Shown piece by piece: positions 1 to 64,000 of a stretch of DNA of 64,000 nt. Positions within the stretch are counted from its first letter, which is position 1. The number at the start of each line of letters is the position of its first letter. The DNA is from Styela clava. Taxonomy: Eukaryota. Below the pieces are notes generated by a model. It saw only the letters and a program-made list of their open reading frames with translations, had not been told where the DNA came from and did no database searches. The stretch is from NCBI RefSeq assembly GCF_964204865.1, contig NC_135264.1, positions 12,586,001 through 12,650,000 of the forward strand. The letters run 5' to 3'. Position numbers and translations under genes: made by a program.

Positions 1-917
1 ATTTAAAACCAGGCAAAACTTATTTACTACTTAATAGCGTTGTTTAGATATTTGATCGAAGAATTCGATTCAATTTGGAATTGTATTTTATTTAAGGCGG
101 CATTTTATTAAATCAATATATATATATATGACTGAATATAGCAACTTTTATGACCTTGAGTCACATTTTTGTTATGGTTGAAATAAGCTTCATCATGATT
201 TTAAAAAGTTTCAAAGCCGCAAAATGATGTTTGTAGAACTCAACAAGGTATGAAAGTAATTTAGATAAGGATTGGGTTTCCTGTGTGTATCATTATTAAC
301 TTATGAATTCGTGATAACATTGCCTGAAGCCTAAACTATAATATTACAATTTTCAAGAGATTCAAGGTAAAATCGCTTACTATCTTAAACATGGAATGAT
401 TAAATATGCATGTTTCGGATTGTTAAACCAAGTTTTAGATCTTAAATTGTTGTTACTGCTGCTGTAGCTACTGCTGAAATGAGTTGTTTATTATAGAATC
501 GTTTTATTGTCAATACCCTCTGCCATGACCGAGTGATATCAATACAACTTTATGTTGTAATTAACAGAATTAAAATACAAAATATCATATTCTGACATTC
601 TGATTTGAAATATATTTTTGATTTTAATTTTTTAATAAATTTTATTATGAATCAATATCAACTCGATTGTTGTGCGTGACAATGAATATGATAGTTGAGG
701 ACATGTCCTAGGGTAAATATCGTGAAATGTTGTCATCCGATTGTCTGAAATGATTTAACATAGCGTACAAACTTTAAAACGTGGTATAAAAATTTGCTAC
801 ATAAAAAGGAATATTTATTAGGATATCAATGACGAATAATTTGGCAAATAACAATATTCTTTTATTCGTTTTCATTTTATTGAAAAAAAAACATTTTCTT
901 AATATATTACATTTTAG

Positions 918-1436
918 AGAACCGGGTTCATGCTTATCGGAAAAATGCACTAGTAATAAAACTCTTCAGTGTTTTATACGAAGAAAGAAAAAATGGTGTC
1001 CAAAATATGAATGTAGAACAAAAAGATGCGAAAGAAAACAATGGGAACCAATTGCAAACGGATTGTTCCCATTTGAAGAGGTTACGGTAAAGGTAAGAAA
1101 TTTAATTTTATTGCATCCGAAAGATGGAATGATTAATCTTTCTGATTAAGAACAGAGTAAATCAATCGATATAAATTGTAATCAGACTAACGCATCTTCA
1201 TAAGCGAAAACAATAAAAATACAAGTAAAATACAACCCATAAACTGACAACTATCAAAAATTATACGAACAGGCGTCGTATGAAAAAGGTAGATAATTTT
1301 TGCAATTTCTGGGAATTAAATCTACTCTTGGTTTTATTTTTAACATAATTTATATTTATATTTTTTAAATTTACAGTATCCGTGCGGATGTGAATGCGTG
1401 GAGATTGACTATTCAGATTCAGACAAGAAGTCTTAA
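918..1436 (+). CDS. Array gene 1 (type A), 3' part only. Exon 3 918-1092 and exon 4 1377-1436 of a secreted Cys-rich, putative cystine-knot protein; 5' exons lie upstream of the window
   Basis: ttttag|A acceptor at 916-917. Exon reads EPGSCLSEKCTSNKTLQCFIRRKKKWCPKYECRTKRCERKQWEPIANGLFPFEEVTVK, then AAG|GTAAGA donor. Last exon ttacag|YPCGCECVEIDYSDSDKKS*. Same phase-2/phase-0 introns and PCGCEC motif as the other members. Confidence 0.8.
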
Positions 1437-4400
1437 AATTTCTGAAACATCCGCCAAACTTAATCAGTGATCCGTGAAAGGTTCAGCTACTAAATTTGCT
1501 TTTAAATTTGTACATGACACCAACTATAAGTGTTGCTTTCATTTTAATATTGGTTGCCACTTTCGTATGCGTTTATTCTCTTGAAGACATTTTCATATGA
1601 TTCAGTTTAGACTAATATCAGTGAGATCACATAATAGCTGAATCGCATACCAATTCGACACCCATTATTGAATGTTATTCTATTAATATTTTATCTATCA
1701 ATGTCGCAAAATATGCTATATTTATTTAATGTGTTTATCTTGTATAATAATAGAAATTGCTTAATAAAGAAAGAAAAAAATCATGCCTTCAATTCTTAAA
1801 AATAGAATGCAATATAGGGATTTCAATTTTCGCCTGATGTCAATTTTTACCGCTGATGCATCATAGCTATCAAAACAATTTAAAGAAGAAGAAAATATAA
1901 CACAGGGCCCCAATGACACATATTTTTATAGTCTTCTAGTATTTAGTTGATGCCGGAAAAAAAATATTATTATCAGTTTTGTCACACATCTAAATTGTGT
2001 GATACTTGTTTAAATGTTTATAAAATATTATAAAAACCATAATGTAACACTGGTTTACTCAAGACAATCAGGTTTTGGCTATACAAACTTTAATGGCTAT
2101 GAAAATTCCAAGATCAATTGATTGCAGGCTTCTTTCTATACGGATGTAATTAACATCAATCTAATTCGGTATCATGCTGTATTCAAAATGATGTCACATT
2201 CACATGCCAGAGCGATAAAGATTCGCATAAGGCTGACTTTTGATTCTTTGAATTTCTAGTTAAAACTAGACTGCTTCAGTTTTACTAATCTATTTATTAA
2301 CGTGAAGTAAAAATAATTTCACTACTACAAAATTCAATAGTCGTAGAGAACTCACGGTATATTTAATAGAATCTAATTGCCATTAGTAAATCGAAAACTA
2401 CAGCTTTGCAATCAGTATCAGCTTCTAAATATTTCAGCCAGACTTCAACTTTTAGTAACATTGGGAGTGAAAAGGAATGAGAGCTACAGTAAAAATACAG
2501 GATGGACTTACATCTGAATAAATAATACAAATTAGAAAAAAAAACACAATCGAATGGCGGAGAGTTCAATAAATTATCACATTCCCACAAATGTCAATCA
2601 GGTGGATAGGCCCATAAATAGGCCATGCCGCACAGAAACAGCAAAGACGAATCATATTGCTGAAAATTGGAATGACATTCCGCAATCGACCCTTCCCATA
2701 TATATAAAGGGAATAAAGTCAACGAGAAAAAAACAGCAACGGGATTAAATAGAAACAAACGGGAAGTATATATATCTATGAATTCACATAATTCAATAAA
2801 ATCTTCAATCGAGTCTCAAGTACGTTTCCTTTGTTAATGCATATTCTTTCTGAAGTATTCATTTACTTAAAGCATGCCATTAAATGAAATAACATGAATT
2901 TTTATATATTGTAGATATTTTTTCCAGTTTGCTTTCGTTTTTTTTTATATCTTTTCTTTATGTAAATTGCATTCGTCGTTTTTCTCGATTTATTGCTCTC
3001 TTTTTTGCTTTTATACACTCAAGGTTCATCCTTTATGATTTACAACGATAAATAAAAAAATTACAGTTGAGTAATATTTTATACACGGGGCCAAAACAAC
3101 CTAATAACAACTCTATTTTGCATCAAAAATGCAGATTGCCAATATTCATATATATGTTGGGTAGTTCGTGCCTCAATTTCGTGCGTGATTAGACAATAGG
3201 TCTTCAATTTCAGTTCCGAGAAGGTTCAAAACTTCAAATCGATGTATATAAAACGATATTTAGTAATGCAAAATGTTATATCCTTATTACAAGTAATGAA
3301 CACAGACTCATTACAAAACAGCACACGATTTATTTGGACGCCGTTAACTTAGTTTAGAATGGAAGACCACAAAACAGGAGAAAAAAACAAGTACACTGGA
3401 CAACATTGTGACGTTTCAATACAGCACACGAGCAGATAAAGTTAACAAGCTCAGCAAAGTGTAAGTTCAAACATAATATCTAACACAGTACAATGGTTTT
3501 CAGAGATAATTTCTTATGAAACGATTGCAGTTCAGATTCAATAGTATCAAGTATCCGAATAGTACCATAACTTTAGGCAAATTTATATATTTTCTCAAAC
3601 GGTTATTGTTGTTGTCTTCAGTAGGAATGAATTTCATTCCAATGATGCATTATTATTTATGCCCTGCGGCCAGGGGTTTTACATATCGCATTAGATTTTT
3701 AGAGCAATATACGATCGGCAACAGACTTTTAGCGACATCTTGTGCATTAACGCGCATTTCTATTAACAGCCATATTGTATTATAATTCAATTCAATGCGA
3801 CGTCGCAATCGTACTTTCAAACTCTTCGAAGTGAAACGTCGAAGTAGAAATTGCAGACCTTTGATCATGATAAAAATAAGTCTACACTTGAAAAGCATTT
3901 AAATTACTAAGCGCTTTCAACGTTCATATAATATATATTAATTTAAAAGTTTCAAGTTGGATTTATATGTATAGTATAAAATATTATTTTGAAACTCTTA
4001 TATATACCATAGTTTTTAGTCCCACTTCCACGAAACTGCATTTGGGCAGACATTTCATGGTAGTGGTTAAACATAAAACCTCGAAGAGTATGGCGCCGGC
4101 ACCACGGTGATTTCGAACCAGCTTCTTCCCAGCCCTGACGGTAGTGGGAATTGATTGTACATTTCTGAAACTCTTCAGACATGATTTTTACTGATTCAGT
4201 TTTTATATTAAATCAAGTTACAAACGCAAAGAAGAATTCGAACATATTTAAAATGATAATTAAGCTTTTCTGTTTATTTTTTTGCGATAAACTTGGCATT
4301 TTCTGTCACGGGATATTTTCGAATTTTGATGTTCTACAAAATCGAACAACACGATTTGTGTCTTCCCATTCCACGCCCATTTAAACTGCACTAACTTTCT

Positions 4401-4880
4401 ATAGCTTAAGGCAAACTTAAGCAGTCCTTGACGTAAGTTGTTCTATACATGTCACTCAAACCAAATTGAAAAAACTCAAGGTATTGATGCGGTTCGTAAA
4501 AATGTATTATCACAACATAGTTTTAGGCTAAAGATACCAGTATATTTCAACGCTAGAATCGTATTTCAGAATTTGGGCTTGACATTTACTACAGCGTCTT
4601 TTTGCTACATATGTTAGCATTAAATAGAATCTGTCCATCAGCATAAGGATTCTAATTCATTCAAAAACACTTCATAGTCTGCACGGAAATAAATTAGAAT
4701 TTCCATTTTGGTCGCTTTCTGGAAATTAATCTGCAGATATTGTCAATAAGCTTGTTGCAAAATATCGTTGAGTTTGAAAATTTAATTTTTAAATACTTTT
4801 ATACTTAATCGTGAAAAAGGTATAAATATATATAAGAAGAGAACGCAGGCACCATGTATCTTTCCAGGTACGCCCAAATC

Positions 4881-6330
4881 ATGCGACTCTACTTCGCCAT
4901 TTTGATTTTCGGACTGCTGAGCGTTGCTCGTGCTGTGCCACCGGATGTAGCGCCACCGGGTGAAGACGCGACTCCTCCATATTATTGCACAGCCAAGTAT
5001 GGGTAGGTAATTTTATTAAATCTGAATGGTGATTAAACATATGCATTTGAAAAAGAGTAGAATATGTTTTTTGTTAGGTCTGTTTTATAATTGTGGCAAA
5101 AATTATTACGACTAAAATTTCGTTAAAACAAAGAAAAGCAAGCATTCATCACCACCATAAAACTTGCAAAACATGCGCAACAATTTTATTCAGTAATGTG
5201 GTGGCAAATGAGCAGGCGCATTAACTTGTCATAAACGGAATAAATAGACAAAACTAGCAATACAGATAACTGAAAGCATCTCAGCTTGTGAAAGAGTAAC
5301 CAAGCGTAGCACTTAATTTTTTTTTTTTTTCAGGATCAATTTTGAAACTTGTTATGCCATTGAAGTAACTCGTCCATGCCCCCTTAGAACTTGCACAACT
5401 ATAATAAAGAAGGGCAATTTATTGGCAACTGGAGAAATAGTCAAGTTGGAGAAATCGATAATAAGAAAAACACAACAATGCAGGTCGGTGACATAATCAC
5501 TATAAATAGAGATAATGTTTAAATTCTATTAAAATAGGCAGTTTTAATATCATGGAAATATCAGTTTATATTAAATGCAATGTATCAGATTTTATATAAT
5601 AATGTTTCGAGGTTTACAACGAAGTGAACAAATAGCCACCGACAAATAGTTTCCTAATACAACAATTACATCGATATGCAAGTCTATCCCATTTCTTTAT
5701 TCCGTACTGAACAATCTGGATCCAACCTGCTAATTTATGCTCAAATACAAGGAGTTCAGATGTTCAATGACTCTTCATTTTCAACTTAGACACAATCGGT
5801 CATGTGGACGAAAAGACTGCAAATGCAGAGATTACTTTGCCACAGAAACCGTGCAAGAAAGTTACCAATCAAAAGACGTAAAACTAAGAAAGTCAGCTAA
5901 AATTGTTATCCGGGTATAAAAATTTTATTTTTTTAGTTTTCAGTATATTCAGTTGTTTGTTTGATCGAGGTACGGTCGCAAGAACTTACCTTGAACTCAG
6001 TAACAGTGAACAAATAATTTCATGAATACAATGGTAAAAAATTCAAATTCCATTTGAAATTTTCTGAAATTTGTTTTGCAATGGTGTGTATTAATACTCA
6101 AACAACAATATCGAGTTTTCAATTATTCAGTGAAATCGTCGGCACTCTGAAAGAGATAATGTTTATCGTTTTGTCCGAATCATTTCTGCGTCTTTATAAG
6201 GACATGTTCACAAATCTCGGCTTTCTTTCAAACCCGGCACTGATTTACAAAAATAACATTTATCATTGAATTGCAGTATCCGGCAAAATGCAAATGTGCG
6301 AGAAAGAGAAACAACTTCGACAAATTTTAA
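4881..6330 (+). CDS. Array gene 2 (type B1), secreted Cys-rich protein, 149 aa. Exons 4881-5002, 5334-5483, 5790-5913, 6277-6330
   Basis: Exons join in frame via GT-AG (122+150+124+54=450 nt): MRLYFAILIFGLLSVARA-VPPDVAPPGEDATPPYYCTAKYG/INFETCYAIEVTRPCPLRTCTTIIKKGNLLATGEIVKLEKSIIRKTQQCR/HNRSCGRKDCKCRDYFATETVQESYQSKDVKLRKSAKIVIR/YPAKCKCARKRNNFDKF*. Hydrophobic signal peptide; TATA-like tract about 4821. Confidence 0.85.
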
Positions 6331-6766
6331 AGTGAATACTGGACAAACATCTTTGAAGGGCCAAATTCCGTGTTCGGCATAAAAAAATATATTATATCTT
6401 ACAATGCATAAACATTTTTGATTCTTTGTATGAGTATTCGGGGAACGAGGTAATGTTTTACTCACAGACTAGTTTTGAAATTAGGAATGATTCAGAGATT
6501 TTAGAGCCACATATCCGCTTTAGAAGTTACCTTCGTGCTAAGAAGTAGCAAATAAAACCACTGAAACTATTCATCGCTCCTTAAGTGACATTCACATCGC
6601 TCCGCGGGCATTCGCAAAGATGACATGTATATGTGCGAATGGTTAAACTGACATTAAATGGTTACATTTTATTTTACTGGGTAACTCATGTATCACTTCT
6701 TTTCTGCATCATATTCACCCCCATAAAATCAACTAGCTTGATTTTATCTCTTATGATATAAAGAAT

Positions 6767-7002
6767 AGCAATCCCGTAGTATGTGCATCGGAATGGCGGA
6801 CACCCGAACATAATATGTGTGCCAGGTTGGGGTTAGGCCATGATTTTATTCTAATTTCCCTTATATTAGTTCCATGACGAGTTCAGGGACTAGCCAAGTG
6901 ACTCCCGTAGTAGTTGTACCTGAAATTATGACCTAACCCTAACCTGATACAAATACTACGTTCCAGTATCCGCTATCTTGTTGGACATACTACGGGAGTA
7001 CC
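6767..7002. mobile_element. MITE family 1 (long inverted termini GGTACTCCCGTAGTATGT..., internal GGTTAGGGTTAG)
   Basis: Ends are imperfect inverted repeats (TCCCGTAGTATGT / ACATACTACGGGAGTACC). Same sequence recurs at about 14970, 20945 and 43322. Confidence 0.75.
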
Positions 7003-7839
7003 TAAGGAATACCACTCGTGAAATGCAAATGTAACCCAAATCGGATGATTGGGAATTGCGTAATGAAAAATTCAGTTAAATTGAAGTTTCCGTGATCCAA
7101 TCATAACTCTTTGACAAAAAATTAGGAGCGACAATTGAATGCTATTGAAGAGTGCTCTTCTTATAATACCAAATTAGCGTAAGCACATCAAGAATATTGT
7201 GATTAAGTGCCGAGCGATTAGGATTGCAAAGCGGCGCTCCAAAGAAAGGTACGTGTGCCAATATGAAGGTACACTTCATTCACGTCAATTGGTTAATATA
7301 CTTTTTATTAAATTTAAGTGAAGTGAAGAAGTTTGCAATTAATATTTTTCAATGATTTTCTCAAAAAAGCAATAAAGCAATCTGTGTTATTTGCTATTAA
7401 GCAAAAAGACTAATTCAATAAAGGTGTCGCGGAAATTTGTATTTATTATGTCAAGTTCTTTGGTTTTATCTGTTCCACCACAATCTTTAAATAGGTTTAT
7501 TATTCTTCTCATCTTTGTTTACTGCTTGACAATATAAAACCAGGCTAAACTTAGTTACTACTTAATAGCGTTGTTTAGATATTAGATTAATTTTATTTAG
7601 AGCGGCATTTTATTTAATTAATATATATATATATATGGCTGGGTATAGCATCTTGTATGAACCTGAGTCACATTTTCGTTATGGTTAAAATAAGCTTTGT
7701 CATGATTGTAGAAAGTTTCGAAGCCGCGAAATGATATTTGTAGAACTCAACATGTTATGAAAGTAATTTAGATAAAGATTTGGTTTCCTTTTATGGATAC
7801 GTGATAACATTACCTCAAGCAGGTTACTAAACTATGTTA

Positions 7840-8215
7840 CTGAAACGGATCGTTTCCATTTGAAGAGGTTACAGTTAAGGTAAGAAATGTAATTTGATTG
7901 CATTCAAAATGTGAAATGATTAATATTTCTGATTAAGACCAGAGTAAATCAATTTAATATAAATTGTAATCAGATTCACACATCTTCATAATAGAATACA
8001 ATAAAAATACAAGCATAATATCCCTCTGTGAGCCATAAAATGAAAGCTATAAAAAATTACACGAACCGGAGTCAAATGAAAAAAGTTTACAATTTACACT
8101 GACTGTCGTTTTTATTTTTTGACATAATTTATATTTATACTTTCTAAATTTACAGTATCCATGCGGATGTGAATGCGTCAAGATTGACTATTCAGATTCA
8201 GACAAGAAGTCTTGA
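7840..8215 (+). pseudogene. Pseudogene copy of array gene 1 (type A); most of exon 3 deleted, exon 4 intact
   Basis: 7532-7830 matches 1-335, then jumps to the equivalent of about 1055 (AAACGGATCGTTTCCATTTGAAGAGGTTACAGTTAAG|GTAAG). The roughly 0.7 kb that holds the exon-3 acceptor is missing. Exon 4 at 8156-8215 reads YPCGCECVKIDYSDSDKKS*. Confidence 0.75.
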
Positions 8216-10909
8216 AATTTTCGAAACATACCGCCAACCTTAATCGGTGATAAATTTGCTGTTAAATTTCTACAAGAGACTAAATTACTGTTACTTTCAT
8301 TTTATTATTGGTTGCCACTTTGGTATGCGGTTAATGCCATGAAGACATTTTCATCGAATTCAGTTTCTAATTATAACCCCGTAATCGTTGGGGTGATTGA
8401 ATCTAACCCAACCGCTGATTCACATACCAAAGTGGCATCGATTAATGAATGTTATTCTATTAATATTTTATCTATCAATAGCGCAAAATATGCTATATTT
8501 ATTCAAAGTCTTTATCTTGTATAATAAAAATTGCTTATTAAAGCAAAAAATTTGATACATATTTTTAGCTTTCTAGAAATTTCGTTGTTGCCGAAAAAAT
8601 ATTATTGTCAGTTTTGTCAAACATCTAAATTTTGTGAAATCGTTTAATGTTTATAATATAGGAAATATTATGTAACACTGGTTAATAATCCAAAACAGTC
8701 AGGTTTTGGCTATACAAACTGTAATGACTATGAAATTTAATAGATCAAATGATTGTAGGCTCTACTGGTATATTTAATACCAGTCAAATTCGGTATCATG
8801 CTATATTAACAAGGGTGTCAAATTAACGTTCCAGCTCGAAAAAGATGCGCATAGGGGCCGGCGCAAAAAAAAAATGCGATAAGGGCTGACGTTTGATTCT
8901 TCAACTTTCTAGTTAAAACTAGACTGTAGAATCTACCTGATGGAATTTATTTATCAACGTGAGGGTAAAAATAAATTCGCTGCTACAAAATTTAATATAG
9001 TCCTAGAGTACTCCCGAAATTTTTAAACGAATCTATTTGACCATTAGTAAATAGAAAACTACATCTTTCAGTTTCTAAATATTCCAGCCAGACTCCGACT
9101 TTCTGTAACATCGGGAGTGAAAAGAAATGAAAAATTTGTAAAAAAAAATCTACTCAAACTGAGCAATCACAAATTTAATAAAATTTTACATCGATTCAAA
9201 GATTAAGTAAAATTAAAATAAAACGGTATTTAGCGTTTGGCACAATGACTTTATGATGTAATATCGATTGGAAAATTCGCAGTTTAGTTTCAATAGCTCA
9301 GTAATAAGTAATCAAATGGTATCATAACAATTAAAGACTTTTGGTGAATTTAGATTTCATTTTCAAAACTGTTTTTTTTTTATTGAGGAATGAATTTAAT
9401 TTCAATAATGCGTTATTATAGCAATTTATCATCGGCAACAGACTTTTAGCGACATCTTGTGCATCCACGCGCATTTCTATTCCATGCAATGCGACGTAGC
9501 AATCGTATTTTCAAACTCCTCGAGTGAAAAGTCGGAGTAGAAATTGCATACTTTGATGGTAATAAAATGAGTCTAAACTTGAGGAGCATTCAAATTACCA
9601 AGCGTTTCTAACAGCCTAACACATAAGACTTGCATACACCGGAGATGTTGCTATCAAAATTAAATTTTATAGGAGTTCAAGGCTGGATTCCGAGTCGAAT
9701 TATTTTACAACTAGGATTTTGTGGGCGGTGTCAAATTTTTTTGCCTCTCAGTCGGGAGTCGGAGATAGAACTTTTGCAGCGGGGAGCATGGCTGGGAAGC
9801 CGGAGTCATTGAGCTGTGACATTTTGATGGAGCCGGAGCCAGAGTCAAGCTTATCATGTTAGATGGAGCTACCAGAAATGTTAGTAGCTCCAGCTTCTAA
9901 CCATCTTATTGTTTATAACATCAATATTTATTCAATATTTTATACAAATAATAAAATCTATCTTTTACAGCACATAAATTGTCAATTTATATTGTTAATT
10001 TCAAAAGTTTCAAGTTGTATTTACCTATTCGAAATTTTAATTTTGAAACCCTCATAAAAACCATAGTTTTTGGCCCTACTTTCGGGAAACTGCATTTGGG
10101 CAAATATTTAATGGTAGTGGTTAAACATATAAACCTCAATCGGTATGGCGCCGGAGTCGGGGCCCCTGTGATTTCAAACCAGCTCGAATTTGATTGTAAA
10201 TTTCTGAGACTCTTCAGACCTGATTTTTACTCATTCAATTGTTTTTTTAATAAATTAAATTACAAACGCAAAGAAGAACTCCAATCATTTTAAAATGATA
10301 ATTGAGCTTTTCTGTTTATTATTTTTTACGATAAAAGTATCATTTTCTGTCACAGGGTATTTTCCTAATTTGATGTTCTACAAAATCGAACAACACGATT
10401 TTTGTCTTCCCATTCCACGACCATTTAAACTGCATTAACTTTCTATAGCTTGAGGCAAACTAAAGCAGTTCTTGACGCAAGTTGGTCTATACATGTCACT
10501 CAAACCAAATTGGAAAAAAACTCACAAAGTATGCCTGCTGTTCATAATAAATCGTATTATCACAAAGCTAGTTTTCGGATAACGGTACAGAGTTTGAGCT
10601 TGGCATTTGCTGCAGCGTCTTATTACAAGGTACGTTAGAATTAAATAGAATCTTTTAATAATGAAAGTATAATGATCCACATCCATTCAAATGAACTCCA
10701 TAGCCTGCACGAAAATGAAAGGGAATTTCCATTTTGGTCGCTTTCTGGAAATTAATCAGCAGATACTGTCAACAAGCATGTTGCAAAATATCGTTTAGTT
10801 TGCAAAACATGATTTTTGAATAACTTTATACTTAATGGTGAAAAAAGGATAAATATATATATAAGAAGAGAACGCAGGTACCAAGTATCATTCCAGGTAC
10901 GCCCAAATC

Positions 10910-12320
10910 ATGCGACTCTACTTCGCCATTTTGATTTTCGGCCTGCTGAGCGTTGCTCGTGCTCCGCCACCGGATGATGACGCACCTTCTACATATTATT
11001 GCACAGCCACGTATTGGTAGGTGATTTTATTAAATTTGAACCGTGATTAACAATTGCATTTGAAAACAGGTAGAATATGTTTTTTGTTAGGTCTGTTTTA
11101 TAATTGTGCCAGAAAATATTATCGTTGAAATATCGTTGCAACAAATAAAATCAAAAATAAAAGCTTAAGCATTCAGCACCACCATAAAACGTGCACTGCA
11201 AAACATGCGCAACAATTTTATTCACTAAAGTGGTGACAAATTCCAAAAAAAATGAGCAAGCTCATTAACTTGTCATAAACTGAATAAATAAGACAAAACT
11301 AGCAATACAGATAACTGAAAGCAACTCAGTTTGCCAAAGAGTAACTAAACGTAACACTTTATTTTTTTCTTCTCAGGAGCAATTACGTTTCTTGTGCAAC
11401 CAATGAAGTAACTCGTCCATGTCCCATTAGACCTTGCACAATTATAATAACGGAGGGCAAGTTACTTGCAACTGGAGAAACAGTCAAGCTGGAGAAATCG
11501 ATAACAAAAAAAACACAACAATGCATGTCGGTGAAATAATCACTACAAATAGAGATATTGTTTAAATTCTATTAAAATAAGCAGTTTTAGTATGCATGGC
11601 CATATTAGTTTATATCAAATGCAATGTATCAGATTTTATATATCAATGTTCTAAAGTTTAAATAACGAAAGCTACCGACAAATAGTTTTTAATACAACAA
11701 CTACATCGATATGCAAGTCTGTCCCATTCTTCTTCTTTCCGTACTGAACAATTTGGATCCAACCCGCTACTTTATGCTCAAATACACAAAGTTCGGATGT
11801 TCAATGACTCTTCATTTTCAACTTAGACACAATCGGCCATGTGGAGTAAGAAACTGCAAATGTAGAGATTACTTTGCCAAAAAAACCGTGAAAGTAAGTT
11901 ACTCAAAGGACGGAAGACTAGAAAGAAAGCCAGCTAAAATTGTTATTCGGGTATGACAATGTTATTGTGTTAGTGTACAGTATATTTAGTTGCTTGTTTG
12001 ATCAAGACAAGATCACAAAAAATTACTTTCAACTGGCAAGAATCCAGAAACAGTGAAATAAAAACTTTATAAATATCAAAGATTCCATATAACATCTCCT
12101 GAAATATGTTTTACAATGCTGTGTATTGATATTCATAAAACTATACCGAGTTTTCCATTATTCAGTGAAATTGTCGGCACTCTGAAAGAGATAATGTTTA
12201 TGGTTTTATCTGAATCATTTAACATATATAACATATATCATTGAATTGCAGTATCCGGCAAAATGCAAATGTGCGAGAAAGAGGAGCTTTCTTAGAGGAA
12301 TCAAAGTGTCAAGTGGATAA
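10910..12320 (+). CDS. Array gene 3 (type B2), recent paralog of gene 2, 149 aa. Exons 10910-11016, 11377-11526, 11827-11950, 12252-12320
   Basis: 107+150+124+69=450 nt in frame: MRLYFAILIFGLLSVARA-PPPDDDAPSTYYCTATYW/SNYVSCATNEVTRPCPIRPCTIIITEGKLLATGETVKLEKSITKKTQQCI/HNRPCGVRNCKCRDYFAKKTVKVSYSKDGRLERKPAKIVIR/YPAKCKCARKRSFLRGIKVSSG*. Confidence 0.85.
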
Positions 12321-12770
12321 TGGACAAACATCTTTGAAGACCAAATTCCATGATCTAAGTCACATCGAGATAACGAAAATATATTATATCTTACAATGCA
12401 TAAACATTTTTGATTCTTTGTATGAGTATTTGGGGAACGAGGTAATGTTTTGCTCACAGACACAGATAGTTTTGAAACTAGGAATGATTCAGAAAGTTTA
12501 GGGCTACATATCTGCTTCGAAAGTGAAAGTCGCACTAAGAAGTAGCAAATAAAAGCAACGCAAGTATTCATCGATCCTGAAGTGATATTCACAAGATTGC
12601 TGCGCGGCCATTCGCAAAGATAACATGTATATGTGAAAATGGTTAAACTGACATTAAATGGTTAATGGTTACATTTTATTTTGCTGGTTAACTCCGGTAT
12701 CAATCCCTTTCTGCAGCATATTCATCTCCATAAAAATCAAGTAGCTTGATTCTATCACCTATGGTAAAAA

Positions 12771-12972
12771 GGGTACTGCCGTAGTGTGTGTATACCAGTT
12801 TAGGGTTGGGTCATAATTTTATTCCGATTTTTTCTTTTTTTAGTTCTATTACGAGTGTGGGTCAAGTGAATATAACCCCTGCTCATAGGTTTCAGTTCCT
12901 TTACACAACTGATGTAAACTAGACGAACAAAGTTAGTTACCTCCATATTGGTACATACACTTCTGGAGCGCC
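12771..12972. mobile_element. MITE family 1, variant subfamily
   Basis: GGGTACTGCCGTAGTGTGTG ... ACATACACTTCTGGAGCGCC; closely similar to 34421-34639 and about 63714-63900. Confidence 0.7.
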
Positions 12973-13586
12973 GTAAAATGAATAATAAGATGAAAAAAAT
13001 GCAAATATAACCCGAATCTGATGATGTGAAATTGGCGTAATGGAAAATTCAGTTAAATTGTAGCTTACGTGATCCAACCATAACTCATTGAAAAAAAATT
13101 AGAAGCGACAGTTAAATGCTATTGAAGAGTGCTCATCTTATAATAACAAATTAACTTAGGCACATCGAGAATATTTTGGTTTGAGTGCCGAGCGATTATC
13201 CAGTCAGTTTAGAGATTCGACTGGGAGCCTAAGTGCAAACCGCAAAGTTCAAATTAATATTGTTGTTAGTAGATTCAGCAATTATAATATAATTTTCAAA
13301 GAGAACTTAAATTTAATTTGACAGTCAGATGTAAATGATAAATAAAATGACGCGTTCTGCGGTTTTGTCGTATTCTATTCCGCAAATTTGGAAACCACCT
13401 CGGTGCAATCGTGCAGGATTTGCAAATATAAATTCAGAAAATCGCGAGATCAAAACAACAGTAGCTCATAGAAAGCAATAACAACGTCAGCAATTAAAAT
13501 CGGATTTAATTAGAAAAAATTAGCAATGAAAAACAGCTTCAAATCTAGAGAAGCATCATTTCTCAACTTTCGGCAATCGAAGAAAG

Positions 13587-13696
13587 ATGAAGATTTTACT
13601 CGCAGCAGTTCTTTGTGAATTATTAGTCTTATCGTTTGCAAAAAGGCGTTACAATAAAGCACCACCACCTTTACCTGAATGCACAGCAAAGTCAAG
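13587..13696 (+). pseudogene. Orphan exon 1 of another probable family member (signal peptide plus first Cys); downstream exons not found
   Basis: MKILLAAVLCELLVLSFA-KRRYNKAPPPLPECTAKS then AG|GTATTT phase-2 donor. Matches the exon-1 design of gene 2 (..PPYYCTAKYG, phase 2). Confidence 0.55.
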
Positions 13697-14814
13697 GTAT
13701 TTATTTATTGTCTGCGTTCCAGAATAGATAAATATAATATAGCTGATTAATGATGATAAAAAAGAAAAGATTTCATATGTTATGACAACGTGTTTGCATA
13801 TTTGCATATTTTCAGAAGTCTTACTCGTTGGAGTCAATGTGTTGTTTACGACTATACCATTCTAATTTTTCTCCACTATAATTGCTTCCTTAGTACTAGC
13901 GATCAGGAGATTAGCAATTCTCGAATATCAAATAAGAGTCTCTGTTTTGTTCTTTTAATATTTTTTTTGAAGAGAATTACTCTCAGCAAGGTCACACACA
14001 AATTGTGAAACTGATCTCTAACCGAAGTTACCAAAGTGCCGAGATTTAAAAGGGTTATTAAAAATTGAAGCGTTGAATTGCTCGTTACCACACCAACTGA
14101 CATGAGACTTAGGGCAATTTATGCGAATACGATCCGAAAAATAGCTATGGAATATTGAATTCCACTTAACTGTAGGTATTGTAAAAAGCTTTAAATTAAA
14201 TTTATTTTGTCTGGTAGGTATACTGACAGTAAGTTCTCATAACTTACAGTCAACCAACGGATAAAAATATTTCTGAGCTACAAGTTCTGAGAGCGAACAG
14301 GAAAAGATTGTAGTCTTCAATAAATATTTAATTTATACAAATTTAGTGAATATTTGAGATATTTACGAAAATTTTAACGATATTTAAAACGGGGACGGTA
14401 TTAATGTTGTTTGCAATTATTGAACGCTTCCATTGACGACGAGACTCGCTTGATAGTACAAAACTATGAATGGCAAGAACTAATAACTTTTACAAGCGTA
14501 CATTATATTTTCTGCTTTTGATTTTTTAGTTATAAAACTCCGCCATTTTGCTGGAGCCCAACCCACACATGCTTACATCGTAAGTGTAGATTTACCATCA
14601 AGGAAATGCGATTATCTACCGACCCGCCTAAAGACGTCCCACTTTCGAGAAAATATACAGTAGACGTCAAAGAATGCAGGTAACATTAATGCGACATCTT
14701 GTGCTTAGTGAATTAGTTTATAACGTGGTTGAAGAATAGGTTGTAGAAAAAAAATTGTTTTATAATATTTGAATTAGTGCATTGAAAACTTGGAACAACT
14801 TTCCACAGAAAATT

Positions 14815-15138
14815 GGGACCTCCAGAAGTATGTGCACCAAGATGGCGCATATCCTGAACATAGATGTGTACCAGGTCAGGGTTCAGGTTGTGCGCCGATA
14901 CTTTAGGAGCGCCGAAAATTGCTAGCAAATTTACGTAAATAGACAAAAGTGATTATTTTAAACAATAGGCGCTTCTGGAGTATGCGTACCAAGATGACAG
15001 ACACGGAACGTAGCATGTGTACCTGGTTAACGTCAGGCCATAATTTTAGGTACAAATACTACGGGAGTCCCTCACCTGGTACACGTACTACGTTCCGGTG
15101 TCCGCCATCTGGGTGGGTACGCATATTTCAGGAGTACC
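14815..15138. mobile_element. Two adjacent MITE family 1 copies/fragments
   Basis: ACCAAGATG(G)C...GTGTACC motifs at about 14837 and 14987; TACTACGTTCCGGTGTCCGCCATCT at about 15086. Confidence 0.65.
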
Positions 15139-15233
15139 AGATTAGGTATACAAATTTTGTAAAAATTCAAGACAAGTCAGTCATGAGGTGGTTCATGACT
15201 GTTCTATACATATGATTTTTACTTGGCACTAAC

Positions 15234-15401
15234 CAGTGGTGGGATTCAAATTTTTTGTCAGCCGGTTTCATCACACAAATGTCATATTTTCAGGCGGTTC
15301 TGTTACAAAAAGTCATGTAATGTTAACCGGTTCGCTGATCTTATAAAATTCCGTGAGACGGTTCTATAGAACCGGTTCGAACTGGCTAAATCCCACTACT
15401 G
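15234..15401. mobile_element. hAT-type MITE family 2 (terminal inverted repeat, TIR, CAGTGGTGGGATT)
   Basis: CAGTGGTGGGATT ... AATCCCACTACTG; reverse-orientation homolog of 20155-20321; TSD degenerate (GCACTAAC/GTACGAAC). Confidence 0.8.
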
Positions 15402-15842
15402 GTACGAACTGACAACTTTTACAAATATTTAGCAATAATTCAATTTAAAAAATATTGACAGAGGAGAACCTGATGGACGACCATGCAGCGAAGGTGGCAC
15501 GTGTTCATGTAGACACGAATTCAAGTGGATTCTGATAGAAACATACGTTATCATACACAACAAATCGCCATTCGGAGAACTCACTCATGCCAAGTCCATG
15601 AAAAGAATCGGTTATGCACGCGTGAGTGATATAAAAGTTGAAGTATTCAGTAAAAAGGGCAAAATGATTGTAAATTTATAATTGTACTTGAATATTATCA
15701 TAATACTATGGATGCCGATTTTAGGTAAAATGAAACAGTTACATATAGATAGATTATACATCATTGATAAATGAATTGATTTATGATTTATGAAATGATT
15801 TATGAAATGAGTTATAAATGTCGGGAATTACCTGTCCTATAA

Positions 15843-16140
15843 TAACAAGAGAGCTATGCTGAAATATATGGATATGTAGCGCCACCTAGTGGCAGATGTC
15901 GATGACGTCATGGCACATAAAAAAACGAATCCCATACAGCTCACCGGAATATTTGAAAAAAACAAAAGAAGTACCCTTTTGGTGAAAAATTTAATCTTTG
16001 AGCCCCGAAAATTTCAAAGCGATTGCTCCAGTAATCAAAGAGAAATGCTGATTTTTTCTGTGACAAAGAACAAGAACAAAAAGGGCGCCAGCATAAAATG
16101 CAAAACGATGGCAATGTCCACTAACGTGTCCAATAATTAG
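15843..16140 (-). repeat. Dispersed ~300-bp repeat family 3 (also at about 59555-59880 and 62630-62925, opposite orientation)
   Basis: Shared motifs ATGCT-AAATATATG, GATGACGTCA and CAATTG-TTC(C)AG in reversed order relative to the two mib1-intron copies. Confidence 0.55.
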
Positions 16141-19100
16141 ATCCCACTTTGGTATTCGATATCAGCGCCGTAAAACTACTTTGATACGTCATATAAATTG
16201 CTCAATGTGATTTCAATCACATACCAAAATGGCACAACAATTGACATGTGTTCAGTCTCATAAAGACATTCTCATAGAATTCAGTTTTTAACCCTAACGT
16301 TGGGTTGGGGTTTAGTTTATTCTAAAATCAGATCGAGACTGCATACAAAAGTTGTATCAACTTGTACACAAAATTTTACAGGTTCCAGATGGATGCAGAT
16401 GTGGAATGAGAAAAGCTGGTCCATATCCATAGTGCCCAGAGATCAAAACGAAAAACTTTTTTGTACAGTAGAGTAGAGCAAGAATGTATCATGTGTCTTG
16501 TATTTATATTCAATTAAAAATACATATAGAGTCTTTTAAATCTGTAATTTTAAAGTATTACTGAAATAGTAATAACATGAATAATATATAGATAGAATAA
16601 TTGGACTTCGAACACACAACTAAATCAATGGGGATCAAAAATCAACACAAGGATATATTGTCGCCACATCACTGGATTACGATTCTACTATGTACGAATT
16701 TTGCATATATGAATTATGGTTGAATCTGTGTATATAGTGGATATAGTTCATACCTCCTTTATCATTTTCGCAGTTGAATTAAATTTAATTCCAAAATAAA
16801 ATACTTCTGAATATATTTTATGTAGTACAAATATAATAGTAAATTATTCAGTATGTTGTATAAAAAAAAGCTTGTTTTTGTTTTGTCGATCGAGTGACAA
16901 AATATTTAGTACTACCACAAAAAAATAAACAATCGAACAAAAAAAAAAATAAACAATCGAAAAGAAGCAAATCTGTGGTTATTTGCGGCGTTTTTCTGCT
17001 GCGAAAGTATTTAGTTTTCTACAAGATTGTTAAATCACTTCCAGCCATACGTCAATGATGAACGAAATAAGCCTTTGCAAATTTGTTAATCACTTCAGTG
17101 CATGATTCGAAAATATTTATCCAAGTATTCCCAAGATCAAGGTTAAATATCTATGATCATAAATGGGAAAAAGTTAGAATCTGTAACTTCTGGGTTTAAA
17201 TATAGACAACCGCTTAGGCTGGGATGTCCATGTTAAATATATTTATAGCAAACTTTCTCGTGTCGTGAGTATGTCGTATAAACTTCGACATTGTATATTT
17301 TCAAATTTTTCAATCATATATCTAATATCATGAATATGCAAGTGTAGCATGGAGATCAACATCTCAATCAATTTTGCATAGAATTAGAGTGCTTCAGAAC
17401 AGGGCCGTTAAAATACTTCATCGTTTTTTCTGTTCGTTTAAACCTCATAACATAATATATAACAAAACTACCATTCTAAAGCTTGCAGATATTTAAAATT
17501 AGAGGTCTGTAAGCTCATGCACATATACAACAATCTGTGTCTATCTATTGCGTTTAATAGTGATTTTACCAGATTGAGTAATAACACATGCAACACACAA
17601 CACAAGATCAGCCTCTACAGTCAACACACTCTTCCCATTCAGCTCATTTCAAAACTCAAAATTATTTTAAATTCAAGAAAGTAAAAATGAAGAATGACAT
17701 AGCAAGTGGGTTAAAACGAAGTCAGCCTCATCAGCTCTCCAGAGCAAAGTTATAAAAAAAAAAAATTTATTGCCATAATATATACTGGATGGCCCTAATC
17801 ATTTTTGTTAAATATCATACTCATTTGTATTAAAAATGGCACAAGCAACATTTGAGACAAAGCTGTATAGTGCCACTATACCGGTACAGATTTACCAAGT
17901 CAAGCAGTTAGGAAGTCGTACTACCGGTATATTTCTATGATTATTAAATTCTGAGTTTCCAATAAATGTGTTTCAGACAATTTCGCCTCACCTGATGTCA
18001 GAATGTCGAGATTGATCATTCAACGTTTTCTTATAATTCATATAAATTTGTTCTTCCTACTTTCTGCAGCATTTTTTCCACTTGACACTTCAGTCATATC
18101 TGCTCAGTTGTCAATGAATTTGATGTCACTTTATATCTGCAACATCGTTTCAATGCATGAATATATATTTACATGGAGTACCTCCGTACCGGTAACCTGT
18201 GTTCAGTTGGATATAGCCTACCGATACAAACTACGGTACCGTATACAGTACAGCAGTACCGGTATCGTTAAGGCGTTTCCCGCTTACAGGTACGGTACCG
18301 GTAATGATCAAATGAAACAACCTATTGTATCATTTTTATTTATCGTACCTGCCTTTCTTATCACTTCATATTGCTGTATTGCGGTATTTACTTTGTAACA
18401 AAGCTTCACGTTGTCCCGCTTCGAGTCATTCAGTTGAATAGGTGCAGCCGTGTGTCTTCACCGAAATATGTGCTGCCATTAATAATTAGTTCAGAAGATC
18501 CCGTGTTCCGCAAAGCCACACAAATGGATTCAAAGTTCACGACGCAAATAGGAACTTCATTACAAATGGTAAAACACACGATTAAAGCAGATAATATCAG
18601 CGCGACGGAATACGACGCTTACCCCAGGACAGCCAAAGCAAGGAGGACGCTGCAATCAACAGCAAGTCGTCACGTATGCAGCGGTGGTTGGAGTCGAGCA
18701 ACAGAATCTGACTATCGGGTGCAATTAGGGCTCAAACTTCACCCGCCAATGCATTGACTACACAAAAAATATAAATACGATATGAAACAATGAAAAATAG
18801 GACGACTTCAGTCTCGCCACATATGGTATTCCGCGTCTACGCGTCGGTCTTGTGGGTCCTTAATATAATTTCTAGTACGGTAAGTGATGATACTTGAATA
18901 ATTCGCACGACACTTATTGTATATATCGCTAGTTTTAATAATCTTAAAATTTCATTTTTCAAAAACTAGATATCATAATATTGTATGTCGCTGGTCGGTA
19001 ACCAGCTATTGTTGTCCGCGATTTTCATCTCCTAGTAGTGGAAAAAATAAACTTGACTTGACAAGGCGGTTATACAAGTATTTTTTTTACTAACTATTGA

Positions 19101-19321
19101 AAATAGGATACATCAATAGGACATATATGACCATAATAAAACCCTTTGGTATTTTAGGCCCAATTAATTCGAATAAGTAATATTTCTAGACATGTGTATA
19201 CATCACTGATTTAGGGCATTCTACATGTTTTTATAACTTTTTGTATGTTTGGCATTCATGACAATCATTATTAGAATTTATTATATTTATCTATTTTTTG
19301 ATGCAGTGAATAAAAAATTAC

Positions 19322-19432
19322 CTTGACTTTGCTTTGCATTCATGTAAAGGTTGTGGCGCCTTATTGTACGGCCATTTTGCAAACGATAAGACTAACAATT
19401 CACAAAAAAAGAGCTACGAATAAAGTCTTCAT
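19322..19432 (-). pseudogene. Inverted paralog of the 13587 exon 1, with a +1 frameshift in a T7 run
   Basis: Reverse strand reads ATG AAG ACT TTA TTC GTA GCT CTT TTT TTG TGA. Removing one T gives MKTLFVALFCELLVLSFAKWPYNKAPQPLHECKAKS followed by AG|GTAATT, clearly homologous to 13587-13696. Confidence 0.55.
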
Positions 19433-20154
19433 CTTTTTTCTATCGCCGAAATATCAAAAAAATGCTTCTTGATATTTGAAACTGTTCTACGTTGATGTTT
19501 TTCTCTATAATTGAATTCGATTAATATCGCGCAAGAGGTTGTTTTTGCTTTCTATAAGCTACTGTTGTTTCTATTTTGCGATTTACTGGATAAATACTTG
19601 CGAATCATACACGATTACATCGAGGTGGTTCCCAAATCTGCTTAAACGAATCTTTATGAATAAAATGCAACAAAACCGCAAAACGTTTATGAGGCTTCAT
19701 AGTTTCCAATATTTACACCTGGTTGGCAACCTAGATGTTTAAAATTTTCGTTGAAAATGCACTTGCGTTGCAAAACCTAATAACAAGATTTGTAGTTTTT
19801 TATTGCACTTTCAGACGAACTTTTTTGATAGTTGAACTGTCCGGATAACTATCGCTACTGTAAATCATTATTAGTTTGTCAGAATGAGCACTCTGCAAAT
19901 ATGATCATGGCCTTCTAGCACGTTTTCAATGGAGTATATTGTACAAAATAAATGACATATATATGTTGGATTCAATTCAATGTATCACATCAATACGGAT
20001 GCGACGGCAAACCATATTGAAAAAGCCTGTAAATATATTCAGTACTGAATTTGTTATAATATAAAAACAAACTACATTTTCATATATTACATGGGTCTAA
20101 CTTATTTTTGACTTTTTACAAACTTATATATGTCGGTACATATTCAGGCACATG

Positions 20155-20321
20155 CAGTGGTGGGATTCAGCCGGTTCGCACCGGTTATATAAAACCGTCT
20201 CACGGAATATAAGATCAGCGAAACGGTTAGCATTACTAAAAAAAAACAAGTGAGAAAACCGGCCGAAAAATATGACTTATGTGATGGAACCGACTGACAA
20301 AAAATTTGAATCCCACCACTG
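20155..20321. mobile_element. hAT-type MITE family 2
   Basis: Perfect TIR CAGTGGTGGGATTCA / TGAATCCCACCACTG flanked by 8-bp TSD GGCACATG. Confidence 0.9.
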
Positions 20322-20751
20322 GGCACATGTACTAAACATTTCTTGGCTCCAGTGATGTGATTACGATTGAGTTGTTAATCAAACGTTGATTTTTTTACGT
20401 CAACATTAAAATACTACATTCTAAAGTATTTACAATCCCGCTGGCCACCCCTGTTAGACCTTGATATTCAAGTTACTCTGTGTTGAATTCTCATACTAAT
20501 GAGAAATAGTACAATGAGGCAGTCTTTGACACCGACAATATATTTTTATGTTTTACAATATGTCATTATCTTGATTACGTCACACCTCTTAAATTCGATA
20601 CCAAAATTAATATAATAAAAATTTGGTTAAGAAAATCAAATTGGATTAACCTTTCAATATGCAATAGTAAAAACACCAGAATATAGTATATCATGCATCT
20701 TGGTTGATACATTTATGAATATGCTTGAAATGTAGTAATCACTTTCTACTC

Positions 20752-23347
20752 TCAGCCGTCTATTTCTCGTTCTAACGCGTATTCGCTCATGAATCTAGTA
20801 CATTTACATCCACCAGGAACCTAAAAAGTTAAAATATTTATTAGAAAAAAATATTATTATTCGGGTCCGAGGTCCAACCTTAGACGGACTTGGTTGTTCT
20901 TTGACGGTCACACTAGACCTGCTCATGCTAAAAGTAATAAATTCGGTACTCCCGAAGTATGTGAACCAAGATGGCGGACACTGGAACGTAGTATGTGTAC
21001 CAGGTTAGGGTTAGCCCATAATTTCAGGCATAAATACTACGGAAGTCCCTTGGGTAGTTCCCGGACTCGTAATAGCACTAAAGTAAGGAAAATTAAAATA
21101 AAATTATGGTCTAACCCTAACATGGTACTCACACTACGTTCCGGTGTCCGCCATCTTGGTTCACATACAATGAGTGTAAAAAAAGATGGCCGAGGTAAAC
21201 TAAGAGCAAACGCATTTTCTTACCCACAACAACGTTAAACCACAGTATTTTCAAGTAATACCTGTCACGAAAGAATATAATGTTAAGCGACATTACAAAA
21301 CCAAACTCGTGAAAAGATACCGAAAATACCATGATATTTATATTTTTTGTAAAGCAATTTTAAAATACCTAAATTCTTTATATAGTTTCCTTGAAAAACT
21401 GATTAGAACGATGAACTCTCATTTTTAATTTAAATTTAAAGTGATTAAACTCGCGATGTTTTGATCACCTTTGGGTTTTATCCGACTGCGGCCAGCGAGA
21501 CCTACTCAAAAGTTTTTGCGGCTTTTCAACCCCGCAACCTTGGAACACTCTATAATATATTTAAAACCGTCGCCTTTTTTACAACGGAAATTGAACAGAA
21601 AATTTATTTTTTTATAAACATAATCAAATGATAATTTTTTTTATAACCGTACTACGAAGTGAGATGTACCAAAACTAAAACACAAGAGGGCGATATTACC
21701 TTAGTTATAACTTGATTAATGGAACTTGTCAATACTTTAAGATTACAAATAAACAGTCACAAATTGAAAACAGGTCGCTTAAACACGTCTATATAAAACA
21801 GTCATATTGAAACCAACTTACCGTGAATTTGACGGTTTGTAGCACTTTCTCCCACAAGTTTGTTTCTTCATTTCGTTGGAAAACCCATGTTTCGATTTTC
21901 TTCGAAATGTATTGGGTTTGGCAGGTACATCTGACTTTTCCGCTTTTTCCACATGCTATTCCAGGCATTCTTAAATAAAACAAATCAGGTATTGATCTTT
22001 TGGTTAAGCATTTCAGTCTTTTGGTTAGTCACTAGGGCATAAGCTTGGAATGTAACATGAGAACTTATTTACATATTTAGCATCAAAAATTACCTATTTC
22101 ATTCCACTATTATTTAATTTAAACTTCTAAAGAATTATATTGGAGTTTGCGCCAAATTAGTAGAATAGTTCAAAATCCCAAAATCTTATTTGAAGTCGCC
22201 TAATAATACTGAATAAAAGAAGTCAACCTACTATATATTTGTATTGTGTCCAATTACTATAAACGAGCGATAAACAAACAATATATACATTACAAAATAG
22301 CATTAAATAAAAAAAATTTGAGCTTCAAAAAGTAAAATTTCAAAATAAAAAGAGAAGTTACATTTCTGTACTCTTATATTGATCATATTTCCAGCCTGAT
22401 ACTTTCTGCCTGAAAACATCTAAACACACATTCAACAAAAATTTGATTTAAACCTAAATGCATTTCAATTTGTTGTGACGGTCAGATTAAAAATTGTCAG
22501 ATGATTGTTAGATTAACTAACAAAACATCAATTTGAAGAAAAATATAGCAACAAATTATTAACAACTTAGTTCAGTTAAAACATTTGTTTTTTGGAGTAA
22601 AACTTCCCCAAACCTGCACTGTTTCCCGATTGTTTTATAGGGAGTTGCTAGTCTCACGGTGGAAAAGGGAGAGATTGAAGTTTGTCCAGGATAAACTATG
22701 AATCTGCAACTCTGTTCCGGACACCTGGACAAAAAAGTCTTATCTACGTAAAGACTCTTTGTAAAGAGACATGTCTTTGTAGAGATGAGTCTAGAATAAA
22801 CAAAATAGTTTTGTTTAGAATTATCATGGTTTATCCTTTTTCAAACAGCTATTTTAGTCATCACTTTTATAATTTACATTCCGCGCAGGTTAACAGCACT
22901 CCTGGGTTGAACCTGGGTTGGGACCAGCTTTGCAGCCGTGAATGTCAATAATTTAATTCATCAAATTGCGGTTCATAGTCTTTGGTCAGTAGTCTTCTCA
23001 AAGCAAAGCAAGCTGAATATTTATATTTGCAAGATCTTTTCTAATAAATTTATATTAATTTGTATACTGATTTATAGTTGGAATTAAACAAATGAGTCTA
23101 GTAAACAATATTTAGCTAGTGAGGCGACATCCTAGAAGCGGTAATAGTCTTGTATTACATTGGCGGAGGTACTGATAGCAAATGCGATTTATGGAAAAAT
23201 GCTTCAACTTAGACAAATAGTTTCTCACCCGTAAATACTTCTTGGTGCACAATTCGGGAAAACAATCGTCTGTAGGTTTTCCAAGTCTTTGCCCGTGCAA
23301 CTCGCCAATACGGCGCTTGCAAAGATAGCAAGAAAGCACTTCATCAT
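20752..23347 (-). CDS. Array gene 4 (inverted), secreted Cys-rich protein, 148 aa. Exons 23347-23229, 22724-22614, 21969-21822, 20820-20752
   Basis: 119+111+148+69=447 nt in frame with GT-AG: MMKCFLAIFASAVLASCTG-KDLENLQTIVFPNCAPRSIYG/CPEQSCRFIVYPGQTSISPFSTVRLATPYKTIGKQCR/MPGIACGKSGKVRCTCQTQYISKKIETWVFQRNEETNLWEKVLQTVKFT/VPGGCKCTRFMSEYALEREIDG*. Confidence 0.85.
20945..21167. mobile_element. MITE family 1 copy in intron 3 of gene 4
   Basis: GTATGTGAACCAAGATGGCGGACAC...GTGTCCGCCATCTTGGTTCACATAC inverted arms. Confidence 0.8.
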
Positions 23348-26300
23348 ATCTTCACAGACTGCATTCAAAATAATGTTTGCGTTTTCGGACCCTAACATTA
23401 TATTTATAGTAGCCCAGTGCCCAAGATGTAAGGCTATGGTCATCATTAGGCTGATTAATTAGGGTATAATAATAAATACCTGTACAAAACATATGCTATA
23501 ATAACAGTGTGTAAAATTTTAATGCATCAGATTATCATAATTAATATTGATGCATGATCTTTTTAAAGATAAATTTAAATATTGTATAATCAAAGGTCGA
23601 GTCTGAAAAATAGAATACTTCGTACCAGGGTCATGCTATAAATTTTAATACTGAATTATAAAATAATAATAAATAATAAACGATCCTAATATGTAATAAA
23701 TCCTACCCCGAGTGTCATTTACTTGTTGTCTACATAATCTTTCAATAAGACAGATACAAGATTGATATTCTACTTTACTTTGATTAGACTTGATTTGGTG
23801 GGAAATTATTACAAAGTTAAACTACATAATAATGTTCAAAATTAAATTGCAAAGTTCGTGTCAAAAGATTAAGTAGGTGTCTCCATCAGCTAAAATTTAT
23901 TCTCGTGTTTTAATTTGTCGTCTTCTCCCCTGGGCATAAACTGTTTTCGCAGACGGAAGCCGTCGACTTGAAATAGAAAAAAGGATGATGAAATTTCAGG
24001 TAATTGTTATCATGGAGTGATATACTATTGTACTACTTTAATATATAAAAAAAATATATGGTAGAAAACAATGCCAGTTTAAAATAAAAACAATAAATTG
24101 AAATGGAATTGAATTGCAAAAGTCACCGAATGAATGATATGTTCCCAACCTTGGCCATCACAATGTCGATGTTGTTTATAAATTCTACAATAACTCGGAT
24201 TTGAATTGTAACTCCAAATTGTAGTGACTCGACTCAACTTAGGACTCTAACTTTAAAATATGCTGGGGGTTGGCCTTGATTCAAAACTCGGATGACTTTA
24301 GACTTGAATCGCGACCGGGGTTTATAAACTTCTACCCAACGCTCTGATAAAAGTTCGAAAAGTTAATCAAGGCACAACTCAACAGCAAAATATTCAAATA
24401 AGATCAATTTTTCATCTGAGCAATGTTTTTCGTATATTCCTCATTACAAGTGCATTCTGTCACATTTGAGTTTTTGGAAGTTTGTGACCTGACATTGACC
24501 GAGTGAAATTGACTAAGCGTGTCAATAAGAATGGAAATTTAAAACGTGTAGTTTTGTGTAGTACGGGTCATTTTAACTCAATATCGTTGATCTTCAGAAA
24601 AAGCACAACTGCAATAATATTTGAGTATTTTTGTTTTGTTTTCTTAGCCTATTGCATGTAAAGTCGTTCCGTTGCTCTCAATTTGCGCGAAATGCTATAT
24701 ATGATTACCATAAGTTTTGTCTACCGCATTTATTCATATTTAGGATAACGATAAACAATATACTTTTTTAAAATGTTCATTTTTGAAAGTAAAAGGTATA
24801 GCAACGAAACAATAAGCTTTCCAACATATGAAAATCCGGCTTGGACGATTCACTGAGCAATTTGGAAAGCTATAATGAGTGGCAGTTATAATTGGGAATT
24901 CTCAAACAATTATTTGAAAGAGATTCTAGATTATTTATTATTAAATATGAAAAGTTATCAATTTCACTGAGAATAGGCAACACTTGTAGTTTCATAAACA
25001 AAAGCAAGAAAACGGTTTCAATTCAACCAATCCATATTTTTTGTTGGGAATCTTATTCTCAACCCCCTTTTCTGATAAAATATCACTAAAACATATTTTA
25101 CAGGCAAGAGTATTAGTTTAAACTAAATTCCTCCAAGTAATCGTATAATAATACCCACAAAGTATATATCAGTTGTAGTTAAAATGTGTCATATGACTAA
25201 AACACCACGGAAATAATTTGATCATTCTAGGGCTGAACATCCATTTTCAAAACTACAAACTACGATCTATATATAAAATAATATTAGCAATATTGTAGCA
25301 AGCATAATAGCAAGTTGTACAAAATTAGGTTTTTTAAGCTAGGCAAGAGTAGATAGGAATGATTCAATATTTATTCGTTATTTCAAATAAAAGAAAACAT
25401 TTATGGAATATATGGAAATGATAGTGAACCGAATATTAAAATTGATTTACTGATATTTTTTATAGTTTGACTTTGAATTTGCCAACTGAAGTGTATTCAA
25501 ACGCGTTACACGAGTTTTTAATGTCATTATAATCATCGCTTCTGAGTAATAACACATTTTGCTGAAAGGCATTTCATTACAAATCCTTGTGGTTATTTTA
25601 TCATGATCTTATTAAGTAATATTTAACATTACTTAATATAAATGAAAATTAATCATTTTATAAAAACCGATAAGTTGAATTTTAGACGCAAGAACTTTAA
25701 TTTGTGTAGGTAGTAAAAACCACTATCTTGTTTGTGATCATCATTGATTACGGAACTTTGGTATAAAGTTTCGATACAGGACGTGCGTTTCTAATGACTA
25801 ATTAGTGTTTTTAGATTTTCAATGTCATTGTCATACAAATAAAAAAGACACAAAATTACTTTTGAAACGTTTTCAGGAAGCAATAAATTATGAATTTATT
25901 AAAATAGTCAAGAAATTAGCCAATAATTGAACTCAATTTTGAGTAAAACTACAAACATCAAATTTCTAACATAGGTATGAAAATATTTATATTGAGTTTG
26001 CTTTTGACTGTACACTACCAAAATAGAATATTTTTACAATAGCAATTAGCATAACAAATGTAGTTCATCAACTGCCATTTTACAATTGTAATCAAAGTAA
26101 TATCATTAAAAAAGTAGAAGGCTTCAATATTAGACTTTTGGCTATTCGTCAGAACATTGTCATTAAATTAGCCATAATTGTGAAATTCAATTTCACGTAT
26201 CTGATGTCTTGGCTCCGTCGACTTGATCTGCTTTAGGTCTCGTATCAGCTACTCTCTACTCACATTTTTTCGCAGTGCTAATAGGGTAACACAGCGATGG

Positions 26301-26871
26301 TTCCATGCAACCTCTTCACCAGTATTTGTTCCACTTCCACCAGTGTGCTATGGACATAGAACCTTTATCGGGAACATTTTTACAATCAGGCATATTAATT
26401 CGTATGCAACTTTTTGAAATACCGGAATATTTATGTTTCGACTTGAGACTAAACTATGCAGTGCGATAACTCACATTAGGTGATCACAATCGTACGTGAT
26501 GTAGCGAGCATTCTCCATGACCTTTGAACCTATCGTTTTAAAAGTCCTCACGCATCACAATAGCATATACTGTATCATTGATTTTTTTTTAATCTAGATA
26601 TGAAACAACAATTATAACAAATATCGAAACACGTGATTCATCGGCTTATAAGAACCCAAAAAGTTATTTCCCACATAATGACTAAGCATGGTATTTATTT
26701 CATATTGAAATTAAATAATAATCGAAGTTTCCAATCTTGTTTTTATATGGTTTTTTGAGTCAGAGCTGGATTTGTATAAAAGAGACTCCACACTGCAAGA
26801 ATTTATCCACTGACTGACTGTATCTTCGTTTCAATACTTTATTGGAAACAATCGTATATCAGACACAGAAA

Positions 26872-28415
26872 ATGAAGTTGATTACTGTTGTCGTGTTGTT
26901 TGGTTTTGTAATCCAAGCATTTGCCCAAGAACCAGCTAAAGCTCAGCCCGAGCCATCGTCTGATGATGAAGAGAATCTATCGATTAAGGGTCTCGTCACG
27001 AGCGATATCGAAGGAGGCGGGGCTCGTCACATAGTTCGCTTTAAACCACCTAAATGCGCTGCTCCTACGTGAGTATTTATTGCATCTAATTTTCATATTT
27101 CCTTTTCATCAGCATGCTGCTTGAACCAACTACACCTGATAAATATACAATGAATTTGAAAATTAGAAAAACCTTTTAAAAGGTGATTTTAGGAAAGGTT
27201 GGATCAAAAAGAATAAGATATAAAAAGTGGCATAACACTTAATATATATTTTTGTTTGAAGATTTTACAAACCACCTAGACAGTGCAAAGGACATTGCTC
27301 GGCGACATATTGCAATCTTATTATCAGAGAAGGATACACCGAATGCAATTACTTGCCTCTTACGCTTGCTAGGGGTATCAAAGTTATAGGAGTCCAATGC
27401 AAGTAAGCAATTTTATTTATTTCCAAGATTTTTCCCATCCATATGAAAAACTATTTTTCACATAAGTGTAATTTTTCCCTATTTGCACTGAGAGTTATCA
27501 ATTACCCAATTTTTTGTGAACCGAAAATCCATTTTATTTGAATGACTGACTCCTCATTTATATTCGTCAGTTTCAAACACAATTTACCACAGTCCAACTA
27601 GTTATTATAAAACCCTGTTACGCTAGCTTCATTAAAGAACTAATAATATATTATAAGATACTCAAATTTCATGATAAATTTGCGAAAAGTTATAAGATCC
27701 CATACGAAAGAATAATTGCATTCCACTATCTGATTGAACCCCCGATTAAATTTTCACTTAATTTTCCAACTCTGATTTTATCTCAATTTAAAACACATCA
27801 CTTTTATTCAGATCTGGATCGAAGTGCGGAGATTACAACCAATGCAAATGTGTGACATTGTTCAAATCTATCAAACTCACACGTCTAATCGTCATGTACA
27901 GCAAAAAGGGATACCGTTCATACTACTTTGCCAAAGTATACATCAGGGTAAGTTTTTTGAAAAGTTTGCACAATTTAATTTCATCCACCACTCTCCAAAC
28001 TGGACCAAAATAATTGTAGAGTATATGAGAGCAATCAAATGCTGAGGTCTTTGGAGATACATAATGTTGTTTTTTTGACAGAAATGTCAGTAGATGGTTG
28101 GAATCTATGAGATCGCCTTAATTTTTAAAGCAATATAGGCAGATTTGATTTGACTTAGGACTAAGATATTTGTCATCTTTTGGAAAAATGACACGGACTA
28201 CTTATTTTTTCTTCGGGACATCAAAAAAAGATTAAAAATAGCTAAATTTAGTGAATTGTATATACTGATTTAACTCTATTTTAGTAATCATGAGCTTGTA
28301 ATCTTTGTCATGCAAGTGTTTTATATTTAAATTATATTTTATAATGAACGCCAGATCATAACTCCAAAATATCATTTTACAGGTGCCATACACTTGCCAG
28401 TGCAGCAAGTATTAG
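26872..28415 (+). CDS. Array gene 5, secreted Cys-rich protein, 168 aa. Exons 26872-27068, 27262-27402, 27812-27947, 28383-28415
   Basis: 197+141+136+33=507 nt: MKLITVVVLFGFVIQAFA-QEPAK...GGGARHIVRFKPPKCAAPT/FYKPPRQCKGHCSATYCNLIIREGYTECNYLPLTLARGIKVIGVQCK/SGSKCGDYNQCKCVTLFKSIKLTRLIVMYSKKGYRSYYFAKVYIR/VPYTCQCSKY*. TATAAAA about 26776. Confidence 0.88.
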
Positions 28416-30910
28416 ACTACAAGATCCAACCTGAAGGATTGAGGCAGATTCATATTTTTTGATATACGATCTGCTATATGTTTTACCAAGACTTCTTTTA
28501 AATATTAAAATATATTGATGCATAATATTTTTGTGATGATATTGCGTTTTCAAATTTTGAGAGAGGAGGTTTAATGTTAACCAACTTTTATTCGCGTGCG
28601 TGCAACGAGAGTACTTGGCCACTTCCTGTCGAGGAAACATTAAACATCAATGTAACATTTCGTAAAAACGCACGCTGTTGGGCACGAAGAACAGTTAATT
28701 TACAGGATCAGTGAATAAATAAAATATGAACGTGAATCGTCCATAAGCCACAGAATTAAAAATAAGTTAGGTCATTTCTAACTAAGTTTGAAAATTACCA
28801 AAGCAAAATAATGCGGGAGCTAAGAAAAATTACTTGATAACAGAAATACCATAACAGCATAGGTTTTCTGAGAAAAAGTAGGGATATCATCACACATAAC
28901 ATTTAGTCGCGTGGAATAGCGTTTCGTTATTAACATGCTCTGGCAAAAATATACAATGGCATAAATGCCAAAAATCAAATTTTTTTGAATCTGTGAATTA
29001 GTCCTAACTTGACTTGAATAATTTAGAATTTAGAGGAAAACGACCAAAGAATCCATAAACAGGTACCATATAACCTATTCAAAAACGTGATATATAATTC
29101 AAAGGCTTGACACATACTCGGTTGACTGTTGCCTGTATGCTCACCGGCTTTTCATTTTAGGTAGGGGAGGGGGTAATATTTTGCTATTGTCAATAAAACT
29201 ATCTGTAACTTATAACAATTTGTTATGTATTTGACTGATCAGCTGTGCTGGTGTACAGGTTATTCAAATACAACTATAGTCAACTTGGGAAATGTTGGGA
29301 AAGCACAGCTTGTAACTACTTTGTATTTCATAAACAGATCGGAATAAATTACAACGTTTTCGTCTTTCATTGGACTCTACGTACTCTATGAATCATTGTT
29401 GATATATCGTGATTAGTGTAATAAACATTTATGATCTAATACGCGCGTTTTTGTGTGACCCAAATACGTGTATTTAAGGTCGTTGCATAACAGTGTTACA
29501 GCCACCAAATTACTTTCACTATCGGCGGATCAGTAAAGATTTACTGTAATATATATCAATTTTATAATATCAAGAAATTGATCCAATAATCCATAACCTT
29601 ACTTAAACTGAATGTACTCATATATATAAACCACGGAAAAAATGATAAATTTGTACCTTTGCCAAGTGTGAAAGGCGCAATGGCAATAGGTATGTGTAGT
29701 TGGCAAGCTCTGGAGTTTAAGAAGAATATCATACAATAGGCTCGATGCATAGATAATGAAGACACTGAGATTAATCGAGAGCGACATCTAGAGTTTATTG
29801 GTATACATGCGACCGCTCTGTTGTTGTACATGGAATTTCCATTTCATCAAAGCAATGTCGACATGGTTGGCTCTTTCTTCTCGTTGGTAAATAAATTCAC
29901 AACAATTATATGAAATAATTATAAAATAATCAAACTAGAGAGAAATGCACAATTATGAGGACAGGAAGTCTAAAACAAAGTGGTATCAAATCTTTCGCAA
30001 CTTAAATGCGATGACATGTTAAATATAAAATTACAGGGGATTTTTTCAAACCGCTCAAGGCATTAAGATTAAGATATTTTTGACAAATTTGATCTAGTTC
30101 GCAACTCATACATCCGATCGTGTTTTCTGAAACAGTGAACTCGTAAACTATTTTTATTTGTATTGATCAGAACATATGTTGAAGAATCAAGGTAAAAATA
30201 GCTTGTGAAATTATCCTCGAGGCGTAATAATTAGCTATCTGTTAAAACTTAAAGTGTGACTTCTAAATGCTGCAAATGACGTGTTGTGAATGAGTTGGTA
30301 TATATATTATGGGAAAAAACATGAAATTATTAAAATTTGATATAAAATATTAACACTACTTTGTAAATTTGAAAAATTTGTAACAGTATGAGGCTCGGTC
30401 GAGAATAGATCGTACAATCATATTCATAAATAATATTCAAATTACCTTTGAACTATTTGCTTTTTATTTAACGTCTATAAGTTTATATGGTTGCAATATT
30501 ATTATTACATATTAAAACAACTTTCATTCACATATAGATATAATTATATATGTTGAGAGCATTATGTTTTCGGACTGTTGTAAAAAAATATCTCAAGCGG
30601 GATTAGGTTGACGCAAACACGACACATAACCTGGATAATACTATAATTAAGTAAGTGGTAAAAAACACAACATGGTCGTCAACAGAACAGTGACCTATTC
30701 AGTTCATTGACATTTTTATTTGTTCATTGATGTAGTATGTATGGCTTCGGTTGGCCAAAGAACAAAGTCTAATAAAAAAGATATTAGGATTAAAAAACTA
30801 TCGCAAACATATACAACGAAATATTTTCCGTCGATAATAAGTAAATTCCCATAAATTTACCGTGTCATAGTTTGATATAGCATTTTATTACATTTTGTGT
30901 CGAAGAACGT

Positions 30911-32692
30911 ATGCTGCCTATTATGAAAAGTTGCATCGTTATTTTCGTGCTTGTGTTAACAGCAGCAGCATCATGGGCTATGCCAGATATACTTCAGCCT
31001 GTGGTCGATGAAATAGGAGAGGCGCTTCCGGCTGAACTTGACCCAAATTTACCACGAGGAGGTTCAGCTGTACAGTCGGTAGCTCGTGGAGCGAGTTCTA
31101 ATGTCGGTGGGTCGCACACGTCAACCAGGACATGCCCAGCTACTTGGTGAGAGATTTTCAGTGCTCGGCAAAGGAGAAAATTATTACCTAATAAACAAAC
31201 AATGTATATGAGTTTTAACGGAATTATTAAAATGAATCAATTTTATCAAAATTTTAATTTATCTATTAATAGAATATCAGTGAATTTAGGTGTCACCACA
31301 ATTCTTATCAAAAACTTAGTTATATTTGTGTTTATTTTTATTTGTGCAATATCACAATTGTTCATAATGAATTATATATAATTTCAACTTACTTTCAATA
31401 TAGGGGAGATTCGAAACATCCTACCTGTTCGACGACTGTTTGTACGATTAAGTCATGCACTGCGGTAATATACAGCGGATATTACTGCGGATTGGAATTT
31501 CAATTAGAAAGACCGCTTTCGGTTCGCGGAGAATCATGCGGGTAAGTCTTTAATCTAAGTCATGGTAATGCCGCAAAGAACACAAATCTGGCATCGTATA
31601 TAAGAGATTATCCAGTAAAGAAACGTGTTGATGTGCCATAGCCGTCACGAATATTTTCAACTCCAAAATATTCTTTGTCCACTACGTTATAGGCTGTTCA
31701 CATCGCGATCAAGGGGATGACTGTGAACTGAAGTTACACAAAAAGCAAAAGCCCTATTGTAAAAGCGTAATGTTTGGGAATTTTGACTATTTAGTTTTAA
31801 CATGAACTTCACAGGCGCATGGTTTACAAACTTAACGCCGAAAATTTGTGTCTGCGTTTACATTGTGGAGCTTTTTTTGGCGGCTTAAAAAAAGTGAGTT
31901 TCATTTTTCCCAATAATATATTTTAGTGTTGAAAACTTATCGTGTGGAAAGAAATGGTGGCGACCATGTTTATGCAAGTCTAAAACCTGTTGGTTCGAGT
32001 CTAAACGAAACATCAAACACTCCGGCAAGTTATATTCAGTCGATGTGTGGATAAAGGTATGAATGCTCATATTTTTAGTATTTCCGCTTAGAATATTATG
32101 TTCTTCATGTTTGAATTTAAATAGCTTTTGCAAATCATGTTTCATGATATATAAAATTTACATAGTCCATGTCAATAGGCAGTATGCATCAGACCCGAAA
32201 TAGTTGATATAAGCGGTACTGGTTGCTGTGTGCATATCCGCATTGCTTTGTACAGCTGACAATGAATCACAGCCTTTGTGACTAACGTCATTAAATTATT
32301 TTAAGATAGGTTTTAAATTTTAAAATAAATATGCAAAAAGGAGATCACCCATAACTTACTCTGAATTGCAAAATCAATTCCTAACTTCTTCGGAACAAAA
32401 ATAATAACTTAAAAATAAAAAAAATAAAAAGTTCTTATGGCTGTGGCTGTGGTAATCAAACAAATATAGCATACTCAAGTTTTTTTCACAATAATCGACA
32501 AGACAAATATCTGTGGTCGTTGTATGCCCTTTGCAGCAGAAGCCCAGGATTGTATAAACAATTTGTGTAGATCTTTATAAAACTTTCGATTGTTTTTTGC
32601 AGCGTCCATGTGGATGTGAATGCCGTGGAAAGGAGAAAAACAAGCCGAATATTCGTTTACCTTTCGGTGGTTTCAATTTCCGTATTCCGTGA
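30911..32692 (+). CDS. Array gene 6, secreted Cys-rich protein, 197 aa (start may be 30923). Exons 30911-31146, 31404-31541, 31927-32056, 32603-32692
   Basis: 236+138+130+90=594 nt: signal MKSCIVIFVLVLTAAASWA ...RTCPATW/GDSKHPTCSTTVCTIKSCTAVIYSGYYCGLEFQLERPLSVRGESCG/VENLSCGKKWWRPCLCKSKTCWFESKRNIKHSGKLYSVDVWIK/RPCGCECRGKEKNKPNIRLPFGGFNFRIP*. Confidence 0.88.
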
Positions 32693-33654
32693 TATAGCTG
32701 AGATGTATCCTCCTTGCGACTAGACTGGCATGATTTGTAATGCTATTGAGAGTTTAAAACAACAACTAGATCATAGTAATAGTGAATGTTCTTTTGTGCT
32801 TTGTTACTTACATGGTTAATAAAGATTTTGGTCCATAAACGTTTCTTTTCTAAATGGGTAATTTGGGAATGGAATTTCAAGCTTTATTCCTAAATTGGGA
32901 AGTAAAGCATTGCAGGAAATAGTGAAATTATTTAATCTTAAATTGATCTTATTTATGTGTTGAAAGTAATTGTGTGTCATCGGTGGAGATAGAGTATCAT
33001 ATCATCATATATATGATTTCCGTCCCAAAAAGCATCGCTTGAAAAAACTTTGGACTAAACACCACGTTATATCAGTACATCTTTTCGAGTAAATCGGTGG
33101 GCACTGCTTACATGCTGTCCTACTGGTTTCTATGCAAACTCAATTTCCACTTTTGATTTGGAGTTTTTGAGTGACCAGGTAATTGATTACAGTCCAAAAC
33201 GCACAGGTTACAGGTGCTGCAGCTGGTGGACCCTTTCGTGTCAATATGTTCGAGACTGTTTTTTTTTGTTTCAAAGAGGTTCGTTGCTCAAATGAAACTA
33301 AATAAAGACTAAAAGACTACTGGCAAGCAAGAATTCACCAACATGGCAAGTGAACACAAAAACAAAACCATGCGAAATAGCTTGGCTCAGACAGAAGGAC
33401 AGAAATATAACTCCCAGGCTTAACGATTATATTTACGAAAAAGACTTAAACATGAAAATTTGGGTAATGCTCATAGATACCTCGGAATCATAAATAAATA
33501 TTACAATAATCGTATGAGAATATAGAATTTAAATTCAAGCGTTCACTATCCAACATAGGTGGCAGGTGTTGATAGTCATTAAATAGTCTCTCACACGTGC
33601 TGTTAATTTTATCGTTTAAATGTTTTAATGAACTTGCAAGAATTTAATCTTATA

Positions 33655-36370
33655 TTTTATACACTTTGCATTTAACAGTGATCATACTAAATTTCAAATT
33701 TTTTTTATTTTTGAATCAAATTGAAAGTTTTAAAATTGTTTAACTGAATTATGGGTTTGTACACAATGAAACTCTTTATCAAACTCAAATATTTTACAAA
33801 CAAAATTTAGTGAATCGTAATCGGGTAAAAATCTTTTTTTGAAAAAAATAATAATTTAGTGTTTTGGAAGAAACTACGTATCTTTGTCAGGTTTGTTCAA
33901 ATGCATTTTTCCACCCCATTGTTAATTTTTATACATGGTTGAATAGACTTGCTTTTCTAACAAATTGAAATAAACATTTAAATATGTACTCCAATCAGTG
34001 TGTGCACGTGTTTTTTTCTATCTACATATTAAAGATTTTTGCACGCTGTTTACTCCGAGTAAGGCTCAGTTAGCCACTGGAGTTATCATTATTTATAAAA
34101 ATGAAAATTCATTACACGCCGAGTAAGGCAAAAATCATTTAAGGAGTTTAAATTGCATTATTTCCCACTTACAATTGAAAATTAATCATTAAATTGTGTC
34201 TATACAATTAAGATAACTCTTTTTGGAACTAAATGTTACACGTAATTTCGTATTTGAAAATAAATCTTATTTAACAACAAATTTAAAACTGTAACGTTTC
34301 TTATTTTTGAAATAAATTGTTTTAAATTTACTTGAAGACAGTCATAAACCATAACAATACGAAATATATTATTTATCTCATTTTCGGAAACTTAATTCAT
34401 CCAAATATGATTCTTTATTTGGGTACTCCCGTAGTGTGTTGTGTGTACCAAGTTGGGGTTAGTCCATAATTTTATTCCTATTTTCCTTTTTATGTATATT
34501 ACGAGGTAGGGGACTGTCTGTGTTAGCCGAGTGAATATACCCCCTGCCCATAGGATTCAGTCCCTTCACACAACCTGATGTAAAAAAAGACGAACAAAGT
34601 TAGTTACCTCCATATTGGTACACACACTTCTATAGCGCTCTTTATTTTATGTAATTTATTCATTCAGTATCGAATACAGCAATGTTACCACGTATCAAGG
34701 AATTTAAAATTTATTCAATATAAAATCAATTAAAGTTTTCAATAGATTGATATAGGCATGCGCAGTTATGTACATTTGTTGTATGTACTTTTTAAGGCTT
34801 TCGCAGAGTGGATTTATACCACATGGATAAGAAGGTAAGGGACTCACTCTCCTTATTACCTAAAAATATATAAAATAAAATGTCCATTTTTCACAGTAAA
34901 TATTCAATTACGTTTATGAAAGATGTTTGCTCTGATAGGAATTTATCATAAACCGTATATGAGAATAAAATAATAAAAAAATGAACATAATATCAAGCTA
35001 CATATAGATAGGAACTGGTTTATCTACTTTTTTTCCTGGGAATATGGAAGATGTCATGAATTTTAAAAGTTTATATGAAATCAATACTTTAAAATACTTG
35101 ATACTTGAGAAATTTGATATGAATAATTTTTTGAAAAAAATTTAATATACAATTTGCAAGAATCTGATCTAATCTTGTACAAACTTTGCATTAACAATAA
35201 CTATACTTGGTATTAAATTTCAAAATTTTTGTATTTCCGAATCAAATTGAAAGTTTTAACTTTCAGCTGAATTTTTATTTGTACTTAATAAAATTCTTCA
35301 TTAAACTCAAATGTTTTACAAACAAAATTCAGAGAATCATGATCGAGTGAAAATATTTTTTTTTGAAAAAAATGTGTGGTTGATCTGCTTGCATTTTCTA
35401 GCGAAATTGATATAAACATCTAAATATGTGCTTTAGTCAGTGTATGTAGGCGTTTTCTATCAATATAATCACGATGCTTTGCATTTCACTCCGAATAAGG
35501 CTCAGTGTCAGTATCCACTGGTGTTATTATTACTTATAATAATGGAAATTTATTACACCCCGAGTACGGCGAATCATTTCCAGGATCTCACAAAGCGTGT
35601 ATTCCGTGGATGTTTTTTTATTAATTTCCACATATAATTGCTTTGAATATGAATCATCAATGAATCATATATACGACAACGCTATTTTAAAACTAAATGT
35701 TGCAACTCGTAATTTTGTATTTTAAAATAAAATTTCATTCAACAAAAAATTGCAAACCTATTTTAACCGGAATTTTAATTTATTCAAAAACGGCAATAAA
35801 TCAAAACAATACGAAATAAAATATTCATCTCATTTCCGGAAACCTAATTTATTCAAATATGATTCTTTGTTTTATGTAATCTATTCATTTAGTATAAAAA
35901 ACACCACGTACCAGAAAATATAGAATATATTCAATATAAAATCAATTAAACTTTAATTTGTTAAAAGATTTTAATAGATTTATATATGCATGCACAGTTA
36001 TGAATATTTGTTTTATGTACTTTTTAGGGCTTTCGCAGAGTGGATTTATACCACATGGAAGGTTCGACTCTCCTATTACCGAAAAATATATGAGATAAAA
36101 TGTTCATTTTTTACAGTAAATATTTAATTAAGTTTATGAAAGATGTTTGCTCTGAAAGGAATTTATCATAAACCGTATATGAGAATAAAATAATAAAAAA
36201 ATTAACATGATATCAAGCTACATATAGATAAGAACTCGTTTATTCACTTTTTTCCTTGGAATATGGAAGATGTCATGAATTTTAAAAGTTTATATGAAAT
36301 CAATACTTTAAAATACTTGATACTTGAGAAATTTGATATAAATAATTTTCTAAAAAAAATTAATATACAA
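33655..36370 (+). repeat. Non-coding tandem duplication upstream of gene 7: about 33655-35151 and about 35175-36370
   Basis: Collinear blocks, e.g. GGCTTTTCGCAGAGTGGATTTATACCACATGGA at about 34796/36028 and GGAATATGGAAGATGTCATGAATTTTAAAAGTTT at about 35039/36258. Confidence 0.9.
34421..34639. mobile_element. MITE family 1 variant, present in only one copy of the 33.6-36.4 kb duplication
   Basis: Empty site in the second copy: GATTCTTTGTTTTATGTAAT at about 35861. Confidence 0.8.
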
Positions 36371-37033
36371 CGGATTATAATCTCCGAAAAAATAATTTAT
36401 CAAAATCTTTTGACATTATGGACGATTTTCTCATACCACAATTTTTTTACTTTTTTCAACTGAAGGATAATAATGAAATAAAATACCTCATTCGATAAAA
36501 AAAAATTGTAGTTTTATTGACACTCTGTAATAAGTGATTACATGTTTTTAATATTAATATTGGAGGATCCATTGTAATTCTATATTATCTATGTTATTAC
36601 GTTTCACATATTTGATTTTGTTAGAATATATAGGCCAAAATAGTTGTATCAAAAGAGTTGAAGGTATGGGAATATTTATATTTACCCGGCATCCTGGTTT
36701 GAGACCAATAAAAGTTTTGTTTGATATAGACTAGATAATATATATAAATCTCTATCAAAAATATTTATGTGGTGCAATAAAGTTTTCAAAATTGAGAAAT
36801 GATATCCCTAGAATAAGGCTCGGGTTTCACAATGATACCGACATGCGGTGGGTCTTTGACAAAGATTTTATCTAAAGATTGTAAAATTATATTTCATAAT
36901 GCATTCGCACGGAATTTCAAAACCCCGAAAAAATGTCATTGTTTTATTCATGGATATGGCTATAAATTTGCTACATTCAAGCCGAATATCGCATTCGTTA
37001 CAATTTGTTGAAGGGAATCACATACCTTTAATC

Positions 37034-38326
37034 ATGAAAGGTTTTCTTGTGGTTCTTGCACTTGGCTTTTTTGTAGCAACATGGGCAGAGGAACCAAAAA
37101 TACTCGAGGATGTTAAGTTTGAATATGTGGTGGAAGAAGAGCCAGAAGGCGATCTCAAAATCAAAAAAATCGTTGATGGATATGGACCTGATCATGGGGA
37201 GAGACCTCCTGGAACAGGAGCAAAGTCACTCGGTGGTAACTATTACGGGAATAATAGGTATAACCGTGGTGGATATTATTACGCCCAATGTCCTGCTTAC
37301 GGGTTAGTATTTTTTCAAATTTATTCAATAAGTTACAAATTTCAGATATTTTTTCAATTTTTGTCACATACCTGCCGTCTTGAACTTCTGAGCTTGTGTT
37401 TGATAATTTATGTGTATTTTTCCAGCTACAAACCCGTGCACCCCATCTGTTCAGCAGCTAATGAATGCTACAAAAGTCATTGTAAAGTCTCAATAAGTAA
37501 AGGATATTACTGCGGGTTGCAGTTTTTCTTGCACAAACCCCTTGTGGTCGCTGGAACCTATTGCAAGTAAGTAATATGCACTTATTTTTTTAAGATAAAT
37601 TCGGTACATTAAGGTACGGAAGTTACATTCGAGAAAAGCTTTCTTTAATACAAATAATGTGTTATAACCGAAATTTAAATTCAGATCGTATGATATATAT
37701 ATATATTTCCATCCAATTTTCAAGTGAAAACACAGTGATTCCGTTCAGGTCCAAAACTCAACAATGCGGAAAGAACCACTGGCGTAAATGTTACTGCACA
37801 ACCAAATTCTGTTGGTTCAAGTTGAAGAAAGTTATCAAGCACTACAGTAAATTCTACATCGTCTATGTATGGATGAGGGTATGTTATACTTACATGAAAT
37901 TTGAGTTTTTCAATTAATATGAAATCTCAAAACCGTCGCCACCAAGGTTTCACTGATAAAATATTGACTTGAAGATCATATAATTATTCTTTACATTAAA
38001 AGTCGCTATGCTGAATCATTTTTCGTGTGGTTTTGTATACAAGTCATGCATGCTGTTGTAAATAAAGGCTAAATTTTCAACAATGATTAATCTAACTATT
38101 TTTCTTACAGCGTGCTTGTGGATGCGAATGCCGTGGAAAGATGGTACCTAAGCCGTATTACCCTCCTGTTCATTATTCCAAACCGAGTCATCCCAAACCA
38201 GTTTATCCTAAGCCACATTACCCGACTAAACCAGTTTATCACAGTAGAACATCCTATACTGATGATTCGTATGCGGGGTACCCAACTGGTGGTGATACCT
38301 ACCCAAATACCTACGGAGATTGGTAG
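37034..38326 (+). CDS. Array gene 7, secreted Cys-rich protein with Gly/Tyr/Asn linker and Pro/Tyr/His/Lys tail, 251 aa. Exons 37034-37302, 37426-37566, 37749-37878, 38111-38326
   Basis: 269+141+130+216=756 nt. Signal MKGFLVVLALGFFVATWA; core ..AQCPAYG/YKPVHPICSAANECYKSHCKVSISKGYYCGLQFFLHKPLVVAGTYCK/SKTQQCGKNHWRKCYCTTKFCWFKLKKVIKHYSKFYIVYVWMR/RACGCECRGKMVPKPYYPPVHYSKPSHPKPVYPKPHYPTKPVYH...GDW*. TATAAA at 36961. Confidence 0.9.
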
Positions 38327-41003
38327 TTTTACTTCTATGATACCCCTACACGAGGATAAAGACCGGCTTGAAGACAACGATTGATTCTTTCTATTTTTTT
38401 CTCGTTAAAATAAAATTAATTCGACCGAATAGTAACACGAAAACATAATATTCATTTCGTGTATTTGTTTATAAAAATGGGCTGGGTTAGTGGATTCGTC
38501 AATGTGCGAAGGTGTGTATACGCGAGCTTCATAAATATATATATATGCAGATGACGGGACAAAACAACCTCATTACAGACATATCTATATATTTGTTGCG
38601 GTTGTAAAAAACTGACAGGCAGCCATGGTTATTATGTGCACTGAATATTATATGATTACTACTTAAATTGTTAATGGCCGAATTCAACTACAAGCAGTCG
38701 GCCTACCTAAAACAGTCTTCACCACAAACCACGTTTAGGACATAGATTCAACCAAATATTGGTTGTTTTGTAAATAAGCAGAGCAGAGTAAACTAAGTAG
38801 GCTGTTGTACATTGCGGTAATGGCGGCGAGGAGGAGATGTGGGACGGGAAACGGTCCAATGGTAACCGGACAGAAAAACAACAGTATGAAATAAGAACTA
38901 TAAATATAGAGAAATACCGTATATGGTGAAACTGTACTGGCCAGATCTGGGGCAAACCACAAACGCAGGTCAAACCGTTTTGTATGGAACAAACGAGAAA
39001 ACGCGCCACGACTAGGGTATCGATTCCAACCGCACCAGCATGTACCTGTTTTAATGTAAGGTAATATCGGAATGAATGGCTCTTATCTTGATCCGAGTAA
39101 ACTAAAGTGAACCTCATTGCGTTATGTGATCTTATGAACATAATGATATGTGGTTATGAAATAAGATCCCTTTAATACCATTCGTTACGCACATTAAACA
39201 TAAGAAGAAAACCTCTCTGACGTAAGTAATATCTATAAAAGCCAATTTTGATAAGCAAGCAAGTCTGCCGAAAAAAAATCACACACTAAGGTCGATACAC
39301 ACAACCAACCGATACGGCAGTCAGACAAAGAAGACATGGTCGGTCACGTTGACGGACGTGTTCGGAGCTAAAAATATTGTTTATTTGTGTGGATAGAACT
39401 CAGTTGATAATATTACCGGTAGTATTTAAAGCCATAAGTCAATGCGCATAGGTACGAATTTCGGTGCCAAAATATTTCACACACCAGAAGCACTTAAAAA
39501 AAATGAACACTTTGTAGTATTTGAGGTCATTTTACACTTTTTTAGATATAATTGTAATTCAGATATCTTGTTGCAAGAAAAAAAACTTGAAAAACAAGTT
39601 CGACTGGTGTAACAATTCTCAATGTTACCGGAAATAAGCGAAGGTTGCACCGCCTACACTCTACACTGTGGTTTGATGAAAAGATTGGCGGAATTGCGTG
39701 TCTGTAGTTAAACACGACGTAATCAACGCTGTTCTATTTTAAATAATATGAACATTGAATTATTCCAGAAATTTCATGCGACTGAAAGAAAAAAAGAGAT
39801 ATTAGCTTTTTTAGAGCTTCGACCGTCTTGAAGTCTGAATATTTCAAATCATTTAGCCAATTCGATTGGCAGATCAAAAAAATTTTCCAAACAACCATCA
39901 CCCCCAAAATAACAACAAAACTGATATCAACAACAGCAATTCAGAAAAACAACCCGTAGATCAACTTCGTACCCAAAAAATCCGAAAGCGCCCTTCACAA
40001 AACTTATATTTATATATATATGTGGGATCACACAGGAATATTTAGCAGAATTCGCTCGGGGTCTGTATAGTTTTTACAACGAATTTGAAGAGAATGAGCG
40101 TTTGATTGATTGATTTAGTGGATAAATACTACTCTTTTATCGCCGGAAATTGGCCTTTTAAGGTGTTTTAAATTGAATGGATTTCCAAGCTTTTGTGAAT
40201 TTATTGTATTGCATTGACAAAAATAGTTTTCCGGCCCGTTTCAACACAGTTTAACCCGGCCCGCGGTCAAAAAAGTTCGGTGACCCCTGGTCTAGAATTA
40301 CCGCTGAAGGGTTCAATGGAATAGCGAGAATCACTGCGGCTAGGTTTGGTGGCCTAGTCACTAGTGGCTTGGCAATGTAGCAGACAGTCTGTTCAACTTG
40401 AAAAGTGTTTAAAAATATCGAGATACCAAAATCGGAATAAAACTCGGCCCGAGGGGGAACGTTCTGGAATAAATCGCTCAAGGTGTAAACGTGTCGTGTA
40501 GAAATTGGTCTATTCATTCCTGATTCCTCTACATGCTAATAGATTCGTGTCATTGGCAAACATTTGACTATAATTGCCTTTATTGGTTTTTATTAAACAG
40601 CTTTAAAATTAAAAATGTCCAAATATATCTAATTGCCAGCTACGATAGCTATGAAAGTCGAATCGCTTTCGACTTGTTATTATTAGTTTACGATCGAATT
40701 TGAAGTAGTTAGTGAGAGAACAACAAGTTAGACTAATTGCGTCGTTTGTTTCGTAAAATGAGACATCGCAAAGTTCATGTCACGTCAGCTCTTATCGCCT
40801 AATCGCTGTTTTCAAAAACACCATTCACACAATAATTGCACAAAATACAGAGAAAGAATATGTTCAAATATTCCACAAAAACGAGAGAGTGCGTCACGGT
40901 TATTCAAGTTTTTTTAATTAAAAATTTATCTATAAAATCTGAAGCTCTTTGCTCCACTTGGACATTCTTGCGTTTTCTTCTGGATGATTGACCGTTTCTG
41001 AAT

Positions 41004-42898
41004 ATGAAAGGTTTTATCCTTGCGCTTGTAATAAGCGTCTTTGCGGTATCCTGGGCCCAAGATGGGGCTGACGGACCGAATCCACTCCAGGTTGTAAATG
41101 TTGCAAATGTGAAAGAAGAAAAACCCGGGGGCGACCTAATCGTAACTAGTGAAGAAAGTAATGTAGGTGACAATACTCTGTCTTCAGCTTCTTATAACTC
41201 CGGCCAGTCTGGGGCAACTGGAGCAAAATCTCTGGCAACCGGGGCTAGACATTTTTGGCCCCCTCCAGTATACCCACATCCTAATCCTTATGACACATGT
41301 CCAGTATACAGGTAAGAGTTGTTTGAAAAATTTGTTATTTTATCGAACTATATTCAACGTAAAACACGACTGCTAATTTTTATAATTTAGGTATGAGCCG
41401 AAGGACCCCGTCTGTAGAGCAGGTCATTCTTGCAGCAAGCGTCGATGTAAAATTAAAGTAAAGAAAGGATATTACTGCGGATTGGAATTCTACTTGTACA
41501 ACCCATTTTGGGTCGCCGGAAGCTATTGCAAGTAAGTCATGGATTGATAGAAAATATATTTTTAAATAATATAGAAACCATTTCACTAGCTAACGTGTAC
41601 TCAACAATAGTTTTTCGACGGGTATATATAGATAGATTGAGCTTACCCGAACTACCCAGTTTCTTTGTATTTTCAATTAGATATATATATATAGTACTTT
41701 GCAGTATATAATAAATGTATCTGCTTACAATTCCTATTTTTTTCGTTCAATTCCCAAACAATGTATAGAAGGTTTTTAAGTTATGTATTGTCTGAATCTT
41801 CATGAGGTGTTAAAAATCATTCACCGCTTATTCTCTTTTTTAAATAAATGTTTCTACATACGTGATGTGTTGAAATAGTTTTGCGCTTTTGCGCGTGATT
41901 CTGTAAAATCATAAAATTACGCGCTTCGGGCTATTTTTCATCAGCGCTTTTAACGTGAAAGTAAACAAACGTGCGCTGACGAACATGAACCACACGGAAT
42001 TAATTGGAAAGTAGATTATTTATATCTGCTGTTGATTTTCAGTCCAAAAAAGTATGACATTGTCATTGTCAATAATAAACCGCCCTTCCGAGGCGCTCAA
42101 CCAATAACATATTGATGAAAAACCCGACAGCCTACGATTTATTTTATTTTATTAAGATGTTGACACAGCATTTGACTTAACTTTTTATTGCAGGTCTCAA
42201 TCTAAGTGTGGACTCGATTACTGGCGTCTATGTTACTGTAGAACCAAGTTCTGTTGGTTCAAGCTGAAACGTGTTATCAAACACTACAGCAAATATTACT
42301 TCGTTTATGCGTGGATGAGAGTAAGTATTACTTGTTTTATGGATTTTTGGGAATTGATTATCTCTATATAATATAATATCAAAAATATATTCTGGAATAC
42401 CATAATTATATGCTCTGTTACAACAACTCCCATCTTGGGCCTCGTCATACGGATACATGTTATCACCGTTTGTTTCAATGTGCCGCTTATCTTATTGAAC
42501 GTGGCATGGATACGGACAAATGTCCTACAAATATTTTTTTATTCAATGGTCATCAAAGTATATCAATGAGATTGACGCGATTCATAAGTCATATTTAACA
42601 GGTATGAGTGACGTAATTGTGCGGGTTTCAGTAAAACTTCCTTAAGGCCTTTCAATTTTACTAAATATTAGGAAATATTTAGAACTTCGTATTTCTTAAC
42701 TACAGTATGCTTTTTCTATTGCAGCACCCATGCGGATGTGAATGCCGTGGCAAGAAGAAGCAAAAGCCATACATTCCTCATCCAACTATATACCATCCGC
42801 CCACACCTCACACAATTTATCCGGATTTACCATACTATCCGGATCAACCTTATTATCCGGATACAGACCACCCCTATCCACATGGTCCCATTTGGTAA
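41004..42898 (+). CDS. Array gene 8, secreted Cys-rich protein with Pro/Tyr/His/Asp tail, 249 aa. Exons 41004-41311, 41391-41531, 42194-42320, 42725-42898
   Basis: 308+141+127+174=750 nt. Signal MKGFILALVISVFAVSWA; core ..DTCPVYR/YEPKDPVCRAGHSCSKRRCKIKVKKGYYCGLEFYLYNPFWVAGSYCK/SQSKCGLDYWRLCYCRTKFCWFKLKRVIKHYSKYYFVYAWMR/HPCGCECRGKKKQKPYIPHP...YPDLPYYPDQPYYPDTDHPYPHGPIW*. TATAAAA at 40931. Confidence 0.9.
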
Positions 42899-43321
42899 TG
42901 AGGATCTATGACTATGGTTGTAAATGAAGACAGTTCAATAATGTTGGAATTCTTTTTATTTTGTTTTGTTGATGGGTTTGAAGTGCCACCGTGAAGATGT
43001 CGCTGCTGGATAACTAGTATATTGGTTCTCCGCGTCTTCCTCCACCTTGGAATGTGATTTTAAACACTTTATTTTCAATTCAGTATATTTAGTGCATATT
43101 TTAGCACGGAGAAAAAATAAATAAATACTGATTACTGCTCAATTATGGTGACAAATAGTCTCTTATGTCTCGCCAACGTTTAAAAGCCATGTATAGTTGA
43201 AGTAGGGATTTTTTGAGTTTGAATCAACAAATGTGGAAGTTTATTCATCTTAACCGATTGTACGGTCCCGGATAAAAAACATTAAGGCGTTTGAACACAA
43301 ATTGAGCCAGGATAGAATATT

Positions 43322-43546
43322 GGGTACGCCTGTTGTATGCGAACCATGGACACCGGAACGTAGTATGTGTACCAGGTTAGGCCATAATTTTATTCCAATT
43401 TATCTTATTTTAGTTTTTTTACGAGTTCGGGGACTAGCCAAGTGACTCAAGTAGTATTTGTACCTGAAATTATGGTCTAACCCTAACCTGGTACACATAC
43501 TACGTTCCGGTGTCCGCCATCTTGGTTCACATACTACGGGAGTACC
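43322..43546. mobile_element. MITE family 1 copy
   Basis: GGACACCGGAACGTAGTATGTGTACCAGGTTAG ... CTAACCTGGTACACATACTACGTTCCGGTGTCC...GGGAGTACC inverted arms. Confidence 0.8.
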
Positions 43547-46500
43547 GAATATTGTATCGAAGCAGAGATAAAAGAAAGAAGTTGTGTATACGAATTCGTA
43601 GGATACAATTTGAATGAACACAACGTTTGAATTAAAAACGGTTTTTATCATTTTTTTCGTAAGCTATAAAAATATACAAAAGTAAACCTAATACTGGCAA
43701 AACAAAATGCCATTTTAAGTCTACAAAGATTCCAAATAAATATTAGGTTTGGAAGCCCATTGTTTTTTCTCCTATACTTTTAAAACGCCAAAACGGACAT
43801 CTTCTCTCACACTATCCGGAACAATTACAGATAGTGGCTCCTTGGCGTCATACTCAGTATCACCCCACACTACTGAATAAGTTCCCAACATAAAAGGCTA
43901 TAGCTTGAAGTCGGATTTTATTCGCCATCGAAAAGTACTAATCACTTTTATTGTGGCTTAAAATTATAGGTTTTTCAAATTCCTGGGCATCGGAAGACTG
44001 ATAGCAATATTTATAAAACCGTACATGTCACGCACGTCGCGGGCGTCTGTTATTTTAAAATAAGAAAAATAATTGTTCAAGCTTGGGTTATGGATATACA
44101 GTACATTGACAATTAGGCGTTGGGTGATTGCATTTTCTGAAAATATTCACTGGATAAGATCTATGATGATAAGGTCATAAATAATATGCAAAGATTTAAC
44201 TAAAATTTATTTCGAATAATATTTTTGTTACTCGGTCAACACATTGCACTTTTTCCCGTTCGAGGATATCAAGTAGACGATGTTTTGACAAGGTCGATAA
44301 CCTGAGATACATAGGCCGCAAAAATGCACTTATTGCGATATAAAAGCAATAATAAAAGTGTTCATCTAAGCTCAATTGTCATTTAAAATACAGAAAATCG
44401 GAAAATATCCGTATAGTGTATATCAGGGGTTGGCAATTACTTTTCTAAGTGGGCAGGATACAGATAATAGACTTAGACACCATTAAAAAAAGATGAATAT
44501 TTGATAAAAACAAAAGATAGCAGCCACGACGAAGACAAGCAAATGACGTTGGCACAAGCGCTTCATGCTTTGGTTGCACGCGATGAAAACGAATTTGTGT
44601 CATTGATAACGAAAGTGGCTGAGAAAGAAATGCTGCTATGTGAAACAAGCAGAGACAGAAAACATGGAAAAGTTGTAAGACGCCCTAAAATCAATTAAAT
44701 CTACGTCAGTTAAGGCTGAGCGTGCATTTTTAGCGCTTGAATTTTTTCCCAACAAAATCGTCTTACTCTCATGTTTTCGCATAAGAAACATACATGACAG
44801 TGTGTTTTTTTTTTAATTTTATTTATTTATTAGATGGTGGAAATCGTGACACCGGGATTTCAAATCTGGTCCCGAAATAGAAACCCTACTCAAAACTCAA
44901 TATGAATTAAAACGGTTTATTTGCAAATAACTAGACACAATGATTAACGGGACTGATGTAGCCTACTGCATGCCTCCAGAAGCTTGTTTAAATCAGGCTC
45001 GAAGTTGCTTGTGCTGATTCTTAAGACTGATTGTAGATTTGAATCCGTTAAAGGAGATCTGTTTTTGCTTATGTTGGTCTTCATACACGAGAAGGTTTGC
45101 TCGCATATGTATGTTGATGCAAACACCACGAACATTTTTTGGGGAAAATCTTTGATATTTTCCTTTGTGAAGTGATAAATAAAACTCAATCAATGACTTC
45201 TTTTCAAAACTGCTTTTCAAAGCATTGTTAGCTTAGAAATAAATGAGTTCCACCTATAACTCGTCAGCGATCTTTTCAACATCGTATGAGACTGAAGACT
45301 CCAGTAAATCAAATGCATGCTTCATAGCATTGAAATCAGAAAATATTCTGACGAATTCTGCTCTCAGTGATGAGTCCACTGTACTTTTTTTTTTGCAGAT
45401 GTAGCGTTAACAGACTGACTTTTTGAAAGAGGAAAGTGAGCATAATTTTCATTAGATATTTGTTTCGCGAAAAGTGCAAGCTTTGTTTGAAATGATTTAA
45501 CCTCCAAATGTAAACCATGAGCAAATACTCCTTTTCCTTGGAGTTTTTTTCTTAAGTTCCTTCATTTTTTGCTTTATATTTGTAGCAAATGCAAAATCAG
45601 GCAACCATTCTGTATCCTGTGCTTTGGTAAAGAAGTCAAAGACTATATATTTCATTTCAAAAAACACGACAATCTCTTCTTCAAGTTCCCAAACTCTTTT
45701 AAACACGATTCCCAAACTAAGTCACCTTACATTGGTGTAAATGGATTGGTAGCGTACATCAAAGAAATCGGAATCAGTGTTTTGCAAGAAATCCCGATAT
45801 TGTCTGTGATTTAATCTTTTTGATCTAATTACATTCACTGCTTGTACTACTGGATTTACAACATATATATTTGAAATTTAACCTGGATTTGCAAAGACTT
45901 CCCTGATGTGTTTCCCTGTATTATACAGTGAAATGTGATATAACCCAATGAAGTGGGTGATCAGCTTGAATTTTGTCATTTATGTTTTTTATAAGTCTAG
46001 TATGTTTCTCAATTAATGACGACGCACCATCTGTTGTTATGCTCACAAGCTTATCGAGACATAACTGTGACTTTTCTAAAGAGTGCATAACACTGTTGAA
46101 CAGATCTTGCCCCGTGGTAGTGCCTTTGAGTCTCCCCATGGACAGCATATCTTCCGTGGTGCAAATTTATTCGTCGATTCCCCTGGTAAAAATCAGTAAC
46201 TGCGCTGTGTCCAATTTATCTGTTTACTCGTTTAAAGCAGTGATTCTCGAAGTGGGCGATATCGCCCCCCCCCCCCCCCCCCCCCCCCGGTGGGCGAAAA
46301 CGATACAGAGAGGGGCGAAAAGGTCGATAGGGGGGCGATTTCGCGAAACCTGTTTTTGCTCGGCGCACAGTGCACTTAATTCTGTACTCTGTGTGCATTT
46401 GCAGGCTTGAATCTCGTGGTCGATTATCACACGCGAAAGGATTGCTGGACTCGTCTCCGCAGTAAGGTACTGTAGTTTGCGTATCCCAGTGGTTGGTAAA

Positions 46501-47172
46501 ATACGGCTGGAGTAAAAAAAATCTGGCCCGGGACGATTCACCGAATGAACCTATCCCCGACCTTTGACCGCGGAAAATTCTTCCTATACTTTACCATTTT
46601 AAAATATTTGGGGCTTATTTTAAGAGGTTTCGCGAGTTGTTGCCTGTGTAAAATGGGTGTATTTGTTTCAAACTATCATCATACTTCATATCATTCAACA
46701 ATCTGTTTTTTAAAAGTACCGCTAAAATTTTTTAGCCTAGTCTATCACAGCTATTTCTACACCAATTTTTGATTACTGTATTTAAACTGAAACTCATAGG
46801 AAGACAAAGTAATCATTGACGTATATGATTTATATTTAAATCTCCGAAAAACAACTAAAAACTAACGAATATAATCCAAAAACACGAAAATGAGAAATGT
46901 TCACGACCACGTCTGAAAGTCTGTCTGAGTGGATGCGAATGGGGGGGGAATTGTTACGTTTATTTTTACATTTTGCTGATTGGCCAATGTCACAATGCAA
47001 ACAAGGAAGTCTATGCCCGGGTAAACATCCAAACGGCGGTTTTGACGATGAATTTATAATCTACGCTCAAGGAGTAAATTACATTTTCTTACGTAACAGA
47101 ATTCATCGTGAGACACGTTTAGACTAAATTTTATCATATCCTAAAAATTCTATTGAACAGCTAGCTACTCGT

Positions 47173-49367
47173 TAGGTTTGCACGTAATTGACAAAAATCA
47201 ATTCCGTAATTACGGCAAAATCAATTACGTAATGACCCCGTAATTGCGATATTTTTCCACGCATTTAAACCTATCATAACAACCAATTGAATCCACTTCT
47301 TTTCCGAATGGGACATTGAAGTTGGGTTTTCATATTCTTGGCAGTACTACACGCCGTCGACAGATGTTAAAGACAAATATCAAGGAGTGAATTCAAATAA
47401 ATTTTATTCTGATTTTTATCTTTTGTGTTAGCTTTGGTTTTCCTTTATCACCTTCGCAAATTAACCGTCCCATTTTTATGCGATCAATTTTATTTTATCA
47501 TTACCGACACTGGTATACGGATATTTATGGAAACGATAGTTTTTTAAAACCACCTTAATACTGAATAAAAATTACGGGTTTCTAATTTATTAACCAACGA
47601 CGAGCGTATTCACTCGTTTGATTATACTTGCGATTTCCTCGCGACGAAGACTTGTTTTTGCAGCGTCTTCTGCATTATCCGACATTACTGCCTTGTTAAG
47701 CATTTTATAATAATAATTATTGATGTCGACTTATTGACGATATTCCGATTACCATGCTTCATTTTACATTTAATCATCTCGCGGACTGAATGTTTATAAC
47801 ATTATTTGCGATAAATTTAGATCAAATATTATTTATTTGAGTATAATTTAAATATCGAACTTATATGATATGCCTTCTCCGAAAATACAAAAGTTATATC
47901 GCAAAACAATGCATTTTGTGACATTTATTTTACACTCACGACATTTATTTGCTAACTCAAGTCGGCGATCCTATCGGCCAAGATTGACACAAGTTTGGTC
48001 GAGTGCCGGTGGTATTCAAGTCGACGATAAATCAAAATAAGTTGGCGCATTTGGTAAGACAGTTAATCATATATGGCCGAAATATTGAGAGGAATTGTGA
48101 AAAACATCATGCGGACTGATATATAACATCATCCGGACTGATATATAACGATAAAACCGTTAACAGAACATCAAGATTTTGTAATAGAAAATGGATCTCG
48201 CACAGAATAAACACACTGGCTCATATTTGATTATATATGATAGCAGTTAAATTTTTTGCGGTCCGCGAGGAATCCGTCGTTTTGCTGTTTCTCTGCCGTC
48301 TCAATCGCTTTACCGATGCCGAGAAGACGAAGTTGCGTTGGTTCATTACGCAATCTCTCTTTTGTCGTCATATTGCTATTTGATAAGCGCGACATTAATT
48401 ATCACGGCGAGTTATTGGCGCGAGTGATCAATCGCTCTTTTCGCTTATTTGGTTCCAATTCGTCACGAAAGCTCTTCGTTAAATTTCACAAGATCGTCGT
48501 GTTGAAAGGTTATGGATATTTTCCTGTTTATACCCCAAGTCTGAAATAAAACAGCCAAAAACAGTATGATATTCCATGTTCATATATCAAGTGTTGATAT
48601 TAACAATAAAGAATGGTTAAGCATTGCTAATCCACACTTGGTGGGGAATTCCCACTATTTAAACGCGTGACTATAAAATAGAATAAAATAGAAACGGAAC
48701 ATATATACCATAAGTAACGGAAAACTGGAACAAAGAAATAATAAATAAAAGTAAAATGGATACAAATGTTTGATAGACCATGTTTGAAAGATTGATCTCC
48801 TGCGTTCATTAGTCATTTCACCCGAAGAAGTTGAAACCGGGCGTGTTAGCGTCCATCGGTCTTAACACAATTCTTCCCCCTATCTACGGTTATTATGTAC
48901 ATTGGCCATGGCCAAGCTAGATAAGATGCGAGAGAAGTTGAAACCAGGTGTGTTGGCGTCAATCGGTCTCAACGCAATTCTATCCCTTATCTACGGTTAA
49001 GTTACGGGAGAAGTTAAAACCAGGTGTGTTGGCGTCAAACGGCCCTACTCAGTTCTTCCCCCTTAACTACGTTAATAATTTACATTGGCCATGCCAGAGA
49101 AGTTGATAATAGGTTAGTGAATGGCAACGCGTCATGCCCTCCTTCACCTACGTAGCAAGAAAGGTAAAAGAGAGAAAAACGGCTGCGAATACCGGAACTC
49201 TAACTTCTACTTGTTGAGCTTTCATTTTTCGCAATCGACGAAATTGACTGCTTTGAAGAAAGCTCGTTTCAATGCAATAATTACGACTTTACGTAATTCG
49301 TAACTTCCCTTCCGTAACTCAAAATAATTACGTAATTACGTAAATCCGTAAATTACGTGCAAGCCTA
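47173..49367. mobile_element. Innermost TIR element (hAT-like, TAGG termini)
   Basis: TIR TAGGTTTGCACGTAATT / AATTACGTGCAAGCCTA, 8-bp TSD CTACTCGT, subterminal CGTAAT/ATTACG repeats. Confidence 0.88.
48825..49105 (+). repeat. Short tandem array (about 3 units of 75-105 bp, GAAGTTGAAACCAGGTGTGTTGGCGTC...) inside the innermost element
   Basis: Units start at about 48828, 48935 and 49010. Confidence 0.75.
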
Positions 49368-51334
49368 CTACTCGTTTAACGAGCCTACAATTTAATTATA
49401 ATTAGACAAATGGAAACACGAAGAAAAAAAAGTTGCTGTTGAGGGCAGGGGTTCAATAGCGCAGTAAATATTCGAATATATTGCAATGCTATAAGGAAAT
49501 AAAATTCATATTCTTTTCGAGAGATTCATCACTGCGTAATTTTTGTAAAAGTGTATCTTCTAAGAAAATCTTTATCAAAATTTCACAAACCATGCGAGAA
49601 TATTCACTTAGATGTTTGGAAGTACCTATTTGTGCGAACAATTATTTTCGAAAACGGAGACATTACAAGGAACAAGCAAAGAACTGGGATTAGCCCATTT
49701 GGAAAATCTTCCAATCTTGGCGTCGTAAAGCTATCAAGCGTGATGCAGCAACAAGACAGTGTCACATTAAATGTCATTGTAATAATTTTTTAATAAGACG
49801 AATAATTTGAGTTCACGAATTGTCGCAGTTTTCGCGCGTTGTTCCGTTTTTAACTTTTAAAAATGTATGCGACCCGCAAAAGACTAGCAATTCTAAATTT
49901 TGTCTCGCGAGCGACTTAAAATTTGCCGACCCCTGGGCCGTAGTCGACAGTCGGTCACAACTTCTTCCACATCCGAGTCCATGAATCCAAAATCAAATAG
50001 CTGATTAATTCTATGGTCTGGTGATCGGACTGGAGGCCGTGGTAGGGTGAGAAATCGGGGATGAATTTTACCGAAGTATTTTAGTGCAGGTCATCAGGCT
50101 GTAGGAATGATGAGATGTACGAAAATCATTAATATAACTTTGGGAAAATTAACTTTGGTTTCATTATTTTAATGTGAAATGGGGTGAATTTAGGGAGTGA
50201 AATGCTATAAGGTAAGAGTACACAGCGGTTTTGGAGGAGGTAGAACCTGGAATCGTTCATTTCCGACCTATTATTATGGCGAAAAGGATTTTTGAGCCAT
50301 GCTTCTATTGCTATCAAAACAACGAAATCACCTTTCCATCAGTAAACTGGGTAATTTCAGATATAATAAAAAACTCGCTGGAGAACACCAAACTCATCCA
50401 TCTCATTAAAAAACACCATGAACTATGATTTGTCTCCTTATTTGGTCTGTAATATATTCGTTTCTGACTTTACATTTTTTTGTAGTTGGGGGGGGGCGAT
50501 GAAGTTGTATAAACTAGTGTAGGGGGGCGATGGTCAAAAAAGTTTGGGAACCACTGGTTTAAAGCGATTGAAACATTTGAACGTATTTGCCGTATTCAAC
50601 AGATTTGCTTGCAAGTCGGCAGCAATAGCTTTTACTCTACGAACTGTATATAGCTATCTGTGACATGGGAATCGCTCCGATTTTTCACTTCACTTCTGGA
50701 CACACAATGTTGATAGCGTCAACCATGCAGGCTTTCACAAATTCTGCATCCGAAGAAGGCTTCTTGCAATCCTGTATGCTAAAACAAAACTTGCCTTTGT
50801 AGCAGCCTCTTGGGTCGATGAAAACTTGATAAGGGTACGCTGTTGCTGTTTCAGCTTTATACCCATATCTGCTGCCTAAATTATGTAGCCATAATTTCAG
50901 CAGGAACAAGTGGGCCGGATCCGGCCCGCTGGTCGTAATTTGCCCACCTCTGGTGTATATGGTTAAAGGTAATTTTATTATCTAGAAAGGCAATCAGTGA
51001 GCATTCGTCACAATACGTCATGGAATTACAAAGCGATAATGTAACATTTTTCGCAGTGCTAGTCCCAGAAATAAATATCATACACATTTCACGATCTAAT
51101 CTACACCACAATACTTTATTAGCCACATAGATAATATTGAATGTCGTCGAAAGGATATTAACGTTACCTAACCATGTGAATCATGTAATCAAATATTTTT
51201 TGTACATGAATAGAAAAAAAAAAATGAAAAAATCAGTATCAAATGAGAAAATGCTTTTTTGCCTCATACAATGAAATTTGTGAATACCATTGCAACGAGC
51301 TTTCCAGTATACGTTTTTGTTGTTCATCTGATAA

Positions 51335-51542
51335 ATGCGTTGGACGATGGCAAGATTGCTTTTAGTTGGAGTCTTCGTGCTGTCATGGGCAGCGAAACAG
51401 ATTGAAATGGCTGAAGCAATACAACTATCATCTGGATTACGAGTGGCTCCATATTCGGATCATAGTCAAGATTTACCACAATTTTTTTTACCGTATATCC
51501 GTTCAAGGCGCAATGCAGATAAGAAAATTTCCTCTGCCTCCA
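51335..51542 (+). CDS. Putative first exon of a secreted precursor (signal-like N-terminus, RSRR furin-type site); rest unidentified
   Basis: MARLLLVGVFVLSWAA hydrophobic stretch; YIRSRR; consensus donor A|GTGAGT at 51543. The unspliced ORF would run to 51640. Partial duplicate at about 52960-53070. Confidence 0.4.
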
Positions 51543-53577
51543 GTGAGTCCAAAACAACGGAGGGAAATTGGTATTTATATATCAATTCAAGTAATGGAGA
51601 CAGATACCTGAAAATCAGACCACATTTTACCATCCATTAAAACACGTTTCTAAATTGACAGCCCAGGGTTAAGAAATTGTTTTATACAAAGTGCAGTGCA
51701 GTTTAATCAACATAAAGTTTGTGTTTTGTTTATATATATATGGAATAAAAAAAAATTTGGTAAATAAATTATAGAACGCAGTCTTTCCAACCCAATTGGT
51801 ATATATATTACAGATTTTTCTAAATATGTCACTAATTTTTTTTTCTCGAAATGTTGAAAGGGATAAAATAATATATATATATATACTATTATTCTGAAAT
51901 ACGCAGGATATATAGTTATACGGAAAAAAGATAGAGGTTCTTGCAGTTAATTGTACATATATATTTTTTCATTGTTTGTGTTTTGTGTATGATTTTTTTG
52001 CGGGAAAATCAAAATATACTTCTTATTTTGGTGGAATACTTTCGTCTGGTTTAACTTATCTCAGACGCATTTTCTATCCTCGCCCACATTGGAATATTTA
52101 TTTTTTCTTCTTATTTCATGAGAAAGCATTATTAAAAATGAATTTAGCTTATGAATTAAATTTTTTATTAAATTTGTGATATGCATATATACGGTATATG
52201 TCAATTATGTATTAGTTTTATATCCTAAGATTATGTTTTTTGAAACTTGACAAGTTTTATGATGTCTTTAAAGTGAAATCGAATATTTGCATGCGTGATA
52301 TATGGAGGATGATATTACCGTCTGTAATGAAATATGTAATAGAATTTTCTATAATTTCAAAAACATTTTTAACTCAGTTGTACAGTTAATGTCGCTAGGA
52401 ACAAATAATATGAGAAACAAAATTTAAAGATGCATACTACTTTCCGTTCTTCGGCGCTCACGCGGTCAAAAATGTACCTATTTATAACAGTCCTTCAAAA
52501 TGTACCAATTGAATTCAATTCGGCGTCATATAAATGTTTCCTTTTTGCAATTAATGCAAAAATATATATAGATGCATGCAAAAAATGTTGCTTTACTCAT
52601 ATTCCGCCAATATAGTATCATTAGAGACGCATAAACATACACTTCCACATTACGTCACTGTGACGTAATTTTTGGATGATGTAGTCATGTGGGGGTGAAG
52701 AATAACATATTAAAAAATTGTTGGGCCACGCCCGCGAGAAATACTTGTGGTACTAAACTATACCAAGCCCAAGATAGCACGGACCTGGTTACATATTTAA
52801 TAAACAGATATTAGTATTTCAAAAGCCGCCGCATATCCGGGCTGGATCAATTCGACGACCTAAGAATAACTTTGACTCCCGGTTGTAGAAATATTGACTT
52901 TGCCTCCAAGCTTGTCTTCTTTTATCACCACTGGCAATTCTGACGCGTTTGAAACTATGTATATCCGTTCAAGGCGCAATGTCCGTAACAAAATTTCTTC
53001 CGCTTCCAGTAAGTCCAAGACAAGAAAGAAAACTTGCACTTATATATCAATCAAAGAAATGGAGACAGACATTGAGAGTCGGCAATTACGCCGTGAAAAC
53101 TTGTCAAACTCCAATTGCCAAGTCCCGCACGGATAGTAAGAGTGCCCGTCGGATACTCGGGTGCAGCGTCCGCGAAGGTTTGCATATGCTAGTTTCGAAA
53201 CTGATCTACACCAGAGGAGCATGGCTACTGGCGTTAGGGGGTAAGTTGGCTCATATCTGGTAATCTTATTATATTCAAACTTCACAAAAACATCTAAATT
53301 ATATCCGTCACACTACGGTAACCCTGCTTATTTTACTATAAAAATATACAATAAAACCAACATAATACTATTGATATTATAAAATGTTACCTTTTATATC
53401 TATAAGTGATACGGTAACCCTTAACAATACAACTTTTCAAGCTATGATATAATAATCTTGCTTGGTGAAAATATGCAAAAAAAACAGTTAGAAGAAGACT
53501 TGTGACCTTGCATAAAGCATCCCATAAAAAAATTAACAAAAACGTCTTACAGAAGCTATATTTTAACAAATATATTC

Positions 53578-56500
53578 TTATTTCTTTTTTCTCGAGGAAG
53601 CAGATTTTGCAGATGATTTTCTGGATTCTTCAGGTGATTTTGGTTTGTTTTGGCTGGCATTTTTAGCCAGAAAAGTCTGACTGTTCTTCCAATCTAAACA
53701 AGTGAAAAGCATAATGTTAAACCAGAATAAACAGTTCTATGTCATCCATGTCGAGTATGAGATTAATTATCCAGTTGTTCTTTTCATAAACATGGACTCG
53801 ATGGTGAATGAAACCACAACCGAGCACCGTCAACTTCAACCCCACTTCGACGGCAAGGATTCAAAAATTTTTATCGTACATAATTATCCTTACTCGATCC
53901 TAACCTGCAAGCCTACGTAAGGTAATCAGAAGTGTGATGACATATGTGCTTCAAACGCTTATCGCAATGCACCAACCGTATTAGACATTTGACCTTCATC
54001 TCCATATATTTTGACATTGTTGTCTTGCTAAATTATTACAATGCTTTCCTCGAATCAAATATTGCCTTACCTGGTGGTACAGGTATTGCTTGTCTTTGTA
54101 TAGCAATATCAGTAGAATCCTTCATCTCTGTGATGTTAGTGCCAATGTCTTCAACCAAAAGTGATAATTTTGTTGTGGCAACTTCAGAAATCAATTTTTC
54201 TGCATCCTTGGAACGGTTATCAAAAGGAATAATTCAAACACAAAGAATTTTTTCTTACATATGCTCAGATCAAGGCTGTAGTTAAGATACATTAAGACAC
54301 TATCTTTAAGTGGACGAAATATTTACGATGCGGATAATCTGATGAGTTTGGTTGAATATTGTAACACCAAGAAACTAAATAATACTAGGGAAAGAGAAAG
54401 CGTTTGAGTTATGGCAAAGGGACAAAGCAGTCCACTAAAACATTATTACAAATTGACTATGCCATCATTGCACCAACCAATATAATATCGTATTTCATAT
54501 CTTATTTCATCAACATGCCTCGATGCCAGTCACAGGGTGGTTCCAGTTTCGCTTACAATAGATACCCCCATCAAGGGTCTAGAGCAGAGGTGCACAACAC
54601 GAGGCACGCGTGCCAAATTTGGCACGCCATACGCTCAAACGTGGCACGCGAACGGTTTTGTATAAATTAAAATATCACGTTTATATCAAAATCAGCAGTT
54701 TTTTTTCAGGACAATTAAATTGTATCAATAAATAGATATTCGTTATTATGTATTGTTATTGCAATTTGTTTGTTTTACTGGAGTTTATTTACAATACCAC
54801 AATTGTGCCTGGCACGCGACAAGATTATTTTGAAAAATTTGGCACGTATCCTCATTTGAGTTGTGCACCCCTGGTCTAGAGTATTCAGTTCTGTTGTACC
54901 AGAACTGTATTTTCATCACATATAACTAAAAGGTGGCAGAATAACAGTCAACATCGGCAGGAACATGACCTTTGTACCATGACACAAACCCCTAAAAGAA
55001 GATCTATCCAAAATCGCCATTTATATTCCTTCTAGGTCTTCCTTCATAGAAGGATAAAATCCTTTTATAAATCCTGACTTACATTTAGGCTTAGTGATTT
55101 GATTTCACCCTCCAAAAACTGAGCTTTAATATCATTTTCCATACACTCAGATTTTTTCTCAATTTCAAGTCGTTGATTTTCAACTTCCACTCTTTTATCC
55201 TCTTCTTTTTTGTCTATTTCATTCATTTTGTTGGCATATTCCCAAACCTAATAAAAGTCAAACACTCAAACTATAACATATTATAGAGATTGTATAAAAA
55301 CTGCATGTTCATAAGTACTTTTATCACAAAGTAACAAATGAACACTGCTCTATTATCCTATTTTATCAGAGATTACAAAATCATGTCAACACAGAACGAA
55401 TTTCACATTGAAATTCCAATTCATAAAATACTAAGTAAGTTTTCTGACCTGTAATGTATCCGCATCTGCAAGTTTCATTAACTCAGTTGGCACTTCAACC
55501 ATCAAAGAAACATGTCCTCTGTGTTCTTCTTGAGGACGAGATAGCACATACTATACAATTGAAAAGAATGGATTAGTGTTATTCCTTTTTTCTATTCAAG
55601 AATTTGACATAAAACATCCTCTAAATCTTCTACGCTAGGGTGTTAAATTGTTTAACTCTTTCCTGACACAACCTGGACTGATAAGCAGATTATTCTGCCA
55701 TGTAAATAGGAGTTATTTTTGTATTATCCCATATGTTGACATTACTTAAAAATTACACCTCTATTGTTTGCTGAATTATTCCTGTTGTGAGAAGATATGG
55801 AATAAATGAATTTAATTTTTAAAATGTACTAGTTAAGTATTAGCACAAATATTTATCAGCTATTTTATCTATGTTTTTGAGATTTTTCATAATACGAGAA
55901 ATTTAAAAAAAAAAATTGGTACTAAAAAATGCCAGTATTATCATCATTCATCTTACCTGGTATAACTTGAAATGAGCCAAAAAAGTGCCTGTTAAATATT
56001 TGCATATGAGTTGGGCATTTTGAAGGGTAATTTTTCCTTCAGATACATAATTTACTGCCATGTTTTGAAGAAGCCTCACTGCAGTAACTAACACTTGTCC
56101 TGTAATGCAAATATTTATACGTTAATGTGCTATATATATCATCAGCTTGAATAAAATATGATTTACTTTATAACCTTGTATTAAAAATATATCACAAAAT
56201 TTTTGCATCAATTAGAAGAATCATGTTGTCATTTTTGAAACATTAAATTTTACACTACTAGAAATATGCATCTTGTCATACAACCAAATAGCTTGTGTGA
56301 GGGTCCCACATGTTTGAATCTCACATAGAGGAATAGCTGCTAGTCGGCTTGCTACCTCCATGCAAGAAAATAACCAAATCCACCTAAACTGGTAACCAGA
56401 GGATATAGGATGTACGATACATGGAGTTAAACTGCCATAGTGAGCTTATGTAATTCCTATAAAAGATAAAAGAAGTATGTAATGAATTCTTGGAATAACT

Positions 56501-57774
56501 TGATAATCAAAATTTGAATATATCATCATAAATAAAGCGAGAAATATTTATAAAGCATATTATATACTGGAAAATTCAATATTACATAAAAACTCAGCAG
56601 AAAAATTTGTATGAGTTAGAATACCTTGAGTTGCATCCAATATGTCTGAAGCAAAATTTAAACATGAAACAACATCCTTCCATGCCATGCCTCGATTGAC
56701 TGCATATTGTAAGACATCATAATAATAATCAACCAACAGTGCTGATTTCAAGTCATCTTCCTCATCAATGGGACTGAGTTGCAGCTTTCTAGCAAGATAT
56801 TCCTGGCCTTTGTATTTCTAAAAAACGATAAGGTATAGGGAGATAAGGTGAGAATAATGACATTAGGCGGCGATGAATATGCTCATACCACGGAAGTGAG
56901 AAACTTCTGGTAATACCAGTATTTTGTTATCCTGTCTTATCTAGATTTTAAGTTGAGTATAAAATTTACCATTTATTGTTTGACTGTGTCTGAAAACAGA
57001 AATGTGGTGAAAATATAACAATTAACAACAGACATACATACATCAGGCAGTCTAAAATATAACAGCAATGGGGTCTGGTATAGTTTAGTACCACATCCAC
57101 TTCTAGTTGGCCTGGCTCAACAATTTTTGCATATGTCAATCCTAACCCCCACCTGATTACGTCACCGAAAAATTACGTCATTCCGACATCACAGTGGCGT
57201 AATAAGGCTCACCGAAGTATGCGGATGGTCGTCCAAAACGCGCAGACGATAATTCGAAATCGAGCAAGCTATTCCTCTCGTTTTCTCGTCTCAACGATCA
57301 CGATAGCAGAGAGATCGCCGGCTTTAGCAAGTTCTTATTGGCGGCGCAGATGTTATTTCGGGCGATCGTAAATATACTTTGGCAATCCCTATGATCCTAT
57401 ATCCTCGTTATGCTACGCCCACTGGAAGTACGGTACTTGTGGTACTAAACTATACTACAGTACCGGTACTAGACCCCAGCAATGGAGTATGATATGAAAT
57501 GAAGAAATAAATACCTATTTCCCGGCTAAATCTATAAGAAATGCAGGTAGACATTAATTCCTGAATCAAATCAATGCTTCCGAAAACAAATACCTGGATA
57601 ACTAATACTATACCGGTACCGGTATGCGCCATGGACTGGTAGTGGTAACCGGACAACTGACCGTGGTTTGGCATAGAATTGAACTGCCTGATCGGTACAT
57701 CAGTTAGCTATGGTACTTACCGGCAAACGAGCAATGTGCTTAACCTCTGACGGAGAAATTGGTAAAGGGAGCAT
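53578..57774 (-). CDS. C8orf74: C8orf74-like protein (CFAP119/C1a-32-related family), 302 aa. Exons 57774-57721, 56817-56625, 56099-55957, 55550-55449, 55247-55083, 54206-54071, 53693-53578
   Basis: Seven GT-AG exons join in frame (909 nt): MLPLPISPSEVKHIARLP/KYKGQEYLARKL..DEEDDLKSALLVDYYYDVLQYAVNRGMAWKDV../..CKYLTGTFLAHFKLYQ/YVLSRPQ.. Resembles my recollection of vertebrate C8orf74 (DTLYESIIFAVGKGFPW; TFIRHYKLYQYVL), followed by a coiled coil and a basic C-terminus. Confidence 0.8.
54585..54873. mobile_element. hAT-type MITE in intron 5 of the C8orf74-like gene
   Basis: TIR CAGAGGTGCACAAC / GTTGTGCACCCCTG, 8-bp TSD GTCTAGAG, internal TGGCACG repeats. Confidence 0.9.
57070..57477. mobile_element. 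TIR element with 6-bp TSD in intron 1 of the C8orf74-like gene; related fragment at about 52640-52765
   Basis: GGGGTCTGGTATAGTTTAGTACCACA ... TGTGGTACTAAACTATAC[..]TAGACCCC, flanked by AGCAAT on both sides. Confidence 0.7.
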
Positions 57775-58598
57775 AACGTATCGCCTGACACAGAATAAAA
57801 TACAGAGAAAAGAATCGTTTCCAAGGACCGTAAGCTGTTTCTCGTGTGAGGCGAGTGGCCCTTGAAACCCGGATCCGAATTTTGAATTTAATCTCAAATT
57901 GTTTTTATACTTTTGGCAGTATTAAATCCAAATTAATTGATCAGTTTTATAAAAAAAAAATTAATCCTTTTTCGTTATAAAAGTTTTAACTGAGGAATAT
58001 GGATGACCGTTCAATAGTCGATCATAATTATCAAAGGTACGCCTTTAAAGCAAAGTTGGTAAAAAATAAGTACCACCCTGCAACAGTGTTTATTGTTTGC
58101 CTGGTTTCAATGTACAAGTATCACTTTTGATGAAGATCGAAGGAAAATAATAACGAAATTTGCCAATACAGTATATTGAAATTTTACTGTTTCACAAGTT
58201 TTCATTATAAAAAAATTTGTTTATGGGTCTTTTTCATCATTTGCATTGTTTATTTGTTTAAACGGAGTAAGCAAAATCAAGGACACGGTATATACACACT
58301 CATTAGGTATTGCACTGCCCAATTTAAGCATAAATGCGATATCTAAATGGAAAATTTTCAAATTTTGCAGCGACGACTCCGGATTGTTGTGAACCATTAG
58401 TAATATGATGTCACGTGACTTTATTTTGTCGTTCCTGGTTCAATGATTACCTGATTGACAATTGTAGTAGTTTTTCTACAGCTGGAAACTTGGTGCCAAT
58501 AGTTTCTATGTTTATCTGCTTGTTTTGATGTTTTTACGTGTGTAAGCCATTGCTGTCGTGCTTTAAACACATTTTAGAATTGATAGCCTAATTCCGGA
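57775..58598. promoter_or_regulatory. Head-to-head (probably bidirectional) promoter region between C8orf74-like and mib1
   Basis: Divergent ATGs separated by 824 bp; palindromic GTCACGTGAC E-box at about 58410. Confidence 0.5.
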
Positions 58599-63449
<4,851 letters not shown>

Positions 63450-63713
63450 GTAAGCATCCCTTAAGTCAGTGATTATTCTTAATTGATTACCAACATAATA
63501 ACATGGTCAACACCCAAAATTTATTATGTTTTTAAATATATTTATGAACAGTGTTTTCCTTTTTCAATGTGCCATTTCAGGGGTTCTATTAATCTTATCT
63601 TCACCATAAGAATTTTTTTTTTAACCAAGTGTTTAAAGCACAACTTTCAGATTACTATTCAAATTTCACATCTTTTCGGCCACAGAATCCATTTTGTGCC
63701 TAGATATATGTTC

Positions 63714-63900
63714 AGCGCTACTCGTAGTGCGTGCCATTATTTTATTCTGGTTTTCTTATTTTAGTTCTGTTATGAGTTCGGGGACTGTCTGTGTTAGTCA
63801 AGTGAATATACCCGCTGTCCATAGGTTTCAGTCCCTTCGATATAAAATAGCCGAACAAAACAAGTTATTTCCATATTGTTATACACACTTTTGGAGTGCC
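63714..63900. mobile_element. MITE family 1 variant copy in a mib1 intron
   Basis: GGGACTGTCTGTGTTAG..GTGAATATACCC..CATAGGTTTCAGTCCCTT shared with 34421 and 12771 copies. Confidence 0.65.
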
Positions 63901-64000
63901 TGTTCCGCTTTATTACTGAATGCCAGTCCAATTTTCACATCCTGAGCTCTTCTACCATATACAATATGGACTCTAACCCACTAAATAAAATAAAATGCCT

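What the first reader, a model, noticed from the sequence alone, without database searches (positions are those of the whole stretch)
918..42898. Hidden tandem array of a diversified secreted cystine-knot-like protein family (7 complete genes plus partial and relic copies)
Seen: none of these genes appears whole in the ORF track, but splicing gives seven complete 4-exon genes with identical intron phases (2,2,0). Each has a signal peptide, one Cys at the end of exon 1, a Cys cluster ending in Q/Y/S-C at the end of exon 2, CG..CxC in exon 3 followed by alternating beta-strand-like sequence, and (P/A)-x-x-C-x-C at the start of exon 4. Apart from the framework, distant members share little identity. 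Knowledge: this spacing, best seen in gene 4 (CRFIVYP...KQC....C.......CTCQTQY...KFTVPGGCKC), recalls the Spaetzle/neurotrophin/coagulogen cystine knot (C....VYP...C...C...CKQHY...FKIPSCCKC) and Trunk/PTTH/Noggin-type knots. Inference: a lineage-specific expanded family of secreted ligands or extracellular structural/clotting proteins that I cannot assign to a named gene.
Basis: partly seen in the sequence, partly recalled or inferred. Interest (0 to 1): 0.92.

Follow-up and report, generated by a model that had tools for sequence, protein, structure and literature searches.

The report
Sea-squirt array of NGF/Spätzle-fold secreted proteins
The window holds eight complete genes and one partial gene of a sea-squirt (Styela clava) family of at least 30 small secreted, cysteine-rich proteins; no sequence method can name them, but they are predicted to fold like nerve growth factor, Spätzle and horseshoe-crab coagulogen, a protein class thought to be lost in tunicates.

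Summary
Between 918 and 42898 there are eight complete four-exon genes, all GT-AG with intron phases 2,2,0. There are also the last two exons of a ninth gene and one relic last exon. Every exon model tiles a RefSeq "uncharacterized protein" of Styela clava exactly, so the genes are annotated but unnamed.

All encode a signal peptide and a basic (pI about 10-11) domain of roughly 100-120 residues with eight invariant cysteines. Paralogues are only 19-27% identical.

Pfam, PDB sequence searches and a 1.84-billion-protein phmmer scan find nothing outside S. clava.

AlphaFold2 models of two distant members have confident cores (pLDDT 81-92). They match neurotrophins first (Foldseek prob 1.0; VIA Z 5.3 and 5.9), then coagulogen, Spätzle and PTTH. 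Language-model neighbours are Spaetzle/NGF clusters. The genome's own 32+ canonical IL-17 genes are unrelated at profile level.

The array is larger than reported: about 24 loci over 230 kb of chromosome C19, plus copies on C18 and C16. The youngest pair has dN/dS of about 1.

Knot topology, expression and function remain untested. Other notes of this scan cover the same array.

The parts
918..1436 (+). g1 (LOC120334632, P0010), last two exons only: exon 3 at 918-1092, exon 4 at 1377-1436. Exons 1-2 lie upstream of the window.
   Evidence: Splice sites. Exon peptides match P0010 residues 110-167 and 168-186 at 100%. The protein has 14 Cys after the signal peptide.
4881..6330 (+). g2 (LOC120333629, P0007, 149 aa). 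Exons 4881-5002, 5334-5483, 5790-5913 and 6277-6330. An in-frame ATG also lies upstream at 4854.
   Evidence: TATA-like box 52-60 nt upstream of the ATG.
8156..8215 (+). Relic last exon, a copy of g1 exon 4. It was left by the 6-kb tandem duplication, which did not copy the g1 exon-3 region.
   Evidence: Self-BLAST: 1056-1776 matches 7843-8550, and 283-1055 has no counterpart. Open frame with the P-C-G-C-E-C motif. Exon-4 HMM E 1.7e-4.
10910..12320 (+). g3 (LOC120334593, P0004, 149 aa). Exons 10910-11016, 11377-11526, 11827-11950 and 12252-12320.
   Evidence: Young paralogue of g2 (about 80% DNA identity; dN/dS about 1).
13587..16432 (+). gX (LOC120334592, P0008). Exons 13587-13696, 14530-14679, 15462-15642 and 16382-16432. 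The exon-3 donor is uncertain: 15621 and 15669 are also in phase.
   Evidence: RefSeq isoform X1 runs through the exon-3 donor to the stop at 15681 and lacks the final C-x-C. Exon 4 has a canonical acceptor and the V-P-D-G-C-R-C start.
20752..23347 (-). g4 (LOC120334089, P0005, 170 aa). Exons 23347-23229, 22790-22614, 21969-21822 and 20820-20752. It is the only minus-strand member in the window.
   Evidence: 100% over all four exons. Isoform X2 (P0009) skips exon 2. AlphaFold2 model m86bc70e8fedc.
26872..28415 (+). g5 (LOC120334297, P0006, 168 aa). Exons 26872-27068, 27262-27402, 27812-27947 and 28383-28415.
   Evidence: It has 11 Cys and an acidic N-terminal region of about 42 residues.
30911..32692 (+). 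g6 (LOC120334083, P0003, 196 aa). Exons 30911-31146, 31404-31541, 31927-32056 and 32603-32692.
   Evidence: It has 13 Cys. AlphaFold2 model m195682e82c26.
37034..38326 (+). g7 (LOC120334530, P0001, 251 aa). Exons 37034-37302, 37426-37566, 37749-37878 and 38111-38326. Exon 4 carries a 66-residue tail rich in Pro, Tyr, Lys and Thr.
   Evidence: 100%. Tail composition: P 19%, Y 16%, K 9%.
41004..42898 (+). g8 (P0002, 249 aa). Exons 41004-41311, 41391-41531, 42194-42320 and 42725-42898. Exon 4 carries a 52-residue tail rich in Pro, Tyr and His.
   Evidence: 100%. Tail composition: P 26%, Y 15%, H 9%.

Best explanation
The stretch is the downstream third of a large tandem array in Styela clava. The array has about 24 loci over some 230 kb of chromosome C19, with further copies on C18 and C16.

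Each gene has four exons and encodes a signal peptide, then in some members an acidic pro-region, then a strongly basic domain of about 100-120 residues. That domain is predicted to be a neurotrophin/Spaetzle/coagulogen-type cystine knot: two pairs of long twisted beta-hairpins pinned at one end by disulfides.

Six of the eight invariant cysteines fall where the six knot cysteines of NGF fall. The other two would add a second strand-1 to strand-3 bridge.

Shown here: the gene models, the secretion signal, the cysteine framework, the predicted fold, the family size, and fast protein divergence with the framework kept.

Inferred: the proteins act outside the cell as cytokine-like ligands. Members with an odd cysteine count (g5-g8) probably form disulfide-linked dimers. 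Repeated duplication with near-neutral amino-acid turnover diversifies their exposed strand surfaces for immune, wound or developmental signalling. The Pro/Tyr-rich tails of g7 and g8 would then tether the ligand to matrix or tunic.
For: Gene models: (exact tiling of RefSeq proteins).

Signal peptides: plus N-terminal helices.

Framework: eight invariant Cys at 19-27% identity. Exon-2 alignment of 15 genes has 4 invariant Cys.

Fold: core pLDDT 81-92 in two models. In Foldseek against the PDB, almost all of the first 28-30 ranked hits (of those printed, all but coagulogen) are neurotrophins, with prob 1.00, E 2e-3 to 5e-3 and TM 0.50-0.63 on the target. In VIA against 48,161 chains, NGF scores Z 5.3 (88 residues, 3.9 A) and Z 5.9 (87 residues, 3.6 A). 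proNGF scores 4.9/5.8, coagulogen 4.8/4.5, Spaetzle 3.9/4.3, PTTH 4.3/3.7. The first 13 and the first 27 rows respectively are all cystine-knot factors.

ESM-Atlas: Spaetzle/NGF clusters at 0.86-0.92. Sub-threshold Pfam Spaetzle hit in g4. Basic domains with pI 10.1-10.8, like neurotrophins and coagulogen (my own knowledge).

Diversification: g2/g3 dN/dS is 0.95-1.08, with dN about equal to intron divergence and all Cys kept.

Family size.
Against: No sequence method reaches significance for any known family. The assignment therefore rests on predicted structures built from a shallow 9-sequence alignment, and on Z scores (5-6) that the tool itself calls middling.

Disulfide connectivity could not be read from the models. 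No RNA evidence could be obtained.

Candidate receptors are not evident. Only 3 TIR matches were found in the genome (a lower bound). Tunicates are reported to lack Trk and p75NTR (PMC2772990).

dN/dS of about 1 in the youngest pair also fits relaxed constraint or incipient pseudogenisation. g2-g4 and gX have no pro-domain, unlike NGF and Spaetzle. Amino-acid differences are not concentrated in hairpin loops.
Confidence: 0.55

Rival explanations
1. Coagulogen-like structural proteins. They would be secreted precursors that, after limited proteolysis, polymerise or are cross-linked to plug wounds, harden tunic or glue the animal down, rather than signalling. The proteolysis might occur at the G-A-R/K motif that ends the pro-region of g5-g8. 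The Pro/Tyr/Lys/His tails of g7 and g8 would be substrates for phenoloxidase (DOPA) cross-linking.
For: Coagulogen is among the best structural matches (Z 4.8 and 4.5; Foldseek prob 0.99-1.00). The tails have 15-16% Tyr and 19-26% Pro and resemble Tyr/Pro/Lys adhesive repeats (my own knowledge, not tested). The domains are basic. The pro-regions are acidic and end in a small-small-basic motif (scan note s1-820119).
Against: Only two of the nine window genes carry such tails. Four have no pro-region to cleave. NGF scores above coagulogen in both models. Structural proteins are usually abundant and conserved, not diverging at dN/dS of about 1. No expression or DOPA data are available.
Confidence: 0.2
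2. Cationic defence effectors. The stable, disulfide-rich, very basic domain would act directly on microbes or on competitors, and the array would diversify in an arms race.
For: pI is 10.1-10.8 for every domain. The proteins are secreted. The family is a tandem expansion of at least 30 loci with rapid amino-acid change. It is restricted to one lineage in all database searches.
Against: A domain of about 100-120 residues with a growth-factor fold is much larger than typical antimicrobial peptides. No resemblance to known antimicrobial families appeared in Pfam or the PDB. No functional data exist.
Confidence: 0.12
3. Highly divergent IL-17 family members, with a complete knot like the invertebrate 'T1A' type. 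This would be another arm of the large IL-17 expansion in this genome.
For: The proteins end in a G-C-x-C motif after a beta-strand, as IL-17s do. IL-17A/IL-25 appear among the structural matches (Z 3.0-4.2), and IL17-bearing clusters among the Atlas neighbours. IL-17 genes also form tandem arrays here.
Against: The Pfam IL17 model finds 32 loci over its cut-off in this genome and none in this array, nor in any of the nine proteins. Comparing the family's profile with that of 12 of the genome's own IL-17 domains gives probability 1.3%, over 6 columns only. In this genome the IL-17 domain lies in one exon, whereas here it is split over exons 2-4. NGF outranks IL-17 in all four fold searches. 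PMC11087794 reports complete-knot IL-17s as lost in tunicates.
Confidence: 0.04
4. This is not a true cystine knot but a lineage-born Cys-rich beta-hairpin protein. It would resemble growth factors only because long disulfide-stapled hairpins look alike to structure predictors and aligners.
For: Z scores of 5-6 and Foldseek E values of 2e-3 to 5e-3 are below the tools' confidence marks. The alignment used for folding has only 9 sequences. There is no significant sequence link to any family. Ring threading is unverified.
Against: The hit lists are almost purely cystine-knot factors and are led by one subfamily in two models of proteins only 24% identical. The independent language-model search points to the same families. 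The C-terminal C-x-C, the spacing of the three preceding cysteines and the cysteine opening strand 1 line up with NGF residues 15, 58, 68, 80, 108 and 110 when the reported alignment ranges are followed (NGF numbering from my own knowledge).
Confidence: 0.09

Closest known systems
Neurotrophins (NGF, BDNF, NT-3, NT-4; Pfam PF00243)
   Same: Best structural match for both models (Z 5.3-5.9 over 87-88 of 99 residues; Foldseek prob 1.0). Both are secreted, basic domains of about 100-120 residues, with a cysteine at the start of strand 1, three cysteines before the last hairpin and a terminal C-x-C. Some members have an N-terminal pro-region.
   Different: There is no detectable sequence similarity (Pfam and PDB searches blank). 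This family has eight to fourteen cysteines instead of six. The domain is split over three coding exons with phases 2,2,0. Four members have no pro-domain, and no furin-type site was seen. The family has tens of fast-evolving tandem copies instead of one to four conserved genes. Trk and p75NTR are reported absent from tunicates.
Spaetzle / Drosophila neurotrophins (Pfam PF16077)
   Same: Top language-model neighbours (0.92 for g4). This is the only Pfam cystine-knot trace (g4, E 1.3, over the C-terminal half of the model). Structural Z is 3.9-4.3. An odd cysteine count in g5-g8 would allow a Spaetzle-like intermolecular disulfide. Both are multi-gene families linked to immunity and development.
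   Different: The match is far below Pfam's cut-off (10 versus 27 bits). Whether a clip-protease cleavage site is present was not examined. Only about 3 TIR-domain loci were detected in the genome, against at least 30 ligand-like genes.
Horseshoe-crab coagulogen (PDB 1AOC; Pfam PF02035)
   Same: Structural Z 4.5-4.8, Foldseek prob 0.99-1.00. It also has the NGF-type knot with extra disulfides, is strongly basic, and is a precursor activated by cleavage after Arg in small-residue contexts (my own knowledge).
   Different: No sequence match. Coagulogen is a single abundant clotting protein of chelicerate haemocytes. Nothing here shows polymerisation. Only the knot half of coagulogen aligns (residues 82-175 for g6).
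IL-17 family (Pfam PF06083), abundant in this same genome
   Same: Cystine-knot-like cytokine fold, a terminal G-C-x-C, and tandem gene clusters.
   Different: Tested and not related at profile level (hhalign probability 1.3%). The IL17 HMM does not hit the array. Exon structure and cysteine pattern differ.

Membership tests
Neurotrophin/Spaetzle/coagulogen cystine-knot superfamily | Significant match to a family sequence profile (PF00243 NGF, PF16077 Spaetzle) | tested here: not met
   hmmscan of all nine proteins at E<=10 gave only Spaetzle in g4, at E 1.3 and 10.2 bits against a cut-off of 27. Single exons gave nothing. The PDB sequence and profile searches were blank. The whole genome has no Spaetzle hit, and only two NGF hits at E 0.44 and 6.3, both elsewhere.
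Neurotrophin/Spaetzle/coagulogen cystine-knot superfamily | Fold: two pairs of long twisted antiparallel beta-strands joined at one end, superimposable on NGF | tested here: met
   AlphaFold2 cores have pLDDT 81-92 and four or five long strands. NGF is first in all four searches: Foldseek prob 1.0 with TM 0.50-0.63, and VIA Z 5.3 and 5.9. The scores are moderate and the models are predictions.
Neurotrophin/Spaetzle/coagulogen cystine-knot superfamily | Six conserved cysteines in the order and spacing of the knot, ending in C-x-C | tested here: met
   There are eight invariant Cys columns. Following the alignment ranges reported by VIA (g6 88-179 to NGF 12-115; g4 59-161 to NGF 11-115), g6 Cys 91, 123, 130, 140 (or 138/145), 172 and 174 fall at or near NGF Cys 15, 58, 68, 80, 108 and 110. 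This mapping is my inference from offsets, not a residue-by-residue alignment.
Neurotrophin/Spaetzle/coagulogen cystine-knot superfamily | Threaded disulfide ring (one disulfide passing through the ring closed by two others) | not testable with these tools
   Model coordinates are not exposed, so S-S distances and threading could not be measured.
Neurotrophin/Spaetzle/coagulogen cystine-knot superfamily | Secreted pre-pro-protein activated by cleavage upstream of the knot | tested here: inconclusive
   Signal-like N-termini are present in all eight genes that start in the window. Pro-regions of 32-79 residues occur only in g1 and g5-g8, and are absent in g2, g3, gX and g4. Cleavage cannot be tested here.
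Neurotrophin/Spaetzle/coagulogen cystine-knot superfamily | Functional dimer and a Trk/p75/Toll-type receptor | not testable with these tools
   No usable result on self-association. Only 3 TIR matches were found in the genome (a lower bound). Trk and p75 were not searched. The literature reports the neurotrophin system as absent from Ciona (PMC2772990, PMC2586362).
IL-17 (PF06083) | Match to the IL17 profile | tested here: not met
   No IL17 hit in any of the nine proteins. The genome-wide IL17 search gives 32 loci over the cut-off, none between C19:12.47 and 12.71 Mb.
IL-17 (PF06083) | Profile-level relatedness to the same genome's IL-17 domains | tested here: not met
   hhalign of A2 against A5 (12 S. 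clava IL-17 domains): probability 1.3%, with 6 aligned columns covering only G-C-x-C.
TGF-beta / PDGF / glycoprotein-hormone / DAN knots | C-x-G-x-C plus C-x-C forming an eight-membered ring; structural match | tested here: not met
   The motif here is C-G/S-x(3-6)-C-x-C. These families score below NGF (Z 2.2-4.0).

The most novel reading that the evidence does not exclude
The neurotrophin/Spaetzle lineage was not lost in tunicates. In the Styela lineage it diverged beyond sequence recognition, gained two extra framework cysteines and a 4-exon structure, and expanded to 30 or more tandem genes. These now signal through non-Trk receptors (Toll-like, TNFR/p75-like or something new) in immunity, wound repair or metamorphosis. 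Some members (g7, g8) are fused to DOPA-type adhesive tails that anchor the ligand in the tunic.
Probability: 0.3. Interest if true: 0.8.

Novelty: new variant of a known kind. Interest (0 to 1): 0.62.

Why it matters
Tunicates are the closest living relatives of vertebrates. They are cited as having lost neurotrophins and their receptors (PMC2772990, PMC2586362) and complete-knot IL-17s (PMC11087794).

A family of 30 or more genes with the neurotrophin/Spaetzle/coagulogen fold is invisible to BLAST and Pfam and carries no name in RefSeq. Depending on its ancestry, it would revise that picture or reveal a new lineage-specific cytokine or clotting system.

It also gives a concrete gene set for two open questions in ascidians: what the ligands for ascidian Toll-like receptors are, and how wound plugging and tunic repair work. 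It is a clean example of a constant disulfide scaffold carrying fast-changing surfaces.

If the fold assignment is wrong, it is still a large, unnamed, rapidly evolving secreted family in an invasive fouling species.

Tried and rejected
- Exon-by-exon Pfam scan of ten exon peptides: no hits.
- Full-length Pfam scans: only noise, plus Spaetzle at E 1.3.
- PDB sequence search with one protein and with the family profile: blank.
- phmmer of g7 against 1.84 billion representatives: only g8 and g6.
- Profile search of 5.8 billion proteins: only S. clava paralogues. This search needs shared 5-mers, so a blank says little about distant kin.
- Homodimer test (complex prediction, two copies of g6 residues 72-186): 'no answer', score 0.22 against a mark of 0.32. 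This is neither support nor evidence against.
No RNA-seq check of junctions or tissues was made.
- Test for concentration of g2/g3 and g7/g8 differences in hairpin loops: none found (21/71 strand positions versus 3/20 loop positions for g2/g3). I make no claim of loop hypervariability.
- TIR count as a proxy for Toll-like receptors: only 3, a lower bound and not decisive.
- Literature searches for the LOC numbers, and for Styela plus cystine knot, coagulogen or Spaetzle: nothing on this family. A tunicate holdfast DOPA-peptide paper (PMC13079984) gave no link.
Full-length sequences came only from database proteins that the tools returned.
All later work used coordinates.

Full report
**What is there.** The window is AT-rich eukaryotic DNA (GC 28-38%). 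It corresponds to G000:C19:12586001-12650000. Database hits name the organism as Styela clava, which agrees with earlier notes of this scan.

I listed stop-free segments that carry C-x-C motifs. This gave eight complete four-exon genes, here called g2, g3, gX, g4, g5, g6, g7 and g8. Only g4 is on the minus strand. It also gave exons 3-4 of a ninth gene, g1, whose first exons lie just upstream of the window, and an isolated copy of the g1 last exon at 8156-8215. Every intron is GT-AG with phases 2,2,0.

A 6-kb tandem duplication (1-7220 versus 7532-13198, 74-87% identity across the aligned blocks) explains g2/g3 and the relic exon.

**Independent confirmation of the models.** Instead I queried the protein databases with stop-free window references. 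One was the open frame 36860-37570, which happens to span exon 1, intron 1 and exon 2 of g7. Another was the exon-3 frame of g3. The third was an alignment of exon peptides given by reference.

These searches returned nine RefSeq or UniRef entries, all 'uncharacterized protein LOC1203…' of Styela clava. My exon peptides tile these proteins end to end, leaving exactly one residue for each phase-2 split codon and none at the phase-0 junction.

There are two qualifications:
- RefSeq isoform X1 of gX reads through the exon-3 donor and so lacks the terminal C-x-C, although a canonical exon 4 exists in the genome.
- g4 has an isoform X2 that skips exon 2.

So the genes are 'hidden' only from an ORF track. 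They are annotated but unnamed.

**Protein anatomy.** All eight genes that start in the window begin with a hydrophobic signal-like segment (best 12-residue Kyte-Doolittle mean 2.6-3.2) followed by a small-x-small site.
- g2, g3, gX and g4 go almost straight into the Cys domain.
- g1 and g5-g8 have 32-79 residues of mostly acidic, low-confidence sequence first.
- The Cys domain is 99-123 residues with a computed pI of 10.1-10.8.
- Eight Cys columns are invariant across the family, while identity to g4 is only 19-27%.
- g5 has 11 Cys, g6-g8 have 13 and g1 has 14.
- The extra cysteine in exon 3 and the extra one in exon 4 co-occur in g1 and g6-g8. This leaves one unpaired Cys in the first hairpin of g5-g8. 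That pairing is my inference from co-occurrence.
- g7 and g8 end in tails of 66 and 52 residues with 19-26% Pro and 15-16% Tyr.

**What it is not, by sequence.** Pfam finds nothing in single exons or in full-length proteins, apart from a sub-threshold Spaetzle match in g4 (E 1.3, 10.2 bits, cut-off 27). That match covers the C-terminal half of the model. PDB sequence and profile searches are blank. phmmer of g7 against 1.84 billion cluster representatives finds only g8 and g6.

**Fold.** I ran AlphaFold2 on the nine-protein alignment, with g4 first and then with g6 first. Both runs gave confident cores: pLDDT 81-92 over about residues 60-160 of g4 and 90-180 of g6. Each core is made of four or five long beta-strands.
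- Foldseek against the PDB returns neurotrophins in almost all of the first 28-30 ranked places for both models (prob 1.00, E 2e-3 to 5e-3, target-normalised TM 0.50-0.63). Coagulogen sits among them, and Spaetzle and IL-17F come lower.
- The Foldseek-independent VIA search of 48,161 chains puts NGF first for g4 (Z 5.3, 88 residues, 3.9 A) and for g6 (Z 5.9, 87 residues, 3.6 A).
- After NGF come proNGF (4.9/5.8), coagulogen (4.8/4.5), Spaetzle (3.9/4.3), PTTH (4.3/3.7) and IL-17A (3.8/4.2), then DAN, Norrin, PDGF and TGF-beta-type knots.
- The first 13 rows for g4 and the first 27 for g6 are all cystine-knot factors.
- These Z values are middling by the tool's own calibration. I therefore rely on the consistency of the lists rather than on any single score.
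- The ESM-Atlas feature search, which uses no structure, gives Spaetzle- and NGF-bearing clusters as nearest neighbours: 0.86 for g7, and 0.92 with 189 shared features for g4.

Following the alignment ranges that VIA reports, the invariant cysteines line up with NGF Cys 15, 58, 68, 80, 108 and 110 (NGF numbering from my own knowledge). That leaves two extra invariant cysteines that could form a second bridge between strand 1 and strand 3. I could not read model coordinates, so ring threading is unverified.

**The IL-17 rival.** The C-terminal G-C-x-C and the tandem organisation also suggested IL-17, so I tested it directly.
- The Pfam IL17 model finds 32 loci over its cut-off in this genome, clustered on C3, C5, C2 and other chromosomes. 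Each has the domain in one open exon, and none lies in this array.
- An alignment of 12 of those domains compared with the family profile by hhalign gives probability 1.3%, over six columns only.

IL-17 membership is rejected.

**Extent of the family.** Exon HMMs run on the 70 kb upstream of the window, and an exon-2 profile from 15 genes run on the whole genome, show the following:
- 23 strong exon-2 matches on C19 between 12,474,935 and 12,704,224, plus the more divergent g1.
- Two genes on C18.
- A weaker cluster on C16.

The same exon order and the [IV]-P-x-G-C-x-C last exon are seen wherever I looked. The window therefore holds about a third of the main array. The array ends before a Mind bomb-like gene at 59.8-63 kb.

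**Evolutionary mode.** For the youngest pair, g2/g3, dN/dS is 0.95 overall and 1.08 for exons 2-3. dN (0.16) is about equal to intron divergence (JC 0.12-0.21), and all cysteines are retained. Older pairs give 0.27-0.45, with synonymous sites saturated. This fits either diversifying selection on a fixed scaffold or relaxed constraint, and I cannot separate the two. Differences are not enriched in predicted loops.

**Mechanism.** I commit to secreted neurotrophin/Spaetzle-superfamily-like cystine-knot proteins acting extracellularly.
- Ligand or cytokine function is the most likely role (about 0.45-0.5), because all close structural classes except coagulogen are receptor ligands.
- A coagulogen-like structural, clotting or adhesive role comes second (about 0.2). 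It is favoured by the g7/g8 tails and the G-A-R/K motif.
- A direct cationic effector role comes third (about 0.12).

Receptor candidates are unclear. Only 3 TIR matches were detected (a lower bound), and the neurotrophin receptor system is reported absent in Ciona (PMC2772990; PMC2586362 states that NTs are thought lost in tunicates).

**Limits.**
- The self-association job gave no verdict. It is listed only among things tried.
- No eukaryotic genomes other than this one can be searched here. The taxonomic range rests on protein databases alone.

**Relation to other notes of this scan.** Notes s1-819902, s1-819903, s1-820119, s1-816093 and s1-815909 describe parts of the same array, so the scan has seen this family before on adjacent or overlapping DNA.

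Noticed in passing
G000 C3:14.84-14.87 Mb, C3:2.19-2.23 Mb, C5:14.72-15.08 Mb, C2:18.35-18.38 Mb and others (loci L012-L023): The Styela clava genome carries at least 32 canonical IL-17 domains over Pfam's cut-off, mostly in tandem clusters. Each is encoded in one open exon with the C-L-C-K-G-C … V-G-C-T-C pattern. This is a large IL-17 expansion, separate from the family studied here.
   Followed up: partly
window 59807-62818 (+): Exons of a Mind bomb-like E3 ubiquitin ligase gene flank the array. The Pfam matches are MIB_HERC2 (E 9e-8, 32.3 bits, just under the 33.5 cut-off), ZZ zinc finger (E 3e-11) and Mind bomb SH3 repeat (E 7e-8). The gene could serve as a synteny anchor in other tunicates.
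   Followed up: partly
window 6772-7005, 20941-21170, 43311-43558: A repeat of about 230 bp matches itself and its other copies in both orientations (70-84% identity). It is palindromic and looks like a MITE-type transposon scattered between the genes.
   Followed up: no
window 20752-23347 (-), protein P0009: RefSeq isoform X2 of g4 skips exon 2. This removes four framework cysteines and the first hairpin, so the product could not form the predicted knot. It may be a splicing by-product or a regulated inactive form.
   Followed up: no
window 15462-16432 (+), protein P0008: RefSeq isoform X1 of gX reads through the exon-3 donor to a stop at 15681. It also lacks two residues (E-V) that the window encodes. 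An intact exon 4 with a canonical acceptor lies 700 bp downstream. gX may be decaying, or the model may be incomplete.
   Followed up: partly
L001-L005 (C19:12,521,000-12,558,300): Upstream array members occur in a repeated block. The exon-2 copies at C19:12524605 and 12538916 are identical, as are those at 12528091 and 12544419. This indicates a recent segmental duplication of about 14-16 kb carrying several genes.
   Followed up: no
window 44944-46148 (-): Open frames here look to me like remnants of a hAT-type transposase C-terminal region. Pfam gave no hit at E<=0.01, so this is unconfirmed.
   Followed up: partly

Follow-up and report, generated by a model that had tools for sequence, protein, structure and literature searches.

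The window analysed here, a stretch of 64,000 nucleotides of the Styela clava genome, holds part of a tandem array of about 28 paralogous genes. Two members, g2 and g3, are intact, spliced tandem duplicates, each encoding 149 amino acids with 10 cysteines and interrupted by GT..AG introns (Table 1). The translation of g3 is identical to the NCBI model P0014 (LOC120334593). Self-BLAST showed that the two copies of the tandem unit share blocks that are about 75-87% identical. The initial annotation had considered g2 and g3 the youngest paralog pair; this holds within the window, but pairs upstream of it are younger, with identical or near-identical cores and intron divergence of 0.001-0.015. Model P0037, a hephaestin-like fusion, was also considered, without confirmation that the fusion is genuine.

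Table 1. Position of g2, g3 and neighbouring features in the window
Feature	Position	Strand	Remarks
Tandem unit copy 1 (gene 1 3' end and g2)	1..7220	+	self-BLAST
Gene 1, divergent family member, last two exons (918-1092, 1377-1436)	918..1436	+	begins upstream of the window; exon 918-1092 read by eye; last exon matches the family profile
Putative TATA-like AT run 5' of g2	4822..4834	+	by eye; g3 counterpart near 10852-10866
g2 exon 1	4881..5002	+	predicted signal peptide 4881-4934, Pro/acidic linker, Cys36; agrees with NCBI model P0002 (LOC120333629)
g2 exon 2	5334..5483	+	variable N-terminal arm, Cys47/56/61, finger 1, Cys90; joint to exon 3 spliced in X10
g2 exon 3	5790..5913	+	loop 91-100, Cys96/101/103, finger 2; joints spliced in X10
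g2 exon 4, coding part	6277..6330	+	CxC (Cys137/139), tail, stop; joint seen in X10
Tandem unit copy 2 (truncated gene 1 3' remnant and g3)	7532..13198	+	self-BLAST
g3 exon 1	10910..11016	+	predicted signal peptide 10910-10963, linker shorter by 5 residues; joint in X10
g3 exon 2	11377..11526	+	spliced in X10
g3 exon 3	11827..11950	+	spliced in X10
g3 exon 4, coding part	12252..12320	+	tail unrelated to g2 tail
Paralog g4	13587..16432	+	model P0015
Paralog g5	20752..23344	-	model P0008
Paralog g6	26872..28415	+	model P0023
Paralog g7	30923..32692	+	model P0026
Paralog g8	37034..38326	+	Tyr/Pro-rich tail
Paralog g9	41004..42898	+	Tyr/Pro-rich tail; models P0012/P0024

Four sequencing runs (X5, X7, X8 and X10) were treated as putative RNA, no run being recorded as RNA. 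Both genes are spliced in X10, contrary to the possibility raised in the initial annotation that one copy is not expressed; spliced cover of g2 is restricted to this one run of the four, at low depth. In X5, X7 and X8 the cover of g3 is unspliced and g2 has none, which proves nothing. Amino-acid variants were found in both genes: I50N and Q117H in g2 (P0001 vs g2), and D23E, R119K and K120R in g3 (P0003 vs g3).

The differences between the two genes are unevenly placed. As the initial annotation had described, the 18 signal-peptide codons differ by a single silent change (GGA/GGC), exon 2 has 17 of 50 residues changed with three codons differing only synonymously, and all 10 cysteines and every splice site are retained. 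Its observation on exon 3 was also reproduced, with 12 of 41 aligned codons changed, three synonymous-only codons and one 3-nt indel. It does not mention two further differences: the exon 1 linker carries an in-frame 15-nt indel, and the C-terminal tails are unrelated past residue 143. In the core, 30 of 105 residues differ, the exon 4 part (133-142) is identical and residues 41-50 differ at eight positions out of ten; a scan test on this cluster gave P=0.035, 0.028 and 0.20 for windows of 10, 12 and 15 residues, respectively. The replacements are not enriched in charge changes (12/30 vs 0.40 expected), and their overlap with the alignment positions at which other pairs differ is not significant (p=0.13).

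Concerning the pair as a whole, none of the tests (dN/dS, site models, intron comparison and simulation) gave significant evidence of diversifying selection. The NG86 estimate of dN/dS was 1.3-1.6 (bootstrap interval 0.7-3.8), the maximum-likelihood value of 1.51 was not significantly above 1 (p=0.38), and the comparison of M2a with M1a gave p=0.23, or p=0.52 with rate variation. Coding divergence did not exceed that of the introns (dN 0.158 vs K2P 0.163; dN relative to introns 1.05). When neutral evolution was simulated at the rate of the introns and with cysteines held fixed, the pair averaged 29.3 replacement codons and 8.2 silent-only ones (observed 30 and 6; P=0.17 for both counts together), and exon 2 averaged 14.5 and 3.9 (observed 17 and 3; P=0.14, likewise). 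Hence, the statement of the initial annotation that the pair diverges mostly by amino-acid changes is exact in its counts, but the replacement excess is within chance, and the lesson of g2 and g3 is one of caution, since 17 replacements against three silent changes is close to the neutral expectation. In several paralog pairs of the cluster dS was lower than intron divergence, which inflates dN/dS. Polarising the changes was abandoned for lack of a close outgroup, the g2+g3 clade (support 100/100) being on a long stem. A McDonald-Kreitman test was likewise dropped because the variants were too few; among those listed, all three exonic ones are replacements and 17 are intronic, with uneven cover.

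These data agree with a fold under purifying selection whose surface drifts neutrally, as in redundant or dosage copies, positive selection having played no part in the divergence of the two genes. The equality of dN and intron divergence, the simulated counts, the omega of 1.22 over all non-Cys sites (interval 0.82-1.73) and the amino-acid variants segregating in both genes all favour it. Nevertheless, an omega near 1 overall, together with constrained strands, implies that some sites are above 1, the cluster in the N-terminal arm has a P of about 0.03, and the family-level signal described below persists. This explanation is regarded as possible but doubtful.

Plain neutral decay is unlikely, because the cysteines (10/10 kept; P about 0.02) and the replacement sites of the signal peptide (no replacements; P about 0.003) are constrained. 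Moreover, both core-side indels are in frame, whereas 22 of 29 indels in noncoding DNA are non-triplet, and the knot-proximal strands have an omega of 0.37 (0.12-0.86). Relative to noncoding DNA, omega was 2.2-2.5 in the N-terminal arm (residues 37-55; p 0.02-0.03, a significance lost at about 0.07-0.11 after correction for four tests) and 2.3-2.6 in loop 91-100 (p 0.06-0.08). These partitions were drawn post hoc and their omegas were taken from parameter grids only. Noncoding windows reach up to 10-11 differences per 30 nt, and the arm has 12. Of the partitions, the N-terminal arm alone seems to have outpaced neutral change, by about 2.3-fold.

Across the cluster, there is moderate support for a positively selected site class, which holds up when rate variation and multi-nucleotide changes are allowed for. 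With rate variation, six paralog pairs pooled gave 2dL = 16.9 for M2a against M1a (p=0.0002), and 15.5 with multi-nucleotide changes added (p up to 0.0004). Pair B alone gave 10.8 and the remaining pairs 8.9, the signal being strongest in a subgroup other than that of g2 and g3. Intron pseudo-codon controls from five pairs under the same model scored 5.2, 3.7 and 0.25 (p 0.07, 0.16 and 0.88), and the exons of the same five pairs 9.0. The site test was our own implementation, for pairs only. Its plain form was rejected as sole evidence: intron pseudo-codons scored 17.5, 9.9 and 4.9, and being positive on introns in two of three frames it is anti-conservative here. Pooled intron-calibrated rows were set aside as well, as they include g8/g9, a pair with saturated introns (p=0.53). 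The pairwise rate table covered 12 of 15 pairs, g7/g9 and g4/g10 being left out and g8/g9 entering later analyses only. Purifying selection acts on subgroup A (omega 0.24). The diversifying selection proposed in the initial annotation is not shown for the pair as a whole, gains support at family level and is weakly upheld for the N-terminal arm of g2 and g3. Given that 30 changes in 105 core residues is the number expected from neutral drift, adaptive change is likely only in a small patch and in the wider cluster.

Regarding the nature of these proteins, Pfam searches with individual exons and with complete proteins returned no significant family, and a PDB sequence search gave nothing meaningful. 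An AF2 model from a single sequence (pLDDT 55) was uninformative in fold searches. The model from a 24-sequence family alignment reached pLDDT 86.6 and presents two long beta-hairpin fingers and six knot cysteines, the last two forming a CxC, as in the cystine-knot growth-factor superfamily, with middling scores in the comparisons. Its top Foldseek matches were horseshoe-crab coagulogen (1AOC; E 8.4e-3, 18% identity) and then NGF/NT-3, with no E under 0.001. Among 48,161 chains, VIA-align ranked NGF first (Z 5.2, rmsd 3.7 over 84 aligned residues), the 13 top-ranked chains all being cystine-knot proteins, at Z under 8. The nearest ESM Atlas clusters contain Spaetzle, NGF, IL17 and Noggin members. 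The products of g2 and g3 are therefore predicted to be small, secreted and basic, with a cystine knot of the neurotrophin/Spaetzle/coagulogen fold. The initial annotation had put forward a role in immunity, allorecognition or gamete recognition; the fold points to a cystine-knot cytokine type.

C56, C61, C90, C103, C137 and C139 are invariant in all 24 sequences. Judging from structural alignment ranges, read with the NGF numbering, and from P0036, which has lost both C47 and C101, the knot would pair C56-C103, C90-C137 and C96-C139, in line with the I-IV, II-V, III-VI connectivity of the superfamily, with putative extra bonds C47-C101 and C36-C61.

The best structural matches are the neurotrophins (NGF, BDNF, NT-3, NT-4; PF00243), with model residues 53-144 aligning to about 12-115 of NGF/NT-3 (Z 5.0-5.5, rmsd 3.0-4.6). 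Both groups have a terminal CxC and are secreted (as predicted for g2 and g3). However, identity is only 11-17%, the family has four extra cysteines and an N-terminal arm, and g2 and g3 belong to a large, fast-evolving tandem array. The PF00243 profile matched 0/10 and 0/14 family proteins, and its best genome hit (E 0.44) is outside the cluster. Neurotrophins are cleaved from a pre-pro-precursor (PMC2586362). No prodomain of this type was found in g2 and g3, where only 12-17 residues separate the signal peptide from the first cysteine, with no dibasic or RxxR site. Some paralogs have basic clusters in this interval. Neurotrophins act as homodimers that bind Trk/p75; a genome search for a Trk-type domain, run without a positive control and hence uninformative, found nothing.

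Spaetzle (PF16077), a protease-activated dimer that binds a Toll receptor, marks the closest clusters of the ESM Atlas both on features (score 0.91; 15% of members carry Spaetzle) and on structure (TM 0.52), and a Spaetzle chain aligned to the model with Z 4.7. Its profile matched one of 10 members at E=1.3, well short of the cut-off, and 0/14 in a second set; a genome search without a positive control found nothing. Unlike Spaetzle, g2 and g3 do not have a large prodomain. Spaetzle uses a free cysteine in its inter-chain bond; the cysteine number of g2 and g3 is even, leaving no evident free residue for such a bond. Of the NGF-type matches, coagulogen is the one whose alignment takes in most of the N-terminal arm (from residue 34), but its VIA score is lower (Z 3.5-4.0, rmsd 5.2-6.5), and proteolytic gelation is without evidence for g2 and g3. 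IL-17 (PF06083), another cystine-knot fold (Z about 4.2), is likewise tandem-expanded in S. clava. Its profile gave 32 genome matches, which served as a positive control, with none in the g2/g3 cluster or among the family proteins scanned.

Taken together, we favour, with a probability of roughly one half, conserved-core duplicates in which most other sites are near neutral and one patch is likely to evolve faster through a changing partner, probably in defence. The cysteines and core are conserved and most other sites change at about the neutral rate. C47-C101 and C36-C61 would tether the variable arm (41-50) beside the variable loop 91-100, so that arm and loop could together form one specificity patch, its faster change likely being driven by a binding partner that itself changes. 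A defence role of the cluster proteins is plausible, if tentative.

A different function, as structural or cross-linked tunic or mucus components that bind polyanions rather than signalling or defence ligands, is rather unlikely. It would suit the strongly basic cores (net charge +9 to +20 in all 19 paralogs checked), the Tyr/Pro-rich tails of g8, g9 and P0041, the long Gln-rich finger 2 inserts of P0009/P0010, the fact that on contigs C4 and C8 family genes directly follow multicopper-oxidase genes, and the few TIR-domain matches in the genome (at least three). Nevertheless, g2 and g3 do not have such tails, and positive selection in the family better fits an outside partner. Very unlikely is the view that gene conversion and an uneven mutation rate created the patchiness, converted tracts (5' UTR with signal peptide, and exon 4 start) appearing conserved and older ones accelerated. 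It draws on two stretches without any difference, one of 51 nt (4862-4912) and one of 48 nt (6261-6308), on the g3 residue at position 50 being present in one g2 allele, on the higher divergence of intron 3 than of introns 1-2 and on the behaviour of the plain site test on introns; however, the longest run is not significant (P=0.10), two cysteine codons carry silent changes though the cysteines are kept, and the search for a third close paralog that could have served as donor found none. That one copy is a young pseudogene in neutral decay is highly improbable: the overall rate equals the neutral rate and g2 splicing is sparsely covered, but neither frame is interrupted, no cysteine or splice site has been lost, and X10 shows splicing of both genes.

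A hidden ascidian lineage of the neurotrophin/Spaetzle fold, in a group reported to have lost neurotrophins, might have expanded into dozens of basic secreted proteins and been turned into a diversified immune-recognition or clotting repertoire, in which the disulfide-tethered g2/g3 arm gains new binding specificity, a scenario that we regard as speculative and improbable. If so, about 28 unannotated cystine-knot genes missed by Pfam would represent an old growth-factor scaffold turned into a variable repertoire, and this turnover would be located in the closest invertebrate relatives of vertebrates, with positive selection at family level. A search of the openly accessible literature listed no paper on this family; subscription papers and supplements, including the S. 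clava genome and transcriptome papers, may mention it. Among hypervariable cysteine-rich secreted families, the mussel MgCRP-I peptides (PMC4558851) differ in being short, with six cysteines and a scaffold unlike the growth-factor-type knot, and they share with the g2/g3 family a conserved signal region, invariant cysteines and a variable mature part.

Comparison of g2 and g3, two genes within a tandem duplication of ~6-7 kb, confirmed the differences described in the initial annotation: one silent base in the signal peptide (codons 1-18), 17 of 50 residues changed in exon 2 with 3 silent-only codons, all cysteines and splice sites being kept. In exon 3, 12 of 41 residues are changed, another 3 codons differ only silently, and there is one indel of 3 nt. 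Beyond these, the linker carries a 15-nt in-frame indel, the tails past residue 143 are unrelated, and residues 133-142 are identical. Both translations are basic (pI 9.5 and 9.7) and match NCBI Styela clava models titled 'uncharacterized protein'. Spliced joints of both genes are present in the putative RNA run X10 (two GT..AG joints listed for each in its contigs); splicing was visible in one of four such runs. In three putative RNA runs, g3 cover is unspliced from intron 1 onward.

The proposed diversifying selection was not shown at the level of the pair, where dN/dS is not significantly above 1 and replacements accumulate at about the intron rate. NG86 gave 1.3-1.6 for the mature region (bootstrap intervals ~0.7-3.8), and maximum likelihood over 105 core codons gave omega 1.51 (dN 0.158, dS 0.105, p=0.38). 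With the introns as neutral clock (K2P 0.163), replacements reach 1.05 and silent sites 0.60 of the intron rate, so the high ratio is due to low dS. Site models of the pair found no significant positive class (p=0.23; 0.58 with multi-nucleotide changes; 0.52 with rate variation). Neutral simulation with cysteines fixed yielded 29.3 replacement and 8.2 silent-only codons, the observed numbers being 30 and 6; the replacement excess is no more than chance. Drift only between g2 and g3, which would suit these figures, is a possible though somewhat doubtful explanation. Simple decay does not describe the pair: at the intron rate, retention of 10/10 cysteines has P ~0.02 and zero signal-peptide replacements P ~0.003, and the two indels within the aligned coding sequence both preserve the reading frame, against 22 of 29 noncoding indels out of frame.

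Regional omegas of g2/g3, scaled to 1,550 noncoding columns with regions drawn post hoc and four tests, were 0.37 for knot-proximal strands, 1.35 for finger tips, 2.3-2.6 for the variable loop 91-100 (p 0.06-0.08) and 2.2-2.5 for the variable N-terminal arm (N-arm) 37-55 (p 0.02-0.03). The N-arm and this loop are the two most changed parts. A scan statistic found 8 differences in 10 residues (P ~0.03); per 30 nt, noncoding windows reach 10-11 differences, versus 12 in the clustered coding patch. Gene conversion or mutation patchiness is an improbable account of the pair. A pseudogene, to which a replacement rate near that of introns would be expected and the constraints and splicing would not, is very hard to credit. 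Polymorphism between database versions is sparse (I50N and Q117H in g2; D23E, R119K and K120R in g3), with A108T additionally read by hand in X10; at position 50 the g3 residue is present in one g2 allele.

Selection regimes differ within the cluster. Subgroup A (L012-L009, four recent copies) is under purifying selection (omega 0.24), B is fast (2.8), and C1/C3 and D1/D3 give 1.1 and 1.2. The author's own implementations were used, applied to pairs or small trees. In this cluster the plain M2a/M1a test cannot be relied on, because intron pseudo-codons also trigger it (significant in 2/3 frames). With site rate variation, intron controls gave 2dL 5.2, 3.7 and 0.25, and exons 9.0 over the same five pairs, 16.9 over six pairs (15.5 adding multi-nucleotide changes), 10.8 for B by itself, 8.9 when B is left out and 1.3 for g2/g3 alone. 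From this comparison, positive selection in the cluster has moderate support, and g2/g3 is a weak example of it.

The pair had also been called the youngest, and here younger ones exist: the C1/C2 cores are identical, and D1/D2 and A2/A3 each have a single residue changed in the core. Together, g2 and g3 make up a clade that stands apart, without a close outgroup. Profile and tblastn searches of 364 kb around the window found ~28 full or near-full copies. They lie between ~119 kb upstream and window position 43 kb, with one further copy 118 kb from the window start. A script modelled 24 of them, and other contigs hold more. Among 1.84 billion representatives, 23 profile matches had E <=0.001; 8 were query clusters, and all 10 looked up among the other 15 were S. 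clava. No relative from another species came up among these, which counts for little in a family that diverges this much.

Pfam had no match for the family proteins. An AF2 model from 24 family sequences (pLDDT 86.6) has hairpins at 58-90 and 102-142. Foldseek placed coagulogen first (E 8.4e-3), then neurotrophins; VIA-align placed NGF at the top (Z 5.2; neurotrophins 5.0-5.5), ranks 1-13 being cystine-knot proteins; ESM Atlas independently pointed to Spaetzle/NGF/IL-17/Noggin clusters. The scores are middling, yet the matches agree on a likely cystine-knot fold, and the family likely belongs to the cystine-knot growth-factor superfamily. From the alignment of model residues 53-144 with NGF 12-115 and the NGF cysteine numbering, the knot would be C56-C103, C90-C137 and C96-C139. 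Protein P0036 lacks both C47 and C101, which suggests that these pair, leaving C36-C61; with such disulfides the N-arm would be tethered to loop 91-100. IL-17 identity was ruled out, as its profile matches 32 loci elsewhere in the genome and zero in the cluster. The IL-17 domain itself shows a large expansion (at least 32 matches), with tandem clusters on contigs C3, C5, C2, C1, C8, C10 and C19.

Neurotrophins, Spaetzle and coagulogen, grouped together in PMC2586362, are closest in predicted shape, but the family fails the sequence test for each and the precursor test of neurotrophins, which that paper describes as thought lost in Ciona. Passages of PMC1868935 and PMC12816324 add nothing on the family, and searches, with subscription papers and supplements outside their scope, found no publication on it. 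The family is a so far uncharacterised version of a known predicted fold, and the evidence that it has changed adaptively is moderate. Our main reading (probability about 0.5) is an array of secreted basic cystine-knot proteins that would arise by birth-and-death, the core held by constraint, the surface mostly neutral and a specificity patch likely selected. As to function, a defence ligand or effector, by analogy with Spaetzle or coagulogen, is a guess of nearly even odds; a putative tunic or mucus matrix role is unlikely, and gamete recognition and trophic signalling are both remoter still.

Genes and associated features
Feature	Position	Strand	Remarks
g2	window 4881-6330	+	four coding exons, GT..AG introns, 149 codons, 10 Cys
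g3	window 10910-12320	+	four coding exons, GT..AG introns, 149 codons, 10 Cys
LOC120334593	window 10910-16432		g3 and g4 proteins are isoforms of this single locus per NCBI
Truncated gene 1 duplicate	window 7843-8215	+	only the exon 3 end and an intact last exon (one replacement) are left
Partial g4 copy (promoter and exon 1)	window 19279-19641	-	inverted fragment, 79% identical
B3	L004 near 3500-4300		no recognisable exon 1 within 700 bases upstream of exon 2
Palindromic MITE-like repeat	window 6772-7005, 14801-15138, 20941-21170, 43319-43561
Insert-bearing members	G000:C19 about 12467-12480 kb, 12562-12566 kb
Oxidase and family gene	C4:17926001-17936000		L031
Oxidase and family gene	C4:18001001-18011000		L032
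Oxidase and family gene	C8:22729001-22739000		L034

B3 is possibly a broken copy, and the palindromic repeat is very abundant in putative RNA contigs. Finger 2 of three members (P0010, P0021, P0009/P0020) is interrupted, between knot cysteines four and five, by Gln/Gly/Met-rich inserts of ~240-360 residues. At three places family genes directly follow hephaestin-like multicopper-oxidase genes; at L031 the last oxidase exon matched has no stop and runs up to a splice donor, the signal-peptide start of the next family copy is decayed, and NCBI joins the two in a fusion model (P0037).
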